Shown here piece by piece: positions 1-64,000 of a stretch of DNA of 64,000 bases (positions are counted from its first letter, which is position 1; each line of letters begins with the position of its first letter). Position numbers and translations under genes: made by a program. The stretch comes from a virus, in the IMG/VR virus record IMGVR_UViG_3300027969_000055, positions 32,001-96,000 of that record; one strand, 5' to 3'. The notes beneath the pieces are model-generated. The model worked only from the letters and a program-made list of their open reading frames with translations. It searched no databases and was not told the DNA's origin.

Positions 1-1026
1 GCGATCCATAGGTACGGCAATTTCTTCAGGATAAGAACCTGGAGCATAGGCAAAAATATCAAAATCATATGCATTTTGTGCTGCATAATAAAATTTAATT
101 TTTGAACCGCTACGAATTAGTGGATACTTTTGATTGTTTGTTGATTTAATTAAGTGATTATGATAGGCAACTGCTCTACCGTAAATTGGCATCCCGGTTT
201 CTAATACTAACGGTACTAAACTTTTTAGGTACTCTTCATAAACTCTAACTGAGAAGTTAAATGCAATTTCTTCAACTGGTAAAGCATCACATTCAGTTTT
301 TAGTGCTGCTAGTTTTGGGATAAGATCGCCTTCTAAGTCAATGTTATAACCAATATCAAGTAGATAGGAATAAAGTGTTTGTAGATGTTGTCTTGCCCAA
401 ACTGGATATGAAGCTTGAATTGCTTCAAGGCCTTTAATAATTAATGATTCTTTGTCTAAAAGACGTTCGTGCTTATTATCTTTATATGAAACCTTTAAAA
501 TATATTTTTTCTTAGCTAACCAAATTCCAGATCTAGATAAATTTTCAAGTTCAAAATTCTGGCGATTATCGGTATTAAAATGAACTGCATATTTTTCAAA
601 TGCTTGTTCAAAATAATTTTTAAGTCGATGGCGGTTAATTGCCAAACAAAATTCAAGGGATTGAGTCTCAGTTAATTCAAAATCTTCAATAGATTTAATT
701 GCATAGTCAAAACATACGTAAACTGAATCAGTATCTGTATATACAGCGGCTTCTTTCTCAACTCGATTAATGGTTTTACCTGAAATACCTAATTTCTCGT
801 GAAGTTCTGTATCAAGGTGCCACTTTTGTTGAAAATAGTGGTTAATTGCCTTGATTGAAAATTTAATTAGGTCTTGACCCTGTAAAGTAATAGACTGAGC
901 TATTTCGTTATTATGAAAATAGAAATACTTATTACCAAATGCACCGTAAAATGAGTTAATTAAGATCTTGATTGCATTTTGCTTTAAATCGAGTGACTTT
1001 ATTTGTTGTTCTAGCTGTTTTGACAT
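1..1026 (-). CDS. Family B DNA polymerase, C-terminal half (gp43B-like), runs off window edge
   Basis: Not in ORF track; translated by hand from ATG at 1026: MSKQLEQQIKSLDLKQNAIKILINSFYGAFGNKYF (motif B) ... AAVYTDTDSVYVCF (motif C). Confidence 0.93.
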   Translation of the reverse strand, partial: MSKQLEQQIKSLDLKQNAIKILINSFYGAFGNKYFYFHNNEIAQSITLQGQDLIKFSIKAINHYFQQKWHLDTELHEKLGISGKTINRVEKEAAVYTDTDSVYVCFDYAIKSIEDFELTETQSLEFCLAINRHRLKNYFEQAFEKYAVHFNTDNRQNFELENLSRSGIWLAKKKYILKVSYKDNKHERLLDKESLIIKGLEAIQASYPVWARQHLQTLYSYLLDIGYNIDLEGDLIPKLAALKTECDALPVEEIAFNFSVRVYEEYLKSLVPLVLETGMPIYGRAVAYHNHLIKSTNNQKYPLIRSGSKIKFYYAAQNAYDFDIFAYAPGSYPEEIAVPMDR

Positions 1027-1031
1027 ATCTT

Positions 1032-1060
1032 GTTATACTTGACTTTGCATATTTTGGTTT
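1032..1060 (-). promoter_or_regulatory. Putative early/middle promoter AAACC-N18-TATAAC
   Basis: Matches the motif recurring upstream of replication genes; spacer is 2 nt longer than the mode. Confidence 0.55.
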
Positions 1061-1069
1061 AATATACTA

Positions 1070-1077
1070 ATAAATAA
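1070..1077 (+). promoter_or_regulatory. Putative late promoter ATAAATAA
   Basis: Resembles T4 gp55 promoter TATAAATA; about 20 nt before ORF start. Confidence 0.65.
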
Positions 1078-1095
1078 CCTAAAAGTTAACGAACG

Positions 1096-1707
1096 GTGAA
1101 AGAAATCACTAAAGACGAACGCTTGATTAATCGAACCTATCCATTTTTGGCAAATTTCCCATTTAGGGATGAATTTACTATGGAAATTGCAAACTCCCCG
1201 GTTCTTGCAGCAATGTTCGATGATGAATTTGAACCGGTTAGAACCTCCAAATCACCAACTGTAATTGATTTTATCCATACAGCTAGCCCAATAAAATCAA
1301 AAATTTCAATATTTAAAGAAGATTTACTCTGGATAGATGAAGTGTCGAGCTCAGTTAAAAAACTCGATAAGATTGCTAAACAAATCGATCGTGGACTAAA
1401 ATCAAAGGATTTATTGGTAAAACGAAATATTTCAATTGAAACTGACGAGTGGTTAACTAGTGTATCTGATCCAAAGAGTGGATTAAGTCGAGAAGTTTTT
1501 AATGAAGTGCTTGGCAGCCTTGTATCAAACATGCCAATTACAAAAGTTACGGAACTTGTAAATACCGTAAATAAACTATACTTAAAAAAGGGAATAATCA
1601 AACTATCTCAAACTGATGCAAACTTGATATTTACGTTTATTCATTTTAGACTAATTTATGCAAAGCTTATTTTAGGAATAGTAATTTCATCAAAAATATC
1701 AATATAA
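1096..1707 (+). CDS. Hypothetical protein
   Basis: 203-aa ORF, GTG start, after late promoter, tightly packed with next ORF. Confidence 0.75.
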   Translation: MKEITKDERLINRTYPFLANFPFRDEFTMEIANSPVLAAMFDDEFEPVRTSKSPTVIDFIHTASPIKSKISIFKEDLLWIDEVSSSVKKLDKIAKQIDRGLKSKDLLVKRNISIETDEWLTSVSDPKSGLSREVFNEVLGSLVSNMPITKVTELVNTVNKLYLKKGIIKLSQTDANLIFTFIHFRLIYAKLILGIVISSKISI

Positions 1708-1710
1708 CAA

Positions 1711-2088
1711 ATGCAGCAATTAGATGAATTTATTGAGTATCTCTATACGGTTGAAGAAAATTCAACCTCTCTAAACCAAGATCAAGTAAAAAAACTTCAA
1801 ATGATTCAGTCAAAGGTTACTGATATTGTAAATAAAGTTGAATCTATTGCAACTAATGCAGTTAATCAATTACAGCCAGCCACCCAACCTCAACTAGAAT
1901 TACAATTAGCTGAAAATTCAGTATTTAGATTTGGTGAATTTGCTCAGATTAACGAGAAGATTGTACACCGTGGTAACAAATGGGTTGTTATGAATAAAAA
2001 GGGTACTAAAGTTTTAGGTACGCATCCAACTAGAGAAAAAGCAGTTAAACAGTTACAGGCAATTGAAATAAGTAAAGCTAGTCACTAA
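1711..2088 (+). CDS. Hypothetical protein with internal FxxF-INE motif and small basic C-terminal domain
   Basis: 125 aa; VFRFGEFAQINE then KIVHRGNKWVV...LGTHPTREKA. Confidence 0.75.
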   Translation: MQQLDEFIEYLYTVEENSTSLNQDQVKKLQMIQSKVTDIVNKVESIATNAVNQLQPATQPQLELQLAENSVFRFGEFAQINEKIVHRGNKWVVMNKKGTKVLGTHPTREKAVKQLQAIEISKASH

Positions 2089-2858
2089 TGAAATTACAAA
2101 GATTCCAACAGTTTATTAATGAGGCCAACCGCTGGTCAGAGGATCCATTCTTATACGCTCAATATGCAGAGTTGTTTACTGATTTTGGTTTTGAAGCAGA
2201 CATTCCTGACCTGATTCATGCAGTTGAACAAAAATGGACTGACTTAAAAAACAACTATTGGTGGAATAGAGAAGGCCGACACTGGCGCAAAGATCATTTT
2301 GCACTTGACGTAAAGGTACACTCTTGGCCAGAGGCTGATACTGTTAGAGAAATACTAGGAGAACCGGATATGCCAGAAGAGGCAATTGATGATGAATGGT
2401 GGGTATGGATGAATGACACACGTGAAGGATTCGTTGACGACCTGTTTAGTCTCTATCCATGGATTGATGATATTAGTTGGGGAGGTAAAAGCGGCGGATG
2501 GTTATTATTAGCTCCACCTCATGAAGCTGAAGATGTACGTACTGATATTGATGACAGTTGTCAGGAATATGAACGTATTAAGGATGAAATAAAAGAAACC
2601 GGGGAGTTTGAAGAATTAGTAAATCAATCAAATGAAATTGACTATCAAGAATTAAAAGAGTTAGGGTTAGCCGATGAACTTTCTGAGATTGATGAGTTAG
2701 TAAAGGAATATGAGACAATTAAAGCATACTTAACTAAAGAGTTAACTGACTTAGCTCAATGGGAAGTTGACATGGAAGCAATACAAGCCAGAGTTAGTAA
2801 ATTTGAAGATAACGCTGAAGAATATTTTTATTTATGGTTAAAGAGTAGAGAAGATTAA
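2088..2858 (+). CDS. Acidic hypothetical protein, candidate internal head protein
   Basis: Begins MKLQRFQQFINE. Confidence 0.75.
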   Translation: MKLQRFQQFINEANRWSEDPFLYAQYAELFTDFGFEADIPDLIHAVEQKWTDLKNNYWWNREGRHWRKDHFALDVKVHSWPEADTVREILGEPDMPEEAIDDEWWVWMNDTREGFVDDLFSLYPWIDDISWGGKSGGWLLLAPPHEAEDVRTDIDDSCQEYERIKDEIKETGEFEELVNQSNEIDYQELKELGLADELSEIDELVKEYETIKAYLTKELTDLAQWEVDMEAIQARVSKFEDNAEEYFYLWLKSRED

Positions 2859-2864
2859 AGATAA

Positions 2865-2935
2865 ACGGACTTAGGACCGTAATAGCCTCGGCTATTTGAA
2901 CCTCTCGATATCGCTATCCGGGAGGTTCTTCGTTT
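2865..2935 (+). other. Three-hairpin structured element ending in a terminator-like stem
   Basis: acgg-acttagga-ccgt; aatagc-ctcg-gctatt; gaacctc...gaggttc followed by T-rich tract. Confidence 0.6.
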
Positions 2936-4471
2936 TTATCGACCAATAAATTTAGTAAGATCAAATCTGTGTTTGCTGACAATAAATTTCTCTTTAAGAT
3001 AAATGGTTTCTCTGGCTTTTCCGTGTTTTACAATATAGCCATCAAGATCATCAATTAAATCGTATACTGTAACTTCATGTTTTCCAGCAAGCTTACGCAT
3101 ACCTCGACCAATTGCTTGGCGAATTGTAACTTCTGATTTATAGCTCTCAGCAAAGATAATTTGGTTAACCCGCTTTAGGTCAATACCTGTAGCAAAAGTA
3201 CCATAGCTTGCAACAATGACTGCTCCAACTTCACGTTCCATCGCCTCTTTATAATCAGCACGGTCTCCTCCATCAACCCCACCGTCTATATAATATGCAT
3301 GTTCATTCCACTCTTTTATCTTATCACAAATACGTTGGCCGTATTGATCCTTTACGTTAATGAATAGAATTAGGGTATTACCGCCAAGTTTTTGGACAAA
3401 TGAAGAAATAAACTCAATTCGAGGTTCATATGAAATAATAAATGCACGCTCTGCATCAAATAATTCCTTACCGGCTTTACCTGATTCTCTAAGTGCTTTA
3501 TATTCTCTAACAAATGGCTCAGTTATTGGATAGTCTAGGTTAACCATTTTAATATAGACATTTGGTGAGTGCTCTTGATCAATTAAGAAACTTGACTTAA
3601 GCGTCATGCTTAATGGACCTAAGAATTCTTGAATCTTGAAAAAATCTGAATATTGTTCTTCAATTTTAATTGTACCTGAAAGTCCAAGTTTATATTCAAC
3701 ATTAGTTGATGCCAATAAAATATCTTTAATTGAAGCGCCTCTTGAGGTATGGCACTCGTCAATACAAATAACTGAAAATCGTTTAAAGAATTCAGGTTCT
3801 TTATTTTTTAAACTTTGATATGTAGAAATAACCAAATCAGCCTCTTCAAATTTTTCTTCAGAATATTTGTTTTGACCGCCTACTGATAGCACTGAATAAT
3901 TCATTAGGCCAGTATGGTAATCCTTTTCAAATTTCTCGGCAGTTTGGCCGACTAGCGAAATATTAGGAACTACGATTAGTGCTTTTTTATCTTTAGTGAT
4001 AATCCCTTTACGTTTTAGAAAAGAAATATAAATGTATAGGATTAGGGTTTTACCAGCAGAAGTTGCAAGTTCCTGAGAACAAAATTTATATTTTAAGGCT
4101 CGATGAGCTGCTTCAAGTTGATAATCATATGCATCAATTGGTAAACCGTCTAATAATACAGACGCAAATTTATCTAGTTGTTCTTTAGTAAATGATAGGT
4201 TAAGTAGATCATCTAAGCCATCAATGTTTATTTCGTAATCATATTTCTTGCCGAAATTAATAATTTCCTTCCATAAACCAACACCAATCTTAAGATCTAC
4301 ATCAATAAATTTATCATAACCATCCCATAATTTTCGTTTGTACAGCTTATTAAAATGATAGCCTTTTTGTCTTTTCCTAAAATATAGTTGCAAGTCCTTA
4401 AGCTCGCGCTTCATTTCGTGCTTAACTAATTGTAGGTGCTGACGGTCATTGGTTAATTTAAAAGTTAACAA
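2936..4471 (-). CDS. uvsW: UvsW-like SF2 DNA helicase
   Basis: ATSAGKT Walker A, IDECH, GLSGT, QAIGRGMR motif VI. Confidence 0.92.
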   Translation of the reverse strand: MLTFKLTNDRQHLQLVKHEMKRELKDLQLYFRKRQKGYHFNKLYKRKLWDGYDKFIDVDLKIGVGLWKEIINFGKKYDYEINIDGLDDLLNLSFTKEQLDKFASVLLDGLPIDAYDYQLEAAHRALKYKFCSQELATSAGKTLILYIYISFLKRKGIITKDKKALIVVPNISLVGQTAEKFEKDYHTGLMNYSVLSVGGQNKYSEEKFEEADLVISTYQSLKNKEPEFFKRFSVICIDECHTSRGASIKDILLASTNVEYKLGLSGTIKIEEQYSDFFKIQEFLGPLSMTLKSSFLIDQEHSPNVYIKMVNLDYPITEPFVREYKALRESGKAGKELFDAERAFIISYEPRIEFISSFVQKLGGNTLILFINVKDQYGQRICDKIKEWNEHAYYIDGGVDGGDRADYKEAMEREVGAVIVASYGTFATGIDLKRVNQIIFAESYKSEVTIRQAIGRGMRKLAGKHEVTVYDLIDDLDGYIVKHGKARETIYLKEKFIVSKHRFDLTKFIGR

Positions 4472-4485
4472 AGTAGTTGATAATT

Positions 4486-4929
4486 TTAATGTCCATCCAA
4501 TAGTTTTTGGACATCTAATCGTGTTTTTATTCCAAACAGAACAGCATCAGTTGTTTTAATTGACTCTGCATAGAAGGCAATTTGATTTTCAATCTGTTCT
4601 AATTTTTCTTTGATAGTTGCAGTTTTACCGTCAACTATCGTATTCTTTTCATTGGTACCATATCGAATTTGATGATTCTTTGAAGCATCAACCCATTCTT
4701 CACCTTTCTTTTCTCGATAAGTCTTCTTTAATTGAGTAAAGTGCTCAATTAGGGTATGATTTTCTTCTAATAATCGCTGGCGTAGACTTAGGAAGGTAAC
4801 TTGAGCTTCCGGTATCTTTCGGATATTCTCAAGTAACTTGATTCCAATATAAATTTCGCCAGAAAAAGATTCTCTCTTTTCTCTGAATACTTCAGCAATC
4901 GTTCTTTTTTGGGGAGTTTGTTCTTCCAT
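4486..4929 (-). CDS. UvsY-like recombination mediator
   Basis: 147-aa helical protein next to uvsW as in T4; C-terminus FGIKTRLD resembles UvsY. Confidence 0.6.
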   Translation of the reverse strand: MEEQTPQKRTIAEVFREKRESFSGEIYIGIKLLENIRKIPEAQVTFLSLRQRLLEENHTLIEHFTQLKKTYREKKGEEWVDASKNHQIRYGTNEKNTIVDGKTATIKEKLEQIENQIAFYAESIKTTDAVLFGIKTRLDVQKLLDGH

Positions 4930-4935
4930 CTAAAT

Positions 4936-4962
4936 ATTTTATCAAAAAGCCTAGTTAAGTTT
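4936..4962 (-). promoter_or_regulatory. Putative promoter AAACT-N16-TAAAAT
   Basis: Recurring motif. Confidence 0.6.
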
Positions 4963-5432
4963 TAACTAACGAAAGAATAATATACTCCTTCTATTTGATA
5001 AAAGTCCGATAAAAAGTCTGTAATTGTGGTACTTGCATAAATAGTATCGCCAAGTGGATGGCTGTCTCCGTTCTTATAGAATACAGATACGCCTCCATCA
5101 TACAGACACACTATTGAATCTAAGTTATAGTGCTTTATTGAACCTTTTGCCATGTTCTTAAATTCATCGTCTGTCACTTCAGTATCATGGTTAGTAACAA
5201 AGATACTTGGAAAACTACGTTTCATTCTGTAACCTGAACTTTCAATTGAATGTATCACTTGTAGAACGTAACTTAATTTACCGTATGAATCAAGGTCGGC
5301 TAAGACTTTATTATATTGATCTGGATCCGTAAAGTTGTAAACAACAAACGGTCGCTGGTTTTGCACACAATCTCTAACCAGGTTGTACCTGTTTCCATTG
5401 TATTCTCTGGTATGTCGTATTGATCTGCTCAT
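4962..5432 (-). CDS. Hypothetical protein
   Basis: 156-aa ORF; minus-strand ATAAATAA at 5462-5469. Confidence 0.7.
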   Translation of the reverse strand: MSRSIRHTREYNGNRYNLVRDCVQNQRPFVVYNFTDPDQYNKVLADLDSYGKLSYVLQVIHSIESSGYRMKRSFPSIFVTNHDTEVTDDEFKNMAKGSIKHYNLDSIVCLYDGGVSVFYKNGDSHPLGDTIYASTTITDFLSDFYQIEGVYYSFVS

Positions 5433-5450
5433 TATTTAGTATATTAGATA

Positions 5451-5478
5451 AAACTACTAGGTTATTTATCAGTAAAAT
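5451..5478 (+). promoter_or_regulatory. Putative promoter AAACT-N17-TAAAAT overlapping a divergent late promoter
   Basis: Recurring motif. Confidence 0.55.
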
Positions 5479-5483
5479 ATTCC

Positions 5484-6014
5484 ATGGAAAAAGGACACCA
5501 CATTAATATATTCGATTTCGATGAAACCTTATTTAGGGTTCCCAGTTATACGTGCAGTGAAGCCAAAGGAAAGAGCCCATATGAATGGTTTGACTCAGCT
5601 GAATCACTTGACCAAAAGTTTAATATTTGCGGTATTGCTAATACTATTGACAGAACTGGAGACAATTGTCTTAACTACTTGATAACTCATCGAGTTAAAG
5701 CTTGCGAATCAGCTGTTCTGGATCTACTTTCTGAGTATAATATTAGGTTCGATAAAACCTATTTCTTGGGAAGAGAAAGCGATAAGGCTGAGACCGTCAT
5801 TGAATTGGTAGAAACTACTGAAGCTGACTCAATTACGATATTTGAGGATTCTCTTTGGGAAATCATTAAGTACACCTCTTACTTTTTATATACTGAACTA
5901 AATGCTACTGTCGATTTCATTTTTGTCGATAAGAGCACAGTAATTAAAATAGATTGGGATTCAGCAAGATCCCTAGAAAAATTTTCAAAAGTAGAAAGAT
6001 TAAAATTATTATGA
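5484..6014 (+). CDS. HAD-superfamily phosphatase (RNA-repair HAD-like)
   Basis: IFDFDETLF motif I, LITHR motif II, IFEDS motif IV. Confidence 0.8.
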   Translation: MEKGHHINIFDFDETLFRVPSYTCSEAKGKSPYEWFDSAESLDQKFNICGIANTIDRTGDNCLNYLITHRVKACESAVLDLLSEYNIRFDKTYFLGRESDKAETVIELVETTEADSITIFEDSLWEIIKYTSYFLYTELNATVDFIFVDKSTVIKIDWDSARSLEKFSKVERLKLL

Positions 6015-6619
6015 TATTATTTGTAGAAGGAGCCAGGCACTGTGGCAAAACATTCTTAATTAACAAATTTATAGAAAACAGTAATGATTCACGGATTGAA
6101 TATTACAAATTCTATTTTGCAGATCACATTAAAACTCTAGATTTAGTAGATTTAGATAATAATTCAAGTTTACACTATTTTAGTTTAGGTAACATTATGA
6201 CCATTATGGAAATGAATCTTAGACCTGAATACAAAGATAAAATTTGGATATTTGACAGAGCAATTATATCTGCCTATACTTGGGCAATTCTGCGAAAGAG
6301 ATTAAGCCGAAATAAAGCCGAACTTGAATTTTTAAAGTTATTAAATACAACACTATATTCAAATTCCAAGACTTTGGTGGTTACTGTAGCTGGTCAAACT
6401 GGAGACTCTAATCGAGTTAAAGATACTTGGGATGGAGCTCATTCAACGGTTGAAGAACAAAGATTAATGGCTCATTTAATTGAGTTAGGAATGACTGACT
6501 TAGCAAATTCAGCTAAAAATAACAAACTAAGCATCGTTTTTAATAGATTTGATGAAGACTCGATCAAATCCTTTAATCAAGAGTGCTATGCATTATTAGG
6601 AATAGAGCCTAATAAATAA
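6011..6619 (+). CDS. P-loop nucleotide kinase (dNMP/thymidylate kinase-like)
   Basis: MILFVEGARHCGKT Walker A and IFDR motif; ATG 6011 overlaps the upstream stop. Confidence 0.8.
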   Translation: MILFVEGARHCGKTFLINKFIENSNDSRIEYYKFYFADHIKTLDLVDLDNNSSLHYFSLGNIMTIMEMNLRPEYKDKIWIFDRAIISAYTWAILRKRLSRNKAELEFLKLLNTTLYSNSKTLVVTVAGQTGDSNRVKDTWDGAHSTVEEQRLMAHLIELGMTDLANSAKNNKLSIVFNRFDEDSIKSFNQECYALLGIEPNK

Positions 6620-6624
6620 CCAAT

Positions 6625-8505
6625 ATGGCAGGACTATCGCACTTAAGAGATGTTTATGAAAAACGTGGAAAAGAATTTTTAGAAAATCTTCTTAATAAGA
6701 CCGTTATCATTAATGAAAAAAATGACGGCGCCTATTTTGGTGCCAAAAGAGATGCAAAACAGAATAACTTTAACTTCTTTAAAAAAGACAGCAAAATTGG
6801 TTACATCGACCGAGTTCTTAGTAAGTACTACGAGCCGGGCATTAGACATTTTGAAAGTATTGGGGGTAATTTAACCTCAATACCTGAAAATTATGTATTT
6901 GGAATGGACTATAATCCTTCTAAAGAGATACCTTTAACTCTAAGTCATATTAAAGTACTTGATGAAAATTATCAAACTTCTAAACTTATCCATAATAAAA
7001 CTGAATTGGATAAATGGGCTGGAGTACTTGGAGTTAACTCACCAACTATTATATTTCAAGGAAAATTAAATGACGAGCAAAAGGTAAAAATTCAAGAATT
7101 TATATTTACTAGCTTACCAATGCTGGCTGAGAAATTTAAAACTCAATCATTTAGCAAACACATTTTATCAGTATTAAATCCAGTAGTTGATGAAAATTCT
7201 CAACCTGAATTAAGTGATAGAGAAATTAGTGAAATTGTATTTAGATTCTTTGATGAAGAGGATCCAATTGGAGATTCGTCTACTCTAGCAAAGATTATTG
7301 ATCCAGTATTTTATGATAATGCAAAGAATCTTCCTCAGGAAAAGTTTCAAAAGAAGAGTGATGATTATGTTTGGATTATTGTTACTGACTTAATGAATTT
7401 TATTGAAAGCTATCGAATGTCCGATCTTAGAAGTTTTACAATTTCTGGAGAAACGGCTGACGAGCGATTTGTTTCATTAATTAATCATCTCTTTATTGAG
7501 TTCATTAAGGAATACGGAGATAAATTTAATGATTTAGAAATTCAAATACCTCAGTTTTTAACTAGACCTGAATTTGATATTAATCCGGACCTAATTAATG
7601 ATCAAACTGTAATTGATATACTTGGTAAGAATCCTAACTACAAAGAAATTTACAGAATATTCATTAATATTTTTAGAAAAAAGAAAATCAAAGTTAATTC
7701 AACTCTATTTACTGATGCAATGAAATCTAATTTAATTGATCAAATTGATAAACTTTCAAAAGTTGCAATGGGAGATCAATTATTTGAAAATTACTTTCCG
7801 TCATTTAGTGAATTTGTTGGAGACGATAAAGCCCCTGGATATTTTGAAACATACGATGTTGCTGAAAATGAAGAGCGTAAAGTAAAAAAGGTTAATCTAT
7901 TAGTATCAGATTTTCAACCAATACACAAAGGCCATCTTAAAAATGCAAAACTGTTAACTGAAAAAAATGGGCTACCTACTCTATTTGTATGCGTACACCC
8001 TGGAAAATCTGGAAAAATGTTTCCATTTAAGAAAGAAACTTTAAACAATTCATTATCTAAATTAGCTGCACATGATAAACAAAATATTGCTGGTCATGTA
8101 ATGGTAAAAGATGGAAATATTGAAACTATTCTAAAGGCAATAAAGCCAGGATTTGAACCGCTAAGTATAGCAGCTGAACCTAGTAGAATAAAAGATCTAG
8201 CACTACAATTAGAACTTGCAAAAAAGAGATCTAGAAACCTAAATATTAAACGAGATACTCGATTAATTGAATTACCTATAACAACAGTCGGCGATTCAAT
8301 CTTAATGTCAATTAAGGACAGAGATTTTGCAGCATTTAAAGAAGCATCGCCATCTCCGATCCATTCAGAATTCTATAATCTAAATAAAGACTTAATTGAA
8401 TCTTTAAATGAAAGCGTAAATGAGCAAATACCTGATGCAGAGACTGAAATAGTTTCAGGAGTAACATTTTCTACGCCAGAACCAATAATCCAAATAGAAT
8501 CATAA
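6625..8505 (+). CDS. Ligase-like nucleotidyltransferase fused to HxGH cytidylyltransferase-like domain
   Basis: INEKNDG (KxDG motif I); C-terminal FQPIHKGH; ATAAATAA at 6612-6619. Confidence 0.7.
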   Translation: MAGLSHLRDVYEKRGKEFLENLLNKTVIINEKNDGAYFGAKRDAKQNNFNFFKKDSKIGYIDRVLSKYYEPGIRHFESIGGNLTSIPENYVFGMDYNPSKEIPLTLSHIKVLDENYQTSKLIHNKTELDKWAGVLGVNSPTIIFQGKLNDEQKVKIQEFIFTSLPMLAEKFKTQSFSKHILSVLNPVVDENSQPELSDREISEIVFRFFDEEDPIGDSSTLAKIIDPVFYDNAKNLPQEKFQKKSDDYVWIIVTDLMNFIESYRMSDLRSFTISGETADERFVSLINHLFIEFIKEYGDKFNDLEIQIPQFLTRPEFDINPDLINDQTVIDILGKNPNYKEIYRIFINIFRKKKIKVNSTLFTDAMKSNLIDQIDKLSKVAMGDQLFENYFPSFSEFVGDDKAPGYFETYDVAENEERKVKKVNLLVSDFQPIHKGHLKNAKLLTEKNGLPTLFVCVHPGKSGKMFPFKKETLNNSLSKLAAHDKQNIAGHVMVKDGNIETILKAIKPGFEPLSIAAEPSRIKDLALQLELAKKRSRNLNIKRDTRLIELPITTVGDSILMSIKDRDFAAFKEASPSPIHSEFYNLNKDLIESLNESVNEQIPDAETEIVSGVTFSTPEPIIQIES

Positions 8506-8524
8506 ACCTATTTAATTTTTGAAT

Positions 8525-8559
8525 AAAAAAAGCTCCAATTTTAAAATTGGAGCTTTTTT
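8525..8559. terminator. Bidirectional intrinsic terminator
   Basis: Palindrome aaaaaagctccaattttaaaattggagctttttt between convergent genes. Confidence 0.85.
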
Positions 8560-8591
8560 ATGCAACATAGACAGAGTGTCTATGTAGGTGT

Positions 8592-10163
8592 CTATGTTAA
8601 GGTTGTAAATTCTCCCTTGATGAAGTTAATATGTTGAGCCTTACCATCATGGTGAATGATTACATGTGATTGGAGCCATCCACTTGGACCTACATTATAG
8701 TTAACTCTTAGTTTAGTAGAGGTCCCGACAGCTAGCGCGCCATCCCTACGCCCAGGAGAATGGTAATGGCCTACGATAATTTTAGTATTTAGTTTACGAA
8801 ATTGAAGAAGAGATCCACGAGAACCGTTTGAACCTACATCTCCGTGCTGAGCTAATTCCCAACCGTTTACTACAAGACTATCGCTTCTTCCTAATGTTTT
8901 AAATTTAGGAAATTTTTGATTGATTAGGTATGGAATAACTCCATTTGGTGCAACTCCTCTTAATAAGAGAGCACTATATTCCATATATTCCAAAGAATTC
9001 TTTAAGGTTGATGCTTTTCTCCAATCAGTAGATTTTAACCAACGATCTAAAAAATCATCATGATTACTTCTGACAATTGATACATTATAATCTTTAAAAT
9101 CTTCAAGCCCATTTAACATTGCATCAATTTCTTTTCTTAAAGAATTTGAACCGTCTAATTCTCGACGGTATTGCATAAATGGATCATTTATCTCATGATG
9201 ATTAATTGAGAGTCCATCAAATACATCATGTAGAATAACATTTTCAGGTTTTAATTTCTTAAATAGGTCTAGAGTTTTGGAAATTACACGCGGATCGTGT
9301 TGACCATAGTGTAAATCTCCTAAAACCGCAACTGCGATTGAAGTTACCTGACTAATTTCACTGGTTTCAAGGTCTTCATTATATTCAACTCTATTATAGA
9401 GATCAGTAAAATTTCCATCCTCAGTTGCGGTTACTTGCCTAGCAAAAAAGGTATTTACGTCCTTTATTTCAATAACCACAAAACCTAGAGTATGATGAAA
9501 TTCTCCCTTTTTACCTGATTTAGAGTCAGTGTAGTTAGATACAGTACAGGCTCCAGTGGTCATCATCATTTTTGGAAGATTACCTTCCAATACTGGAATT
9601 GTTTCTAGATGTACTCTAGGCGACCCAAATACGCATGAATTAATACCACTCATTCCTTGTAAACCAGTCATTGGATCAACTGAGGTTGGCTGAATCTTAA
9701 TGTCTGACATGATCCACATGTGTTTATGGACTTCATGGCGACCAGCATCTAGATAAGTTTCGATTCTTTCAGCCCAAGTTTCATAATTTTTATCAGAAAA
9801 TACAGAAGTTGGGTTTTTATATCTACCGGCAATTACATGAATGTCTGCATTAATGTGCTCTGCGTACTTTTCAAGATTTGATATAAATTCTTCATGTGCT
9901 GGTGTATCATTTTGAGCCCAGGTGATGATAAATCGCTTTTTCTTTTTATTAAACTTACGTTCTCTAGCTTTAATTAATTGTGGAGACTCCTGTATTGAAC
10001 TTTCGGTTATTCCAAGTTTGGCTAACCACTTTTGTACAGTTCTTTCAGATTTATTAAGAAACTGACTCAATTCTTTCATTCGATTATCCCAGCTTATGTC
10101 CTTATTCCAATAGAGCTCAGACAGTGTTGAAATATCCTCTGGTGTTAATTCTTCAAACTTCAT
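8592..10163 (-). CDS. Calcineurin-like metallophosphoesterase with N-terminal HTH-like region
   Basis: GDLH, HDVFDG, SNHD, QHGD, GHYH motifs; N-terminal SERTVQKW. Confidence 0.8.
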   Translation of the reverse strand: MKFEELTPEDISTLSELYWNKDISWDNRMKELSQFLNKSERTVQKWLAKLGITESSIQESPQLIKARERKFNKKKKRFIITWAQNDTPAHEEFISNLEKYAEHINADIHVIAGRYKNPTSVFSDKNYETWAERIETYLDAGRHEVHKHMWIMSDIKIQPTSVDPMTGLQGMSGINSCVFGSPRVHLETIPVLEGNLPKMMMTTGACTVSNYTDSKSGKKGEFHHTLGFVVIEIKDVNTFFARQVTATEDGNFTDLYNRVEYNEDLETSEISQVTSIAVAVLGDLHYGQHDPRVISKTLDLFKKLKPENVILHDVFDGLSINHHEINDPFMQYRRELDGSNSLRKEIDAMLNGLEDFKDYNVSIVRSNHDDFLDRWLKSTDWRKASTLKNSLEYMEYSALLLRGVAPNGVIPYLINQKFPKFKTLGRSDSLVVNGWELAQHGDVGSNGSRGSLLQFRKLNTKIIVGHYHSPGRRDGALAVGTSTKLRVNYNVGPSGWLQSHVIIHHDGKAQHINFIKGEFTTLT

Positions 10164-10187
10164 TAATTCATATAGTTTTATTAATTA

Positions 10188-10214
10188 CTTATATTTAACA
10201 ATCAGATAAAGTTT
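10188..10214 (-). promoter_or_regulatory. Putative promoter AAACT-N16-TATAAG
   Basis: Recurring motif. Confidence 0.6.
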
Positions 10215-10250
10215 TAGCCGAAGATTCTAGAAGTTGAGTTAGATCGGCTA

Positions 10251-10258
10251 ATAAATAA
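10251..10258 (+). promoter_or_regulatory. Putative late promoter ATAAATAA
   Basis: Precedes + strand cluster. Confidence 0.6.
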
Positions 10259-10262
10259 CTCT

Positions 10263-10445
10263 ATGGAAAAGACGGCTAAAAATATTGATAACTACCGAAA
10301 GGGTAAAGAACCTTTAAAAAATGCAGTTATGCAACATCCAACTGGTAATGATGTATACGATTTTTTACAAAAGAATATTGAGCGTGACTTCTGGGTAACG
10401 CCTTTTTCAAAATGGCAAAAAGCCCAAAAATATCACAAAAACTAA
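10263..10445 (+). CDS. Small hypothetical protein
   Basis: 60 aa; TAATG coupling to next gene. Confidence 0.65.
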   Translation: MEKTAKNIDNYRKGKEPLKNAVMQHPTGNDVYDFLQKNIERDFWVTPFSKWQKAQKYHKN

Positions 10446-10864
10446 TGTTCGGATTAGAAGATTTAACAGAACCTCAAACTGGCTCAGAAAATACAATTTC
10501 GTATTTTATGCTATCTCTTATGCAGATAGCTGATCAAGCTAAAATTATACACTGGCAAACTGGGTATGATACAGAACACCGTCACTTTGGAATGTTTTAC
10601 GAAACTTTCATTGAGCAAATGGATACACTAGTAGAGGCAATTGCTGGTAAATACGGTGCACAACACCTTAAATTTGGCGAAGCTGCAATTATGGTATACG
10701 ATTATGAACTATCAAGAACTGAATTTTTTAATTTGGTTCAAGAAGCTCTTCGTGGAACATTTTGCGAGATTTTTGAAAAAGATAAAGACTCTGAATTATA
10801 TAATTTAGTGGACGAAATTCTAGACTTAACTAACAAAACTCAGTATTTACTGCAACAAAAGTAA
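10445..10864 (+). CDS. Ferritin/Dps-like four-helix protein
   Basis: HWQT...EHRHFG.FYE...D.LVE pattern; start taken at ATG 10445. Confidence 0.7.
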   Translation: MFGLEDLTEPQTGSENTISYFMLSLMQIADQAKIIHWQTGYDTEHRHFGMFYETFIEQMDTLVEAIAGKYGAQHLKFGEAAIMVYDYELSRTEFFNLVQEALRGTFCEIFEKDKDSELYNLVDEILDLTNKTQYLLQQK

Positions 10865-10865
10865 T

Positions 10866-12428
10866 ATGTTTCTAAACGTAAAAAGACTATCAATATTCGA
10901 GAAGTTAATTCTTGAAACTGACTTGATTCAAATTGGATCAAGCGTTAGTGGCCTATTGGATAAAGCAAAGGAGGCTAATTCTAGACAAGAAAATGACTCT
11001 AATAAAAAGATTGATATAACTTCTTACGTTAATCAATTATTAGATTACCTGTTTAGCTTGGGAGAAGAAGAGCTTGATGCAAAGTTGAATGATCCAGCTT
11101 TTATGAAGGTGTTTAGTGATCCTAAAGTAAAGGACCTATTTGATACTTATTTTACTTACTTAGAGGATGAATTGCGAGGTTTTCGTGAAGAGTTAAGCCA
11201 AGCACTTAATGAACCTGAAATTAATGTTCAAAAAGTTGAGAAGATAACTCAAAAAATGATGATCTTTGCAGCTAGGACTCAAGTAGTTGAAAGAATTTAC
11301 ACAAAGCAGTCGGAAACTGGCCAATCGGAGTTTAGCACTGAAATTAATGAAAAGGTTAAAAAGATTCAACAAGACCTACTTGATATTTATGCGTTAAAGG
11401 TTATGCTACCAGCTAAAAAAACACAAGAGGCGTATTCACAATATCAAGCGGCCCAAACCGAAGAAGATAAAACTGAGGCGGCTACTAAAATTTTGTTAAG
11501 TATCGAAGCAGCTGACCAAATGTCAGAGGATATGCCGCCTGAGGTAGTTACTGGAATTGAAACAGCAAATGATGAATATCAGAAAAAGATTGAAAATGAT
11601 TTAGGAAAAGAAACCTTAGCAAACATATTATCAGGAGTTCATGTAAATAAAAACGTTGCATCATTGATTCGTAGAATATTTCAGTTTCAATATACAATGT
11701 GGACAAATGAAGATGATATTAACCGAGAAGCAAATTCGCTTAAAGTTAGTATTAACGGTTTTCCTGACGTATCGGAAGATGCTAAAGAATACCTACGTAG
11801 GCTAGTTGAAAATATCCAGGCTGAACTACTTAATAAAGCCAAAAACAAAGAATTTGATACTAAAAAATATAAGGGAATTCATTATGATTTCAATAAGAAA
11901 TTACCCCTATATGAAAGAACTGCACTACCTGTTACAGGTAAACAAATCGCAGATGATTCTAAATTAATGAAATTTAGAAAAGCTTCGCAAGATCTAATGG
12001 CACTTATTTTCGGCGCCGGCGGTGCACCCGATACTGAAACAGGTCGAGCATTTGCGGCAACTGGTAAGCATCTACACACGATCTATGCAAAAAGTCTCAA
12101 CGGCTTAGGTAAAGTTATCGGAAAAGCAATTGGAGGTAGAGAAGGTGAAATGAAGGCTGATGCTTATACTCGAATGTTTATATTAGACACATCAGTAGTT
12201 GATCAGAAAAAACCAAAACAAGTTAGTGAAGACGGCGGAGTATCTGCCCCAGGAGTAGCTATTCAAACCCCAGGCTCAATTGGATCAATGGGACCAATTA
12301 CACCGCCTACTCAAACTACATTAGGTTCAGGAGATAACTTTGGACCAAAAATTAATAAAAAGAAAACCAAAAAATCTTCATCCATTCTTGGATTTGCGGA
12401 TTTTATAAAAGAACAAAATAATTTATAA
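10866..12428 (+). CDS. Helical hypothetical protein, candidate virion internal protein
   Basis: 520 aa; IFEKLILE near N-terminus and ILGFADFIKE at C-terminus. Confidence 0.75.
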   Translation: MFLNVKRLSIFEKLILETDLIQIGSSVSGLLDKAKEANSRQENDSNKKIDITSYVNQLLDYLFSLGEEELDAKLNDPAFMKVFSDPKVKDLFDTYFTYLEDELRGFREELSQALNEPEINVQKVEKITQKMMIFAARTQVVERIYTKQSETGQSEFSTEINEKVKKIQQDLLDIYALKVMLPAKKTQEAYSQYQAAQTEEDKTEAATKILLSIEAADQMSEDMPPEVVTGIETANDEYQKKIENDLGKETLANILSGVHVNKNVASLIRRIFQFQYTMWTNEDDINREANSLKVSINGFPDVSEDAKEYLRRLVENIQAELLNKAKNKEFDTKKYKGIHYDFNKKLPLYERTALPVTGKQIADDSKLMKFRKASQDLMALIFGAGGAPDTETGRAFAATGKHLHTIYAKSLNGLGKVIGKAIGGREGEMKADAYTRMFILDTSVVDQKKPKQVSEDGGVSAPGVAIQTPGSIGSMGPITPPTQTTLGSGDNFGPKINKKKTKKSSSILGFADFIKEQNNL

Positions 12429-12430
12429 AA

Positions 12431-12868
12431 ATGAAATTAGTTAAAACATTTGAAAACTTTATGCATAGTGGGCCGGATACTGCTCATCAAGCTAACACCT
12501 TAGACATTCCACAACACGCTGCTGGAATGGACCATGAGTCTAATCATGAAGTTGAGAACTATATGTTCTTTGGAAATTTAAAAACACTTCAGCGTTTAAT
12601 TAATATCATGTTGGAAATGGACCCAATGAAGGTTGATCAAATATTAAAAAATGGTCATAATTGGGCAGAAGACCATATAACATCATCAAAAGATGATATT
12701 GAAGAAGTTGCAGATTTCTTAATGGGAGAAATGACCGAAAAGGAAACTTACGAATCTAGCACAATGTCATATTCATGTAATGAATGTGGTACAATGTATG
12801 AAGCGCATGAGATTAATGAAGACCACCTGTGCTCATGTGGTAGTAAATTAGAAGAAAATTGGGGATAA
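12431..12868 (+). CDS. Hypothetical protein with C-terminal Zn ribbon
   Basis: MKLVKTFENF start; CNECG...CSCG. Confidence 0.75.
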   Translation: MKLVKTFENFMHSGPDTAHQANTLDIPQHAAGMDHESNHEVENYMFFGNLKTLQRLINIMLEMDPMKVDQILKNGHNWAEDHITSSKDDIEEVADFLMGEMTEKETYESSTMSYSCNECGTMYEAHEINEDHLCSCGSKLEENWG

Positions 12869-12870
12869 TT

Positions 12871-13344
12871 ATGAAAAACAATTACGTTAAACCTTTCGGT
12901 ATATTTAATGAGTCATTAGAAGAGTCAGTATCTGCTGGTTCAAATTGGTATTATGGAATAGCTGATTGCCATGGATTAGAATCCTTTATGAAGGAACCAG
13001 ATATGGCTGATGCAAATGAGTTAGATGACCTATTTGACTTGGGGCTTAGTGATACTGATTCAAAAAACGATCCTGTTAAAAAGGAGTATGTTGGTAATTT
13101 ATCAATGATGCAAATGCGCTGTAGATACAATGGTCAACGTCATCCGGTTGTTTATAGAGCCAAATTATCAGAAGACGATGCCGATATGGTACAAGATCTA
13201 TTAGATAGCGGTGACTATATTAATGCACTTAATGTAGTTAAGGGAAATTCACAAGAAGTTCAATTAGCCAGAGGTGGAAATGGCTCAGCTGAAAAAGCTT
13301 GGAAGATGATTCCAAATCCGGATTTGGATCCAATGCACTATTAA
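12871..13344 (+). CDS. Hypothetical protein
   Basis: ATG 12871, MKNNYVKPFGIFNE. Confidence 0.72.
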   Translation: MKNNYVKPFGIFNESLEESVSAGSNWYYGIADCHGLESFMKEPDMADANELDDLFDLGLSDTDSKNDPVKKEYVGNLSMMQMRCRYNGQRHPVVYRAKLSEDDADMVQDLLDSGDYINALNVVKGNSQEVQLARGGNGSAEKAWKMIPNPDLDPMHY

Positions 13345-13378
13345 CAAATAAATATTAAAAAATATAAACCAAAAAACA

Positions 13379-13684
13379 ATGAAGCTCTCAGTAGGTGACA
13401 AAATTAGGATTCACGTAGATGTGGAAGAAATGCAAAACGATTTGCTTGAAATGGTAGATGGCCAAGAAGCAATCGTTACCGAAATCTATCAAAATAGTTA
13501 TGAACCTGATGTCGATCGAATTGAAGTTGAATTAGTTAATCCAGTTGAGTTTCATGGACAAAACCTAGTGGTTGTTCCAGGTTTATATATGGATAATATT
13601 GAAAAGATTGAAAAAATTCAAGAAAGCAAGAAAACTAGTAACCGCTACTTACGTAGATTCGTTGGCACTTTTGCAAATTATTAA
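13379..13684 (+). CDS. Hypothetical protein, possible SH3/KOW-like fold
   Basis: LSVGDKIRI start, 101 aa. Confidence 0.68.
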   Translation: MKLSVGDKIRIHVDVEEMQNDLLEMVDGQEAIVTEIYQNSYEPDVDRIEVELVNPVEFHGQNLVVVPGLYMDNIEKIEKIQESKKTSNRYLRRFVGTFANY

Positions 13685-13686
13685 TT

Positions 13687-14214
13687 ATGAAGTCAGGTAT
13701 AAAATTGTTTGAAGCATTTTACGGAAAGGATTATTTAGAGCATGAATTTCACAAGTATGATATTGACGTTGAGTTCTATAGGACAGTTATTAGGTATCCA
13801 GCCGGTACAGACGTGGCAGATTTAGCCGAATTAGGCTTAGCTGACAATGTTGCTGAGATTGAAGATATTAGTTTTAATACAGTTAAGATTACCTATGAGA
13901 TGAAACCTTATTTTGATAATGAGGGAATTCCTGAAATTGACTTTATATTAAGGACTGTTTATATTGCTGGCGAGTATTCAATATGGGATGATAATATGGA
14001 GGAAGAAGATCGACATGACTTTGAAATTGAAGATGCTGGACCATTTGATGGTAGATTTCAAGTAAAATGGGGCGGATTACCCTTTTATCCAAAAAATATA
14101 TCGATTAGTGTTCCGTGGTCAACTATTAAAAATGGGGTTCAAACTAAACACCCATTTGACCCAAATGCACCAGAACCATCTAAATTTGGATATGAAATTG
14201 AAATTGGTGAATAA
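13687..14214 (+). CDS. Acidic hypothetical protein
   Basis: MKSGIKLFEAF start. Confidence 0.72.
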   Translation: MKSGIKLFEAFYGKDYLEHEFHKYDIDVEFYRTVIRYPAGTDVADLAELGLADNVAEIEDISFNTVKITYEMKPYFDNEGIPEIDFILRTVYIAGEYSIWDDNMEEEDRHDFEIEDAGPFDGRFQVKWGGLPFYPKNISISVPWSTIKNGVQTKHPFDPNAPEPSKFGYEIEIGE

Positions 14215-14237
14215 TACTTAAATCTATTGATATTTAC

Positions 14238-14268
14238 AAAAGGAAGGTCTTACAATCTTCCTTTTTTT
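14238..14268 (+). terminator. Intrinsic terminator
   Basis: aaaaggaag...cttcctttt plus T tract. Confidence 0.75.
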
Positions 14269-14278
14269 ATTTAGGTCG

Positions 14279-14286
14279 ATAAATAA
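14279..14286 (+). promoter_or_regulatory. Putative late promoter of baseplate operon
   Basis: ATAAATAA. Confidence 0.65.
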
Positions 14287-14310
14287 CCTTATAAAAAATA
14301 GTTTAATAAT

Positions 14311-16347
14311 ATGTCTGACATAAATCCAACCCTTGGACTACCATTAATCACAGCAGAAGCATTTGCTGGAGTTAACTATTTGGAAAAATTAGCAGCTCCA
14401 ATTGGCGCATCTGGATTTGCTGCATTGGCTAAGGGAATCGCAAGTAACTCTGGCGATGGTGGGTTTTTGCAGACTAATGTAAGTTCAATATTTAATAAGT
14501 TTGCAGTATTTCAATATGCAGCATTTAATGCCGGCTCAATATATAAACCGGAAGGTCACTTTATTGGATTTTCAAGTAATTTAAAATCAGATGTTGATTA
14601 CGTTGCTCAATCAACGGCACAGATGATACTTAAAAAAACTGTGCTTGAGAATATTACAAGTGGAAAGCTTAGCAGTACGCCTGACCGTAAGAAAAAGGCA
14701 GCTGATGCATTAGCTGCATTAGGCGGACTTACTCAAGGGACTGCTCAGCAAGCTCGTAGCTTTAAATCAAATATTGAAAGTTCACTGTCTAATCCAACTG
14801 CACCAGTTTTAATAAATTGGGGAGCAACCAAATCAGCAGGCTCACCAGTCGGATTTCAACCCTACTCTTTAACTGATTTTATGTTTTGTAAAGATTACGG
14901 TAAGATCCCAAATAATAGATTAATAACATTACGTAGGTACCCATTTCCAATTGATGATTCCCTAAGATTAGGTCAAACTGACCAAAGACGTAATGCATTA
15001 CCGATTGCACAAGCAGTTACTTGGTTTGGTAGTGATACTGGTAACTCATTAAGTAACCTTGGAGTTTTTAAATGGGATATGACGTTTAGTGATGTTGAGG
15101 TTACTGAACAAACAATTACCGGTAATGAAATAACTTTAAAGGAGGTACTTGATTTATTTAAAGGGGTTCCAGGCGGTGACGTTATTGCCAATACGTTAAC
15201 TACTGCATACGCAACGATTAATGGAACAGATGAGTCAATCCAGCAGCAGAGTGGTTTTGAAGAAAAGATACAAAAGTTTCAAAAGAATTTGTACGATTCA
15301 ACAAGTGGCCCATATTGGAATCGCATATATGGTCCAGTAAATGTTATTCATAAATCAAGTAAACGTAGTAGAGGAATGCAAAATCAAAATTGGAATAATC
15401 CATTTACTATAAACTTTAAATATTCGTTTAGATCATTTAATGGTATGAGTCCAAAGGTTGTAGCACTAGACTTAATTTCAAATTTTATTAACTTAACGTA
15501 TAATGATGCCCAATTTTTAGGTCAACTTGCTAGGTATTTTCCAAAGACTGGACTAAAAATGAGCCCAACCACAACTGAGGCCTTTGGTAAAATTTTAACA
15601 AGTTGGGGAAGCAGCTATACTGGAAATAACTCTGACGAATTTAATAAAATTTTAACAAGTATGACTAGTGCATTAGAAAAGGCAGGTAGTGCAATTCAAA
15701 ATAATCTAGTATCTACAATCGGAAAGGGTCTTCAAACTGGCTTAATGGCACCTGATAAATTAGGAAAAGCAATTCCTGAGCTTATTGGAATTAAAGCTGC
15801 ACAGTCAGACCGCCCGGTTGGGGAATGGCATATTGTTGTCGGTAATCCGCTTAACCCAATTTTTGTAATGGGAGATTTGTTGTGTACTTCAGTTGATCTG
15901 AAATGGGATGAAGAGCTTGGCCCTGACGATTTTCCAACTGGTGTTAGCTTTTCAGTAAATTTAAAACAGGCAAAGCCTAGAGATAAAACAGCAATTGAAA
16001 GAATGTTAAACCTTGGAGAGACTAAATTAACCTCAGGTATGATTAGGACATCTTCACTTAATGATACGTTTGGTGATGAGAATAATAAATTATGGAGCGC
16101 AATTGAAGCAACGGCTGATGGTAAGCAAGATAAATCGCTGCAAGCTTATTATGATAGCCTCAAAGACGGAGACCCTGAAAATGGTAAACCTGGTACAAAG
16201 GACCGCTATAAAGAATTTAAGAATAGATTCTTGGTTGGATATGGGATAACTGAGGCTTCTGTAAAATTACAGCAAGCAAATAAAGGACCGATACTCGATG
16301 ATAGCTTATTATTGTTTTATTATCAGAGACAATACGGTAAAAACTAA
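14311..16347 (+). CDS. Probable baseplate/tail structural protein
   Basis: 678 aa, first gene of operon with gp53-like and gp5-like genes. Confidence 0.55.
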   Translation: MSDINPTLGLPLITAEAFAGVNYLEKLAAPIGASGFAALAKGIASNSGDGGFLQTNVSSIFNKFAVFQYAAFNAGSIYKPEGHFIGFSSNLKSDVDYVAQSTAQMILKKTVLENITSGKLSSTPDRKKKAADALAALGGLTQGTAQQARSFKSNIESSLSNPTAPVLINWGATKSAGSPVGFQPYSLTDFMFCKDYGKIPNNRLITLRRYPFPIDDSLRLGQTDQRRNALPIAQAVTWFGSDTGNSLSNLGVFKWDMTFSDVEVTEQTITGNEITLKEVLDLFKGVPGGDVIANTLTTAYATINGTDESIQQQSGFEEKIQKFQKNLYDSTSGPYWNRIYGPVNVIHKSSKRSRGMQNQNWNNPFTINFKYSFRSFNGMSPKVVALDLISNFINLTYNDAQFLGQLARYFPKTGLKMSPTTTEAFGKILTSWGSSYTGNNSDEFNKILTSMTSALEKAGSAIQNNLVSTIGKGLQTGLMAPDKLGKAIPELIGIKAAQSDRPVGEWHIVVGNPLNPIFVMGDLLCTSVDLKWDEELGPDDFPTGVSFSVNLKQAKPRDKTAIERMLNLGETKLTSGMIRTSSLNDTFGDENNKLWSAIEATADGKQDKSLQAYYDSLKDGDPENGKPGTKDRYKEFKNRFLVGYGITEASVKLQQANKGPILDDSLLLFYYQRQYGKN

Positions 16348-16357
16348 TTACTATAAT

Positions 16358-16957
16358 ATGATAGATTTAAAAATACTAGGAAATAAACTAAGTTTTACAA
16401 AAATAAATGGCGATGTTGTTACTGACTTAACTAGAAGAAGTGTTTCATTTAAAGGAGTGTTAGTTAATCAAGGTAAAAGTTTCATCGTTGATGATGGATT
16501 ACAGATGAGGGGAGACCTGCTTTCAAAAATCCTATATCAGACTACTTCATTTATGTGTGTTTTATTTAAGTATAATGGAATATCAAATCCATTTGCACTA
16601 GATATTAACGATTTTATTAAAGCACCGGACGGGGCTGTGTTATCGTCAATGTTAACAACACCGGATAATATTAATGGAAGTAATAATAATTGGGAGAATT
16701 CTACCCGAAAGAAGAAGAAAACCGCATTAATTTCTCCAAAAACTAAACAGGATAAAAATCGACTTGACTATTTGCAGAAAAATTCAAATGCGGTAGTTGC
16801 ACCTCCGAATATAGCCAAAGACACTTCAGTAAAAGTTGTGAATGGTAAGATTGTTTTCGGAAATGACGTTACCTCAGTGAAAAAGGATGACTGTCCTGAC
16901 CCAATCTCTAGGACTAAGTTACAGGCTGCCTTGGTAAAAAATAAAATATTCGGTTAA
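16358..16957 (+). CDS. Baseplate wedge protein, gp53/LysM-like
   Basis: RGDLLSKILY...KYNGISNPF pattern; start at ATG 16358. Confidence 0.65.
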   Translation: MIDLKILGNKLSFTKINGDVVTDLTRRSVSFKGVLVNQGKSFIVDDGLQMRGDLLSKILYQTTSFMCVLFKYNGISNPFALDINDFIKAPDGAVLSSMLTTPDNINGSNNNWENSTRKKKKTALISPKTKQDKNRLDYLQKNSNAVVAPPNIAKDTSVKVVNGKIVFGNDVTSVKKDDCPDPISRTKLQAALVKNKIFG

Positions 16958-18453
16958 TGGCAGCAGTTAAAGATTTAATTATACAAACTCTTGACCCTAA
17001 ACTTACTCCTCCGAGTATTAGCGTACTTGATCTTGAAACTCCTGGATCAGATAAAAAGTTTAGGGATGCTGAACGGTCAGGTTATGCTCAGCAATTAGGT
17101 AAAAAATCTCCATTAATTAAAATTGGAAACTCTATCATTGCTCCAGAGAATGTAATATCAATGGATGTATCAATGAATTCAATTGTACCAACTATTCATG
17201 TAGCAGTAATTGATACAATGGGAACCTTAACTTCAAGAACGTATCCTAGAACAAGTTTATTGATCACGGCATTTGTTGCACAAAGTCATCCAAAACTAAA
17301 ATCATTTTCTCAATCTTTCTTAATTACAAATGTTCATTCAATACCATTAGGTTCTGGAGAAACTAGATATGATTTTTTTGGAGAATTATACGTTCCAAAT
17401 TTAAACGGAAATTTCATTAAATCGTATAATGGACTAACTTCAGCGCAAGCACTAAAAAAGATAGCTGAAGAGTTAGGCTTAGGCTTTGCAACAAATGAAG
17501 ATACCACAAACGATAAAATGACATGGATTAATCCTAACTTGAATTATAAATCATTTATTAAGCAAATAACCGATCACTCATATAAAAATGAAAAGTCTTT
17601 TTTTGAATGTTTTATTGATCGATATTATGTGCTTAATTTTATTAATGTTGAAAAACAATTTAAACAATTTAGCGATGATAAGGAAATATCAGACGGCTAT
17701 CCAGCAATATCAACTGACTCAATTGATACATCTAGAGCAGCGAGTGGAAATATTGTACAAGTACCGGACGCAACAATTAAACTTATTTTGACAAATTCAT
17801 CAACTGGTGATAAATCTTCTGAGCTGAAAATTTTAGAATATTCAATGATTGGTGAAAATGGAGATATTTTAAAAACTAAAGGTTTTAGAAAAAGAATTTT
17901 TGTTTATAAACATGGGGAAGCTGATCCTGTTAAAAATTGGTTTGTTGAACCTCTATCTGAACCGTCAGCAAATGGCGTAAGCGTATATCAATCTCCGGAT
18001 TTAAAGGATTATATTGATAATGATGTAGTTAAATGGATGGGTACAGATTATAGTAATTCACATTTGAATTATAAGTTTGCTAAGCTATTAAATAATCATA
18101 ATATGGCAGAAGCTGATAAAAATTCGTTGTTAGTTAAATTGCCTGGGTTTAATCATAATATACTTAAAGGAAGTAGAATTAAAGTAAATATATTTTCTAA
18201 CAGAGTTCAGCAGTTAAGTCATGATAAAATACAAAATGACTTGGCTGAACCGGTTGATTCGCAAAAATCTGATAATCCAATGGAAAGTAGAGCCTCTGCT
18301 GAAATATTAGATACATATTTAAGCGATACTTATTACGTAAAGAGTATTGAATATCACTATAATATTTTGGACCCGGAATATAAATTTAAAACAACAATGA
18401 TTTTAAGTAGAAAAAATTGGGTGCCTGAACCTAAGGTAGAAAATAAAGCATAA
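16957..18453 (+). CDS. Baseplate hub-like protein (gp27/VgrG-type)
   Basis: ALKKIAEELGL, YYVKSIEYHY; upstream of gp5. Confidence 0.55.
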   Translation: MAAVKDLIIQTLDPKLTPPSISVLDLETPGSDKKFRDAERSGYAQQLGKKSPLIKIGNSIIAPENVISMDVSMNSIVPTIHVAVIDTMGTLTSRTYPRTSLLITAFVAQSHPKLKSFSQSFLITNVHSIPLGSGETRYDFFGELYVPNLNGNFIKSYNGLTSAQALKKIAEELGLGFATNEDTTNDKMTWINPNLNYKSFIKQITDHSYKNEKSFFECFIDRYYVLNFINVEKQFKQFSDDKEISDGYPAISTDSIDTSRAASGNIVQVPDATIKLILTNSSTGDKSSELKILEYSMIGENGDILKTKGFRKRIFVYKHGEADPVKNWFVEPLSEPSANGVSVYQSPDLKDYIDNDVVKWMGTDYSNSHLNYKFAKLLNNHNMAEADKNSLLVKLPGFNHNILKGSRIKVNIFSNRVQQLSHDKIQNDLAEPVDSQKSDNPMESRASAEILDTYLSDTYYVKSIEYHYNILDPEYKFKTTMILSRKNWVPEPKVENKA

Positions 18454-18455
18454 TT

Positions 18456-19541
18456 ATGGCAGTAGAATTTAAAACTAATGGACCAAAAAGATGGAAGCAG
18501 TTTGTAAAAAGTTCGCTTAACGATGTGCAAGATCCAGTGTTCCTAACATTTGATCTAGACTTTTTTCCTCCGACTAATCAACGAAACGCAACGAATGATG
18601 GATTATTTTGGGATGGCTTACTTAAGAAACCAACTGATCAAAAATCCGATACGAATGAGTATAATGTGGTAGAATGGAAAGCGATTGACTGGTTGTATGC
18701 GTATGGTTCTCCATGGACAAAAAAGAATTTTCAATATTTAGGAGATGCAATTGTATTATTAGAACAATTACAAGAGAGCCCATGGTATTTTCAATCAATT
18801 ATGGGAGCAGATCAATTATGGAAAGCCGCGAGTAGAGTTAAGGAAGGAGATAAAAAAGTTGAAATTACAATAAATTGCCTAGATTCAATACAACAGCCAT
18901 TGCTTAAATTCGCAGAATCTTATCGTAGAGCAATTTATGATTTTGATAAATTATGTTACACCCTACCGGATAATCTTAGAACATTTGATATGACAATTAC
19001 TCTATTTGAAATTAGAGATATTAATGATAAAGCTGGAAATTTAGAAAATGGACTACACCAGTTAAAGTACAGATTGCAAAGATGTGAATTTGATTTTTCA
19101 GATATACTTAGTGGATCAGGCTCTACTGAAATTAAAGCCTATACTGAGGATAAGCCATTTAATACGTCATTCAAAATTAGAGCAGCATGGGTTTTAGAAG
19201 AATCTGAGGCATCAACTGAATCTGATTATCAGTCGCTTGGTATTTTTTCAGGCTTGGCAAGTTCTCTTGAGGGTAGAGCTCAAAGATTTTTACAAAGCGC
19301 AGCAAGGTTACCAGCTCGAATAATTGGTGACATTACTAATCAATTACAAACTAGACTTGAAACCGCGGTGGGCCAAAATGTGTATAATAGATCTACTGAG
19401 GTTCTTGGAACAAACCGAATATTTGGCAGAACTTCGCCAATTGGACCAGGCGGTGGATCAGTTGTGAATGCCGATATTTACCCAGGAGTAGATAAGAAGC
19501 CTACAATTAAGGACGGAGATTTGGGTGATGTTTATCCATAA
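18456..19541 (+). CDS. Probable tail-tube-related baseplate protein (gp48/gp54-like)
   Basis: Context; beta-rich motifs ITINCLDS, FDMTITLFE. Confidence 0.45.
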   Translation: MAVEFKTNGPKRWKQFVKSSLNDVQDPVFLTFDLDFFPPTNQRNATNDGLFWDGLLKKPTDQKSDTNEYNVVEWKAIDWLYAYGSPWTKKNFQYLGDAIVLLEQLQESPWYFQSIMGADQLWKAASRVKEGDKKVEITINCLDSIQQPLLKFAESYRRAIYDFDKLCYTLPDNLRTFDMTITLFEIRDINDKAGNLENGLHQLKYRLQRCEFDFSDILSGSGSTEIKAYTEDKPFNTSFKIRAAWVLEESEASTESDYQSLGIFSGLASSLEGRAQRFLQSAARLPARIIGDITNQLQTRLETAVGQNVYNRSTEVLGTNRIFGRTSPIGPGGGSVVNADIYPGVDKKPTIKDGDLGDVYP

Positions 19542-19580
19542 TTATGATAATAGGTAAAGCGAAAAGTTAAAAAGTGTAAA

Positions 19581-20384
19581 ATGATAGGACCAAATCACGA
19601 TATTGAAAAAGATCCAACTGGATCAGATAACCTAACTACCAAGTTTCTTGGAGAAGTAGTTGACGTTACTGATCCATTACGTGAGGGTCGTTGTAAAATT
19701 AAAGTATTTAGTATTTTTGATACTTTACCGGTTGAAGATATTCCATGGGCAATACAGTCTCAGAAGCCTGCATTTTTTGGTCAAGATGCAAAAGCTGGAT
19801 CAATTTCAATTCCTAAAAAGGGTGCAATTGTAAATGTCCGATTTAATAATGGCGATCTTTATTCTCCGGAATATGAGCAGGTACAGGAAATCGGCGATGA
19901 TATTAAAGAAGAACTTAAAAAGAGTACTGATTACGAATATGAAGGAGCTCACTATATCTTATTTGATGGAGATGAGCAAATTAAATTTTGGTTCAATAAA
20001 GGTAAAGGATTAACTCTTGAGATGAAAGACTCTTACCTAAACATTGATCAGAATTCTAAAATTGAACTTTATCATAAAGACGGCCTATCTTCAGTTGAAT
20101 TAGATGGAAATGTTATTACAGTAATGAGTCAATCTCAAGTAAACGTAGTTTCAAATTCAATTAAAACCAGTGCTCAAAATGTTCATATTGATGGTAAAAC
20201 AACCCGGATCGGCTCGTCTAATATTGTTGAAAGTGCAGTGATGGGCGATACCTTATATGCGGCTCTATTTGTATTAGCTGCAATGATTGATGCTAAAATG
20301 CCTTCAACTCCAGGAGCAGCACAACAATATATACAAAATATAAGAGATGCACTGCTCTCTGAAACGGTTGCAATTGGCCATTAA
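19581..20384 (+). CDS. Baseplate spike gp5-like (OB fold plus beta repeats, no lysozyme domain seen)
   Basis: FLGEVVDVTDPLREGRCKIKV...PWA...IPKKGAIVNVRF. Confidence 0.85.
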   Translation: MIGPNHDIEKDPTGSDNLTTKFLGEVVDVTDPLREGRCKIKVFSIFDTLPVEDIPWAIQSQKPAFFGQDAKAGSISIPKKGAIVNVRFNNGDLYSPEYEQVQEIGDDIKEELKKSTDYEYEGAHYILFDGDEQIKFWFNKGKGLTLEMKDSYLNIDQNSKIELYHKDGLSSVELDGNVITVMSQSQVNVVSNSIKTSAQNVHIDGKTTRIGSSNIVESAVMGDTLYAALFVLAAMIDAKMPSTPGAAQQYIQNIRDALLSETVAIGH

Positions 20385-20409
20385 ACTTATTTTGGCTAAT
20401 TAGTATTAG
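20383..20409 (+). promoter_or_regulatory. Putative promoter AAACT-N16-TATTAG
   Basis: Recurring motif upstream of dnaJ. Confidence 0.5.
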
Positions 20410-20433
20410 ATACTAAATTACAATTCACATTTT

Positions 20434-21342
20434 TTGAAGAATCACTACGAGACCCTTGGAGTTTTAGAAACCTCGACTCATGACGATATACGAAAAGCAT
20501 ATCGAAAACTTGCAACCAAATATCATCCAGATAAGAATAGCGGAAGCTCTGAAGCAGAAGATAAATTCAAAGAAATTGCGGAAGCTTATGAAACTATCGG
20601 TAATGAAGATAAGCGTAAGGCTTATGACAATTCCAGAAAGTTTAATGGTTCAGCTAATGCTGATTTTTTTGGTAATTTTGGATCTTTTAGAGACTTTTCA
20701 TTTGGCGGAAATAGACCTCATGATTTTAGGAATTTAACAATAACTGTTGATAAGTGGGCAACTATTAAGGAATTAATGGACGGAGCCTCATTTGATATAC
20801 AATATATTGTAAATAAAACTATTTCAGGCTCGGCAAAATCTGAAAATAAACAAGTTAGGGTTAAAATTGACTTGACTAATGAAAGTTATCCGATTACATT
20901 TGATAATGGAAGATATTTAATTACGTTAAAGGTTAGAGGAGGCGGGTCAAGTCAAGAAATTGAAGAATTTGATTATTTTAGTAAAAAAAGAAATGCAGTA
21001 GTTACTGGTGATTTAATAGTTCGTATAAACATTGATATGTTAGGACTTACAATTGACCAAAGTGATATTATTCAGGACTTTGAGCTAAGTTTACACGATA
21101 TATTATTCACGGAAGAAGTTATCCTGGAGAGCCCAATGGGCAAAAAGTATCGTATTAAATCATTTAATCGGGATACCTTAAGTAATATAACAGTTAAAAT
21201 ACCGAGTCAGGGCTTACTCTCTGCATTTGGCCATAAAGGAAATTATGTGTTTAAGATCTTGGTTAAAAAGCCAAATTTTTCAAACATAAGTGAAGAAAAC
21301 TTACAAATTTTAAAAGACTTGCTGATTGACGTTAATAAATAA
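20434..21342 (+). CDS. dnaJ: DnaJ-family co-chaperone without zinc finger
   Basis: YETLGV...[15 protein letters not shown]-domain, G/F region, GDLIVRI C-terminal domain. Confidence 0.9.
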
Positions 21343-21381
21343 TGTTAGTACGGCCTATCTAGAGTAATAAGAATGGGCGCG

Positions 21382-21390
21382 TATAAATAA
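21382..21390 (+). promoter_or_regulatory. Late promoter TATAAATAA
   Basis: Exact T4 late consensus before head operon. Confidence 0.75.
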
Positions 21391-21409
21391 TCAAAAAAGT
21401 CTGACTAAG

Positions 21410-23398
21410 TTGACTACTACTAATATTAAAAGTTTAAACCAGCCTGCTGTCCCAGAAAATTCAGTGTTTATCATTGAACATCTAAATGAAGCGGTTACGG
21501 TAACTAGAGAAAACAATGATGTTATTCTTGAAGGTACTGCGGCAGTTTTTGGAGTAATGAACGAAAACAATCGTATTTACGAAAAACAGGAATACTTACC
21601 TCATTTAACTTACTTAAATGAGAAGATCAAACAGCGTAGACTATTTGGTGAACTTGATCATCCACAAAAATTTGACGTTTCATTAGCTAATGTATCTCAC
21701 GTAATTGAGGGACTTACTTATGATGAACCAACTAATAGTGTAAAAATTAGACTTCGTCTATTAGATACACCATGCGGTAGAATTGCAAAAACCTTGGTTG
21801 AAGCAGGTTGTACTACTTCAATTTCTTCAAGAGCTGCAGGTAATGTTGCTGAGAATGGAAAGGTTAAATTAGCAAAAATATTCACATACGATTTGGTTGC
21901 AGAACCAGGTTTTGCACAAGCAGCGCTTGGCCAAGTATCTGAAAGTTTGCAAAATAATTATTCAGCAATCTTTGAATCACTAGATTCATTAAGAACTACG
22001 GCAATCACTACCAAGTTAACAGATATTTCTGAAAACTTTGGTTTCGAGGATTCTGTGAAGATTTACAGAATAAATAATCAAGAAATACCAACTAAACAAA
22101 ATAACACACAGCAAATGGCTAATGAGTTTGTAACAAAAGAAGAGATGAATCAGTATTCTGAACTGGTTAAAAAGAAATTTTCTTCACTACAAGAGAACAT
22201 CTCTAAAAACAACAAAGGTCTTCAAAAGATCAGCGAAAACGCAACCGAAGGAGAATCTCCAGTTGTTGCTAAAATGGTAGAATACGTTAACTATTTAGCT
22301 GGTGAAATGGAGCAATTGGTTGAATATTCTAACTATCTTTCAACAATGTTGAATCAAGGTATTAATTACACTGAGCATGTTGCAGAGAAAGTTAATACAG
22401 TAATCGACTATTCTGACTACTTAGCAGAAAAAGTAGAAAAGAATATTCAATACTCTGACTATCTAGGAGAGAAAGTTAATCAAAACATTAACTATTCTGA
22501 ATATATTGCAGAAAACGTAGAAAAAACAGTTGAATACGCTAACTACATTGCAGAAAACGTAGATAAAGGAATTCAATACACTGAATACGTTGCAGAAAGT
22601 GCAGAAAAAGGAATTAAGTATTCTAACTATTTAGCTGAAAACTTAGATGCAGCTATTAAATACTCAAACTATCTTGGAGAAAATCTTCAACAAGGTATTA
22701 AATACTCAGAATACATTGCTGAGACTCTAAATGAGAAAATTACACCATCTGCTTTAACTAAAACTCGTTCTTTACTTGGAGAAGTTAAAAAATTAAACGA
22801 AGGTGTAGAATTTGAAGTTAATGAAACTTCTTCAGTTGACGATTTAGTTGGAGCAGTTGATGGAATCTTAACTCACATTAAGTCAAATTCAGCTAAAGCT
22901 GTTTTGGAAAACAAATATCCATTCTTAAAATTGTTAAACGAAGGTCGTAAACAAGCATTCTATAATTTAGATCAAACTACTAAATCGGCAATCGTTGAAA
23001 CAATGCAAGGAGCGATCTACTTTAACGAAGGTGAAGTAGTTAATATTATGGAAGCTGTTCTTAACAAACAAGTTGAAAACACTCCTAACTATATTAAACT
23101 TATGCCAGCTGCATACAAGCAATTATTTGAAAGTATGACTGAAGGAGAAAGAAATTGGATGGCTTCTCAAGCTAACAACTTCACTCTAAATACTTCGTAT
23201 CAAGTTAAGTCTTTCTGGGATTCTCGCGATTTCAGAGGAATTAATGAAAGAATTGCAACTGAGACAATTATAAATAATAATTCTATTAACGAAAACCAAG
23301 GTAAAGAAGGTTACGTATCGTTAAACCAAATAAACGAAAGTCTACGTGGTTATTCTAATAACTACATGGACGCTCTTAAAAGAAGAGCACAAAATTAA
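21410..23398 (+). CDS. Prohead protease (gp21-like) fused to scaffold/core protein
   Basis: NENNRIY, GELDHP, ISSRAAG, YDLVAEPG; helical C-terminal two-thirds; TTG start. Confidence 0.9.
   Translation: MTTTNIKSLNQPAVPENSVFIIEHLNEAVTVTRENNDVILEGTAAVFGVMNENNRIYEKQEYLPHLTYLNEKIKQRRLFGELDHPQKFDVSLANVSHVIEGLTYDEPTNSVKIRLRLLDTPCGRIAKTLVEAGCTTSISSRAAGNVAENGKVKLAKIFTYDLVAEPGFAQAALGQVSESLQNNYSAIFESLDSLRTTAITTKLTDISENFGFEDSVKIYRINNQEIPTKQNNTQQMANEFVTKEEMNQYSELVKKKFSSLQENISKNNKGLQKISENATEGESPVVAKMVEYVNYLAGEMEQLVEYSNYLSTMLNQGINYTEHVAEKVNTVIDYSDYLAEKVEKNIQYSDYLGEKVNQNINYSEYIAENVEKTVEYANYIAENVDKGIQYTEYVAESAEKGIKYSNYLAENLDAAIKYSNYLGENLQQGIKYSEYIAETLNEKITPSALTKTRSLLGEVKKLNEGVEFEVNETSSVDDLVGAVDGILTHIKSNSAKAVLENKYPFLKLLNEGRKQAFYNLDQTTKSAIVETMQGAIYFNEGEVVNIMEAVLNKQVENTPNYIKLMPAAYKQLFESMTEGERNWMASQANNFTLNTSYQVKSFWDSRDFRGINERIATETIINNNSINENQGKEGYVSLNQINESLRGYSNNYMDALKRRAQN
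22070..22077 (+). promoter_or_regulatory. Internal late promoter ahead of in-frame ATG 22115
   Basis: ATAAATAA followed by A/C-rich leader. Confidence 0.55.
22274..22735 (+). repeat. 11 degenerate 14-aa (42-bp) repeats in scaffold region
   Basis: xIxYSxYLAExVxx units from MVEYVNYLAGEMEQ to GIKYSEYIAETLNE. Confidence 0.9.
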
Positions 23399-23416
23399 AA
23401 AAACATTTTTTAAAAA

Positions 23417-25138
23417 ATGGCAACAAAAATTTTCAAAAAATTGAACGACGCTTCAATTAAGGAAACTTGGACCCCAGTTTTAGAAGGTTATGGTGCAAAC
23501 GTTACAGCTCGCCCTTGGTTAGTTGACTACGCTCACAATCATGCTATCTTCGATAACGCAGGTTCAATCAATGAAGCAAACACTGGAGTAGCTCCAGGTT
23601 TATTCTTACAACAACCTGGTTCTATCAGTGCTATGGGTGCAATTAGTTCTCCAACGAGTTCTATGACTCCATTCACAGGTGGTGCTAAAAACGGTTACGG
23701 TGCTTCTGTATCTGGTTCTGGTGATAAATTCCCAAGCCTTTTACCAGTTGCAATCCAAGTAGCTGCTAAAACTATTGGTTTCGACCTAGTTGGTGTAGTT
23801 CCTATGGATTCTCCAGTAGGTTTCCTACCTTACTTGGATTATGTATACCAAGGTGGTAACATCGACAAACAATATGAGCCTTATTTAATTAAGATCACTG
23901 GTTTGTTAGAAAATGCTGCAGGTTCTACAGTAAACGGTATTGCAAATGGTGATAAATTCCCAGTATCTAAATTGCCTTTTACTGAAGGTCTTAACTACGG
24001 TATTAACGAAAGTAATACTGACTTAGTTTTACAATTCGTTGGTAAATCACGTGTTGATGGTTCTCCAATCTTCAAAGTTATCCTATCTCATGATGGTGGT
24101 ACTCTTGCTGATTACTTTGCAGCTGACGTTGATATTCAACCAGCAAATGCAACTGACGTTTCAGGTACTGCGGTAGTAACTTTCCGTACAGCTGATAACA
24201 AAGTTGAATTAGTTTCTGCTTTAGAAAACCATATTTCTGGTTTTACTTCAGTATCTGACGCTGATTACGCTACATCTGATTTCAACGGTCCTTATATGGG
24301 ATCTACTGGAACTCAAATGGAAGGTATGGCTCGTCAAACTGCTGAAACTTCTAAATTCCGTCAAATGGGTCTTCGTATGTTCACTAAGTTCATCGAAGCA
24401 AAAGGAGATCAAGTTTCTATTTCAGCAACTGTTGAACAAATCCAAGATCTTAACCGAGTTTGGAACTTTGACGTAATCTCTATGTTAGAGAATGTAGCAG
24501 TTAACGAATTAGCTCAATCAATCAACAAAAAGTTAGTTGACCGTGTTCTTAATTTAGGATCAGTTCACGCTACTGCTGTTGAAGGTGTTGAAGGTGCAGG
24601 TATCACTACTTTGGACCTAACTGTTGGAACAACTGGATTTGAGAATATCTCAACTCTACAACGTCGTGTTGTAACTAAAATTCTTGAAATGGCTAACTTG
24701 ATTTATCATAGAGGTCGTTTCGGTGCAGGTACATACATCGTTACTAACGGTCGTGTTGCTTCTGCTTTAGCAGATGTAGCTGGTTACTCTTTCGCTCCAT
24801 TCAATAATGATCTTCCATCTACTGCTGGTCAATTGTATCCTGCAGGTAAAGTACATGGTTTAACCATCTACGTTGATCCTAACTTGAAATTCAGCGATAA
24901 CCGTATCCATATCGGTCGTAAAGGTGCTGATGAAGAGCCAGGTGTTAAATTCCTTCCATATATCATGGCAGAGAGTCTTCAAACAATTGCAGAGGGAACT
25001 TTCTCTCCGAAAATTGGTATGAAATCTCGTTATGCTATTACCGAAGCTGGATGGCACCCAGAAACTCAATACATTACGTTGGCTGTAACAGGTCTAGGAG
25101 TATTGACTGGTTCAACTCGCCCTGCTTCTTCTTACTAA
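23417..25138 (+). CDS. Major capsid protein (gp23-like)
   Basis: LVGVVPMDSPVG, EQIQDL, FLPYI, PKIGMKSRYAI; follows scaffold. Confidence 0.92.
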   Translation: MATKIFKKLNDASIKETWTPVLEGYGANVTARPWLVDYAHNHAIFDNAGSINEANTGVAPGLFLQQPGSISAMGAISSPTSSMTPFTGGAKNGYGASVSGSGDKFPSLLPVAIQVAAKTIGFDLVGVVPMDSPVGFLPYLDYVYQGGNIDKQYEPYLIKITGLLENAAGSTVNGIANGDKFPVSKLPFTEGLNYGINESNTDLVLQFVGKSRVDGSPIFKVILSHDGGTLADYFAADVDIQPANATDVSGTAVVTFRTADNKVELVSALENHISGFTSVSDADYATSDFNGPYMGSTGTQMEGMARQTAETSKFRQMGLRMFTKFIEAKGDQVSISATVEQIQDLNRVWNFDVISMLENVAVNELAQSINKKLVDRVLNLGSVHATAVEGVEGAGITTLDLTVGTTGFENISTLQRRVVTKILEMANLIYHRGRFGAGTYIVTNGRVASALADVAGYSFAPFNNDLPSTAGQLYPAGKVHGLTIYVDPNLKFSDNRIHIGRKGADEEPGVKFLPYIMAESLQTIAEGTFSPKIGMKSRYAITEAGWHPETQYITLAVTGLGVLTGSTRPASSY

Positions 25139-25165
25139 TCATAAGAATTAATAAGCTTAATACGG

Positions 25166-25200
25166 AAAAGGCTCCTCACAAGGGAGCCTTTTTCTTTTTT
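25166..25200 (+). terminator. Intrinsic terminator after capsid gene
   Basis: aaaaggctcc-tcacaag-ggagcctttt. Confidence 0.85.
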
Positions 25201-25256
25201 AAGGACGGGTCGCTAATAAATAACATTCTAAAGTACTTAAAAAATAATACAAACAA

Positions 25257-25622
25257 ATGAGCAATTCTGTTTTAAACTACTCACAATTTCTTTTAGAAAA
25301 GAAAGCAATCAACCAAGAAATGGCTGAATTACCTAAAGGTAAAGGTTCAAAATCTAACACTACTGTAAAACCAGCAATGTCTGAACTTCCTAAAGGAAAA
25401 GGAAAGGGTATTAGCAAATCAGTAAAACCTGAAATGGCTACTCTTCCTAAAGGAAAAGGTAAAATGATTGGCAAATCAGTAGATACAAAAGTTTCTAAAT
25501 TACCTACAACTAAAGGTTCTTCACCTAAAAAATCAGTAGACTCTAAAATGTCTAAATTGGTAATTAAAGGTAAAGCTATTAGTAAGAAAGTTGAGCCTAA
25601 CATGGCTAAAATGCCTAAGTAA
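25257..25622 (+). CDS. Lys-rich repeat protein, candidate DNA-binding core protein
   Basis: About six 19-aa repeats with LPKGKG; ATAAATAA at 25216-25223. Confidence 0.75.
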   Translation: MSNSVLNYSQFLLEKKAINQEMAELPKGKGSKSNTTVKPAMSELPKGKGKGISKSVKPEMATLPKGKGKMIGKSVDTKVSKLPTTKGSSPKKSVDSKMSKLVIKGKAISKKVEPNMAKMPK

Positions 25623-25641
25623 TTAAAAAACCCATTCTGAA

Positions 25642-25947
25642 ATGTCAGATCAAAACAAACATAAGGTCACGTCCTTTCAGTCGTTCGTTGTTCAAGAAAA
25701 TTCAATAAAGGATTTAGTTGGAAAAACTGATGATGAGCAATTGGACTTAGATGATGCTCGTAGTATCGGAAAGAAGATTTCAAAAATGAAAGGTGAAGAT
25801 CGTAAGAAATACGTTGGAATCGTTAATTTTATGGGAGCATCTTGTAGAATTTACAATGAGATTTGGGCTAACTATAAACCAGTTGATCCATCAACTAAAA
25901 AATCAAACCGTGGAAAAGAATTCCAAGGTGAAAAAGAAGTAGGTTAA
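25642..25947 (+). CDS. Hypothetical protein
   Basis: 101 aa; KVTSFQSFVVQE. Confidence 0.7.
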   Translation: MSDQNKHKVTSFQSFVVQENSIKDLVGKTDDEQLDLDDARSIGKKISKMKGEDRKKYVGIVNFMGASCRIYNEIWANYKPVDPSTKKSNRGKEFQGEKEVG

Positions 25948-25950
25948 TAA

Positions 25951-27090
25951 TTGAGCGCACAAGGAGTAATAGCTGAATCAACCGTAAGTTTTAAAATAAC
26001 TTGGGATAATCCAGGCAATGGTCAACAGCCAAAGTGGGATCAAAATAAACAGTCAATTGAGTTACATCAAACTGATGTTTATCCTGATCTGGAATATGTA
26101 TCAGCATTTGCAGCTCCAATCTATACTAAGTATACGTCTGGATCACTTCTAAATGACTTAATAGTTGAGATCAATAAAGTTATTGACTCTAAATTAGCAA
26201 GTAAGTCTGACAAAAAGAAAAAGGTTGATGAATTGTATCTTAATTCTGGACCTTCTGCTCCTAAACAATTAGGGGCTGGCCAAGAAGAAGATGCTGAAGA
26301 AGATGATGAATTGTATCTTAAGGCTGGACCTTCTGCTCCTAAACAATTAGGGGCTGGCCAAGAAGAAGATGCTGAAGAAGATGATAAATTATATCTTAAG
26401 GCTGGACCTTCTGCTCCTAAACAATTAGGTGCTGGCCAAGAAGAAGAGACCCAGATTAAAGCAGATGATGAGAAGCCCGCTGAGATTATTGATACTAATA
26501 AAGAAGTAGATGATGAACCTAATGTGAAGACTGATGATCAGGAGTTAGTTACTGCAACTACCACCATTGCACCAGAAAAAAGAGCGTCATCTGCGTACAC
26601 AGTTACAGTATACGGAGATAAACTAAGATTTTTAGAGGGTCAAGAAGGAAGAGGAGCTTATTCTGCTGGAATTAAGTTTCTATATAAAGTTTCAAATAAC
26701 CTGACCAAACAAGTAGCTGGAGATAAAATTGATAACCGGGAAAAGATTTGGGCAGAAGTTTCTGGATCTGGTCTATTATCAAATGTAATACGATTTGAAT
26801 TTGCCGAGTTTGATGAAATTGAATTTAAGTTTGGAGGAAATTTACTAGCTCAGGTATTTCCATCAATTGAATTAAGTTTTACGCCTGATCCAAATTCAGT
26901 GTACTCAAAAGAAAAGCCTGAACTTGATATTGCAGATGTTATTAAGGCAACTAATATTACGTTAGGCACCAAAACAACCTCTGAGATTAAGTCTCTACAG
27001 AAACAAATACAAAAAGAAATTGAATCGCGTGAACCTGTTGAAAAACAAAAGCAACCTGGTAAACAAAGCGCTTCGATTGATAATAAATAA
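25951..27090 (+). CDS. Hypothetical protein with acidic tandem repeat
   Basis: 379 aa, TTG start. Confidence 0.72.
   Translation: MSAQGVIAESTVSFKITWDNPGNGQQPKWDQNKQSIELHQTDVYPDLEYVSAFAAPIYTKYTSGSLLNDLIVEINKVIDSKLASKSDKKKKVDELYLNSGPSAPKQLGAGQEEDAEEDDELYLKAGPSAPKQLGAGQEEDAEEDDKLYLKAGPSAPKQLGAGQEEETQIKADDEKPAEIIDTNKEVDDEPNVKTDDQELVTATTTIAPEKRASSAYTVTVYGDKLRFLEGQEGRGAYSAGIKFLYKVSNNLTKQVAGDKIDNREKIWAEVSGSGLLSNVIRFEFAEFDEIEFKFGGNLLAQVFPSIELSFTPDPNSVYSKEKPELDIADVIKATNITLGTKTTSEIKSLQKQIQKEIESREPVEKQKQPGKQSASIDNK
26227..26447 (+). repeat. About 2.8 copies of a near-identical 78-bp tandem repeat
   Basis: DELYLKAGPSAPKQLGAGQEEDAEED units. Confidence 0.92.
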
Positions 27091-27109
27091 CTAAAAAATA
27101 CGAGATAAA

Positions 27110-27697
27110 ATGGCAGGTCTACCACATTTTAAAAATTCAACAGCAGGTCCAGCTAAGTATGAACCCTTGTACCTTAATCAATTTGAGGTGATTATTACTC
27201 CGCCGCCTTTGGTTGCAGGTAAAATCGGCTTTGGTAATAATTTAATGCTTGAACATGTACTTAAGGTAACAAGTTTGCCAGAATATGCAGGTTCAGGTTC
27301 AGCAGTAGTTACCCAAAACTATAAATTCTCTCAAAGAACTTTTGCTCCAGCTAAACCGGCTCAAACATATCATCAATTTACAATTGATTTTGAGGTTAAC
27401 TTAAATAACAATAATGATATGTATATCTACAATGCTTTAAGAGCATGGGCAGATTTAATATACGATCCATTGACTGGTCGTCAAGGCCTAAAGACTGATT
27501 ACGCCGATGCAAGCATTCAAGTAACTCAGTTTAATAGAGCTGGTGTAATTTATAGAGATTTTACATTTGGTCCAGTATTTATTGGTCCAAACAAAATGAC
27601 TGAAACTGTTCTTGACTATACAGCGGATAATTCAATTTATAAGTTAACTGCACAGTTCACAGCAGATGCTTACAAAGAATCAAGAATTGGTCAATAA
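27110..27697 (+). CDS. Tail tube protein (gp19-like)
   Basis: NQFEVII, LRAWADLIYDPLTG...DYAD; ATAAATAA at 27083-27090. Confidence 0.8.
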   Translation: MAGLPHFKNSTAGPAKYEPLYLNQFEVIITPPPLVAGKIGFGNNLMLEHVLKVTSLPEYAGSGSAVVTQNYKFSQRTFAPAKPAQTYHQFTIDFEVNLNNNNDMYIYNALRAWADLIYDPLTGRQGLKTDYADASIQVTQFNRAGVIYRDFTFGPVFIGPNKMTETVLDYTADNSIYKLTAQFTADAYKESRIGQ

Positions 27698-27715
27698 AAT
27701 AACAGGTATTATCAC

Positions 27716-28372
27716 ATGGACATTTTTAATGTAAAACGCAGAGACAATCCTTCAATGGATAGTTATATGGACCTAAAGAAACCTGGTTTTGGCGGTCCAA
27801 ATTCAAAGGAAGACTTTGATAAATCAAAAAGAAAATCACTTGAAGGATACCAACGAGTAGTTGACAGAAATGCCGATTTCGAAGGTGGAAATTTCAATCA
27901 TAATTATGATCCAACGTGGAAAGCAGTAACCCGTGATTTAATTTCAAGAACTGCAAAGAAAAAACCATTTAATCCAATGTACGCAAAACAAACAATTGCA
28001 ACAGTTAATGCTGTTGAAGAAGGTACTATCAAACGCTTTGAACAATTCGTTAATGAAAACGAAGGTTTTAATATGTTCGCTGAAGCCGAAGAAGAAACTC
28101 CAGAAATGGAAGAAACTCCAGAAATGGAAGAAGAATCAGAAGTAGATCAAGAACAAGTAGAAATGCTAATGGCAGATTTCGGAGACGATCTTGAAGAAAT
28201 GATTGATGAAATCGCTGAAAAAATGGAACTTGAAAAAGAAGAAGTTTGTGATATTTTATGTGCAGCTATTAAAAAGATGTGCGCTCCTGCTGAAGAAGAG
28301 GAAGAAGAAAATCAAGAAGGTGAAGAAGAATCTACTGAAGACGAAGAAGAAGAAGAAGAAACCGAAGCATAA
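27716..28372 (+). CDS. Hypothetical protein with highly acidic C-terminus
   Basis: Internal IKRFEQFVNE then Glu-rich tail. Confidence 0.75.
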   Translation: MDIFNVKRRDNPSMDSYMDLKKPGFGGPNSKEDFDKSKRKSLEGYQRVVDRNADFEGGNFNHNYDPTWKAVTRDLISRTAKKKPFNPMYAKQTIATVNAVEEGTIKRFEQFVNENEGFNMFAEAEEETPEMEETPEMEEESEVDQEQVEMLMADFGDDLEEMIDEIAEKMELEKEEVCDILCAAIKKMCAPAEEEEEENQEGEEESTEDEEEEEETEA

Positions 28373-28375
28373 TTA

Positions 28376-28729
28376 ATGAAGCTGATTAAATTATTTGAAC
28401 AATGGGTTTCTGAAGAAGAAAAGGCCGTAGATTCTCCTAAAGCTGAGGATACTACAAAACCATCTAATTCATATAATCTTAAAGTATCAACTAATCAAGT
28501 TGGTAACTTTGAAGTTGTCGGAACATCTGAGTCAGAATTAACAACTGACTCGACTAAGTCATTTAACGTAATTAGCTCTACTAATGCAAGTATTAAGAAC
28601 GGCGCAACTATTATGGTTTCTCCAAAAGCTGATACTGATGGAGAATTTGATATTGTTATTGTAAATGACAAAAGTAAACCGGAAGAATCATTAATTTATT
28701 CAGGCACAGTAGAAACTACTAAATCGTAA
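28376..28729 (+). CDS. Hypothetical protein
   Basis: MKLIKLFEQWVSE start. Confidence 0.72.
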   Translation: MKLIKLFEQWVSEEEKAVDSPKAEDTTKPSNSYNLKVSTNQVGNFEVVGTSESELTTDSTKSFNVISSTNASIKNGATIMVSPKADTDGEFDIVIVNDKSKPEESLIYSGTVETTKS

Positions 28730-28753
28730 ATTCTAAGTATACAAAATTAAATT

Positions 28754-28776
28754 AGGGGCTTTACTGCCCCTTTTTT
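28754..28776. terminator. Intrinsic terminator between convergent genes
   Basis: aggggc-ttttact-gcccct plus T tract. Confidence 0.65.
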
Positions 28777-29162
28777 ATTGTATATACTCCAGCTAATTCA
28801 CCTATTTCCAATTCAGAATCAATTAGATGTGGAACAAAGGTTATTGTTGAATAGGCTGTATTCAAGAACTTAACCGTATTATTAATATTACTTGTGCTAA
28901 GCCCTGCGTTAACGTAAATTATTCGATTATACTTTCGATTTCTAACATTAACCGCTTTGTCTATGAGTTTCTTAATCTCATAGTTAATTAAGAATGACTG
29001 TATTCTATTTGGGACTAGAATGTCCTGATCAAATTTTTCCTTAATGATTTTATTTACGTTTAGTAAATAGTCACATTTTTGTTTTTTAGTAAAAATTTGA
29101 ATGAATTGTTTTTGATCCTTTACGAAAATTATTTCGAGAGTACGATCTATTGAATCTATCAT
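28761..29162 (-). CDS. Hypothetical protein
   Basis: 133 aa, overlaps deaminase stop. Confidence 0.7.
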   Translation of the reverse strand: MIDSIDRTLEIIFVKDQKQFIQIFTKKQKCDYLLNVNKIIKEKFDQDILVPNRIQSFLINYEIKKLIDKAVNVRNRKYNRIIYVNAGLSTSNINNTVKFLNTAYSTITFVPHLIDSELEIGELAGVYTIKKGQ

Positions 29163-29620
29163 ATCGAATCATGGTCGATTTTTTTAACCTCAATTCCAGC
29201 ACGGCGTAAAAAATCTAAGCCGTGTATATCTCTATATTCTTCAAGATACACAACTCTTTTAATACCTGATTGTAGAATTAATTTGCTACAGTCGGTACAT
29301 GGAGAATATGTGATGTATAAGGTTGCGCCATCGCTACTTTGAGTAGACTTAGCGACTTTTGCTAGTGCATTGGATTCGGCATGTAAAACATACCATTTGG
29401 TTTTATATTCTTTAAACGAACCGTCTTCATTATTAATAGCCTCTTCGCATTCATTTTCAAAACCAGACGGGGTTCCATTGAATCCATCTGATATAATAGT
29501 GTTGTTCTTTACGATTAAAGCGCCAACTTTTTTTCTAGTTGCATGAGATAGCTCTGCCCAAACTTGGGCCATTTTAATGTATGCTATATCTATTTTATGT
29601 TGCTTTTGAGACATTATCAT
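29159..29620 (-). CDS. dCMP deaminase
   Basis: HAESNA and SPCTDC Zn motifs, GFNGTPSG. Confidence 0.93.
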   Translation of the reverse strand: MIMSQKQHKIDIAYIKMAQVWAELSHATRKKVGALIVKNNTIISDGFNGTPSGFENECEEAINNEDGSFKEYKTKWYVLHAESNALAKVAKSTQSSDGATLYITYSPCTDCSKLILQSGIKRVVYLEEYRDIHGLDFLRRAGIEVKKIDHDSI

Positions 29621-30501
29621 TTAGATTTAAAGGTTTTATCATATATCCATTTAAAAATATCTTCTCCATCTTGGAATAAGATAATATCATTGGAACCTGA
29701 TATAATAGAATTAAAAAGTGTTTTAAAGTCAGAAGTTTGACTGCCGTCTATTTCAATTAAATCTGATATTATTGGAGGTAGTGTTATTGAGGTGAATGGT
29801 TCAGCTATCATTCTTGAAGCAATATCATAATGCCTATCGTAGACATGATATGAGTTTGCAACATGAGTATAGGTTCCTAATTCAAGATCTGGATAAAAGC
29901 GCTTTAGATGAGATAGTATTTGCATTTGTAATGAACAGAAAAATGCAACATCAGTTGCTGTACCCCATATTGCATCATTACTTCTCATGAATACGCTCAT
30001 GTACAACTTATTTTGTCTAATATGTAAATTTGCATACATTGTACAAACAAAATCTTTATTTGAAGAATATTGGTGTTTAGGTTTATTAAAATGTAATACG
30101 GCTTGCCTGGTGTTTTGATCAGTTGCTAAGCTTTGAATTGCCCATTGATACTGGTTTATTTCATGCTCATTCTTTTCGGTAAAGATTAGATTACCATACG
30201 CTGAATTAACCGTTCCATCAATGTTTTGAATTTCTTCCCAGAACTTTGCCCATTTTGAAATAAAAGCTGCATCATTACGACCTGAATAATACCATAAGAA
30301 CTCGGCAGCAATGTACTTCTGCTGAGAACTTCTAACTGAATTTTCATAAAGGCACTGGGTTGGATCTTCAATAACTAACGCAACATCTAATAATTCTTTA
30401 CTAGTGGTACCTCGTGCATTATTAATCAGCCCATCAGTTAATAAAAACTTAATAGAGTCACGATATGCATCAGCAAATGTTAAACCTTTAAATACTATCA
30501 T
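29617..30501 (-). CDS. Thymidylate-synthase-fold enzyme, likely dCMP hydroxymethylase-type
   Basis: TRQAV, DFVCT catalytic Cys, MRSNDAIWGTATD, SYHVY. Confidence 0.8.
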   Translation of the reverse strand: MIVFKGLTFADAYRDSIKFLLTDGLINNARGTTSKELLDVALVIEDPTQCLYENSVRSSQQKYIAAEFLWYYSGRNDAAFISKWAKFWEEIQNIDGTVNSAYGNLIFTEKNEHEINQYQWAIQSLATDQNTRQAVLHFNKPKHQYSSNKDFVCTMYANLHIRQNKLYMSVFMRSNDAIWGTATDVAFFCSLQMQILSHLKRFYPDLELGTYTHVANSYHVYDRHYDIASRMIAEPFTSITLPPIISDLIEIDGSQTSDFKTLFNSIISGSNDIILFQDGEDIFKWIYDKTFKSK

Positions 30502-30544
30502 ATTTTTTGTTAATTTTAATCAAACTTACAGTTAGATCTTATCT

Positions 30545-30571
30545 AATATACTAAGAAAATAGAAAAGGGTT
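30545..30571 (-). promoter_or_regulatory. Putative promoter AACCC-N16-TATATT (variant)
   Basis: Variant of recurring motif. Confidence 0.45.
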
Positions 30572-32231
30572 AAACTATTGTTAGGTCTGAGAAGTGATCG
30601 GTATTTTCAACTTGGATTTTTGTATCAAAATATTCTTCCGGAAGTGGGTCATGTGAAATTACAAAGACTGTCATGTTATATTTCTTTGAAAATGTTTTAA
30701 GTAAATCAACTACTCTAAATATTGAATCAACGTCTAACGACGAAAATACTTCATCTAAGAAAAGAAGATTTACTTTATTGTGCTTTAGTTTAATTAGTTC
30801 AAGAATACATAAAAGTACGATTAAATTCATTTTCTTTTGTTCTCCAGAAGACAATGAGTCTGGTGAAACTTGCATTCCTAAATGAGTAATGATTGGATTA
30901 AATTCCAAATCAAACTCAAATGCAAATTTGAATTCAAGAACCTTGGCAGTCTTTAAGATCTTCTTGTTCAATAATGGAATAATTTGACTCATTAACATCC
31001 GCTTCATACCATTATCGGATAGAATCATTTCCATTTCTTGAGAAACTTTTAATTTTTCGGCTTGGCTGGCTAAACTAGTACCAGCGGTTCTTATTTCAGT
31101 TTCGATATTTTTTATTACTTCAACTAGGTGTTTATCGGACGTTTGTTTACCTTGCTGAGATAACTGTTGGATTTCTCTCTTTGCTGCGGACAACTGTGCA
31201 TCAATTTTATAAAATTTATCCTTTGCTTGACTTTGATTATTATCAATAGTAGATAAGGTAGATTCAAAACCTTTAATTTTTTCAGAAATATCTGGGATTG
31301 AAGTTTCCTGAGTCTCCTTTAATTTTAACAATTTATCTTTGATTTGACTGTGAATTTCATCAGTTAAGTCGGAAAGGCAGTGAGGACACTTATTTTTATT
31401 GTAAAGATCAAGTTTCTTTTGTATTTCTGAAATATTTGCTCTAACTGTAGTTAATTCATCACGAGATGTTCTAACCATTGTTTGTATTTCTGAAAGCTTT
31501 GTTGTAAAACTACCTGCTTCAACCCGAGCTGTCTCTTTTAACTCAACCAATTTAGCAAGTTCGGCAGTTAGTTCTTCAATTCTAGCTGTGTTAGTTGCCT
31601 GGATTTCGTTTTTTAAATTTTCAAGTTGGTTAACTGATGATTCTAATAATCTTTGGTTACTTGCAATTGAAGACTCAAGAGGAGTAATTTCTCCCTTAAC
31701 TCTTTTAGTATCTTCTTTTGCAATTTTAGACATATCATTAACAATATCTAATCCAAAAATTTTATCAATGATTTGGCGCTTATCTGCTGGGCTCAACTTA
31801 ACAAAACTTTTAAAGTCGTTTACTGATAAGCTAATAGTATTTGAAAATACGTTAAACGGTAACTTAGTTAGTTCCTCTTCAATGAAGTCATCAACTCTTC
31901 TTTTATCTGGTAAATTATATTCAGCTCCGTCAATTGATAATTTTGAAAAATTTGGCTCAAGTCCACGTTCTATATCAATAAGCCTACCATTACCAGTTGT
32001 AAATTTAATTTGAGTATAGGCATTTTTATTAATACGATTTGGAATTTCTTTGGTTTTACGAATTGCCGACTTTCCATAAATTGCAACAGTTAATGCATCG
32101 GAGATTGACGATTTACCGCTACCGTTTTTACCCTGAACTAAAATTAGTCTAGGGTCATCAGTAAATTTGAAAGTCTGTAATTTATTGCCGTATGAGCAAA
32201 TATTTCTAAAGGAAAATTCGTGTATCTTCAT
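30570..32231 (-). CDS. Rad50/SbcC-like ATPase (gp46)
   Basis: GKNGSGKS, CPHC hook, LSSGE signature, LFLDEVF. Confidence 0.93.
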   Translation of the reverse strand: MKIHEFSFRNICSYGNKLQTFKFTDDPRLILVQGKNGSGKSSISDALTVAIYGKSAIRKTKEIPNRINKNAYTQIKFTTGNGRLIDIERGLEPNFSKLSIDGAEYNLPDKRRVDDFIEEELTKLPFNVFSNTISLSVNDFKSFVKLSPADKRQIIDKIFGLDIVNDMSKIAKEDTKRVKGEITPLESSIASNQRLLESSVNQLENLKNEIQATNTARIEELTAELAKLVELKETARVEAGSFTTKLSEIQTMVRTSRDELTTVRANISEIQKKLDLYNKNKCPHCLSDLTDEIHSQIKDKLLKLKETQETSIPDISEKIKGFESTLSTIDNNQSQAKDKFYKIDAQLSAAKREIQQLSQQGKQTSDKHLVEVIKNIETEIRTAGTSLASQAEKLKVSQEMEMILSDNGMKRMLMSQIIPLLNKKILKTAKVLEFKFAFEFDLEFNPIITHLGMQVSPDSLSSGEQKKMNLIVLLCILELIKLKHNKVNLLFLDEVFSSLDVDSIFRVVDLLKTFSKKYNMTVFVISHDPLPEEYFDTKIQVENTDHFSDLTIV

Positions 32232-32725
32232 TAATTTAAAAAATAGGTAAGTTCTTGATCTGGGTCGATGTCTTGTACTGTATAGAATTTATATAGTTTT
32301 TTATTAGAGTCATAATCCCAATTAATATTAGGTGAAGCTGATCTTCTATAAATTGAACCAAACCCTAACAGGATTGCATGTGAATCAATATGAAGCATTT
32401 TATTTGGATTAATTACATCATATACAATTGCTTTAAATTGGTCAGTTGAAATAAGGCCGCGATCCAGTCTCTCTTGTAAATTAAGTTCTGCTAATTTTTC
32501 TCCAATCTCACGTTCCTTATTCATACCGTCAGGATTAACAAATAACCGATTATCTAATATCGGATCATTGTTTTTAAGTAGAATTTGAGTTTTTTGGCTA
32601 ATTGGAATCCATGCACAAAATTCAATTGTGGAATTTCTATAAATTTGAGCATTACTGAATACTCCAAACTCTTTAGCATTTATAGGTTTTACGTATAAAC
32701 TTGATAATATACTTGGGTTACTCAT
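32231..32725 (-). CDS. SET-domain-like protein, degenerate
   Basis: FGVFS...IEFC...LGFGSIYRRSASPN...DIDPDQELTY. Confidence 0.65.
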   Translation of the reverse strand: MSNPSILSSLYVKPINAKEFGVFSNAQIYRNSTIEFCAWIPISQKTQILLKNNDPILDNRLFVNPDGMNKEREIGEKLAELNLQERLDRGLISTDQFKAIVYDVINPNKMLHIDSHAILLGFGSIYRRSASPNINWDYDSNKKLYKFYTVQDIDPDQELTYFLN

Positions 32726-33830
32726 CGGATGTTTGTTGTTTTACTAAGTTATGAATTTCGATAAATTTTTGAGCTAATTCAGTTTTAAAAGTCTGTGAGT
32801 AGTCTTTTGTTTTTAGGTAGCTTTTAAATATATCAATAACATTAAACTGGTCTTCTGGATTAAAATCAACGGTAGTAGATTCGTCAGAGGTTTGATCGAC
32901 ATATGTAAAAAATTCAACCTTTCGATGAGTTGATTTTGAAATAAGTTCTAAAAATCTAGTTACTGAGAATTTATTAACGAAATTTACGCTAATCATAATA
33001 TCAACAAATGAATTATTTAATTTTTCAATTACTTCATTTGCTGGCATTTCTAATAATTCAAATATATCAAATTTCTTATAGACTGGAGAGTTAGTGTTTT
33101 CGATAAATTTCTCAGTTAACGTCTGGGAAGATACGTCAAGTTGATAAAAACCTTTAGTATTGCCACGGTCTCCTCTATCCATTTGATATGGAGTTCCAGT
33201 ATAAAGAACATTTTTAAATTCTTGACGATGGTGTATATGGCCAGCATAAACACGTTTATATGAGGATAACATGTCAACTTCAATTCCATGTTCAACCTTC
33301 GTCCATTTATTAAATCGTAAACCTTTAATATCTGCATGGCAGACAATATACTCGCATAACTCTTTATGATCCGTTATTATTTGATTTAAACGATTTGTAT
33401 CTTCAACCCAAGGTAACATTAAAAAGTTATGCGATCCATTAATTGTAATAATTTCTGGATTTTCAAATACGTGAATGTTGTCAGCAATATGAGAGATTGC
33501 TTTTAACGAGTGAACCACGTTTCTATCTTTATAATAAACGTCATGGTTTCCTATAATAATATAGATGCCTCTTTTAAATTTCTCAGAAAGCTTTTTAAAA
33601 ATAGTTAAGGCTTCATCATGTACTCTAACATTAATTGATTCACGTGAATGAAATACGTCGCCTTCTAAAAATAACACATCGCGGTCTTCATCAAAATCTT
33701 CATCTACTTTATTAATTAAAAAGTCCAATAGAAAATCCTTTTGTATTTGAATCCATTCTATTGAATTATTTTTTATTCCTAAGTGTAAATCACCAACTAG
33801 TGTTATTTTTCGAATATTTGTAAGCTTCAT
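32718..33830 (-). CDS. Mre11/SbcD-like nuclease (gp47)
   Basis: GDLHLG, GDVFH, GNHD, GHIH. Confidence 0.92.
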   Translation of the reverse strand: MKLTNIRKITLVGDLHLGIKNNSIEWIQIQKDFLLDFLINKVDEDFDEDRDVLFLEGDVFHSRESINVRVHDEALTIFKKLSEKFKRGIYIIIGNHDVYYKDRNVVHSLKAISHIADNIHVFENPEIITINGSHNFLMLPWVEDTNRLNQIITDHKELCEYIVCHADIKGLRFNKWTKVEHGIEVDMLSSYKRVYAGHIHHRQEFKNVLYTGTPYQMDRGDRGNTKGFYQLDVSSQTLTEKFIENTNSPVYKKFDIFELLEMPANEVIEKLNNSFVDIMISVNFVNKFSVTRFLELISKSTHRKVEFFTYVDQTSDESTTVDFNPEDQFNVIDIFKSYLKTKDYSQTFKTELAQKFIEIHNLVKQQTSDE

Positions 33831-33831
33831 G

Positions 33832-34503
33832 TTAAAATATTTTATAGTTCTTGCCCATGCTATCTAAAAATCCGTATTTACTATTTAACTCAACTAATAA
33901 AAGTTCTTTATTTTCATAAGTTAACATATCAAATATTTTTTTATATTCCATGTTAAGAGTTGAAGAAATTGATTCAAGTACTTGGATTGGGCTAATGAAT
34001 ACTGTTGTCATTGTTCCAGCACTCAACCCGTTTAAAATTATACTAAATATTTGGTTAATTTGTACTTTTGTAAATTTCTGCTTTTCAGGCTCATCACCTA
34101 GGATCTCCTGTAGTTCAGAGCAACCTTTGATAAAGTTATATATGTCTCTTTGTACAATAGTATAGTCTACATGATCAGAATATCTGTCTGGATCGGACAT
34201 TGAATGCGCAGCTGAACCACTTTCTAATTTAATAGCTGAACTTGACGTTGGCGAATTATTATCGTCTTCGTCATTATGTTCATATCCTAAATTATAAGTA
34301 TTTCCAAAAATCTTATCATTTCTTTTTAGGTCAGAATAGGCAATCTTACGGCGTTCTAATTCGTCTTCATCATAGTCTCCTTCAATTAATCCATCTTCTT
34401 CAATAATGATGTCTTCATCGTCGAATTCTAAGGTATCGTCTTGTTCAACGGTTAAATCATTATCTAGATCTGAAAAATCGTCAGGGTGTTTTCTTGGTGC
34501 CAT
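33832..34503 (-). CDS. Acidic hypothetical protein
   Basis: 223 aa in replication operon. Confidence 0.72.
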   Translation of the reverse strand: MAPRKHPDDFSDLDNDLTVEQDDTLEFDDEDIIIEEDGLIEGDYDEDELERRKIAYSDLKRNDKIFGNTYNLGYEHNDEDDNNSPTSSSAIKLESGSAAHSMSDPDRYSDHVDYTIVQRDIYNFIKGCSELQEILGDEPEKQKFTKVQINQIFSIILNGLSAGTMTTVFISPIQVLESISSTLNMEYKKIFDMLTYENKELLLVELNSKYGFLDSMGKNYKIF

Positions 34504-34519
34504 TTAGTTATGTGTATTT

Positions 34520-36055
34520 TTATATCGAATTTAACAGATCATCATAATCTGCAGAAGTTCGATGGGCTTGGACTGGTACTGGCATAGCTAGTGCAACATC
34601 CATAGGTATTAAATTTTGAGGTAACGTTGTCGTATTCGTATGAGCCGTTTGATATTGAGTTCTCATTTGATTTTCAAGAGATTGAGTATCATCATCATCA
34701 GAATAAAATTCACTAGCTGGATCGTATTCTTCAGTTAGTTTAGCAAATTCATAACTCATTCTATACATTTTAAAACTTTCGGTATAGCCGCCATCCCTAT
34801 TTGCAATTAACTTAATCTTCATACGCTTTTCCATAGGTCCACGGATTAATCCAAATAGCGAATCTACTGTATGCACTAGACCAAATGATTCTGCAATATC
34901 GGACATGCTTAAATCTTGATCATCAACTGCATCTCGTTTAATTTGAGTAGCTGTAATGATACACCATTCGTTTCGAATTGCAACTGCTCTAAGTTCTTCA
35001 GAAATAACTTTTATCTTTTCATAAGTATTTCCTTGCTCACGAAGAGGTCTCATTAAGTTAATATAATCAACTACAATTACGGTAAATTTAATTCCAGAGT
35101 TTTGCTGAACTTTTAAAAAGTAGTTTTCCACATCAATCGCCGAAGCAGTGCCAGTTGGAAATTCCTTTACTATTAACTGGCCAAGCTGAGGCATGTCTGA
35201 TTTAAGCTTCTGTATTTTACTAGTAACTTCAGACACTTGACTATTATCTAACATTGAATCATAATCCTTAAATGGAATACTTAATATGCTTGAACCGAGT
35301 CTTTTCATGTATTTACGGTCAGATAATTCAAGAGTTCCTATTCCTACATGACAACCTGCCATAAATGCTCTGGCTGCAATATTTGAAAGTACCATTGATT
35401 TACCAACCTTCGGTCGACCTTGGAAAACAACTAGAGTTTTTGGGTTCCAACCTCCACCTAATGTTTTATCAAAGAATGGAAAGCCTGTTGGATTTCCAAT
35501 TTTTGAAAGTTGAACGTGATCTACTGAAGTAAAAAAATTTAGACCGGACTCAGCACTAGTGAATGAAACATTTAATTTACTGTTGAACTTCTCCCTAACA
35601 TCATTTGTAATTAATTCAACATTCTCTGGATTAATATCAGTTGTCTTTAAATACGATAATACATCAATTACTGACGCATTTAGGTTTTTATAGAAAATGA
35701 ATGCTTTTGTGTACTTAAATAAAAATTCATAATTATAACTAGATAAGTCTACTTCAAACAGTGCATTAAATTTTTGCTCTGAAATATCTAGATTTGAAAG
35801 ATTTGCAATTTGTCGCAATTCATTTCGGGTTGGGATTTTAGAATATTCAATAAACCATTTTTTAGCTTCACGATATAACCTTTGTAGAGTATCATCGTTA
35901 AAGTAATGAGCTTTAATTAATGGAATAACTTCTCGCTTGTCCAATGAGTCAAAGTTTTTAGGCTTAATGATTACATCATTATCATCTTCAGTTAGAACAA
36001 AGTTAAAAATTATTTTTTCGAGAAGCTCAATGTTCTCTTTGAAATCTATCATCAT
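34520..36055 (-). CDS. Replicative DnaB-type helicase (gp41-like)
   Basis: GRPKVGKS, VVDYINLM, TATQ, IAESFG. Confidence 0.92.
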   Translation of the reverse strand: MMIDFKENIELLEKIIFNFVLTEDDNDVIIKPKNFDSLDKREVIPLIKAHYFNDDTLQRLYREAKKWFIEYSKIPTRNELRQIANLSNLDISEQKFNALFEVDLSSYNYEFLFKYTKAFIFYKNLNASVIDVLSYLKTTDINPENVELITNDVREKFNSKLNVSFTSAESGLNFFTSVDHVQLSKIGNPTGFPFFDKTLGGGWNPKTLVVFQGRPKVGKSMVLSNIAARAFMAGCHVGIGTLELSDRKYMKRLGSSILSIPFKDYDSMLDNSQVSEVTSKIQKLKSDMPQLGQLIVKEFPTGTASAIDVENYFLKVQQNSGIKFTVIVVDYINLMRPLREQGNTYEKIKVISEELRAVAIRNEWCIITATQIKRDAVDDQDLSMSDIAESFGLVHTVDSLFGLIRGPMEKRMKIKLIANRDGGYTESFKMYRMSYEFAKLTEEYDPASEFYSDDDDTQSLENQMRTQYQTAHTNTTTLPQNLIPMDVALAMPVPVQAHRTSADYDDLLNSI

Positions 36056-36060
36056 ATTTT

Positions 36061-36399
36061 TTAGTTCGAAATTATATAAAATTTTAAAAATTCAGATTGG
36101 CTAATTATTATAAATTCACCTTTCTTAATTAGAATATTATCTTCTATTAAGTCTTTCATTAATAGTTTTAATTTTTCTAAAAAATCGCTGGTCAATTTAT
36201 CACCAAACACATATTTTAAAGTCTTAGTTGAGAATTTAATATCATCTAGGTCAAATTCCTTAGATTTGACTTGGGTAACTTTTACAATGTATGAAATAAT
36301 ATCGAATACAAAGTCTTGCCTAGTTGGGTAGCTAGGCAAGGCTGTATGCGAGTCCAGTAAGTATTTAAGCGGAATATTTGGCTGTAATTTAAAGGTCAT
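36061..36399 (-). CDS. Hypothetical protein
   Basis: 112 aa between uvsX and helicase. Confidence 0.65.
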   Translation of the reverse strand: MTFKLQPNIPLKYLLDSHTALPSYPTRQDFVFDIISYIVKVTQVKSKEFDLDDIKFSTKTLKYVFGDKLTSDFLEKLKLLMKDLIEDNILIKKGEFIIISQSEFLKFYIISN

Positions 36400-37579
36400 T
36401 ATCTGAATCAGTTAAATCTTCTAATTCGTCTATTTCCATTTCATCTATTCCATCTTGTGTTTCAGGAAATTTAAACGTAGGCTTAATTGTAGTTTCGTCT
36501 AATTGAGTTAATACTTCATGAGTAAATAACCTAGCTGAGAAAAATTCTTTAACTGGAACAGCATCACCATTATGTTTAATGATATAAGTTTTTCCAAGTT
36601 TCTTTGGTAGAAAATAGAATGTTTCACCAGCTACTTCAAATTTTGAACATAAGTCAGATTCATCTGGCTTTAGTTTAGAGAATTCCTTTTCAGTTAACTT
36701 ATTACCTCTACCAACTCCACATGATTCCCAATTAACATATTGCTCAAGGCCAACGAATTGATTCATACCTTTATGGAATGAAATATGGAATTCAATATCA
36801 ATAGGCCTAGCTAAACGATTCTTTTTAGTTTTAGAACGAACAATAATTCCAGTAGTAGTTTTGGCCTCATCGCGAAGAGTTCCTTTACTCAACATTAAAA
36901 TAATTGATGCAGAGAATTCCGGACCTCCACCACCTGACATACCCTTTGGCGTATATTGATCCATTGAGGCATATGTATGATTTGTAAAAATAAATGGAAC
37001 TTTATAATTTGAAAGATCTAGAGTTAATGATTTGAATAGAGACCTCATTTCCTTTGCACGAAGTCCCATATCTGCAGCATTCTTACCTGCATCCATATCG
37101 CGTTGACTTTTATCCGTATCCAGCATTCCTACTGAATCTACAAATAGTGCAATCTTAAGTCCTGGGTTCTCCTTAATTGTTTCAATTAAGTCATGGACAT
37201 AAAATTTAACTTCGCTAATAAGACCCATACGTAAATATTTTAATTTACTTAAGTCCACTCCGAATTTAACATAGTCACTTGAATCAATTGCACCTTCAGT
37301 GTCAATGTAAATTACCATGTAATCCATTTTTTGTAATTCACGAACTGCATTTAAACATAGGAATGTTTTACCTGCACCGGAGTCGCCAGCAATTCCAATA
37401 CTACGAGTATTGGGATAGCCTCCAAATAAGGAACCTGACATTTGAGCGTTTAATAAGTAATTTCCAGTTGGAATGTACTCTTCAATATCAGAGAATCCTC
37501 TGATTTCGATTTTTGATTTGACTTTTTTCTCGAGCAAGTCGTTAAACTTGGCGAATGCGTCCATTGTTGATTTTGCCAT
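36389..37579 (-). CDS. uvsX: UvsX/RecA-like recombinase
   Basis: GDSGAGKT, IDTEGA, FVDSVG, NHTY, SGGGG. Confidence 0.92.
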   Translation of the reverse strand: MAKSTMDAFAKFNDLLEKKVKSKIEIRGFSDIEEYIPTGNYLLNAQMSGSLFGGYPNTRSIGIAGDSGAGKTFLCLNAVRELQKMDYMVIYIDTEGAIDSSDYVKFGVDLSKLKYLRMGLISEVKFYVHDLIETIKENPGLKIALFVDSVGMLDTDKSQRDMDAGKNAADMGLRAKEMRSLFKSLTLDLSNYKVPFIFTNHTYASMDQYTPKGMSGGGGPEFSASIILMLSKGTLRDEAKTTTGIIVRSKTKKNRLARPIDIEFHISFHKGMNQFVGLEQYVNWESCGVGRGNKLTEKEFSKLKPDESDLCSKFEVAGETFYFLPKKLGKTYIIKHNGDAVPVKEFFSARLFTHEVLTQLDETTIKPTFKFPETQDGIDEMEIDELEDLTDSDNDL

Positions 37580-37603
37580 GTGTATAAAATTAATATTTAG
37601 TAT

Positions 37604-37631
37604 CTTTTACAAAGGATACTGAAATGGGTTT
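37604..37631 (-). promoter_or_regulatory. Putative promoter AAACC-N17-TAAAAG
   Basis: Recurring motif. Confidence 0.6.
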
Positions 37632-38199
37632 AGTTAAAATATGAAGCAAGTAAAAAAGATCCTGATAGAACCGTTGCATCTGGAAATTCGCCATTAACTA
37701 CTTGGTGAAATCCTATATTGATGATTTTAGAATCATCCTTTGTAAAATTATCTTTTGACAGATTTCTAGTAAATTCAAAACCTTCTTTTGCTGGCTTGCC
37801 TAGATCAATTCCGTAACAGTGCATTGTTAGAGTTATTGGCGAATTCATTGCAATATCTCCCAAATAAAATATCTGATTTTCGGTTAAACCAAGCTGTTCA
37901 ATATTTAATCCAGCTTCTTCGACTAGCGCTCTACATACTGAATCGTATGGGGTGCGATCTAGGTCTGAATTAACTTCGTCTATAATTAGAGTATGTGCAG
38001 TTTGGCCGTTTGATTTATTTTGAAACTCAAGAGCATAAATAGACTTAATTTCATCTTCTGATGTTTTAGTAAAAGGTATCAAACAAATATATTCTGAATC
38101 AACTGATAAGTATTGAGCTGAGTGTTGATCGCGATTAACTGTTAATAAGTTAAATTTTCCTATTTTACTAGGAGTCTCATTAGATACTTGATTATGCAT
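37630..38199 (-). CDS. Nudix-fold protein with degenerate box
   Basis: PYDSVCRALVEEAGL. Confidence 0.55.
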   Translation of the reverse strand: MHNQVSNETPSKIGKFNLLTVNRDQHSAQYLSVDSEYICLIPFTKTSEDEIKSIYALEFQNKSNGQTAHTLIIDEVNSDLDRTPYDSVCRALVEEAGLNIEQLGLTENQIFYLGDIAMNSPITLTMHCYGIDLGKPAKEGFEFTRNLSKDNFTKDDSKIINIGFHQVVNGEFPDATVLSGSFLLASYFN

Positions 38200-38821
38200 T
38201 GGCTGTAGATTTTTTGGTAGGTGTTGTACTCAACATTTTCTTCATAGTCTTTTTAATTGAGTCAGCAGTTACGTTATTATTTATATAGTCAGACAATTTT
38301 GTCAAAAACTCTTCTTTATTCTTAGAGTTTGAGTACATCATCTTTAATAAATTTTTACTAGGTAATTTAATTTTAACGGAGAGCGCTAAATCTGTGTCTT
38401 CTAGTGAAAACATACCAAATAAGTCACCTGGATCAGTAGAAACTTTAAGTTGAGCTGGTTGAGCAGGCGGCGGAGCTATTGGTTTTGGTGCAATAACTTC
38501 AGCTCTAAATTCTTCTGGAATTTCTTCAGATACTTTAAAATCGTCAGTTAATGAAGGAATGTAATTGATTGACTGAATTTCAGCCATTGACATTGGCGGT
38601 TGATCTTCAGTGATCATCATTAAGTCAGAAGAAACTCTGTCAGTATCAAGTTGAGTACCGTCTGATAGTACTGCCATGAATCTACCGTTTCTGGAAGGCA
38701 GAACATCTCTAACTTGAACTACTTTTCCTAGTTTAGTTTTATCATTGGTTTTTATCCATTGAAAGTCATTCGATTGGAAGCTGCTCTTTATTGCAACTAG
38801 GGTATCAATATCGTAATTCAT
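38192..38821 (-). CDS. Hypothetical protein
   Basis: Start taken at ATG 38821 (MNYDID). Confidence 0.7.
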   Translation of the reverse strand: MNYDIDTLVAIKSSFQSNDFQWIKTNDKTKLGKVVQVRDVLPSRNGRFMAVLSDGTQLDTDRVSSDLMMITEDQPPMSMAEIQSINYIPSLTDDFKVSEEIPEEFRAEVIAPKPIAPPPAQPAQLKVSTDPGDLFGMFSLEDTDLALSVKIKLPSKNLLKMMYSNSKNKEEFLTKLSDYINNNVTADSIKKTMKKMLSTTPTKKSTANA

Positions 38822-38840
38822 AATTATGTTTTTTATTTTT

Positions 38841-40223
38841 TTAAGCCACTTTTTCACTTGATAATTGCTCTTCTAATTTTTTCATTTGATTCTTTGTATC
38901 AACTCTACCGTTGTATAATCTAGTAAGAATTGTTCGAGCGGCTGAATCATTTTTATTTGTGAAGACCGTATCGTTTTTTGTTAATATTTGGTCAGGTTGT
39001 ATTTCAATACCAGGTTTGGTTTTTCCTAAATAAGAGTCTGGTGAAATATTAAATTGAATTTGAATGTTTGGATACATTGATGCAAAGTCAAAACATGAAA
39101 CGTATTTGTAATATCCAGGTTCAGGCTTTGCAACATAGGCTCCATCGTATGTTGCATCTTCTTCCAATTCTCTTCGGTCGTTTGCCATATACCGGCCTCG
39201 GTCTAGAAACTCACGACACATTAATGATTCAGTAATGAATACTGCTGAGAATACTTTTGAAACATCGACCTTTGCAAATTTTGAAATTGCAAATGCAACA
39301 TCAAGTAGTCCAAGTTTATCTTCAATCAACTTAATAAGAATTGTATCGATGATATTATACTTAATAAAGTTTTCAATATCTTGTTGAGCTTCCATCATGG
39401 TTGCATATTCACTATGGAGTTTGGTTGTTCCTAATACTAAATTCGCAATATAGTCTAACTTATAATTCTCAACTACTTTATAAGGTTTAGTATTCATAAA
39501 TACTTCCATGTAATCTAAAAGACCTAAATGAACCGGCATTTTTGATTTACCAATTAATGTTTTAGAAGGCATGGTTTTCATTGGATCAATATCTAATTTT
39601 TTACAACGGTTAATTAGATAAATCCAGTCAAATCCAATAACATTCCAACCAGTTAAGAATGGAATCTTTGGAAGAACTTTATGGAAGAAGGTTTTCATTA
39701 ACTCTTCTTCAGTTTCAAAGAACAAATATTTAAGAGTAAAGGTTTGACCGTGAGCTTTGAAATATTCATTGACTTCATCTTGCATTTGTAAAATTGGAGA
39801 CTCTTCTAATTTCTTCATGGTTGACATTACAAAACAAATATTATCTTCATTAACAAATGTAATCAAGTTAACTGGCATTGCTGCTTTTGCTGGATCAGGA
39901 AACTCTTGCGAAGTTAACTGAATCTCAATATCTAAATAGTACTTCTTTGGGCTATCATCTGAATAAATTGAAGCAAGTTCGGTTTCGTCTAATCTGGTTT
40001 GAGTTAATTCCTCAAGTCTAAAACGACTTAACCATTTACCTTGAACCTTCTTTAGGAACTTTCCATCCCAATTTCTGTGTTCAGTTGGAGTTGGAGTTAA
40101 GTTCCAATTATAGAGATCATGTGGAAGTATTGGCTTTTTCATAAAGCCAATGTTACCGTCTGGTTTATAATAAGAAATAACAAGAGTCGAGTCTTCTGTA
40201 TGAAATTCTGTGCTTACAATCAT
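38841..40223 (-). CDS. Family B DNA polymerase, N-terminal half (exonuclease plus motif A; gp43A-like)
   Basis: ExoI LDIE, ExoII GWNVIGFD, ExoIII YNIID, motif A SCFDFASMYPN; stops in the first finger helix. Confidence 0.93.
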   Translation of the reverse strand: MIVSTEFHTEDSTLVISYYKPDGNIGFMKKPILPHDLYNWNLTPTPTEHRNWDGKFLKKVQGKWLSRFRLEELTQTRLDETELASIYSDDSPKKYYLDIEIQLTSQEFPDPAKAAMPVNLITFVNEDNICFVMSTMKKLEESPILQMQDEVNEYFKAHGQTFTLKYLFFETEEELMKTFFHKVLPKIPFLTGWNVIGFDWIYLINRCKKLDIDPMKTMPSKTLIGKSKMPVHLGLLDYMEVFMNTKPYKVVENYKLDYIANLVLGTTKLHSEYATMMEAQQDIENFIKYNIIDTILIKLIEDKLGLLDVAFAISKFAKVDVSKVFSAVFITESLMCREFLDRGRYMANDRRELEEDATYDGAYVAKPEPGYYKYVSCFDFASMYPNIQIQFNISPDSYLGKTKPGIEIQPDQILTKNDTVFTNKNDSAARTILTRLYNGRVDTKNQMKKLEEQLSSEKVA

Positions 40224-40241
40224 ATTGTATATTATACTAAA

Positions 40242-40721
40242 TTAATAACCTCTTTGTTGGCGAGCTTTATTCTCTTCGTTCTTAGACATGTACATATTGA
40301 ACATTTCTTGAGAAGTCATTCCAACTGATATTGCATAGTTCATAAAGAAGTGAAGCATATCGACTATTTCAAATTTGCACTCAATCTGATCAGATTCTGA
40401 TAAATCTGAGAACTTTTTATCTGAATATCCTTCATGTGCTGATTTCCAGCGCTTCCAAATTGCATTTCCTGAACCGTCATTGATTCCGCCAAGAGCATCG
40501 GTTGCTTCGTGGATTTCGTCAATCATTGCATGGTTATTCATATGCCAAAATGTCATAAGTTCTCTAAGATTCATGTTTGCAAAGTCATACCCGTAAACAT
40601 TCTTTTGAGTATCAGCCTGAATGTCCATGATTTGACCTAGGGTGTCTTTGTTTACTTCTGTTCGGTCTGACCAGTGATCTTTAATTTCTAATTTTGCGCA
40701 AGAGTTATCTATATTTGCCAT
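40242..40721 (-). CDS. dCTPase/dUTPase (T4 gp56-like)
   Basis: DEIHE, KFEIVDMLHFFMN, KNEENKARQQRGY C-terminus. Confidence 0.85.
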   Translation of the reverse strand: MANIDNSCAKLEIKDHWSDRTEVNKDTLGQIMDIQADTQKNVYGYDFANMNLRELMTFWHMNNHAMIDEIHEATDALGGINDGSGNAIWKRWKSAHEGYSDKKFSDLSESDQIECKFEIVDMLHFFMNYAISVGMTSQEMFNMYMSKNEENKARQQRGY

Positions 40722-40741
40722 ATTTATGTAGTTTATATCAT

Positions 40742-40768
40742 CTTTTACCCTAAAAGTGAAAAAGGTTT
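40742..40768 (-). promoter_or_regulatory. Putative promoter AAACC-N16-TAAAAG
   Basis: Recurring motif. Confidence 0.6.
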
Positions 40769-40790
40769 AACTTTGGATACAATATTGCTG

Positions 40791-40857
40791 ATAAATAACT
40801 TTATCAACTCGTAGACAGTCTTTAAATTTATGAATTTGGGGCGAATGCGATAAATAA
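40791..40857 (+). promoter_or_regulatory. Two late promoters before tail sheath gene
   Basis: ATAAATAA at 40791 and 40850. Confidence 0.6.
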
Positions 40858-40884
40858 ATAACTTCAAAATAATACGCAAAAGCG

Positions 40885-43800
40885 ATGGCAGAAAAATTAA
40901 ATCTGAACAGATACAAGTCAAGCGGTGTCTATACAGTAGAAATTGATGAGAGCACTAACCTTTCATTACCTCTTTCAACTGGAAGATTGGTAATTGGCTC
41001 GAGTAAAAAAGGACCTATCAATTCAGTAGTACTAGTTAATGACTTACGTACTCTATCGGCAGTCTATGGCGATGTTGACTCTAAATTAGAAAAAAACGGT
41101 AATTATTTTCATAGAACAATTCAAGTTGCACTAAGAAATGGACCGGTTTATGCTCTGAATTTATTGCCGATTGCTGACTCAGATGTTGCATACTTTACAA
41201 CATTTAATACAGAAGCAGCTTCAAATAATTCTACATGGTCTGCAAGTTCCTATAAAAGTAGCATAGCTGATTTTTATAATACTCAGAAACTATGGTTTGC
41301 TGATGTTGATGCGGTTAACAAATATAAAAATTTAGCCCTAGGCGATTCATTCCCAGCGACTGGAACAGTAGATAAAGATGCAAACAAATTGCTAAGCTTA
41401 GTTAACTTGTCTAAGAAACCTGTTACCGCATGGGCTAGAATAGCAGATACCACTGGATATGATATTAAAGTTAAGGAATATTATAAATTGCTTGGAGATA
41501 AGGTTGAGGTTCCTGATTTCTTACATCCAGATGATTATGTTGCTGACTACTTTGTAGAATTAGCAGTGGTTGAAGGAGATTGGTCAGACTCTCTTAGATT
41601 ATCTAAAGACCCAATTTATCAACAATATTTTAATGCAAGCGGTATTATTTTAGCAAAGTTAAATGATTTCTTATCATTAAAAGAAGTTACAGTAGTTAAC
41701 CGTACAATTGGAGCAATTATCCCAGAATTTACAGACCTAGCTGGATCGCCAGCTTCACTAGACCATTTATTTAATAATAAATTCTCTCAATCCGGAGTTT
41801 ATTGTGCTCTTGACTACAAGAAAATTGATATGATTGATTTACTGAACAATCCGGTATTTGATAGTGGTAGTGCAACTGAATCAATTGAATCACAGCGTCT
41901 TGACCTAGTAGGTTACGGATTTGATGAAATTGATTCTCAAGTTTATTCAGTAGATACAGGTAATCCAGATCTATCAATTGAGCCAGTTAAATTAATTGAT
42001 GTATTGAGTTACAAAAAAACTGCTGGTTACAAATATTATTTCAATATTCCAACAACTTCACCTGATAATTACGATATTTTACCAGGCGACCCTCTTTCTC
42101 TCGGTCAAATGTATACGGTTAATCCAACTGGTTCTGATAATAATTATATTATTGCAACAATCGGTAGTCCACTGTATAATGCATGGGCAAATGGATTTAT
42201 TAAAACTGGAGATACTCTACTTACGGGATCTACTAGATACTTATCAACGGATGGAGTAGTTAAAACAGTTATGAATGGAATGGTTAAAGTTAGCTATATT
42301 GAATTTTATGCGTATAGCGATTTAACTTATACTAACCAAGTTGATGCAGCTGCAATAACTAGTGGATCTAATAAGTATTTGCATATTGTGTCATCTACGC
42401 CTACTGAATTTAACATTGATTTTGACTTGACTGACACTGACATATTTATGCCAGGTTTTAATTATTTTGCGCCTAACCAATTAGTATTTACCTTAACTCC
42501 TACCCTTTATGGAAATCCAGCAAAAAAGGAAACTGCAAATACCAATGCACCCTATGATGCAGATTTAAGAGGTGATATTGAAAGTTTTATTAAAACAGGT
42601 CAATACGTTAAAGCTGGAGTACTTACTGACGTAAATGGTGATCCAGTTATTCGTGAACGCTTATTGAAAATTAAGTCAGTTTACGCAAAGGCTGTAACTG
42701 TTACCTATTTAGGAGATCCTACTAAGACTCTACAGTATACAATTACAGTAGACTCTCCATTAGACTCAAATGTAACAGGTATCGATCTTACTGGTTCAAT
42801 ACTAAAGGTATATAAAGGAATTAAAAATTACGTAACTAACCTTAGAGGTTTTTATGTACCAGCAATATCAATTGATGAAGTTGGTTTATATCCTAATGGA
42901 ACATCGGCTCGTCAAGATAAGATCCTTGATTATATGTTCAATGATACTAATATTGCAGCAACTATTGCAGATAATGAGACCTTAAACTTCCGTTATATTA
43001 TTGATTCGTTTGAAGGTCAAATTGCACCTGCTTCTAAACAGCAACTTGCACAACTTGCAGCAAATCACGGAAAAGCACTAGCTATCTGTAATGCTCCATC
43101 TTTTGCTCAATATGAAAAATCAATTGACCCTAGTTTTATCGATTTTAATACTAACTTAGTATCAACTGAATATATTTCAACTGGTGGTAACCTATCTTCA
43201 AATCCTCAATTTGTATTTGGATTTGCAAGTGGAGATAAAAATGGTATTGCAATTTCTTCTTATGCTGCATACTTTATGCCTAACTTGGTAATATTTGATA
43301 ACGGTAGAAGTAAATCAGTTCCGCCTGCTGCGTATATTGCAAATGCATATATGCGAAAATATTCAAGTGGAAATACTTTCTCAATCGTTGCAGGTAAACG
43401 AGGTATTATTACTGATGCCGAAGTAACTGGAGTAGAATATGATTTAACTAATGATGATAGAGATTATTTAGAGCCAGTAGGCTTTAATATGATCGTTAGA
43501 CGTAGAGGTTTTGGAGTAATGATTTTCTCAAATAACACAGGTTATCAAAGAGTAAAATCTGCACTTAATAACGTTCACGTTAGAGAAGCCCTAGTAACAA
43601 TTGAAAGAGATATTGAGAGAATCTTATTGAATTACCTATTTGAATTCAATGATCCAACTACTAGACTAAGAGTTAAAACATTAGTTAAAAACTATTTAGA
43701 AGCAGTTCAAGATGCTAGAGGTATTTCAACGTTTGACGTAATATTTGATGATTCTAATAATGGATCTGAGGTTCTTGAAAATAACGCTGGTGTAATTGAT

Positions 43801-43911
43801 ATTATTGTTGATTTCCCAAGAGGTATTCAAAAGTTCATCAACCGTATCACAATCACAAGAGCTGGAGGCCAATTAGCTTCTGCGTCTACTGGATTTACGC
43901 CTTCATTCTAA
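40885..43911 (+). CDS. Tail sheath protein (gp18-like)
   Basis: SSGVYTVEID, KGPIN, VPPAAY, NVHVRE, FEFND. Confidence 0.92.
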   Translation: MAEKLNLNRYKSSGVYTVEIDESTNLSLPLSTGRLVIGSSKKGPINSVVLVNDLRTLSAVYGDVDSKLEKNGNYFHRTIQVALRNGPVYALNLLPIADSDVAYFTTFNTEAASNNSTWSASSYKSSIADFYNTQKLWFADVDAVNKYKNLALGDSFPATGTVDKDANKLLSLVNLSKKPVTAWARIADTTGYDIKVKEYYKLLGDKVEVPDFLHPDDYVADYFVELAVVEGDWSDSLRLSKDPIYQQYFNASGIILAKLNDFLSLKEVTVVNRTIGAIIPEFTDLAGSPASLDHLFNNKFSQSGVYCALDYKKIDMIDLLNNPVFDSGSATESIESQRLDLVGYGFDEIDSQVYSVDTGNPDLSIEPVKLIDVLSYKKTAGYKYYFNIPTTSPDNYDILPGDPLSLGQMYTVNPTGSDNNYIIATIGSPLYNAWANGFIKTGDTLLTGSTRYLSTDGVVKTVMNGMVKVSYIEFYAYSDLTYTNQVDAAAITSGSNKYLHIVSSTPTEFNIDFDLTDTDIFMPGFNYFAPNQLVFTLTPTLYGNPAKKETANTNAPYDADLRGDIESFIKTGQYVKAGVLTDVNGDPVIRERLLKIKSVYAKAVTVTYLGDPTKTLQYTITVDSPLDSNVTGIDLTGSILKVYKGIKNYVTNLRGFYVPAISIDEVGLYPNGTSARQDKILDYMFNDTNIAATIADNETLNFRYIIDSFEGQIAPASKQQLAQLAANHGKALAICNAPSFAQYEKSIDPSFIDFNTNLVSTEYISTGGNLSSNPQFVFGFASGDKNGIAISSYAAYFMPNLVIFDNGRSKSVPPAAYIANAYMRKYSSGNTFSIVAGKRGIITDAEVTGVEYDLTNDDRDYLEPVGFNMIVRRRGFGVMIFSNNTGYQRVKSALNNVHVREALVTIERDIERILLNYLFEFNDPTTRLRVKTLVKNYLEAVQDARGISTFDVIFDDSNNGSEVLENNAGVIDIIVDFPRGIQKFINRITITRAGGQLASASTGFTPSF

Positions 43912-43935
43912 TTAATAAAAGCTTACTACAAATAA

Positions 43936-43959
43936 AAAGGACCTCAATTGAGGTCCTTT
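43936..43959. terminator. Bidirectional intrinsic terminator
   Basis: aaaggacctc-aatt-gaggtccttt. Confidence 0.85.
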
Positions 43960-44016
43960 CTTGTTTAGGGCCGACAGGATATGTCAGATTCCACCACTTG
44001 GTTTAAGTCCAAGAAC

Positions 44017-44589
44017 TTAGTCTTCAATTTCCATAATACCTTCCAGAACTCGAATAGAGTCAGTTGAGTCATTATGCAAAATACCGGTTCCGCCAGCATC
44101 AGTCCATTTATTTAGTTTAGTATCAAAATCGTCAATTAAAATGTCAAATTCATTTCTGGCATATTTCCATTTGTCTTGATCTAAAATAATTCTGGTTTTA
44201 CTTGTAAAATCTTCAGGTTTAGTAACAGGTTCTTCGTCAATATGGAGGTGTAATTTAATCCATTTTGTTTTACCGGCTAAACATTCAGGACTTCTACTTG
44301 GAGCAGACAAGATAATTGGATCGTATTGTTTTAAATAGTCCCATAATTCTCTGCCGTCTTGCGTCCATGGTAAATCTGACCAAAAGTCTTCTCCCAGTTT
44401 ATCTAGAATTGGCCAAATTGAATTTTTACCATGAAGTTTTTCGTATGCATGTGGAGAAAGTTTTTCAGGATTTTCTGGGATTTCCATAAAGCCTCGATTA
44501 AAATCTACTAAGACTCCGTCTAGGTCGCAGAAAATTGTGTATTTTCCGCCTCTTTTTTCAAAGATAAATTGGTCAAATTTCTTAAGCAT
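44017..44589 (-). CDS. HAD 5'(3')-deoxyribonucleotidase-like protein
   Basis: FCDLDGVL, ILSAP, K.KW, LIDD; start taken at MLKKFDQFIFE. Confidence 0.85.
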   Translation of the reverse strand: MLKKFDQFIFEKRGGKYTIFCDLDGVLVDFNRGFMEIPENPEKLSPHAYEKLHGKNSIWPILDKLGEDFWSDLPWTQDGRELWDYLKQYDPIILSAPSRSPECLAGKTKWIKLHLHIDEEPVTKPEDFTSKTRIILDQDKWKYARNEFDILIDDFDTKLNKWTDAGGTGILHNDSTDSIRVLEGIMEIED

Positions 44590-44914
44590 TTTCTTTAAGT
44601 TCAAATTGGGTATCTTGATCTTTGTTAATTATGGCCAAAAGATCGTTTGCCATTACTAGGTGATATCCGATACCGTCCCAAGTTACGTCAAGGCCTGAAT
44701 ATCTTTGATATAGAACCTTATCACCAGCTTTAACTGGGCATTTTGAATTATCTGGAACTGAATGCCCTACTGAGATTACTGTTCCAGTATTTGGTCTCTT
44801 ACGTGCATCAACTGATAGAATAATTCCAGTTTCAGTTTTTTTCTCTACTGTATCTGGTAAAACCAGGATTCTCTCGAATAGCGGCATAAAGCCTTTTGTT
44901 ATATCAACACTCAT
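44582..44914 (-). CDS. groES: GroES co-chaperonin
   Basis: PLFERILV...KTETGIIL...GTVISVG...VKAGDKVLY. Confidence 0.9.
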   Translation of the reverse strand: MSVDITKGFMPLFERILVLPDTVEKKTETGIILSVDARKRPNTGTVISVGHSVPDNSKCPVKAGDKVLYQRYSGLDVTWDGIGYHLVMANDLLAIINKDQDTQFELKENA

Positions 44915-46026
44915 TAGTATTTATAATTTTTTTTGAATTTGTAATAATTAAATTTACGGCGAACGGTTAAATCAACGCTTGCTTTTATTGCATCAAGTAC
45001 GTCAGTTGGAAAAAGCTTTGTACTTAATCTTACTAGTGTCTTATTACGATGGATGTTATTCTCGATCGTCTGCCATTCACCTGGTTCCTTTATCTTTAGA
45101 GTATCACATGTTATTTCACGCATTACATCAAGGAACCCAGAATCACCCGAATCGATTAGTTCTTTAACATCAGACCACTCATATGATTCTCTAACATGCT
45201 CTATTATTTTAGTTACTTTAGAAGCAGTCATTTTTGGATGAACTCTTGGAATATTATCAGAACTGTCTCCAGCTAAACACTTTGTTAAAATATCTAGGGT
45301 TGGATCAATTGTTAAGTGTTGATAGTCTTTTTGGGTTAAGTCATTTATTATATTGATAACTGCTGAATTATCAATTGACTCAATATCAAAATCAAATAAA
45401 TTAATTTCTGCGGGCTTTTCGTCTTTACCAAAATCTTCAGTTGTATAAATCTTTTTATACTTTGTCATTTGTTTTGGCATAATTAAAATAACCTTTCGCT
45501 TATTGCTTTCTAATAATTGAGTTAAGTCTTTATCCACTGACCAAATACAAATATCTTCATTTAGATTTTCGCAAATGTAGGCAATTAAATCATCGCCTTC
45601 TGCTCCAGGTACTCGATTGACGACTACCCCGTATTCATCTGAAATTATATTTAGTATTTCAGTTTGAAAGTATTCAAAGAACAGATAAATTTTGTCATCG
45701 TATTTTCTTTGACCTTTATAACTGAAGTCTCCTTCTCCGTGAGTTTCAAAATGTTCCTTAATATATTTTTTTCTCCAACTCTTAGAGTCAAATACAAAAA
45801 ATACTGATTGGATATTTTCCTTAAACGGAGCAAGAATACTTCCAAAATAATTTGTTGAAAATGATTTAAACGAATCTTTACTACCTTGTTTAAGAATAAA
45901 TTTATCATCGTTTAATAAATCAGCAACGTAATACTTTTCGCCTATCCTCTTATCGTTTGCAAGAATGTTTTTAACAATACTTACTGCTACGTTTAAAAAA
46001 GCATTTCCGTCTATGATTAAATTCAT
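44914..46026 (-). CDS. rnh: RNase H / 5'-3' flap exonuclease (T4 rnh-like)
   Basis: IIDGN, YKGQR, EGDD, SVDKDLTQL, GDSSDNIP. Confidence 0.88.
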   Translation of the reverse strand: MNLIIDGNAFLNVAVSIVKNILANDKRIGEKYYVADLLNDDKFILKQGSKDSFKSFSTNYFGSILAPFKENIQSVFFVFDSKSWRKKYIKEHFETHGEGDFSYKGQRKYDDKIYLFFEYFQTEILNIISDEYGVVVNRVPGAEGDDLIAYICENLNEDICIWSVDKDLTQLLESNKRKVILIMPKQMTKYKKIYTTEDFGKDEKPAEINLFDFDIESIDNSAVINIINDLTQKDYQHLTIDPTLDILTKCLAGDSSDNIPRVHPKMTASKVTKIIEHVRESYEWSDVKELIDSGDSGFLDVMREITCDTLKIKEPGEWQTIENNIHRNKTLVRLSTKLFPTDVLDAIKASVDLTVRRKFNYYKFKKNYKY

Positions 46027-46027
46027 T

Positions 46028-46306
46028 TTAATTAGTTGGTTGTTTAGGAACTTGTAATTTCTTTATTGCTTTTACAATAAGTTCAGATTCTTCTAGTGTA
46101 AATATTCCTTTAGCTTGGCAGTGGTTAGCTGATGCTACTAAAATAAGAACTGCATGTTCTGGAGTTAAATTTACCAAAAAGTTTTCATAATCTTCAAGAT
46201 TAGTATAACTAATTGAAGAAAGTAGAGTAGCTATTGGAGCGGCCTCAGGTTGATTCGCGTCAACCTGAGGAGCTTCAACTACTGGTGGTGTTTTTGATTT
46301 TGCCAT
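46028..46306 (-). CDS. Hypothetical protein
   Basis: 92 aa in operon. Confidence 0.68.
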   Translation of the reverse strand: MAKSKTPPVVEAPQVDANQPEAAPIATLLSSISYTNLEDYENFLVNLTPEHAVLILVASANHCQAKGIFTLEESELIVKAIKKLQVPKQPTN

Positions 46307-46325
46307 TTTGTAGTTTAATTATTTT

Positions 46326-47378
46326 TTATAAAGATGCAAATAAATCGTCTAAGTCATCTGCTTTTGGGGCAGCTGCTTTAGCGGTAGGTTTAACTTCCGG
46401 CTCAGGTGAAGAGCTTCCAAAGTCATCATCTAAATCAATGAATGAGCTTACATTTTTTACTGCTGGAGCTGGAGTGAATTCAATATTTTCTCCAAGTGGT
46501 GCTTGCGTTCTAGCAACTGGTGCAGATAATTTAAAGTGCTTCTTCATTCTTTCATCTTTAGTGTTTGCAACTAAATTGTCAATGATTTGTTTGTAAGGAA
46601 CAATTGCTTTAATATAGTCTGCAACTTTTTCGTATTCAACATCAGTCCATTCCTTTAAGAAATATTGACTCATATCTGGTGAATTCTTTTTAAAGTATTC
46701 GCTTACAAATTGCATAACCTTAGGCTCAGTAGAAACTGGAATTTCTTTACCTTGAGTTGAGATAATTAATGGGCTAACTTCATTCATGAATTTACTAGCA
46801 CTAAAATCTCTCCATGCTTTAGTCTTACGCTTAATAACCAAAACAAAATCCTTACCGGTAGTAAGTGAGAATGGATTGATTTTTTGAGTAGTAACTAATT
46901 CTTGTTCAGGATTAATTTCTTGTTGGATTAAGTTATCAATTGTATATCCATAAGAATATATTTTGATTTTACCTTCCATTGTAGGAAATTGTGGATCCTT
47001 CTTGATATAAACACAAGAATAGTAATTGTAATAACGATTGAAATACTTTTGAATCTCTTCAACGATTGAAGGCTCTTCATTTTTTAATCGCTTTAATTCA
47101 AGATCAAGCGTCCAAAGAATTGATGATGCGCCGGTTGTTGATGGACAATCTACATACAACTTTTCATTGGTTAACGGGTTTATTAATTTAGCTGCATATT
47201 TTTTATAGCGGCTCTTAGTTGGATCGGTTACCCAAGGGATAAAACGAATAACTGATTTGTAAATACCGTTTTGACCTTGGTCTGGACCGGGATTGTACAC
47301 GTTGTCGTCGACTTTGCGACCAGCGGATGATGATTTACCTGAGAAATCATCGAGATTAAGATTGAATAGATCTTCCAT
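46326..47378 (-). CDS. Single-stranded DNA-binding protein (gp32-like)
   Basis: VIRFIP, NPF...GKDF.L; acidic tail DDLDDLFASL. Confidence 0.88.
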   Translation of the reverse strand: MEDLFNLNLDDFSGKSSSAGRKVDDNVYNPGPDQGQNGIYKSVIRFIPWVTDPTKSRYKKYAAKLINPLTNEKLYVDCPSTTGASSILWTLDLELKRLKNEEPSIVEEIQKYFNRYYNYYSCVYIKKDPQFPTMEGKIKIYSYGYTIDNLIQQEINPEQELVTTQKINPFSLTTGKDFVLVIKRKTKAWRDFSASKFMNEVSPLIISTQGKEIPVSTEPKVMQFVSEYFKKNSPDMSQYFLKEWTDVEYEKVADYIKAIVPYKQIIDNLVANTKDERMKKHFKLSAPVARTQAPLGENIEFTPAPAVKNVSSFIDLDDDFGSSSPEPEVKPTAKAAAPKADDLDDLFASL

Positions 47379-47408
47379 ATTGTTTATAATGTTTAATAAT
47401 TTAATAGA

Positions 47409-47435
47409 ATTGTACTAAATAAGTGTGAAGAGTTT
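47409..47435 (-). promoter_or_regulatory. Putative promoter AAACT-N16-TACAAT
   Basis: Recurring motif. Confidence 0.62.
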
Positions 47436-47440
47436 TCAAA

Positions 47441-47470
47441 AAAAAAGGACAAGTTTTAAAACCTGTCCTT
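47441..47470 (-). terminator. Intrinsic terminator
   Basis: aaggaca...tgtcctt stem with T tract on minus strand. Confidence 0.7.
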
Positions 47471-47494
47471 AAATGTGAACTTTTAGTCTAAAAA

Positions 47495-47686
47495 TTAGGC
47501 TTTAGTATCAACTTTAGATTCTTGAACGTGAGTTCGGCCTTCTTGACAAAGTGCTTTAATGTCTTGAAGAACTTTACGAGTTCTAGTTCCAGCTGATTTA
47601 TTTCCTTTTTCGTAGAATTTTCCAGCTTCTGCTTCTAATTGAGAAACGTGTTCCTTTAGCGATGTTAACCATGTAGGTGTTGTCAT
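47495..47686 (-). CDS. Histone H1-like Hc1-family small protein
   Basis: KFYEKGNKSAGTRTRK motif. Confidence 0.8.
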   Translation of the reverse strand: MTTPTWLTSLKEHVSQLEAEAGKFYEKGNKSAGTRTRKVLQDIKALCQEGRTHVQESKVDTKA

Positions 47687-47707
47687 AATTTCAAATATTT
47701 TTTGTAT

Positions 47708-47734
47708 CTTATATTTGAGAAATCCACCCGGTTT
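47708..47734 (-). promoter_or_regulatory. Putative promoter AAACC-N16-TATAAG
   Basis: Recurring motif. Confidence 0.62.
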
Positions 47735-47740
47735 TAAATA

Positions 47741-48466
47741 TTAGTGATATTTGTTTGAAAATTTAGCTGCTGGGTATACTTTTTTAGCAAAAGCTATCCA
47801 AGAAGCCATAACTTTTTCAAATTCAGATTGAGAAATTACACCAGTTTTAATAAATGGGTTTAGGTATTCCGAAAATTCCTGATCAATTGGGACTCTTTTC
47901 TTTTTAGCAGATGCATACATGCCGGCTACCATTGCTGGAATTTCATCAGCTAGTAAAAAATACTGATAATTATTTTGAGCACGAGCCCTTACTGATTTTC
48001 GGGTATTGATAATATGCCCAGCCCTTTGGTTTATACCTTTTTGTAAAAGATGTTCAAGCTCGTGTCGGATATTATCAACAAGTTTATAATTTAGCGCTGG
48101 ATAACATTGAGGTTCGGCTTCTGGACTAATGTAAATAACTACTTCAATTTCAGGTTCTTCTACTGAATTTGCATTTGGAATAAATGCATTTGCGTCTATT
48201 GCAAAACCTTTATTTTCAAAATTAATTATCTCTGAAGGAATACCGCTAAACTCCTTAGCGATAGAAGTATCAAATTCCTCAACTCTAACCACTTTAATTG
48301 ATAAAGTAAATTCAAGTGGATTAGTATATGTAAATTCTTTAAATATTTCTTTGCCTAGCTTAGACCCTGAGGTTTTCTTAATTACGCTAAATAAATCTTT
48401 AGCAAAAATTGAGGCAAGAGAATCGTACTTTGATTCAAATATGAATTGTGAAAATCGTTTTATCAT
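47741..48466 (-). CDS. Putative HExxH metalloprotein
   Basis: MIKRFSQFIFE start; RHELEH...DEIPA. Confidence 0.65.
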   Translation of the reverse strand: MIKRFSQFIFESKYDSLASIFAKDLFSVIKKTSGSKLGKEIFKEFTYTNPLEFTLSIKVVRVEEFDTSIAKEFSGIPSEIINFENKGFAIDANAFIPNANSVEEPEIEVVIYISPEAEPQCYPALNYKLVDNIRHELEHLLQKGINQRAGHIINTRKSVRARAQNNYQYFLLADEIPAMVAGMYASAKKKRVPIDQEFSEYLNPFIKTGVISQSEFEKVMASWIAFAKKVYPAAKFSNKYH

Positions 48467-49041
48467 TTTTTAGATTTGATAAAATTTACTTCTAATTTAT
48501 TGGTTGACGTCGATAGTTTAGCATCAAAATCTATATCAATATCACCTTTGTCAATACCTAGTTTTTTACTAGACATTGCTGATTTTAGTTTATCATAAAC
48601 TTCTTTATCTAGAAAACCTTCACCTCTAAGGGCATCAACTATGTCATTTTTCTTTGAATCTAATTGGTTATCCGTGATCCATTTATCCAAATCGGCTTGA
48701 TTAATTTGATATTCTTTAAATCGCTTAACTCCTCCGCCTCCAGTATATTTAGAATGCCATTTCTTATCATCATCAATTAATACTACGTTAATATCGCCAG
48801 TTTGACCAGCGGTTGGAGCTGGCGCATTTGGGTCTGGTGGTAATTCAGCAGTTGCAAATGGATCAGTTGGAGCCGGAGCCGTTGCTGGCGCTGGTGAATT
48901 TTCGGAAGGTAATGGAGCAGGTTCAACCGCTGGAGCGGCGTCAGTCTCACTAGGAGATGGGGGTTCAACTGGTGGTGGAGTTGGAGCAGGTTCATCAGCT
49001 TCCAATAATAACTTAAATTGTCTAAAGTCTAGTATTTCCAT
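48463..49041 (-). CDS. Pro/Ala-rich hypothetical protein
   Basis: MEILDFRQFKLLLE then Pro/Ala linker; late-promoter-like sequence near 49062. Confidence 0.72.
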   Translation of the reverse strand: MEILDFRQFKLLLEADEPAPTPPPVEPPSPSETDAAPAVEPAPLPSENSPAPATAPAPTDPFATAELPPDPNAPAPTAGQTGDINVVLIDDDKKWHSKYTGGGGVKRFKEYQINQADLDKWITDNQLDSKKNDIVDALRGEGFLDKEVYDKLKSAMSSKKLGIDKGDIDIDFDAKLSTSTNKLEVNFIKSKK

Positions 49042-49077
49042 AAATATCGTAATTGTTATGGTTATTTATAAACAAAA

Positions 49078-49099
49078 ATAGGAGCACAAGGCTCCTATT
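49078..49099 (-). terminator. Intrinsic terminator after nrdA
   Basis: ataggagc-acaag-gctcctat. Confidence 0.75.
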
Positions 49100-49118
49100 C
49101 AGATTAGGTTAAGTTAGA

Positions 49119-51548
49119 TTATGATCCGCAGGCCTCACATGCTTCAGGATTATCAAGGGAGCATGAAATATTTTCTAAATTATCAGTATCGTCTATTATA
49201 ATTGGCACAAACGATTGAACTGGCTGAACTATTTTAGCTGCAGTATTTAAACCCAATCCAGCAATCGCTGAACTAGCGGCTTCCGTTCTAAGATAATACA
49301 TGCCGGTTTTTAAACCTCTTTTCCATGAATGAAAATGGGCTGATGTTAATTTTGCAGTATTTACATCTCTAAAAAATAGATTTAGTGACTGTGATTGGCA
49401 AATAAATTTACCGCGATCGGCTGACATATCAATTATGGTCTTTTGAGAAATTTCCCAAACTGTTTTATAAACTGATCTTAATTCTTCAGGAATTTCAGCA
49501 ATATTTTGTACAGAGCCTTTTTCTAAAATAATACGGTTTCTCATATTATCTCCCCAAAGACCTAATTCAACAAGATCCCTAACTAGGTGTTTATTAACAA
49601 CTATAAATTCGCCAGCTAATGTTCTTCTAGTTCCAATATTTGAGGTAAACGCTTCAAACGCTTCGTTATTACCCATAATTTGAGCAGTTGATGCAGTTGG
49701 CATAGGAGCAAGCAATAGAGAATTTCTTGCTCCATGTTTCATAAGTTTCTTACGAAGTGCTGCCCAATTCCAACGACCTGATAATTGATCTTCGTTAACG
49801 TCCCAAAGATTAAATTGAAATTGGCCAGTGCTTAATGGAGAACCTTCATATGATGCGTATGCCCCATCCTTCTTTGCAAGATCAATTGATGCTTCCATTG
49901 CGGCAAAGTAAATCGTTTCAAAGATCTCAGAGTTTAATTTCTTTGAGGCTTCTCCACCAAATTCAATTCCCATTATTGCAAAAGTATCAGCTAACCCCTG
50001 AATACCGATTCCGATTGGACGATGCATTAAGTTAGATGTTTTAGTTTCTACAGTAGGGTAGAAGTTTACGTCAATTACTTTATTTAGGTTTAAAGTTGTT
50101 TGGTATGCTACCTCATATAGAGCCTCATGGTCGTACTCGCAATGCGGTTTTTTTAATTTACCAGTACGTTTGCCTATCGTAATAAATTGATTTACTGGAA
50201 TAGAGGCTAAGTTACAAACAGCCTGTTCTTCCTTTGATGTATATTCAATAATTTCAGTACATAAGTTTGAAGACTTAATTGTTCCTAAATTCTTTTGATT
50301 TGATTTACGGTTAGCTGAGTCTTTAAAAAGAATATATGGGGTTCCAGTTTCAACTTGAGATTCAAGAATTTTTTGCCATAGTGTTCTAGCTTTCATGGTA
50401 GAGCGGCCTTTGCCTTCAGCTTCAAGTCTTTCATAATTGGTTTCAAATTCTTCTCCGTACATTTCCCAAAGCTCGCAATCAATTTCAGCTGGACAGAATA
50501 GTGTCCAATCTCCATCTTCTTCCACGCGCTTCATAAAGAGATCAGGAGTCCACATAGCTAAGAAAAGATCCCTAGCCCTACGTTCTTCTTTACCGTGATT
50601 TTTTCTTAAATCTAAGAAGTCTTCAACATCTGCATGCCAAGGCTCTAAGTAAATAGCAAAAGAACCTTTTCTTTTTCCTCCGCCTTGATCAACATAACGA
50701 GCAGTCTCATTATAAACTTTTAACATTGGAATAATTCCGTTTGATGTACCGTTGGTTCCTTTAATATAGGCACCAGTTGCTCGGATGTTTGAAATTGATA
50801 AACCTATACCTCCAGCATTTTGAGAAATAGCAGCAACATCAGAGAGTGTTTTGTAGATACCTGCGATTGAATCCTCTTGCATAGTTAATAAGAAACACGA
50901 AGATAATTGTGGACGCTTTGTTCCAGCATTAAATAGAGTAGGAGTTGCATGAGTCATTTTATGTGTTGATAAAAGCTCATAGGTTTTTAATACATTCTGG
51001 ATATCAGTACCCCAAATACCAACTGCGACTCTCATATATAAACTTTGAGGAGTTTCTGCTGGCTGGCCATGGGTTTTTAATAAGTAACTTTTCTCAAGAG
51101 TTTTAAATCCAAAGTAGTCAAAGTTAAGATCGCGATCATGGATAATCGCTTCGTTTAAAGTTTCTCTGTTCTTCTGTACAGCAGCATAAGTTTCATCAGA
51201 AATTATACCAGCCACCTTTCCAGTCTTTGGATCTATGTAATTATATAGATGATCAATGGTATCACTGAATGACTTGTGGGTCGTTTTGTGTAATCTTGTA
51301 ATTGCAATTCTAGCTGCAAGGATTGAATAGTCTGGATGTATATGGGCTAATGCTGCAGCGGTTTCAGCTGCAAGTAGATCAAGTTGTTGAGTACTAATTC
51401 CATCGTATATTCCAGATACAACTTTGGTTGATACTTCAAGAGCATCAACGTATTCTGTGTCTAATCCATAAGTTTGTTTTTTAATTCGGTTTGTTATTTT
51501 ATCTAGCTTTAGGGTTTCGCTATGCCCGTCTCTTTTTATTACCTTCAT
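49119..51548 (-). CDS. nrdA: Class Ia ribonucleotide reductase alpha subunit with ATP cone
   Basis: MKVIKRDG, ATPTLFNAG, SSCF, SNLCTEI, APMPTAST, C-terminal CEAC. Confidence 0.97.
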   Translation of the reverse strand: MKVIKRDGHSETLKLDKITNRIKKQTYGLDTEYVDALEVSTKVVSGIYDGISTQQLDLLAAETAAALAHIHPDYSILAARIAITRLHKTTHKSFSDTIDHLYNYIDPKTGKVAGIISDETYAAVQKNRETLNEAIIHDRDLNFDYFGFKTLEKSYLLKTHGQPAETPQSLYMRVAVGIWGTDIQNVLKTYELLSTHKMTHATPTLFNAGTKRPQLSSCFLLTMQEDSIAGIYKTLSDVAAISQNAGGIGLSISNIRATGAYIKGTNGTSNGIIPMLKVYNETARYVDQGGGKRKGSFAIYLEPWHADVEDFLDLRKNHGKEERRARDLFLAMWTPDLFMKRVEEDGDWTLFCPAEIDCELWEMYGEEFETNYERLEAEGKGRSTMKARTLWQKILESQVETGTPYILFKDSANRKSNQKNLGTIKSSNLCTEIIEYTSKEEQAVCNLASIPVNQFITIGKRTGKLKKPHCEYDHEALYEVAYQTTLNLNKVIDVNFYPTVETKTSNLMHRPIGIGIQGLADTFAIMGIEFGGEASKKLNSEIFETIYFAAMEASIDLAKKDGAYASYEGSPLSTGQFQFNLWDVNEDQLSGRWNWAALRKKLMKHGARNSLLLAPMPTASTAQIMGNNEAFEAFTSNIGTRRTLAGEFIVVNKHLVRDLVELGLWGDNMRNRIILEKGSVQNIAEIPEELRSVYKTVWEISQKTIIDMSADRGKFICQSQSLNLFFRDVNTAKLTSAHFHSWKRGLKTGMYYLRTEAASSAIAGLGLNTAAKIVQPVQSFVPIIIDDTDNLENISCSLDNPEACEACGS

Positions 51549-51562
51549 CGTTTTTAATATTT

Positions 51563-52525
51563 TTAAAATTCTGCGTCTAATGAAAAACCTGTGTTATCTC
51601 CAGATTTTACCCCTGCTTTTTGATATTCACCTACTCTTTTTTCGAAAAAATTAGTTTTTCCATTGAGTGCAATATTTACCATAAAGTCAAAAGGATTTGT
51701 TGAATTAAATACTGGATTACAGCCTAACTCTGATAATAATCGATCGGTTACAAATTCTAAGTATTGAGCCATTAAATCTGAATTCATGCCGATTAATTTA
51801 ACAGGAAGAGCGTCTATAATAAACTCTTTCTCTATTTCTAAGGCCGATAATATAATTTCTTTGATTCTTTCTGGCGATACTTTATTTTCAATGTGATTAT
51901 TATGTAAGTGTACTGCAAAATCAGTATGCGAGCCTTCATCCCTAGAAATAAGTTCATTAGAAAAACTTAGTCCAGGCATAAGTCCTCTTTTCTTAAGCCA
52001 AAAAATTGAACAAAATGAGCCTGAGAAGAATATTCCTTCAACTGCAGCAAATGCAATAAGTCTTTCCTGGAAAGTAGAGTTTTCAATCCATCTTAGTGCC
52101 CATTCAGCTTTTTTCTGAACGGCTGGGATTGTATCAATTGCTCTTAATAGATGCATTTTTTCTTCTTGATCAGTAATATACGTATCAATTAGGAGAGAAT
52201 AGGTTTCAGAGTGAATATTTTCCATCATGATTTGAAATCCGTAAAAGAATTTAGCTTCCGGGTATTGGACTTCTTTTAAAAAGTTCTCAGCCAAGTTTTC
52301 ATTAACGATTCCATCACTTGCGGCAAAGAATGCAAGTACATGTTTAATAAAATGACGTTCTCCATCATTAAGATTTTTTCTCCAGTCAACCAAATCAGCG
52401 GCTAAATCAATTTCTTCAGCTGTCCAGAATGAAGCTTCTGACTTTTTGTAAAATTCCCAGAGGTCGTGGTGCTGGATCGGGAAGACAACGAATCGGTTTG
52501 GATTCTCGGTTAAGATTTTTTCCAT
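51563..52525 (-). CDS. nrdB: Ribonucleotide reductase beta subunit
   Basis: [35 protein letters not shown]. Confidence 0.97.
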
Positions 52526-52575
52526 TTCTATGATTTTTTTGGTTTAAAGGTATGTGTTGAATAGTTAAAATAGTA

Positions 52576-52670
52576 TTAGCCAGGTCAACTGGCTAACAAT
52601 AAAATGCGTGGTATTTTTTGTTTCAAATAATAAGTTTTTATTATTTATACTGAAACTATAATACCACGCA
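52576..52670 (-). promoter_or_regulatory. Structured region upstream of nrdB (two hairpins, embedded TATAAATAA)
   Basis: tgcgtggtatt...aataccacgca long stem; ttagcca-g...-tggctaa short stem. Confidence 0.55.
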
Positions 52671-52680
52671 AGTATTAAAA

Positions 52681-53865
52681 TTAGACGAAATCGTATCTTA
52701 ATTGTTTACGAATTGCGTCAACTTTATGGACATGTAATTGGCCAGAGTCAGAAATTTTAGTTCGGCCCTTTAGATGGTTTACATCACTTTTAAAAGTACT
52801 TTCACCATCTGGCATATTTATTGTAATTGAGAAATCAGATTTATCTAATGAATAGTTTAAGGTTTGACCTTCAATTTTGTTTTTAAGATCTTGCCATTGA
52901 AGCTGCTCTTGACCTATTTTTGAATATGAATCGGTTAAGATGATACGAGGTTCACCTTTTTTAATTATAACGTCCTTAACGTAAAATTCAATAGTATCAC
53001 CAGACCGATATTGTTTACTAACTTCTTCATAATTTTCAAACTCCGTTTTATGAAGTAATCCAGTAAAGTAGTTTTGGAATTCAACAAACATTCCAAAGTC
53101 ATATGGCTTATTTGTTAAAATACCTGTGTATTTTTCTCCAATATTAAGGTCGTGAACTTTTTGAGGCAGAGTTTGTTTAATATATTTCTTGTATGAAACA
53201 ATGAATAGATCATTAGTTGCATCGTAATTCTCAATCATTACTGGAAGTTCCTTATTCAAATATTCATTAAAGTCTCTAATTACGTTAGCTGCAGCATGCG
53301 AACCTGGTAAAAAGCATTTAACAGTTCCTTTATAAAGTGCAAGGTATCCTCCTTTAACTAAGTTGGTAACTTTAACATAGAACCATTTTTCAGTTTTTAA
53401 GTAGTCTTCTAAATCTTCACGATGAGATAAAGCAGCACAACGTTTTTCTGAACCTAAGAAGTCTCCATTATCATTTTTGTAAATAATAACTTTAAAACTG
53501 TGGTTAACTTCATTGTGTACTAATAATGAAGGCTCAGAGCTAAATTCTCTAAATGGAACAAAGATAGTAGACAAAGATGCATTATCTTGAACTTCAATCA
53601 TTTTCTCATCAAAGTCAATTTTCTTAGCAGTAACTGTACACACTTTACCGAGTTCAAAATCTTTATTTGATGGTACAAATGAGGTTTTTGAATTTGATGA
53701 AAAGTACATATCGTACAATTCTTGAGCATAGGGCTCTTTACAGAAAATTTTAAGACCAGAGCGTTGATCTTCTGGCGTTAATTTAATTGTTTGATTGATT
53801 TTAGAATTCCCTTGACTGAACAGTAGGTCGAAGTCAATTAATTCTTTGGTGTTGTCTTTTTGCAT
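52681..53865 (-). CDS. Ribosomal protein S1-like multi-S1-domain protein
   Basis: VKGGYL...CFLPGSH; YDFGMFVEF...TGLLHKTE S1 motifs. Confidence 0.82.
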   Translation of the reverse strand: MQKDNTKELIDFDLLFSQGNSKINQTIKLTPEDQRSGLKIFCKEPYAQELYDMYFSSNSKTSFVPSNKDFELGKVCTVTAKKIDFDEKMIEVQDNASLSTIFVPFREFSSEPSLLVHNEVNHSFKVIIYKNDNGDFLGSEKRCAALSHREDLEDYLKTEKWFYVKVTNLVKGGYLALYKGTVKCFLPGSHAAANVIRDFNEYLNKELPVMIENYDATNDLFIVSYKKYIKQTLPQKVHDLNIGEKYTGILTNKPYDFGMFVEFQNYFTGLLHKTEFENYEEVSKQYRSGDTIEFYVKDVIIKKGEPRIILTDSYSKIGQEQLQWQDLKNKIEGQTLNYSLDKSDFSITINMPDGESTFKSDVNHLKGRTKISDSGQLHVHKVDAIRKQLRYDFV

Positions 53866-53892
53866 ATGTTATTGTTTAAACGTTGCTATTTA

Positions 53893-53919
53893 ATTATACA
53901 TAAAAAAAGTCAGTAGTTT
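53893..53919 (-). promoter_or_regulatory. Putative promoter AAACT-N16-TATAAT
   Basis: Recurring motif. Confidence 0.65.
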
Positions 53920-56900
53920 TATGAAGTATGCATTCCTGGGTCAATAAAAATACTAGGTGACCATGCGGTTGGATAGAGTCCTGGCATTTTTGATTGGAAC
54001 AACAGAGTACCAGTTGAAGTTATACTTCCTCTCCATGCAAGTTCATCTAAAAATATTGCAAATAATGGGTTTTTATGAGTTAATCTTTCCCATGGAGGAA
54101 GATCGTCCTGGTTAAAAAATGGGCTTGATGCAAGTCTGGCAACTTGAACTCCAGGTTTACTACCAAAGGCACATGCTAGAATTGCAGCTAAATAGGCAAT
54201 TTCTTTAACAACCGGTTCAGTTGCAGTAATTACTGGAATATACGCAGCTTTTAATAAATTAATTGCATCTAAATTTGCTAATTTAAGTTTAGATGAGTTT
54301 GGTATTTTTAATTGAATTGCCATTAATGCTAGTTTAAGTGGAAGAATATATGGATTAGCTGAATCAATTATAGTAAAACTTAAGTCTTTTAAAGTTTTAG
54401 TTAGGGACAAAATCGGATCAATTATTGTTTTTAATGGTTGTAAAATTCCATCAATTGCTGCATTTAATAAACCTTTAATTAATTCAACCAAATCAGTTGA
54501 TGTAAGTAGAGCAAAATAGCTAACAATGTCAAGCGGTAACAATGGAATTTTTGGAAGTTTTATATTAAACCCATTCGGTAATGTTACTGAAACGTATTTT
54601 GATGAGTTGTTGGTAGAAACTGTTGCAAATTCAGAATTTCCACATGGAATCTGTTTAAGAATATCTTGTAGAGAACTTGAGTTTGTTCCTTGGTTTGCAG
54701 TTAGCATATCGCCAGCATCAGATAACATTCTAAGTATTAATTCAAGTAAATACGCAATTGCTGCTTTAAGTAATGGTTTAATTACAATATCCAATGGTAT
54801 TACTATTTGAAGTGGAAATGGTGCGCCTAGTGGATTTGGAGATTGTGGAATTGTTAGTGCAGTTAATATTGGTAATATTATTGCTTGTGAAATTGATATA
54901 ATATCAGGTTTTTCAGGTAAAACAATCGGTGGAAGTAATCCAAGTAATGAATTAAATAGAGTGGTTATTGTAGATATTCCAATTTCTTCAAGTGAATCAC
55001 CTAACAAACTTTTTAAAACATCAACTGTTAGCCCTGATAAAAATGCATCAAGTAGTGCATTAAAAATTCCAAGAGCTGCAAGAATTTGTGGTGAAACTAT
55101 GTCTAATGGAGGAGGCGGAGCTGCACAGCACGGAGCAGCTGGGTCAAACAGTTTTAAATTAGGAGCAGCAACTGATAGCGTAGTAAACGTTAAGGCTTTT
55201 TGAAGACGTTCTTTTCTTAATTTTGCGGCTTTTTTAATTTTACCTTTCTCAACATCACTTAAGTTTGGGTCAATATCTTCATCTGCTGGATTTGAATTTC
55301 CTTGTAAATAGTCTAATGCTTTATTTGAATATTCTTTAATTGCTTTTTTAAATTCTCTAACATCTTCTGCTTTATTTAAGTTAAATGTTTTCTTACTTTT
55401 TAACTTAGAGGTATCAACTTGAGCCGCCATTCTTTTTATTTTTGCAATAAGGTCAGTCGATTCAAGATCAAAACCTAATAGACCTTTTGCTGCTTTTTCA
55501 ATAGTTGGTTGCAATCCACTAATTGCTGATGGCAGTTTTGGATTAAGTTTAGTTGGACTATCCGGAAAGGAAATTGTTCCTAATTTTATTTTATCAATAT
55601 ACTTATCAAAATCAGCCAATACTCCTGAGATTTTAGAAGATAGTTGGATTGGGTCCAATGATCGTGCGGCTTTTTTTGCTTCGCGTTTCTTTTTTAAGTC
55701 GGACTCATTCTCTGCGCCCATTACTTGGGATTGACGGTCCTTTCTGGTTTTATCCTTTAACTTAGTAACGGCAGTTATTTGCATTTCTCCCAATTTATCA
55801 AATTGGCGATTCAGACTTCTTTTAAAATCAGCAATTTGTTTATCAAAGTCTTTTGACAAATCTAAATCTAGAAAGTTCATCATTTTTTCTAAATCTGATG
55901 TGTATTTGGTTATATAGGTTAATGGATCGATTTCGCCAATTGGTGTTCCATCCCTTGTTGTAATTTTAGGTTTTTTACCAAGTGCTAAATCAGCAGTAAA
56001 CGCTGCAAGCCTAACTGCTTTTGCTGCATTTCCTGAAACAGTTAAGGGTATACTTAAGGCACCTTTAACTAATTGTCCTTTAAATGGATTTGCTGGATCA
56101 AGACCTATTGGATTTTGAGATGCAGAGGTTTGGTCAATTTCAAATCCATATTTTATAGACATAGGGGTAGAATACAATAATGGAATATTTGGAGCAAGTA
56201 ACATATACTTATTACCATCTGGCGCAAAATACAGTATATAAATGCTAGGTAATGGTATTCCAACTATTGCGATTGGCATAGTTATGAAAGTAACAAGTGT
56301 TCCAACTGGCGTGGATAAAGTAAATAGAGTTCTCCATTTTTGAGGTAATGTAATTAAGGCAATGCCAATTGGGGTTGGAATAATATTATTAATTGGATAA
56401 TATCTAAATGGCGGAGCAGTTAGGTCTGGAATCGGTAAAAGGCTTACTTTATTTAATGATTTTGTAAATTCTTTCCAATAACAACTATTGGTCATATCTG
56501 GTAAACTTGCATCATTGCCGCCTAGTGTTCTAATGAATAGCGGATCTTGTCCAAGTTTTTTCTTTGTTTCAGCTTCGCAATCTTTAGTTGGAATAGAGGT
56601 TGCGGCCGGTCCTTTAAAGCAGGCAACATCAGAAATTCTTTTGGCTAGAACTTCTTGATCCATTGAATTTTCCTTTATTTTTGAGTCCAATAATTCAATT
56701 TCAGTATTACACTCTTTTATTTTTTCAAGTAATTCAGAATAACACTTAGTATAATAAGCTAATTTTTCAGGTAAAACTGAATCAAGCGGACTATACTTAA
56801 AGGTTCCATTTGAGTAAATACTTGAGGTGTTTGCTCTGTATGAAGTAGGTCTAGCTAATTTAAGTTGAGAATCGGAGGTCCTTCTAAAAAAGTCGGCCAC

Positions 56901-58280
56901 TTCCCTTTTTGCTAAAACCTTTAATTCATCAAGTGCTGGCCTTATTTGATTTGGAAAAACTGTCGTTAATTCAGTCTTTCGTTTTACCTCAATCGTTGAA
57001 TTTAAAGTCTCATAAAATTTTTCATAGGTCGCTTGACTTTGAATATAAAATCGAGTATCTCCATCTTTTATTGAAACAGGTGCATTTTCAACTCCATTAA
57101 AAATAGGATCAATTTTATTTGGGTCAACTGATAATCCTCTCTCTTCTAGAGTATATAAATATTGGACTGGATGTGAAAGCTTACGATATAATCCAGGATA
57201 ACCGTCTGGCATTTGATTGTATAAAGCTCCTGGAATATTGCTATAGTTTGATATAGATTTATTTAAGCCAAAATCATATGGAATACTTGAACAAAATGAT
57301 GCAATTGTATTATTAAATGGAGCAGTTGTTAAATAAGGATTGGTTCTAATTGCAATATCTTTATCTATTGATTCAGAGGTTCCGTCCGCTTTTATTTGAG
57401 GTACGGTTATTCGAGTTATGTCCAAATCAATTAACCTAATTCCAAATGTTGCACTTCTTGCTGGAACCACAATTCCTGAGAATACTGCTTCTGTTTCATT
57501 AAATTGAGGAATTAATTGTCCACTTATTTTTTCACAAGATGAGTTGAGAGTTTGAGAAACTATTGTTGCTTGATCAAGGGAAGGCAGTGATTCAAGTTTT
57601 TGGGATAGAGCATTGGTTGCTCCTTGTTTAGCAACAATTTGATTTTCTTCTGCAAAAATTCTATTTTTCCGAGCTTCATAATATAGTCGATATACTGAAC
57701 CGCTTATTAGAACGTTATAGTAGCTATCTGGCATATATTTCTTTATTGCTTGGGAATCGTATTCTGTAATTAATTTAAACTGATCGTCACCTATAGCATA
57801 AATTACTCTAAGCGCATAATAATAAGTCTCGTAAGTTTGATTGGTTGTAATATAATCATTCCAAATTTGATTTTCAATAGCTAACGTTCGAGTATATTCA
57901 TCGGTCCAATATAAGTATTGAGAAGTTAATGGCTCAACTATTGATATTGTAGAATTAAAAAAATCAAGTCGTTCTTTATAATAATTTGAAATAATATTGT
58001 AATGGTCAAGTGCTTCCTGTACTCTACCTTTAACTACTGAAATTTCAATAGCATTAGCCTGCTTTGCCATTTGATCAACTAAAATTGCCTTTACGTCATT
58101 AACTCCTTGATTAATGCAGCTGCCCTCAACTGGCATTGGAATTTTAACGTCCTTTGCAACTGGGGCAACCGGTTCAGGTAAACACGCTTTTACATTAGCT
58201 AGGTCAGCCTCAGTAAAAACAGGCGATGCAAGTTTTCCGCACTTAATATCGTTAATTAGGCTTTTAAATGTGACGTTCAA
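53919..58280 (-). CDS. Large hypothetical protein (1453 aa), probably virion-associated
   Basis: Long ORF with Pro/Ile/Leu-rich hydrophobic segments and coiled regions. Confidence 0.7.
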   Translation of the reverse strand: MNVTFKSLINDIKCGKLASPVFTEADLANVKACLPEPVAPVAKDVKIPMPVEGSCINQGVNDVKAILVDQMAKQANAIEISVVKGRVQEALDHYNIISNYYKERLDFFNSTISIVEPLTSQYLYWTDEYTRTLAIENQIWNDYITTNQTYETYYYALRVIYAIGDDQFKLITEYDSQAIKKYMPDSYYNVLISGSVYRLYYEARKNRIFAEENQIVAKQGATNALSQKLESLPSLDQATIVSQTLNSSCEKISGQLIPQFNETEAVFSGIVVPARSATFGIRLIDLDITRITVPQIKADGTSESIDKDIAIRTNPYLTTAPFNNTIASFCSSIPYDFGLNKSISNYSNIPGALYNQMPDGYPGLYRKLSHPVQYLYTLEERGLSVDPNKIDPIFNGVENAPVSIKDGDTRFYIQSQATYEKFYETLNSTIEVKRKTELTTVFPNQIRPALDELKVLAKREVADFFRRTSDSQLKLARPTSYRANTSSIYSNGTFKYSPLDSVLPEKLAYYTKCYSELLEKIKECNTEIELLDSKIKENSMDQEVLAKRISDVACFKGPAATSIPTKDCEAETKKKLGQDPLFIRTLGGNDASLPDMTNSCYWKEFTKSLNKVSLLPIPDLTAPPFRYYPINNIIPTPIGIALITLPQKWRTLFTLSTPVGTLVTFITMPIAIVGIPLPSIYILYFAPDGNKYMLLAPNIPLLYSTPMSIKYGFEIDQTSASQNPIGLDPANPFKGQLVKGALSIPLTVSGNAAKAVRLAAFTADLALGKKPKITTRDGTPIGEIDPLTYITKYTSDLEKMMNFLDLDLSKDFDKQIADFKRSLNRQFDKLGEMQITAVTKLKDKTRKDRQSQVMGAENESDLKKKREAKKAARSLDPIQLSSKISGVLADFDKYIDKIKLGTISFPDSPTKLNPKLPSAISGLQPTIEKAAKGLLGFDLESTDLIAKIKRMAAQVDTSKLKSKKTFNLNKAEDVREFKKAIKEYSNKALDYLQGNSNPADEDIDPNLSDVEKGKIKKAAKLRKERLQKALTFTTLSVAAPNLKLFDPAAPCCAAPPPPLDIVSPQILAALGIFNALLDAFLSGLTVDVLKSLLGDSLEEIGISTITTLFNSLLGLLPPIVLPEKPDIISISQAIILPILTALTIPQSPNPLGAPFPLQIVIPLDIVIKPLLKAAIAYLLELILRMLSDAGDMLTANQGTNSSSLQDILKQIPCGNSEFATVSTNNSSKYVSVTLPNGFNIKLPKIPLLPLDIVSYFALLTSTDLVELIKGLLNAAIDGILQPLKTIIDPILSLTKTLKDLSFTIIDSANPYILPLKLALMAIQLKIPNSSKLKLANLDAINLLKAAYIPVITATEPVVKEIAYLAAILACAFGSKPGVQVARLASSPFFNQDDLPPWERLTHKNPLFAIFLDELAWRGSITSTGTLLFQSKMPGLYPTAWSPSIFIDPGMHTS

Positions 58281-58322
58281 TGAATTAAGTTCTTTATTTT
58301 ATCTATCATTCTCTCTAAATAG

Positions 58323-58359
58323 AACAGCGCTTGTGAGGTTTACTCAACAAGCGCTGTTT
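58323..58359 (-). terminator. Stem-loop after groEL
   Basis: aacagcgcttgt...acaagcgctgtt. Confidence 0.75.
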
Positions 58360-58380
58360 GGTAATGGTAATTTAAAATTA

Positions 58381-59961
<1,581 letters not shown>

Positions 59962-59977
59962 TTATTATTTGGTTATT

Positions 59978-60721
59978 TTACTTTATTATTATATCCGATT
60001 TTTCAATTTGGTTTAGGTTAGAAAGTTTTAATGCCACTTGAATTAGCGTAATAACGTCTTTTTGGCAGTATTCTTTAATTCCGTCAACATTTCCGGCCCA
60101 ATAATTCTCATGCACTTGCTCGCCTTTCATTGCATCTTTTGGAGAGTCAATACCAAGAACCGTTGCTAAAAGATCAAGCGATGTGAATCCTTCTTGCCAT
60201 GCGCCAAATGACCAAAGTTCAGAAGTATCAATTATTGAAGTTTCCCAAGGTTTTTTATCCCATACTTGAAGAGGGGTTGCTGGCTCAATATTTAGAATGA
60301 ATGCTCGTTTACATAGGAACGGAACATCAAATCTTTTAACATTATGCCCAGCAATCTTTACGCCTGTTTTTGAAAGAGCTGACATTAGTTTAAAGGACTG
60401 ACGTAGGATTTCAGCTTCATCATCTCCAGCATAGGAAACAATTTGAGCAGTAGGCACGCCATCTATAAATTTCATTTTTCCAAAAGAAACACAGACGACT
60501 CTGCCAAATTCAGCGTGTAAAGCTGATTTCATTTGGAAAAGTTCTTCATCTGACTTGTCTTTATTATCTGGGTATTTAGCCCCTAACTGATTTTTAAGGA
60601 TTTCTGCTTTAGCTGACCATAGTTCTTGCATTTTAGACGAAAGAGAATCAGCATGATTGACAGTACCGGCTGTTTCTATATCAAAAAACAGCATTTTTTC
60701 TAATTGGTGTGGATCGAACAT
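59978..60721 (-). CDS. Stand-alone PolB-like 3'-5' exonuclease (DEDDy)
   Basis: [19 protein letters not shown]. Confidence 0.85.
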
Positions 60722-60877
60722 GACTTTAGTGTTATAAGTTAGGGTAATTATACTAATAAAGATAAAAAGTAGCCTTTAATTAGGATCTAAGGGTTAAAGT
60801 TTACTTAATTCTTTATATTAATAAAATAAGTAGACTAAGTATCAGAGTATCTGTTGCTACACCCACCCAACACCCTT

Positions 60878-60937
60878 ATTCTACAGTACATTTTACAAAG
60901 GTTTTAAAGAAAACTAAAAAATATTTAGTAGTAGAAT
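60878..60937. promoter_or_regulatory. Back-to-back divergent promoters, both AAACY-N16-TAGAAT
   Basis: Minus 60878-60904 and plus 60911-60937. Confidence 0.65.
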
Positions 60938-60960
60938 AGTTAAAATGATTAAAATGAACC

Positions 60961-61626
60961 TTGGTAGTAATTGGTATAGACTTTTCAATACAGTTTCCAG
61001 CTGTATGCATTTGCAAAGACTTTAAGAGTCTGCACTGGATAGCCTGTGTTAATACTAATACAACTAAAGCCTATCGAAAATTACTTGAAGATACTCAGCT
61101 TCAATTTCCTGGACTAGAATTCATATTTTTACCCCCCAAGAACTTTAAATACGATACTTACTCTGGTGTAGAACGCGCTAAGTTAGCAAACTATTCACTT
61201 CTAGTTGATACCTTAATAAATCGAGTAAAAGAAATAGTTAAACCAGAACCAGACCGAATCATTTCAATCGAAGGTATTGCATATGGAGCCCAAGGTAATG
61301 CTCTGTTAGATATAGCTCAGTCAACTGGTATGCTTAGAAAAAAGGTACTAGATGACTTATTAAATAACAAGCAAGAAAGCCTATTCATATTTTCACCAGG
61401 GGAACTTAAAAACGCAATTGGCGCAAAGGGTAATGCTGGTAAAATTGATGTTTACAAACAGTTTATGGAAACTCCGCTTCTTGCAAAAGACAGCAGTTTA
61501 CATAAAGTATTAATTCAATATAATGATCAAATTATTAAAAAAGACGTAGTAGGTTCGCCATTTATGGATATGATTGATTCGTATTTAGCCGTCCTTAAAA
61601 TCTACACATCACTAAAAGAATCCTAA
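60961..61626 (+). CDS. RuvC-like nuclease, probable Holliday junction resolvase
   Basis: VIGIDFS, SIEG, KGNAGK, DMIDSY. Confidence 0.78.
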   Translation: MVVIGIDFSIQFPAVCICKDFKSLHWIACVNTNTTKAYRKLLEDTQLQFPGLEFIFLPPKNFKYDTYSGVERAKLANYSLLVDTLINRVKEIVKPEPDRIISIEGIAYGAQGNALLDIAQSTGMLRKKVLDDLLNNKQESLFIFSPGELKNAIGAKGNAGKIDVYKQFMETPLLAKDSSLHKVLIQYNDQIIKKDVVGSPFMDMIDSYLAVLKIYTSLKES

Positions 61627-61630
61627 TTAA

Positions 61631-62050
61631 ATGGCAAAGGCTAAAGAAAGTAAGTACTACATCAACAATCGAGATTTTACTAATGAAATTATTCGGTGTA
61701 AACATGGATTACTTAATGAAGTTACTGGTTACCAGCACACAGCTGGAGAATTATCCCCTATTGCAATTAACTATTTTATAATTTTAGCAAATAGAGCAAT
61801 TCTAAAACTTAGATTTAGTAATCCACTAGATAAGGAGGACTGTATTCAGTCAGCCCTATTGGATCTACTTAGATATTGGAGAAACTTCAATGAAGAAAAA
61901 TCAAACAATGCATTTGCGTATTTTACGCAGATTGCAAAAAACGGATACGCAAAAGAATACAAAAAGATTTACAAACACATAGGTAAAGGTGAAAAGGTTG
62001 AATTTGTATCATTAAGCCATTCCGGCGATAGCGAAATTTATACAATATAA
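61631..62050 (+). CDS. Late-transcription sigma factor (gp55-like)
   Basis: YYINNRDF, NFNEEKSNNAFAYFTQIA. Confidence 0.85.
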   Translation: MAKAKESKYYINNRDFTNEIIRCKHGLLNEVTGYQHTAGELSPIAINYFIILANRAILKLRFSNPLDKEDCIQSALLDLLRYWRNFNEEKSNNAFAYFTQIAKNGYAKEYKKIYKHIGKGEKVEFVSLSHSGDSEIYTI

Positions 62051-62099
62051 ATCTGAATTTTACCAGCAGTTTATAAATCCACTAGTACTAACACCCTTA

Positions 62100-62107
62100 A
62101 TAAATAA
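62100..62107 (+). promoter_or_regulatory. Putative late promoter ATAAATAA
   Basis: About 24 nt before ATG 62131. Confidence 0.62.
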
Positions 62108-62130
62108 AGGTAAAGAGCTGGCAATAACTC

Positions 62131-64000
62131 ATGAACATTAATAATCTAGTATTTTTTGATAAAAACGGTGAATCTTATAACTTTTCACAAAACGCTGAAA
62201 CCGGTGCTTGGGAAGGTTCTGACTATTTTTTACCGATATCAACTGCACTATATGATGTTTCAAACTTGTTTATTCTTGAAAAGGTTGGATCCAACTATCG
62301 ATTCCCAGTTTTAGAACCAGGCTCTAAATTAACTGTTACTTGGCAGACGGCTGAGTCTTCTGATAATTTTTTCTTATTTACAATAGCAAAAGAGGATCAA
62401 CATACCGATTCAACTACCTACTTATCAAGACAATCTAGGCTTGATATAAATTACGAAGATCTTTCGCCAGGCGGATTTGTTAATCTGGATCTAGCCTATC
62501 CATTACAACTAAATGTAGGATTTTCTCCATCTGAAGAGGTTAGCTATAACCGAATCTTAAATATTCACTATGAAACCGGTTCAAGTAAGACACTAATTGC
62601 CTCTATTTACTTTTATGGTGAAGGCGAGGATGAAGATGAACGTTTTAGAATTTGGTTAGCCAATTTTGGAATCAAGTTTAATCGAGAAGACGCTCTTTTA
62701 CTAAAAGACTATGATCTAAAAGAAGGTTTACCTGACTGGAAACAAATTAACCAAGCCAGAAAGCAACTATTAGTAAACCGTGATCAAATTTATCCATATG
62801 TTGGTACCTATAAAGGACTTATTAATATTATTAATATTTTAGGTTATCGAGATGTACTTAGAGTAAAGGAATATTGGCAAGATCAGGACTCAAAGTCTGG
62901 ATACTATGGCAAATATGCAATGGTTGACGTTACTGATCTACTTACAACTGGTTCAATCGATGAATTGGATTTAGTTGATCTAAATGGCCAACTTAAAAAA
63001 GGCGGAAAATTTAAAAAGACCGAATTTCTTGCACTTGTTTATGAATTTTCAGTTGCCAGCAATGTTTATGACGATGATGGTGTCCCGGAAGTTGAATTTA
63101 CCACCGATTTCACAGTAGACGAAATATTTTATAAATTAAATCGCCTTTCTACCAAATTAAAAACTGAAATTTTACCAATAAACGTTGTAATTAAGGACGT
63201 TATTGGAGAATTCATATATTTTAGTAAATTTAATATTAGAAGTTGGTCAGATTCTGCAATAATTACTGAATTACAGATAAATGATGACTATAATACTGTC
63301 ATTAATCATCCATCTTCTAAATCTCAATTGCTATTAATTAGAGATATTAAACCTCTATACCCTAAGCTTAATGGAACTTCAGAATTTCCTGAAATTACGT
63401 TTAACGAAACCACAATTTTTCCATATCAAAATGGCCAAAAGTATACAATATCAGAAATGCCAAGTTTTATCACGGCTATTGCTGATTATTATACTGATAT
63501 AAACCGATATGACTTTGAATTACATGGACAAACCAATCCAACCGTAACTGGAGATGATATTGACGGAAAGGTAGGTTGCCCAATTACGCTTGAAGCCTAT
63601 ATTCCAGATTTTATGTTAGCGGATTTAGATGGATCAAAATTTGGTGATTTTACGGGTAGCCATTTTACAATAGGAAATATTCGATACCGTAACGGTTATG
63701 AAATTGAATGGAATATTACAGGACCTCAAGGTTATGTATTTAATTGGAGAAGCGCTCTTACTGACTTAGTTAAACTACCTCATATTTTACCTTATGTTGG
63801 AGACTATTCAATTAAATCAACTGTTTATGATTTACAAGGTGGTCAAAATGTTAGTTATTTACACACAACTGTCCTTAACGAAGAGCCAATAATTGAAGTA
63901 TTTATGAAGGTCCAAGATAAACCCAAATACCAAATTAAGGACTTGCATAATATAATGATTAAGGATCTTGGAGATAGTTCACTATATTTACCATTTGCAA
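62131..64000 (+). CDS. Large probable structural protein, runs off window edge
   Basis: Not in ORF track; begins MNINNLVFFDKNGESYNF and appears open to the window end; late promoter upstream. Confidence 0.7.
   Translation, partial: MNINNLVFFDKNGESYNFSQNAETGAWEGSDYFLPISTALYDVSNLFILEKVGSNYRFPVLEPGSKLTVTWQTAESSDNFFLFTIAKEDQHTDSTTYLSRQSRLDINYEDLSPGGFVNLDLAYPLQLNVGFSPSEEVSYNRILNIHYETGSSKTLIASIYFYGEGEDEDERFRIWLANFGIKFNREDALLLKDYDLKEGLPDWKQINQARKQLLVNRDQIYPYVGTYKGLINIINILGYRDVLRVKEYWQDQDSKSGYYGKYAMVDVTDLLTTGSIDELDLVDLNGQLKKGGKFKKTEFLALVYEFSVASNVYDDDGVPEVEFTTDFTVDEIFYKLNRLSTKLKTEILPINVVIKDVIGEFIYFSKFNIRSWSDSAIITELQINDDYNTVINHPSSKSQLLLIRDIKPLYPKLNGTSEFPEITFNETTIFPYQNGQKYTISEMPSFITAIADYYTDINRYDFELHGQTNPTVTGDDIDGKVGCPITLEAYIPDFMLADLDGSKFGDFTGSHFTIGNIRYRNGYEIEWNITGPQGYVFNWRSALTDLVKLPHILPYVGDYSIKSTVYDLQGGQNVSYLHTTVLNEEPIIEVFMKVQDKPKYQIKDLHNIMIKDLGDSSLYLPFA

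Follow-up and report, generated by a model that had tools for sequence, protein, structure and literature searches.

A short N-terminal tag resembling the T4 capsid targeting sequence on many unrelated proteins of an uncultured, distantly T4-like phage

Among the described systems, the closest is found in phage T4, where IPI, IPII and IPIII, the internal proteins, carry a capsid targeting sequence (CTS; Mullaney and Black 1996, cited in PMC9026906 and PMC5694885). IPII and IPIII begin with MKTYQEFIAE (NC_000866), in which Y4, F7, I8 and E10 are the residues of interest here; according to the account in PMC9026906, residues 4 and 7 serve targeting and residues 8 and 10 processing, and L/I-X-E is the cleavage motif assigned to gp21. 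T-even phages have hypervariable loci for internal proteins, in which, as described in PMC3012670, one conserved CTS precedes proteins of diverse kinds. In giant phages of the phiKZ type, a diverged gp21 homolog cleaves many of the head proteins behind a Glu residue, and the ejection proteins of phiKZ, 201phi2-1 and SPN3US carry long N-terminal propeptides that are thought to direct proteins into the prohead; in the descriptions given in PMC5694885 and PMC9026906, these propeptides are mostly longer than 100 residues, are cut at S/A-x-E, and have no common short motif. A search of the literature retrieved no comparable expanded tag set in print.

The genome analyzed here is that of an uncultured, distantly T4-like phage (G+C 32-36%). 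The data set is the whole 116,370-bp contig with 118 ORFs (greedy ORF set), and coordinates refer to the window, i.e. the stretch of 64,000 nucleotides of this contig that was examined in the initial annotation. There, a motif common to many proteins had been proposed; all ten N-terminal copies quoted match letter by letter at their starts, and seven more N-terminal copies are encoded elsewhere on the contig, beyond the window, which brings the number of tags to 17, or about one protein in seven. The consensus is M-K-(H/K)-[ILV]-K-x-[FY]-x-Q-[FW]-[LVI]-x-E, with an aromatic residue at position 0, a second one at +3, [LVI] at +4 and Glu at +6. A complete 270-kb relative possesses about 37 tags in 322 ORFs, and across the 54 tags of both genomes position 0 is occupied by F (44) or Y (10), position +3 by F (43), W (10) or I (1).

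The comparison with shuffled controls, proposed as a check of the motif, came out clearly in its favor. The pattern [ILVM]xx[FY]xx[FW] occurs within the N-terminal 25 residues of 20 of the 118 contig proteins, compared with 3.1 +/- 1.7 in shuffles (maximum 9 for whole-protein shuffling and 10 with shuffling confined to the N-terminal 25 residues; 1000 shuffles each), and with x{2,4}E added to the pattern 13 proteins remain versus 0.5 (maximum 4). Corresponding values are 40 of 322 versus 8.9 (maximum 20, 300 shuffles) and, with Glu, 30 versus 1.4 (maximum 5) for the relative, and 77 versus 26.3 (maximum 42) and 48 versus 4.0 (maximum 10) for 80 related loci with 950 unique ORFs in all. Beyond the N-terminal 25 residues the contig contains 38 pattern matches versus about 43 expected; therefore, general internal enrichment is absent. 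When all gapped tripeptides are ranked without a preset pattern, IxxFxxF, FxQF and KxFxxF come out highest in both the contig and the relative, but are not on top in T4 and Tenacibaculum phage PTm1. The latter, the nearest cultured phage (capsid protein 32% identical), contains no match to the tag pattern, with 1.4 expected. A matrix trained on the tags of the relative was scanned over the contig, with the threshold set at the level reached by about three shuffled matches; it yields 20 matches, i.e. 16 N-terminal, one C-terminal and three internal ones.

Seven of the ten N-terminal copies in the window are encoded on the plus strand. The 256-aa protein starting at 2088 (tag MKLQRFQQFINE, 2088..2123, 23.6 bits) has no family match that we could find; its ortholog in the 270-kb relative keeps the tag at an overall identity of 31%. 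MKLVKTFENF (12431..12460), which opens a 145-aa protein, matches the pattern at a matrix score below the threshold and has no [ILV]xE close by, and its ortholog also keeps the tag. The 157-aa protein with tag MKNNYVKPFGIFNE (12871..12912, 8.8 bits) starts at 12871, an alternative TTG start at 12859 having been rejected. A 175-aa protein begins with the pattern match MKSGIKLFEAF (13687..13719), and its ortholog has a Y-x-x-Y variant in place of the tag pattern. The gene at 25257 is located immediately 3' of the capsid gene, with ATAAATAAC 41 nt upstream, and codes for a basic (pI 10.3), low-complexity protein of 121 aa; its tag MSNSVLNYSQFLLE (25257..25298) exceeds the matrix threshold and is the most strongly conserved part of the protein, with V5, Y8, F11, E14, K15 and K16 invariant in an alignment of ten sequences. 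The two remaining plus-strand copies are MSDQNKHKVTSFQSFVVQE on a 101-aa protein (25642..25698, 11.7 bits) and MKLIKLFEQWVSE on a 117-aa protein (28376..28414, 22.0 bits).

On the minus strand, MLKKFDQFIFE (44557..44589, above the matrix threshold) precedes a 5'-3' deoxyribonucleotidase (HAD) domain, and the phrog_2643 match of this protein begins only past the tag. MIKRFSQFIFE (48434..48466, 24.3 bits) opens a protein of 241 aa in which an RHExEH motif is conserved and for which the AlphaFold2 model (pLDDT 91) leaves residues 1-11 unstructured and lets the first helix begin at residue 12, immediately past the tag Glu. The third copy, MEILDFRQFKLLLE (49000..49041, 12.0 bits), belongs to a 192-aa Pro/Ala-rich protein whose gene has ATAAATAAC 28 nt upstream.

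Tag copies had also been proposed at internal and C-terminal positions, listed by gene start rather than by motif. This position-flexible use of the tag is borne out in two genes. In the gene at 27716, IKRFEQFVNE (28028..28057, plus strand; aa 105-114 of 218) separates a basic N-terminal half from a very acidic C-terminal half; no other site scores higher with the matrix in either genome (29.5 bits on the contig, where the best null score is 10.4, and 29.3 bits in the relative), and it is kept in 38 of 38 unique homologs, down to 30% identity. The gene at 10866 ends with ILGFADFIKE (12384..12413, plus strand; aa 507-516 of 520; 10.2 bits), the one C-terminal match of the matrix scan, and all eight relatives whose sequence covers this C-terminus share an identical ILGFADFIKEQNN, although the segment before it varies. 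The status of FRFGEFAQINE in the gene at 1711 (1924..1956, plus strand; aa 72-82 of 125) is ambiguous: it scores below the threshold, and the ortholog in the relative has a C-terminal QSFSNYMELKE with 12.5 bits. Two further proposed copies, FPSFSEF at aa 391 of the 6625 gene and the C-terminus of the 13379 gene, fail the scan with the relative-trained matrix, the latter not being retained in the ortholog, and look like chance matches.

The carriers were also said to be unrelated to one another, and our data agree with this: after removal of the tags, the 54 tagged proteins of both genomes fall into 41 BLAST clusters, whose sole links are 13 cross-genome ortholog pairs. Orthologs retain the tag while the remainder of the protein drifts to 31-35% identity. 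As had likewise been suggested, enzymes are among the carriers, and the content resembles a cargo: lysozyme, a VanY peptidase, a peptidoglycan-binding domain, NUDIX and HAD nucleotidase, the last two with domains that begin just past the tag, together with a weak 2H/Acb1-like match. An [ILVF]xE site follows within six residues in 13 of 17 tags on the contig and in 26 of 37 in the relative, and the residue behind it is mostly S, N, A or G. The predicted removed peptides comprise 10-26 residues ending in [ILVF]-x-E. Four of 17 and 11 of 37 tags, respectively, have no such site close by, and one carrier contains no [ILV]xE whatsoever. Tagged genes are clustered in places, with five inside about 6 kb on the contig and about 11 in a row in the relative; otherwise, the carriers are spread over the whole genome.

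The same genome encodes a head machinery of the T4 type. In a 662-aa protein (21410..23398, plus strand; S77 domain at about aa 38-165), the prohead protease is fused with a long extension of helical character; it is recognized by Pfam Peptidase_S77 with 39.9 bits (curated cut-off 27) and by T4 gp21 in BLASTP (E 4e-9). Its His and Ser motifs, LDHP and ISSRA, align with LNHP and VSSRG of gp21, and its model matches 5JBL in Foldseek (E 8e-9, TM 0.70-0.74). Inside the extension, a 14-residue unit, Y-x-x-Y-[LIV]-[AG]-E with invariant Tyr residues, is repeated in tandem 11-12 times (22283..22744, plus strand); it shares with the tag the coarse pattern aromatic-xx-aromatic-[LIV]-x-E. The extension contains eight exact matches to this pattern, and the equivalent ORF in 60 related loci 4-10, but a matrix derived from the repeats fails to retrieve the tags (N-terminal matches 1/5 and 0/4). 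The major capsid protein (23417..25138, plus strand) belongs to the T4 gp23 family (Gp23 PF07068, 142.6 bits, likewise above the curated cut-off). Most carriers had been assigned to late-promoter units, which the sequence supports: six tagged genes have the late-type motif ATAAATAA(C) 23-51 nt upstream, most others are situated downstream within units led by it, and it precedes structural genes as well. A gp55-like late sigma factor (61631..62050, plus strand; phrog_234, E 4e-17) is in keeping with promoters of this type.

Given these results, we consider it likely that the tag is a T4-type capsid targeting sequence and that this phage uses it on a far larger scale than T4 does. This reading, first put forward in the initial annotation, is partly supported: it holds at the level of sequence, where the conserved positions of the tag match the T4 targeting and processing residues and the genome encodes a T4-type head protease and capsid protein. 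According to this model, a short N-terminal peptide is attached to unrelated late proteins, and its two aromatic residues would hold the carrier in the assembling prohead core, presumably built from the protease with its long repeat-bearing, scaffold-like extension. After closure of the shell, the gp21-type serine protease would cut past the Glu of [LVI]-x-E; the mature protein, now free within the head, would stay with the DNA and could exit with it at infection. Core binding, cleavage, retention and injection are all steps that we infer. Several points count against the model: a deoxyribonucleotidase, a NUDIX protein and a 520-aa MoxR-like AAA ATPase are odd as head cargo, PTm1 has no such tag, some tags lack an [ILVF]xE close by, the matrix from the repeats misses the tags, and [ILV]xE is only slightly rarer in tagged proteins (observed/expected 0.87 and 0.93) than in the rest (1.13 and 1.15).

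Instead, most carriers could have a role in assembly or in the core, as T4 gp67, gp68 and gp22 do; the tag would direct them to the prohead core, but they would be cut up and expelled in maturation rather than kept and injected. The protein with the internal copy combines a basic half with an extremely acidic tail, and the tail of T4 gp67 is acidic too; there are several small, low-complexity carriers with an acidic pI (4.1-4.6), and three carriers flank the capsid and tail-tube genes. Yet a scaffold role is unlikely for the many folded enzymes (lysozyme, HAD nucleotidase, NUDIX, VanY, the RHExEH protein modeled at pLDDT 91), and the density of [ILV]xE is only 1.4-1.5 per 100 aa in carriers versus 5.6 (37 sites) in the scaffold-like protease protein. 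Overall, we regard this alternative as unlikely. Less probable still is that the tag serves other machinery, be it as a signal for phage chaperones or a Clp-like ATPase, as a localization signal or as a translation-start feature. The phage does encode GroEL, GroES, a DnaJ-domain protein and a ClpA/B-like ATPase, and peptidoglycan is the substrate of three carriers from the two genomes, a possible hint at export; but the peptide is insufficiently hydrophobic for a signal peptide, the carriers are mostly cytoplasmic-type enzymes, and the trailing [LVI]-x-E and the position-by-position match to T4 would be left unexplained. Moreover, codon usage varies among the tag copies, i.e. conservation is at the protein level, and the tag is therefore not an mRNA element.

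We also give little credence to the idea that the peptide is nothing but an extended prohead-protease site, a propeptide that keeps proteins inactive instead of an address label. The recurrence of its coarse pattern in the protease's own extension speaks for such a function, as does FGSFLTE in the N-terminal region of T4 gp23, which has the same pattern and which we take to be a maturation site. On the other hand, 4 of the 17 tags keep the aromatic pair without a nearby Glu site, and an 11-residue unstructured tail is unlikely to be an enzyme inhibitor; in T4, as described in PMC9026906, the aromatic pair affects targeting, not processing. T4 tag variants altered at the Glu are also reported to enter procapsids all the same. 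Finally, an effect of chance or composition at AT-rich gene starts might come to mind, as G+C is 32-36% and Lys, Phe, Asn and Glu are common. It is rejected by the shuffle tests and has next to no probability: shuffling of the N-terminal 25 residues gives 3.2 matches versus 20 observed, with none of 1000 shuffles above 10, the equally AT-rich PTm1 shows no tags, and the tags are conserved in orthologs.

If the tag is indeed a loading signal of the T4 type, the packaged cargo of this phage may be readable from sequence. The match to the T4 CTS amounts to four positions of a 10-13-residue peptide, and because of this common descent and convergence are indistinguishable; intermediate lineages show no enrichment (PTm1 0 versus 1.4 expected, cyanophage S-SM1 1 versus 0.9), and a test of homology is not feasible on so short a peptide. 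The one S-SM1 protein that begins with MKKFSAFLNE belongs to gene cluster T4-GC190, which is marked 'proteomic data: YES' (PMC3037559, supplement file 2) and provides a weak experimental anchor for packaging in the virion (n=1).

Two other known systems were considered and rejected. The long propeptides of phiKZ and SPN3US differ from the 10-20-residue common motif ending in [LIV]-x-E, and the short peptides predicted to be removed here do not fit them. Encapsulin cargo-loading peptides are short terminal peptides that load unrelated enzymes into an HK97-fold shell, a likeness to the present tags, but they are C-terminal, bind the shell protein itself, stay uncleaved and have a different motif. 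Here, the tags are N-terminal apart from the single conserved internal and C-terminal copies, and profile searches found no encapsulin shell gene, the gp23-family capsid gene being the only shell gene that they detected. The T4 CTS, by comparison, is likewise an N-terminal peptide of 10-20 residues on otherwise unrelated proteins, with an aromatic pair spaced by three positions and [LIV]-x-Glu right behind it (in the exact T4 spacing at 8 N-termini of the contig and 20 of the relative), and in both cases one genome encodes a protease of the gp21 type and a capsid protein of the gp23 type. Unlike T4, whose 264 ORFs include five N-terminal matches (IPI-III, 61.1 and another one) versus 1.4 expected, the phage uses the motif on a much larger scale, places the first aromatic residue at position 4-12 (mostly 5-9) instead of 4, possesses conserved internal and C-terminal copies, and has a protease fused to a repeat-bearing extension. 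As in the T-even loci, one address peptide stands ahead of diverse, fast-changing proteins whose genes are clustered; unlike those loci and T4, the tag function is here deduced from sequence, and the carriers are distributed genome-wide and include recognizable enzymes.

Judged from PHROG and Pfam scans, the source of the window is a distant T4-type myovirus. The window spans bases 32001-96000 of one virus contig, 116,370 bp long and with a G+C content of 32-36%; a greedy ORF set of 118 proteins covers 96% of the contig. The scans assign a major capsid protein of the gp23 family (window 23417-25138; PF07068, 142.6 bits), a gp21-family prohead protease within a 662-aa protein (21410-23398; Peptidase_S77, 39.9 bits, above the cut-off of 27), tail sheath and tail tube proteins, a gp55-like late sigma factor, UvsX, SbcCD-like nucleases, SSB and ribonucleotide reductase. 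The phage also encodes a complete chaperone set: GroEL (58381-59961, minus strand; phrog_5725, E 3e-158), GroES (44582-44914, minus), a DnaJ-domain protein (20434-21342, plus) and a 659-aa ClpA/B-like ATPase (L002:413-2389, plus; phrog_4871, E 2e-248). Two genes, separated by about 38 kb, seemingly share its family-B DNA polymerase between them: a 460-aa part (38841-40223, minus) matches the N-terminal portion of polymerase profiles, and a 540-aa ORF (1-1026, minus, continuing upstream of the window) shows, by eye, a KxxxNSxYG-like motif. Between the genes for ribonucleotide reductase and GroEL lies a 1453-aa ORF (53919-58280, minus) to which PHROG offers no match at E 1e-5.

The capsid protein finds its best deposited matches in uncultured megaphages, in Lak phages (30-38% identity) and in Tenacibaculum phage PTm1 (32%); its identity to T4 gp23 is about 27% over the aligned part, and the N-termini align. 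A megablast search of 24 kb of the window against a phage collection gave 0 matches, i.e. near-identical DNA was not found there. From many IMG/VR relatives we kept 80 related loci, whose capsid proteins are 60-98% identical. One relative is contig G001, with 270,136 bp and a completeness rating of 100%, and because 101 of the 118 contig proteins have a homologue in it, our contig is probably a fragment of a larger genome.

The proteins of this phage share a short N-terminal peptide with the core [ILVM]xx[FY]xx[FW], hereafter the tag. All ten N-terminal copies listed in the initial annotation read as quoted there, and the pattern is enriched over shuffled controls. It occurs within the first 25 residues of 20 out of 118 contig proteins, and in 3.1 +/- 1.7 after shuffling; whole proteins and first 25 residues only give a similar mean, with maxima of 9 and 10, respectively, in 1000 shuffles. 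With a Glu two to four residues further on, 13 contig proteins match (0.5 expected, maximum 4). By eye, 17 tags are clear on the contig, ten inside the window and seven upstream. Beyond the N-terminal 25 residues, the core pattern is at background in the contig proteins (38 occurrences, about 43 expected). In G001 it is found in 40 of 322 proteins (8.9 expected; maximum 20 in 300 shuffles), and in 30 together with the Glu (1.4 expected, maximum 5); 950 unique ORFs from the 80 capsid-centred loci yield 77 versus 26.3 (maximum 42) and 48 versus 4.0 (maximum 10). A scan of gapped tripeptides without prior pattern ranks IxxFxxF, FxQF and KxFxxF first on the contig and FxQF first in G001 (p 3e-13); the same scan of T4 and PTm1 yields no comparable motif. 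PTm1 is not enriched in tags (core pattern 13 versus 10.9 expected; with Glu 0 versus 1.4), nor is cyanophage S-SM1 (1 versus 0.9). The single T4-like N-terminus of S-SM1, MKKFSAFLNE, belongs to a 387-aa 'cytidylyltransferase' of gene cluster T4-GC190, which supplement file 2 of PMC3037559 marks with virion proteomic data; as one instance, it proves little. Codon usage varies among tag copies, hence the tag is conserved as protein and not as DNA; a nucleotide-level repeat or mRNA element is ruled out by the differing codons. The position matrix of the tags places the UvsX N-terminus (MAKSTMDAFAKFNDLLE) barely over threshold (9.0 and 13.3 bits), a probable false positive.

That the carriers of the tag are unrelated, as the initial annotation had it, is borne out. 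Stripped of their tags, the 54 tagged proteins of the two genomes separate into 41 BLAST clusters, in which the sole links are 13 cross-genome orthologue pairs; this clustering rules out a paralogous family. Fourteen of the 17 contig carriers have an orthologue in G001, with the pattern kept in 13 and a Y-x-x-Y variant in one, and the tag is retained even where the remainder is only 31-35% identical. Next to the capsid gene lies a tagged 121-aa protein (25257-25622, plus; pI 10.3, LPKGKG-type repeats), whose invariant residues are concentrated in the tag (V5, Y8, F11, E14, K15, K16) and which we take to resemble T4 internal proteins that are basic and associated with DNA. A 379-aa protein (25951-27090, plus), flanked by the small tagged proteins and the tail tube gene, contains three tandem copies of about 27 residues, LYL[KN][AS]GPSAPKQLGAGQEE(D/E)-rich. 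The carriers also include predicted enzymes, again in line with the earlier claim: on the contig a lysozyme (PF00959), a MoxR-like AAA ATPase and a 5'-3' deoxyribonucleotidase, whose domain match (phrog_2643) begins directly past the tag; in G001 recognisable NUDIX, VanY, PG-binding domain, lysozyme and HAD proteins, plus, below the cut-off (25 bits, cut-off 27), a match to 2H phosphoesterases and Acb1. The family of a 241-aa carrier (47741-48466) is marked by a conserved RHExEH motif. The AlphaFold2 model of this carrier (pLDDT 91) leaves the tag, residues 1-11, without structure and opens its first helix at residue 12, straight after the Glu; Foldseek found no match to this model at E <= 0.001 and only weak hints of a nucleotidyltransferase fold. 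In G001, about 11 adjacent genes (213884-226316; L098) have MKH[IL]KLFE-type starts and unrelated bodies.

Less uniform is the picture for copies away from the N-terminus. The sequences reported as internal or C-terminal copies do exist, but the coordinates attached to them are gene starts, not motif sites. A position-flexible tag finds support in two conserved copies, not in any overall enrichment. In both genomes no other site scores higher in the matrix than the internal copy of a 218-aa protein (27716-28372), with 29.5 and 29.3 bits where the best null scores reach 10.4 and 13.4. All 38 unique homologues, the most distant at 30% identity, retain this copy. It sits between a basic half and a very acidic tail, the latter reminiscent of the acidic run at the end of T4 gp67. 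In a 520-aa protein (10866-12428), the C-terminal ILGFADFIKEQNN is identical in all eight relatives whose sequence reaches the end, although the segment before it is variable. The copies in the proteins starting at 6625 and 13379 are not supported, and that at 1711 is ambiguous.

Six tagged genes are preceded, 23-51 nt upstream, by the sequence ATAAATAA(C), which resembles the T4 late promoter; the same holds for the protease, tube, sheath and other structural genes. Many structural gene starts have the motif 23-35 nt upstream (e.g. window 14279, 21383, 27083, 40854, 62100). Over the whole contig, 29 of 58 ATAAATA sites lie within 80 nt upstream of a same-strand ORF.

The coarse pattern of the tag recurs in the prohead protease. 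Aligned to T4 gp21, the protease places LDHP over LNHP and ISSRA over VSSRG, and its model matches the gp21 structure 5JBL (E 8e-9). The 662-aa protein contains 37 [ILV]xE sites (5.6 per 100 residues, versus 0-4 in other proteins inspected), and residues 292-445 form 11-12 tandem 14-residue repeats, Y-x-x-Y-[LIV]-[AG]-E, with Tyr residues invariant in 23 sequences. The pattern [FYW]xx[FYW][ILVM]xE is found 26 times on the contig (5.5 expected): eight N-terminal, eight in the repeats and ten elsewhere. Among 1301 ORFs of the 80 related loci, at least three matches occur only in 60 orthologous protease ORFs. Only two parts of the AlphaFold2 model are confident, the protease domain and a helical domain at the C-terminus; for the repeats it gives helices with pLDDT below 50. 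PTm1 has a protease-scaffold fusion of its own (ORF-300; L102, 18063-19757) with Trp-rich repeats, E-x-W-I...T-K-x-L-S-E.

Because of this recurrence, the sequences suggest that the tag may imitate a scaffold unit or an extended protease site. More specifically, it might be a single-unit mimic of the repeat in the protease extension (Y-x-x-Y-[LIV]-x-E), entering the core by repeat-repeat contacts, released by the same cuts, and working in N-terminal, internal or C-terminal position; we put this forward only tentatively. The tags are not recovered by a matrix built on 254 scaffold repeat units, so equating tag and repeat unit draws solely on a four-position pattern that was defined after both had been seen. 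Complex prediction for the 121-aa protein's tag region (residues 1-40) with the repeat region of the protease (residues 270-470), run without controls, gave no answer (score 0.00) and speaks neither for nor against binding. If the mimicry were true, the full packaged and injected proteome of this uncultured phage family would be readable from sequence, about 37 proteins for a genome of 270 kb, among them cell-wall hydrolases and nucleotide-degrading enzymes that could counter host defences on arrival.

The closest counterpart of the tag is the capsid targeting sequence found on T4's internal proteins. In NC_000866, IPII and IPIII begin with MKTYQEFIAE and IPI with MKTFKEFTSTTTPVSTITE; T4 has five tag-pattern matches (1.4 expected), including IPI-III and the small ORF 61.1. 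The latter, a 54-aa hypothetical protein (18966-19130; L135), starts with MKTFKEFIKE, close to the targeting sequence of IPI-III. As described in PMC9026906, the first ten residues of IPIII are enough for head incorporation, targeting relies chiefly on residues 4 and 7 and processing on 8 and 10, and gp21 cleaves after L/I-X-E. The 54 tags show I27, L15 and V11 at position -3, F44 and Y10 at 0, F43 and W10 at +3, L13, V12 and I9 at +4, and E31 at +6, a spacing identical to Y4, F7, I8 and E10 of T4. Thirteen of 17 contig tags, and 26 of 37 in G001, have an [ILVF]xE no more than six residues further on, the next residue being mostly S, N, A or G, and the predicted removed peptides measure 10-26 residues.

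In our view the tag is probably a capsid targeting sequence of the T4 type: 11-14% of the proteome would bear it, and the prohead protease would cleave it off. The carriers could instead be components of the core and not retained cargo, which is unlikely. Recognition of the tag by another system is quite improbable, and a mere protease site still more so. Chance, set against the shuffled counts, is practically negligible. A depletion of [ILV]xE in the carriers is small and of borderline weight.

The four-position signal occurs in a lineage whose capsid protein is just ~27% identical to that of T4 over the aligned part. If the tag acts as in T4, the signal would be much more ancient, or much easier to re-invent, than thought; packaged and possibly injected proteins of uncultured large phages would be predictable from sequence; this phage would deliver an enzyme kit to the cell (lysozyme, peptidase, NUDIX, nucleotidase and 2H-like enzymes); and the tags would offer a natural panel of variants for loading proteins into T4-type capsids. 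In the literature searched, no publication describes such an expansion or such a scaffold repeat. The T4 capsid targeting sequence is known from T-even phages, on a handful of internal proteins, whereas the contig and G001 carry the same four-position signal on 11-14% of all proteins, enzymes included.
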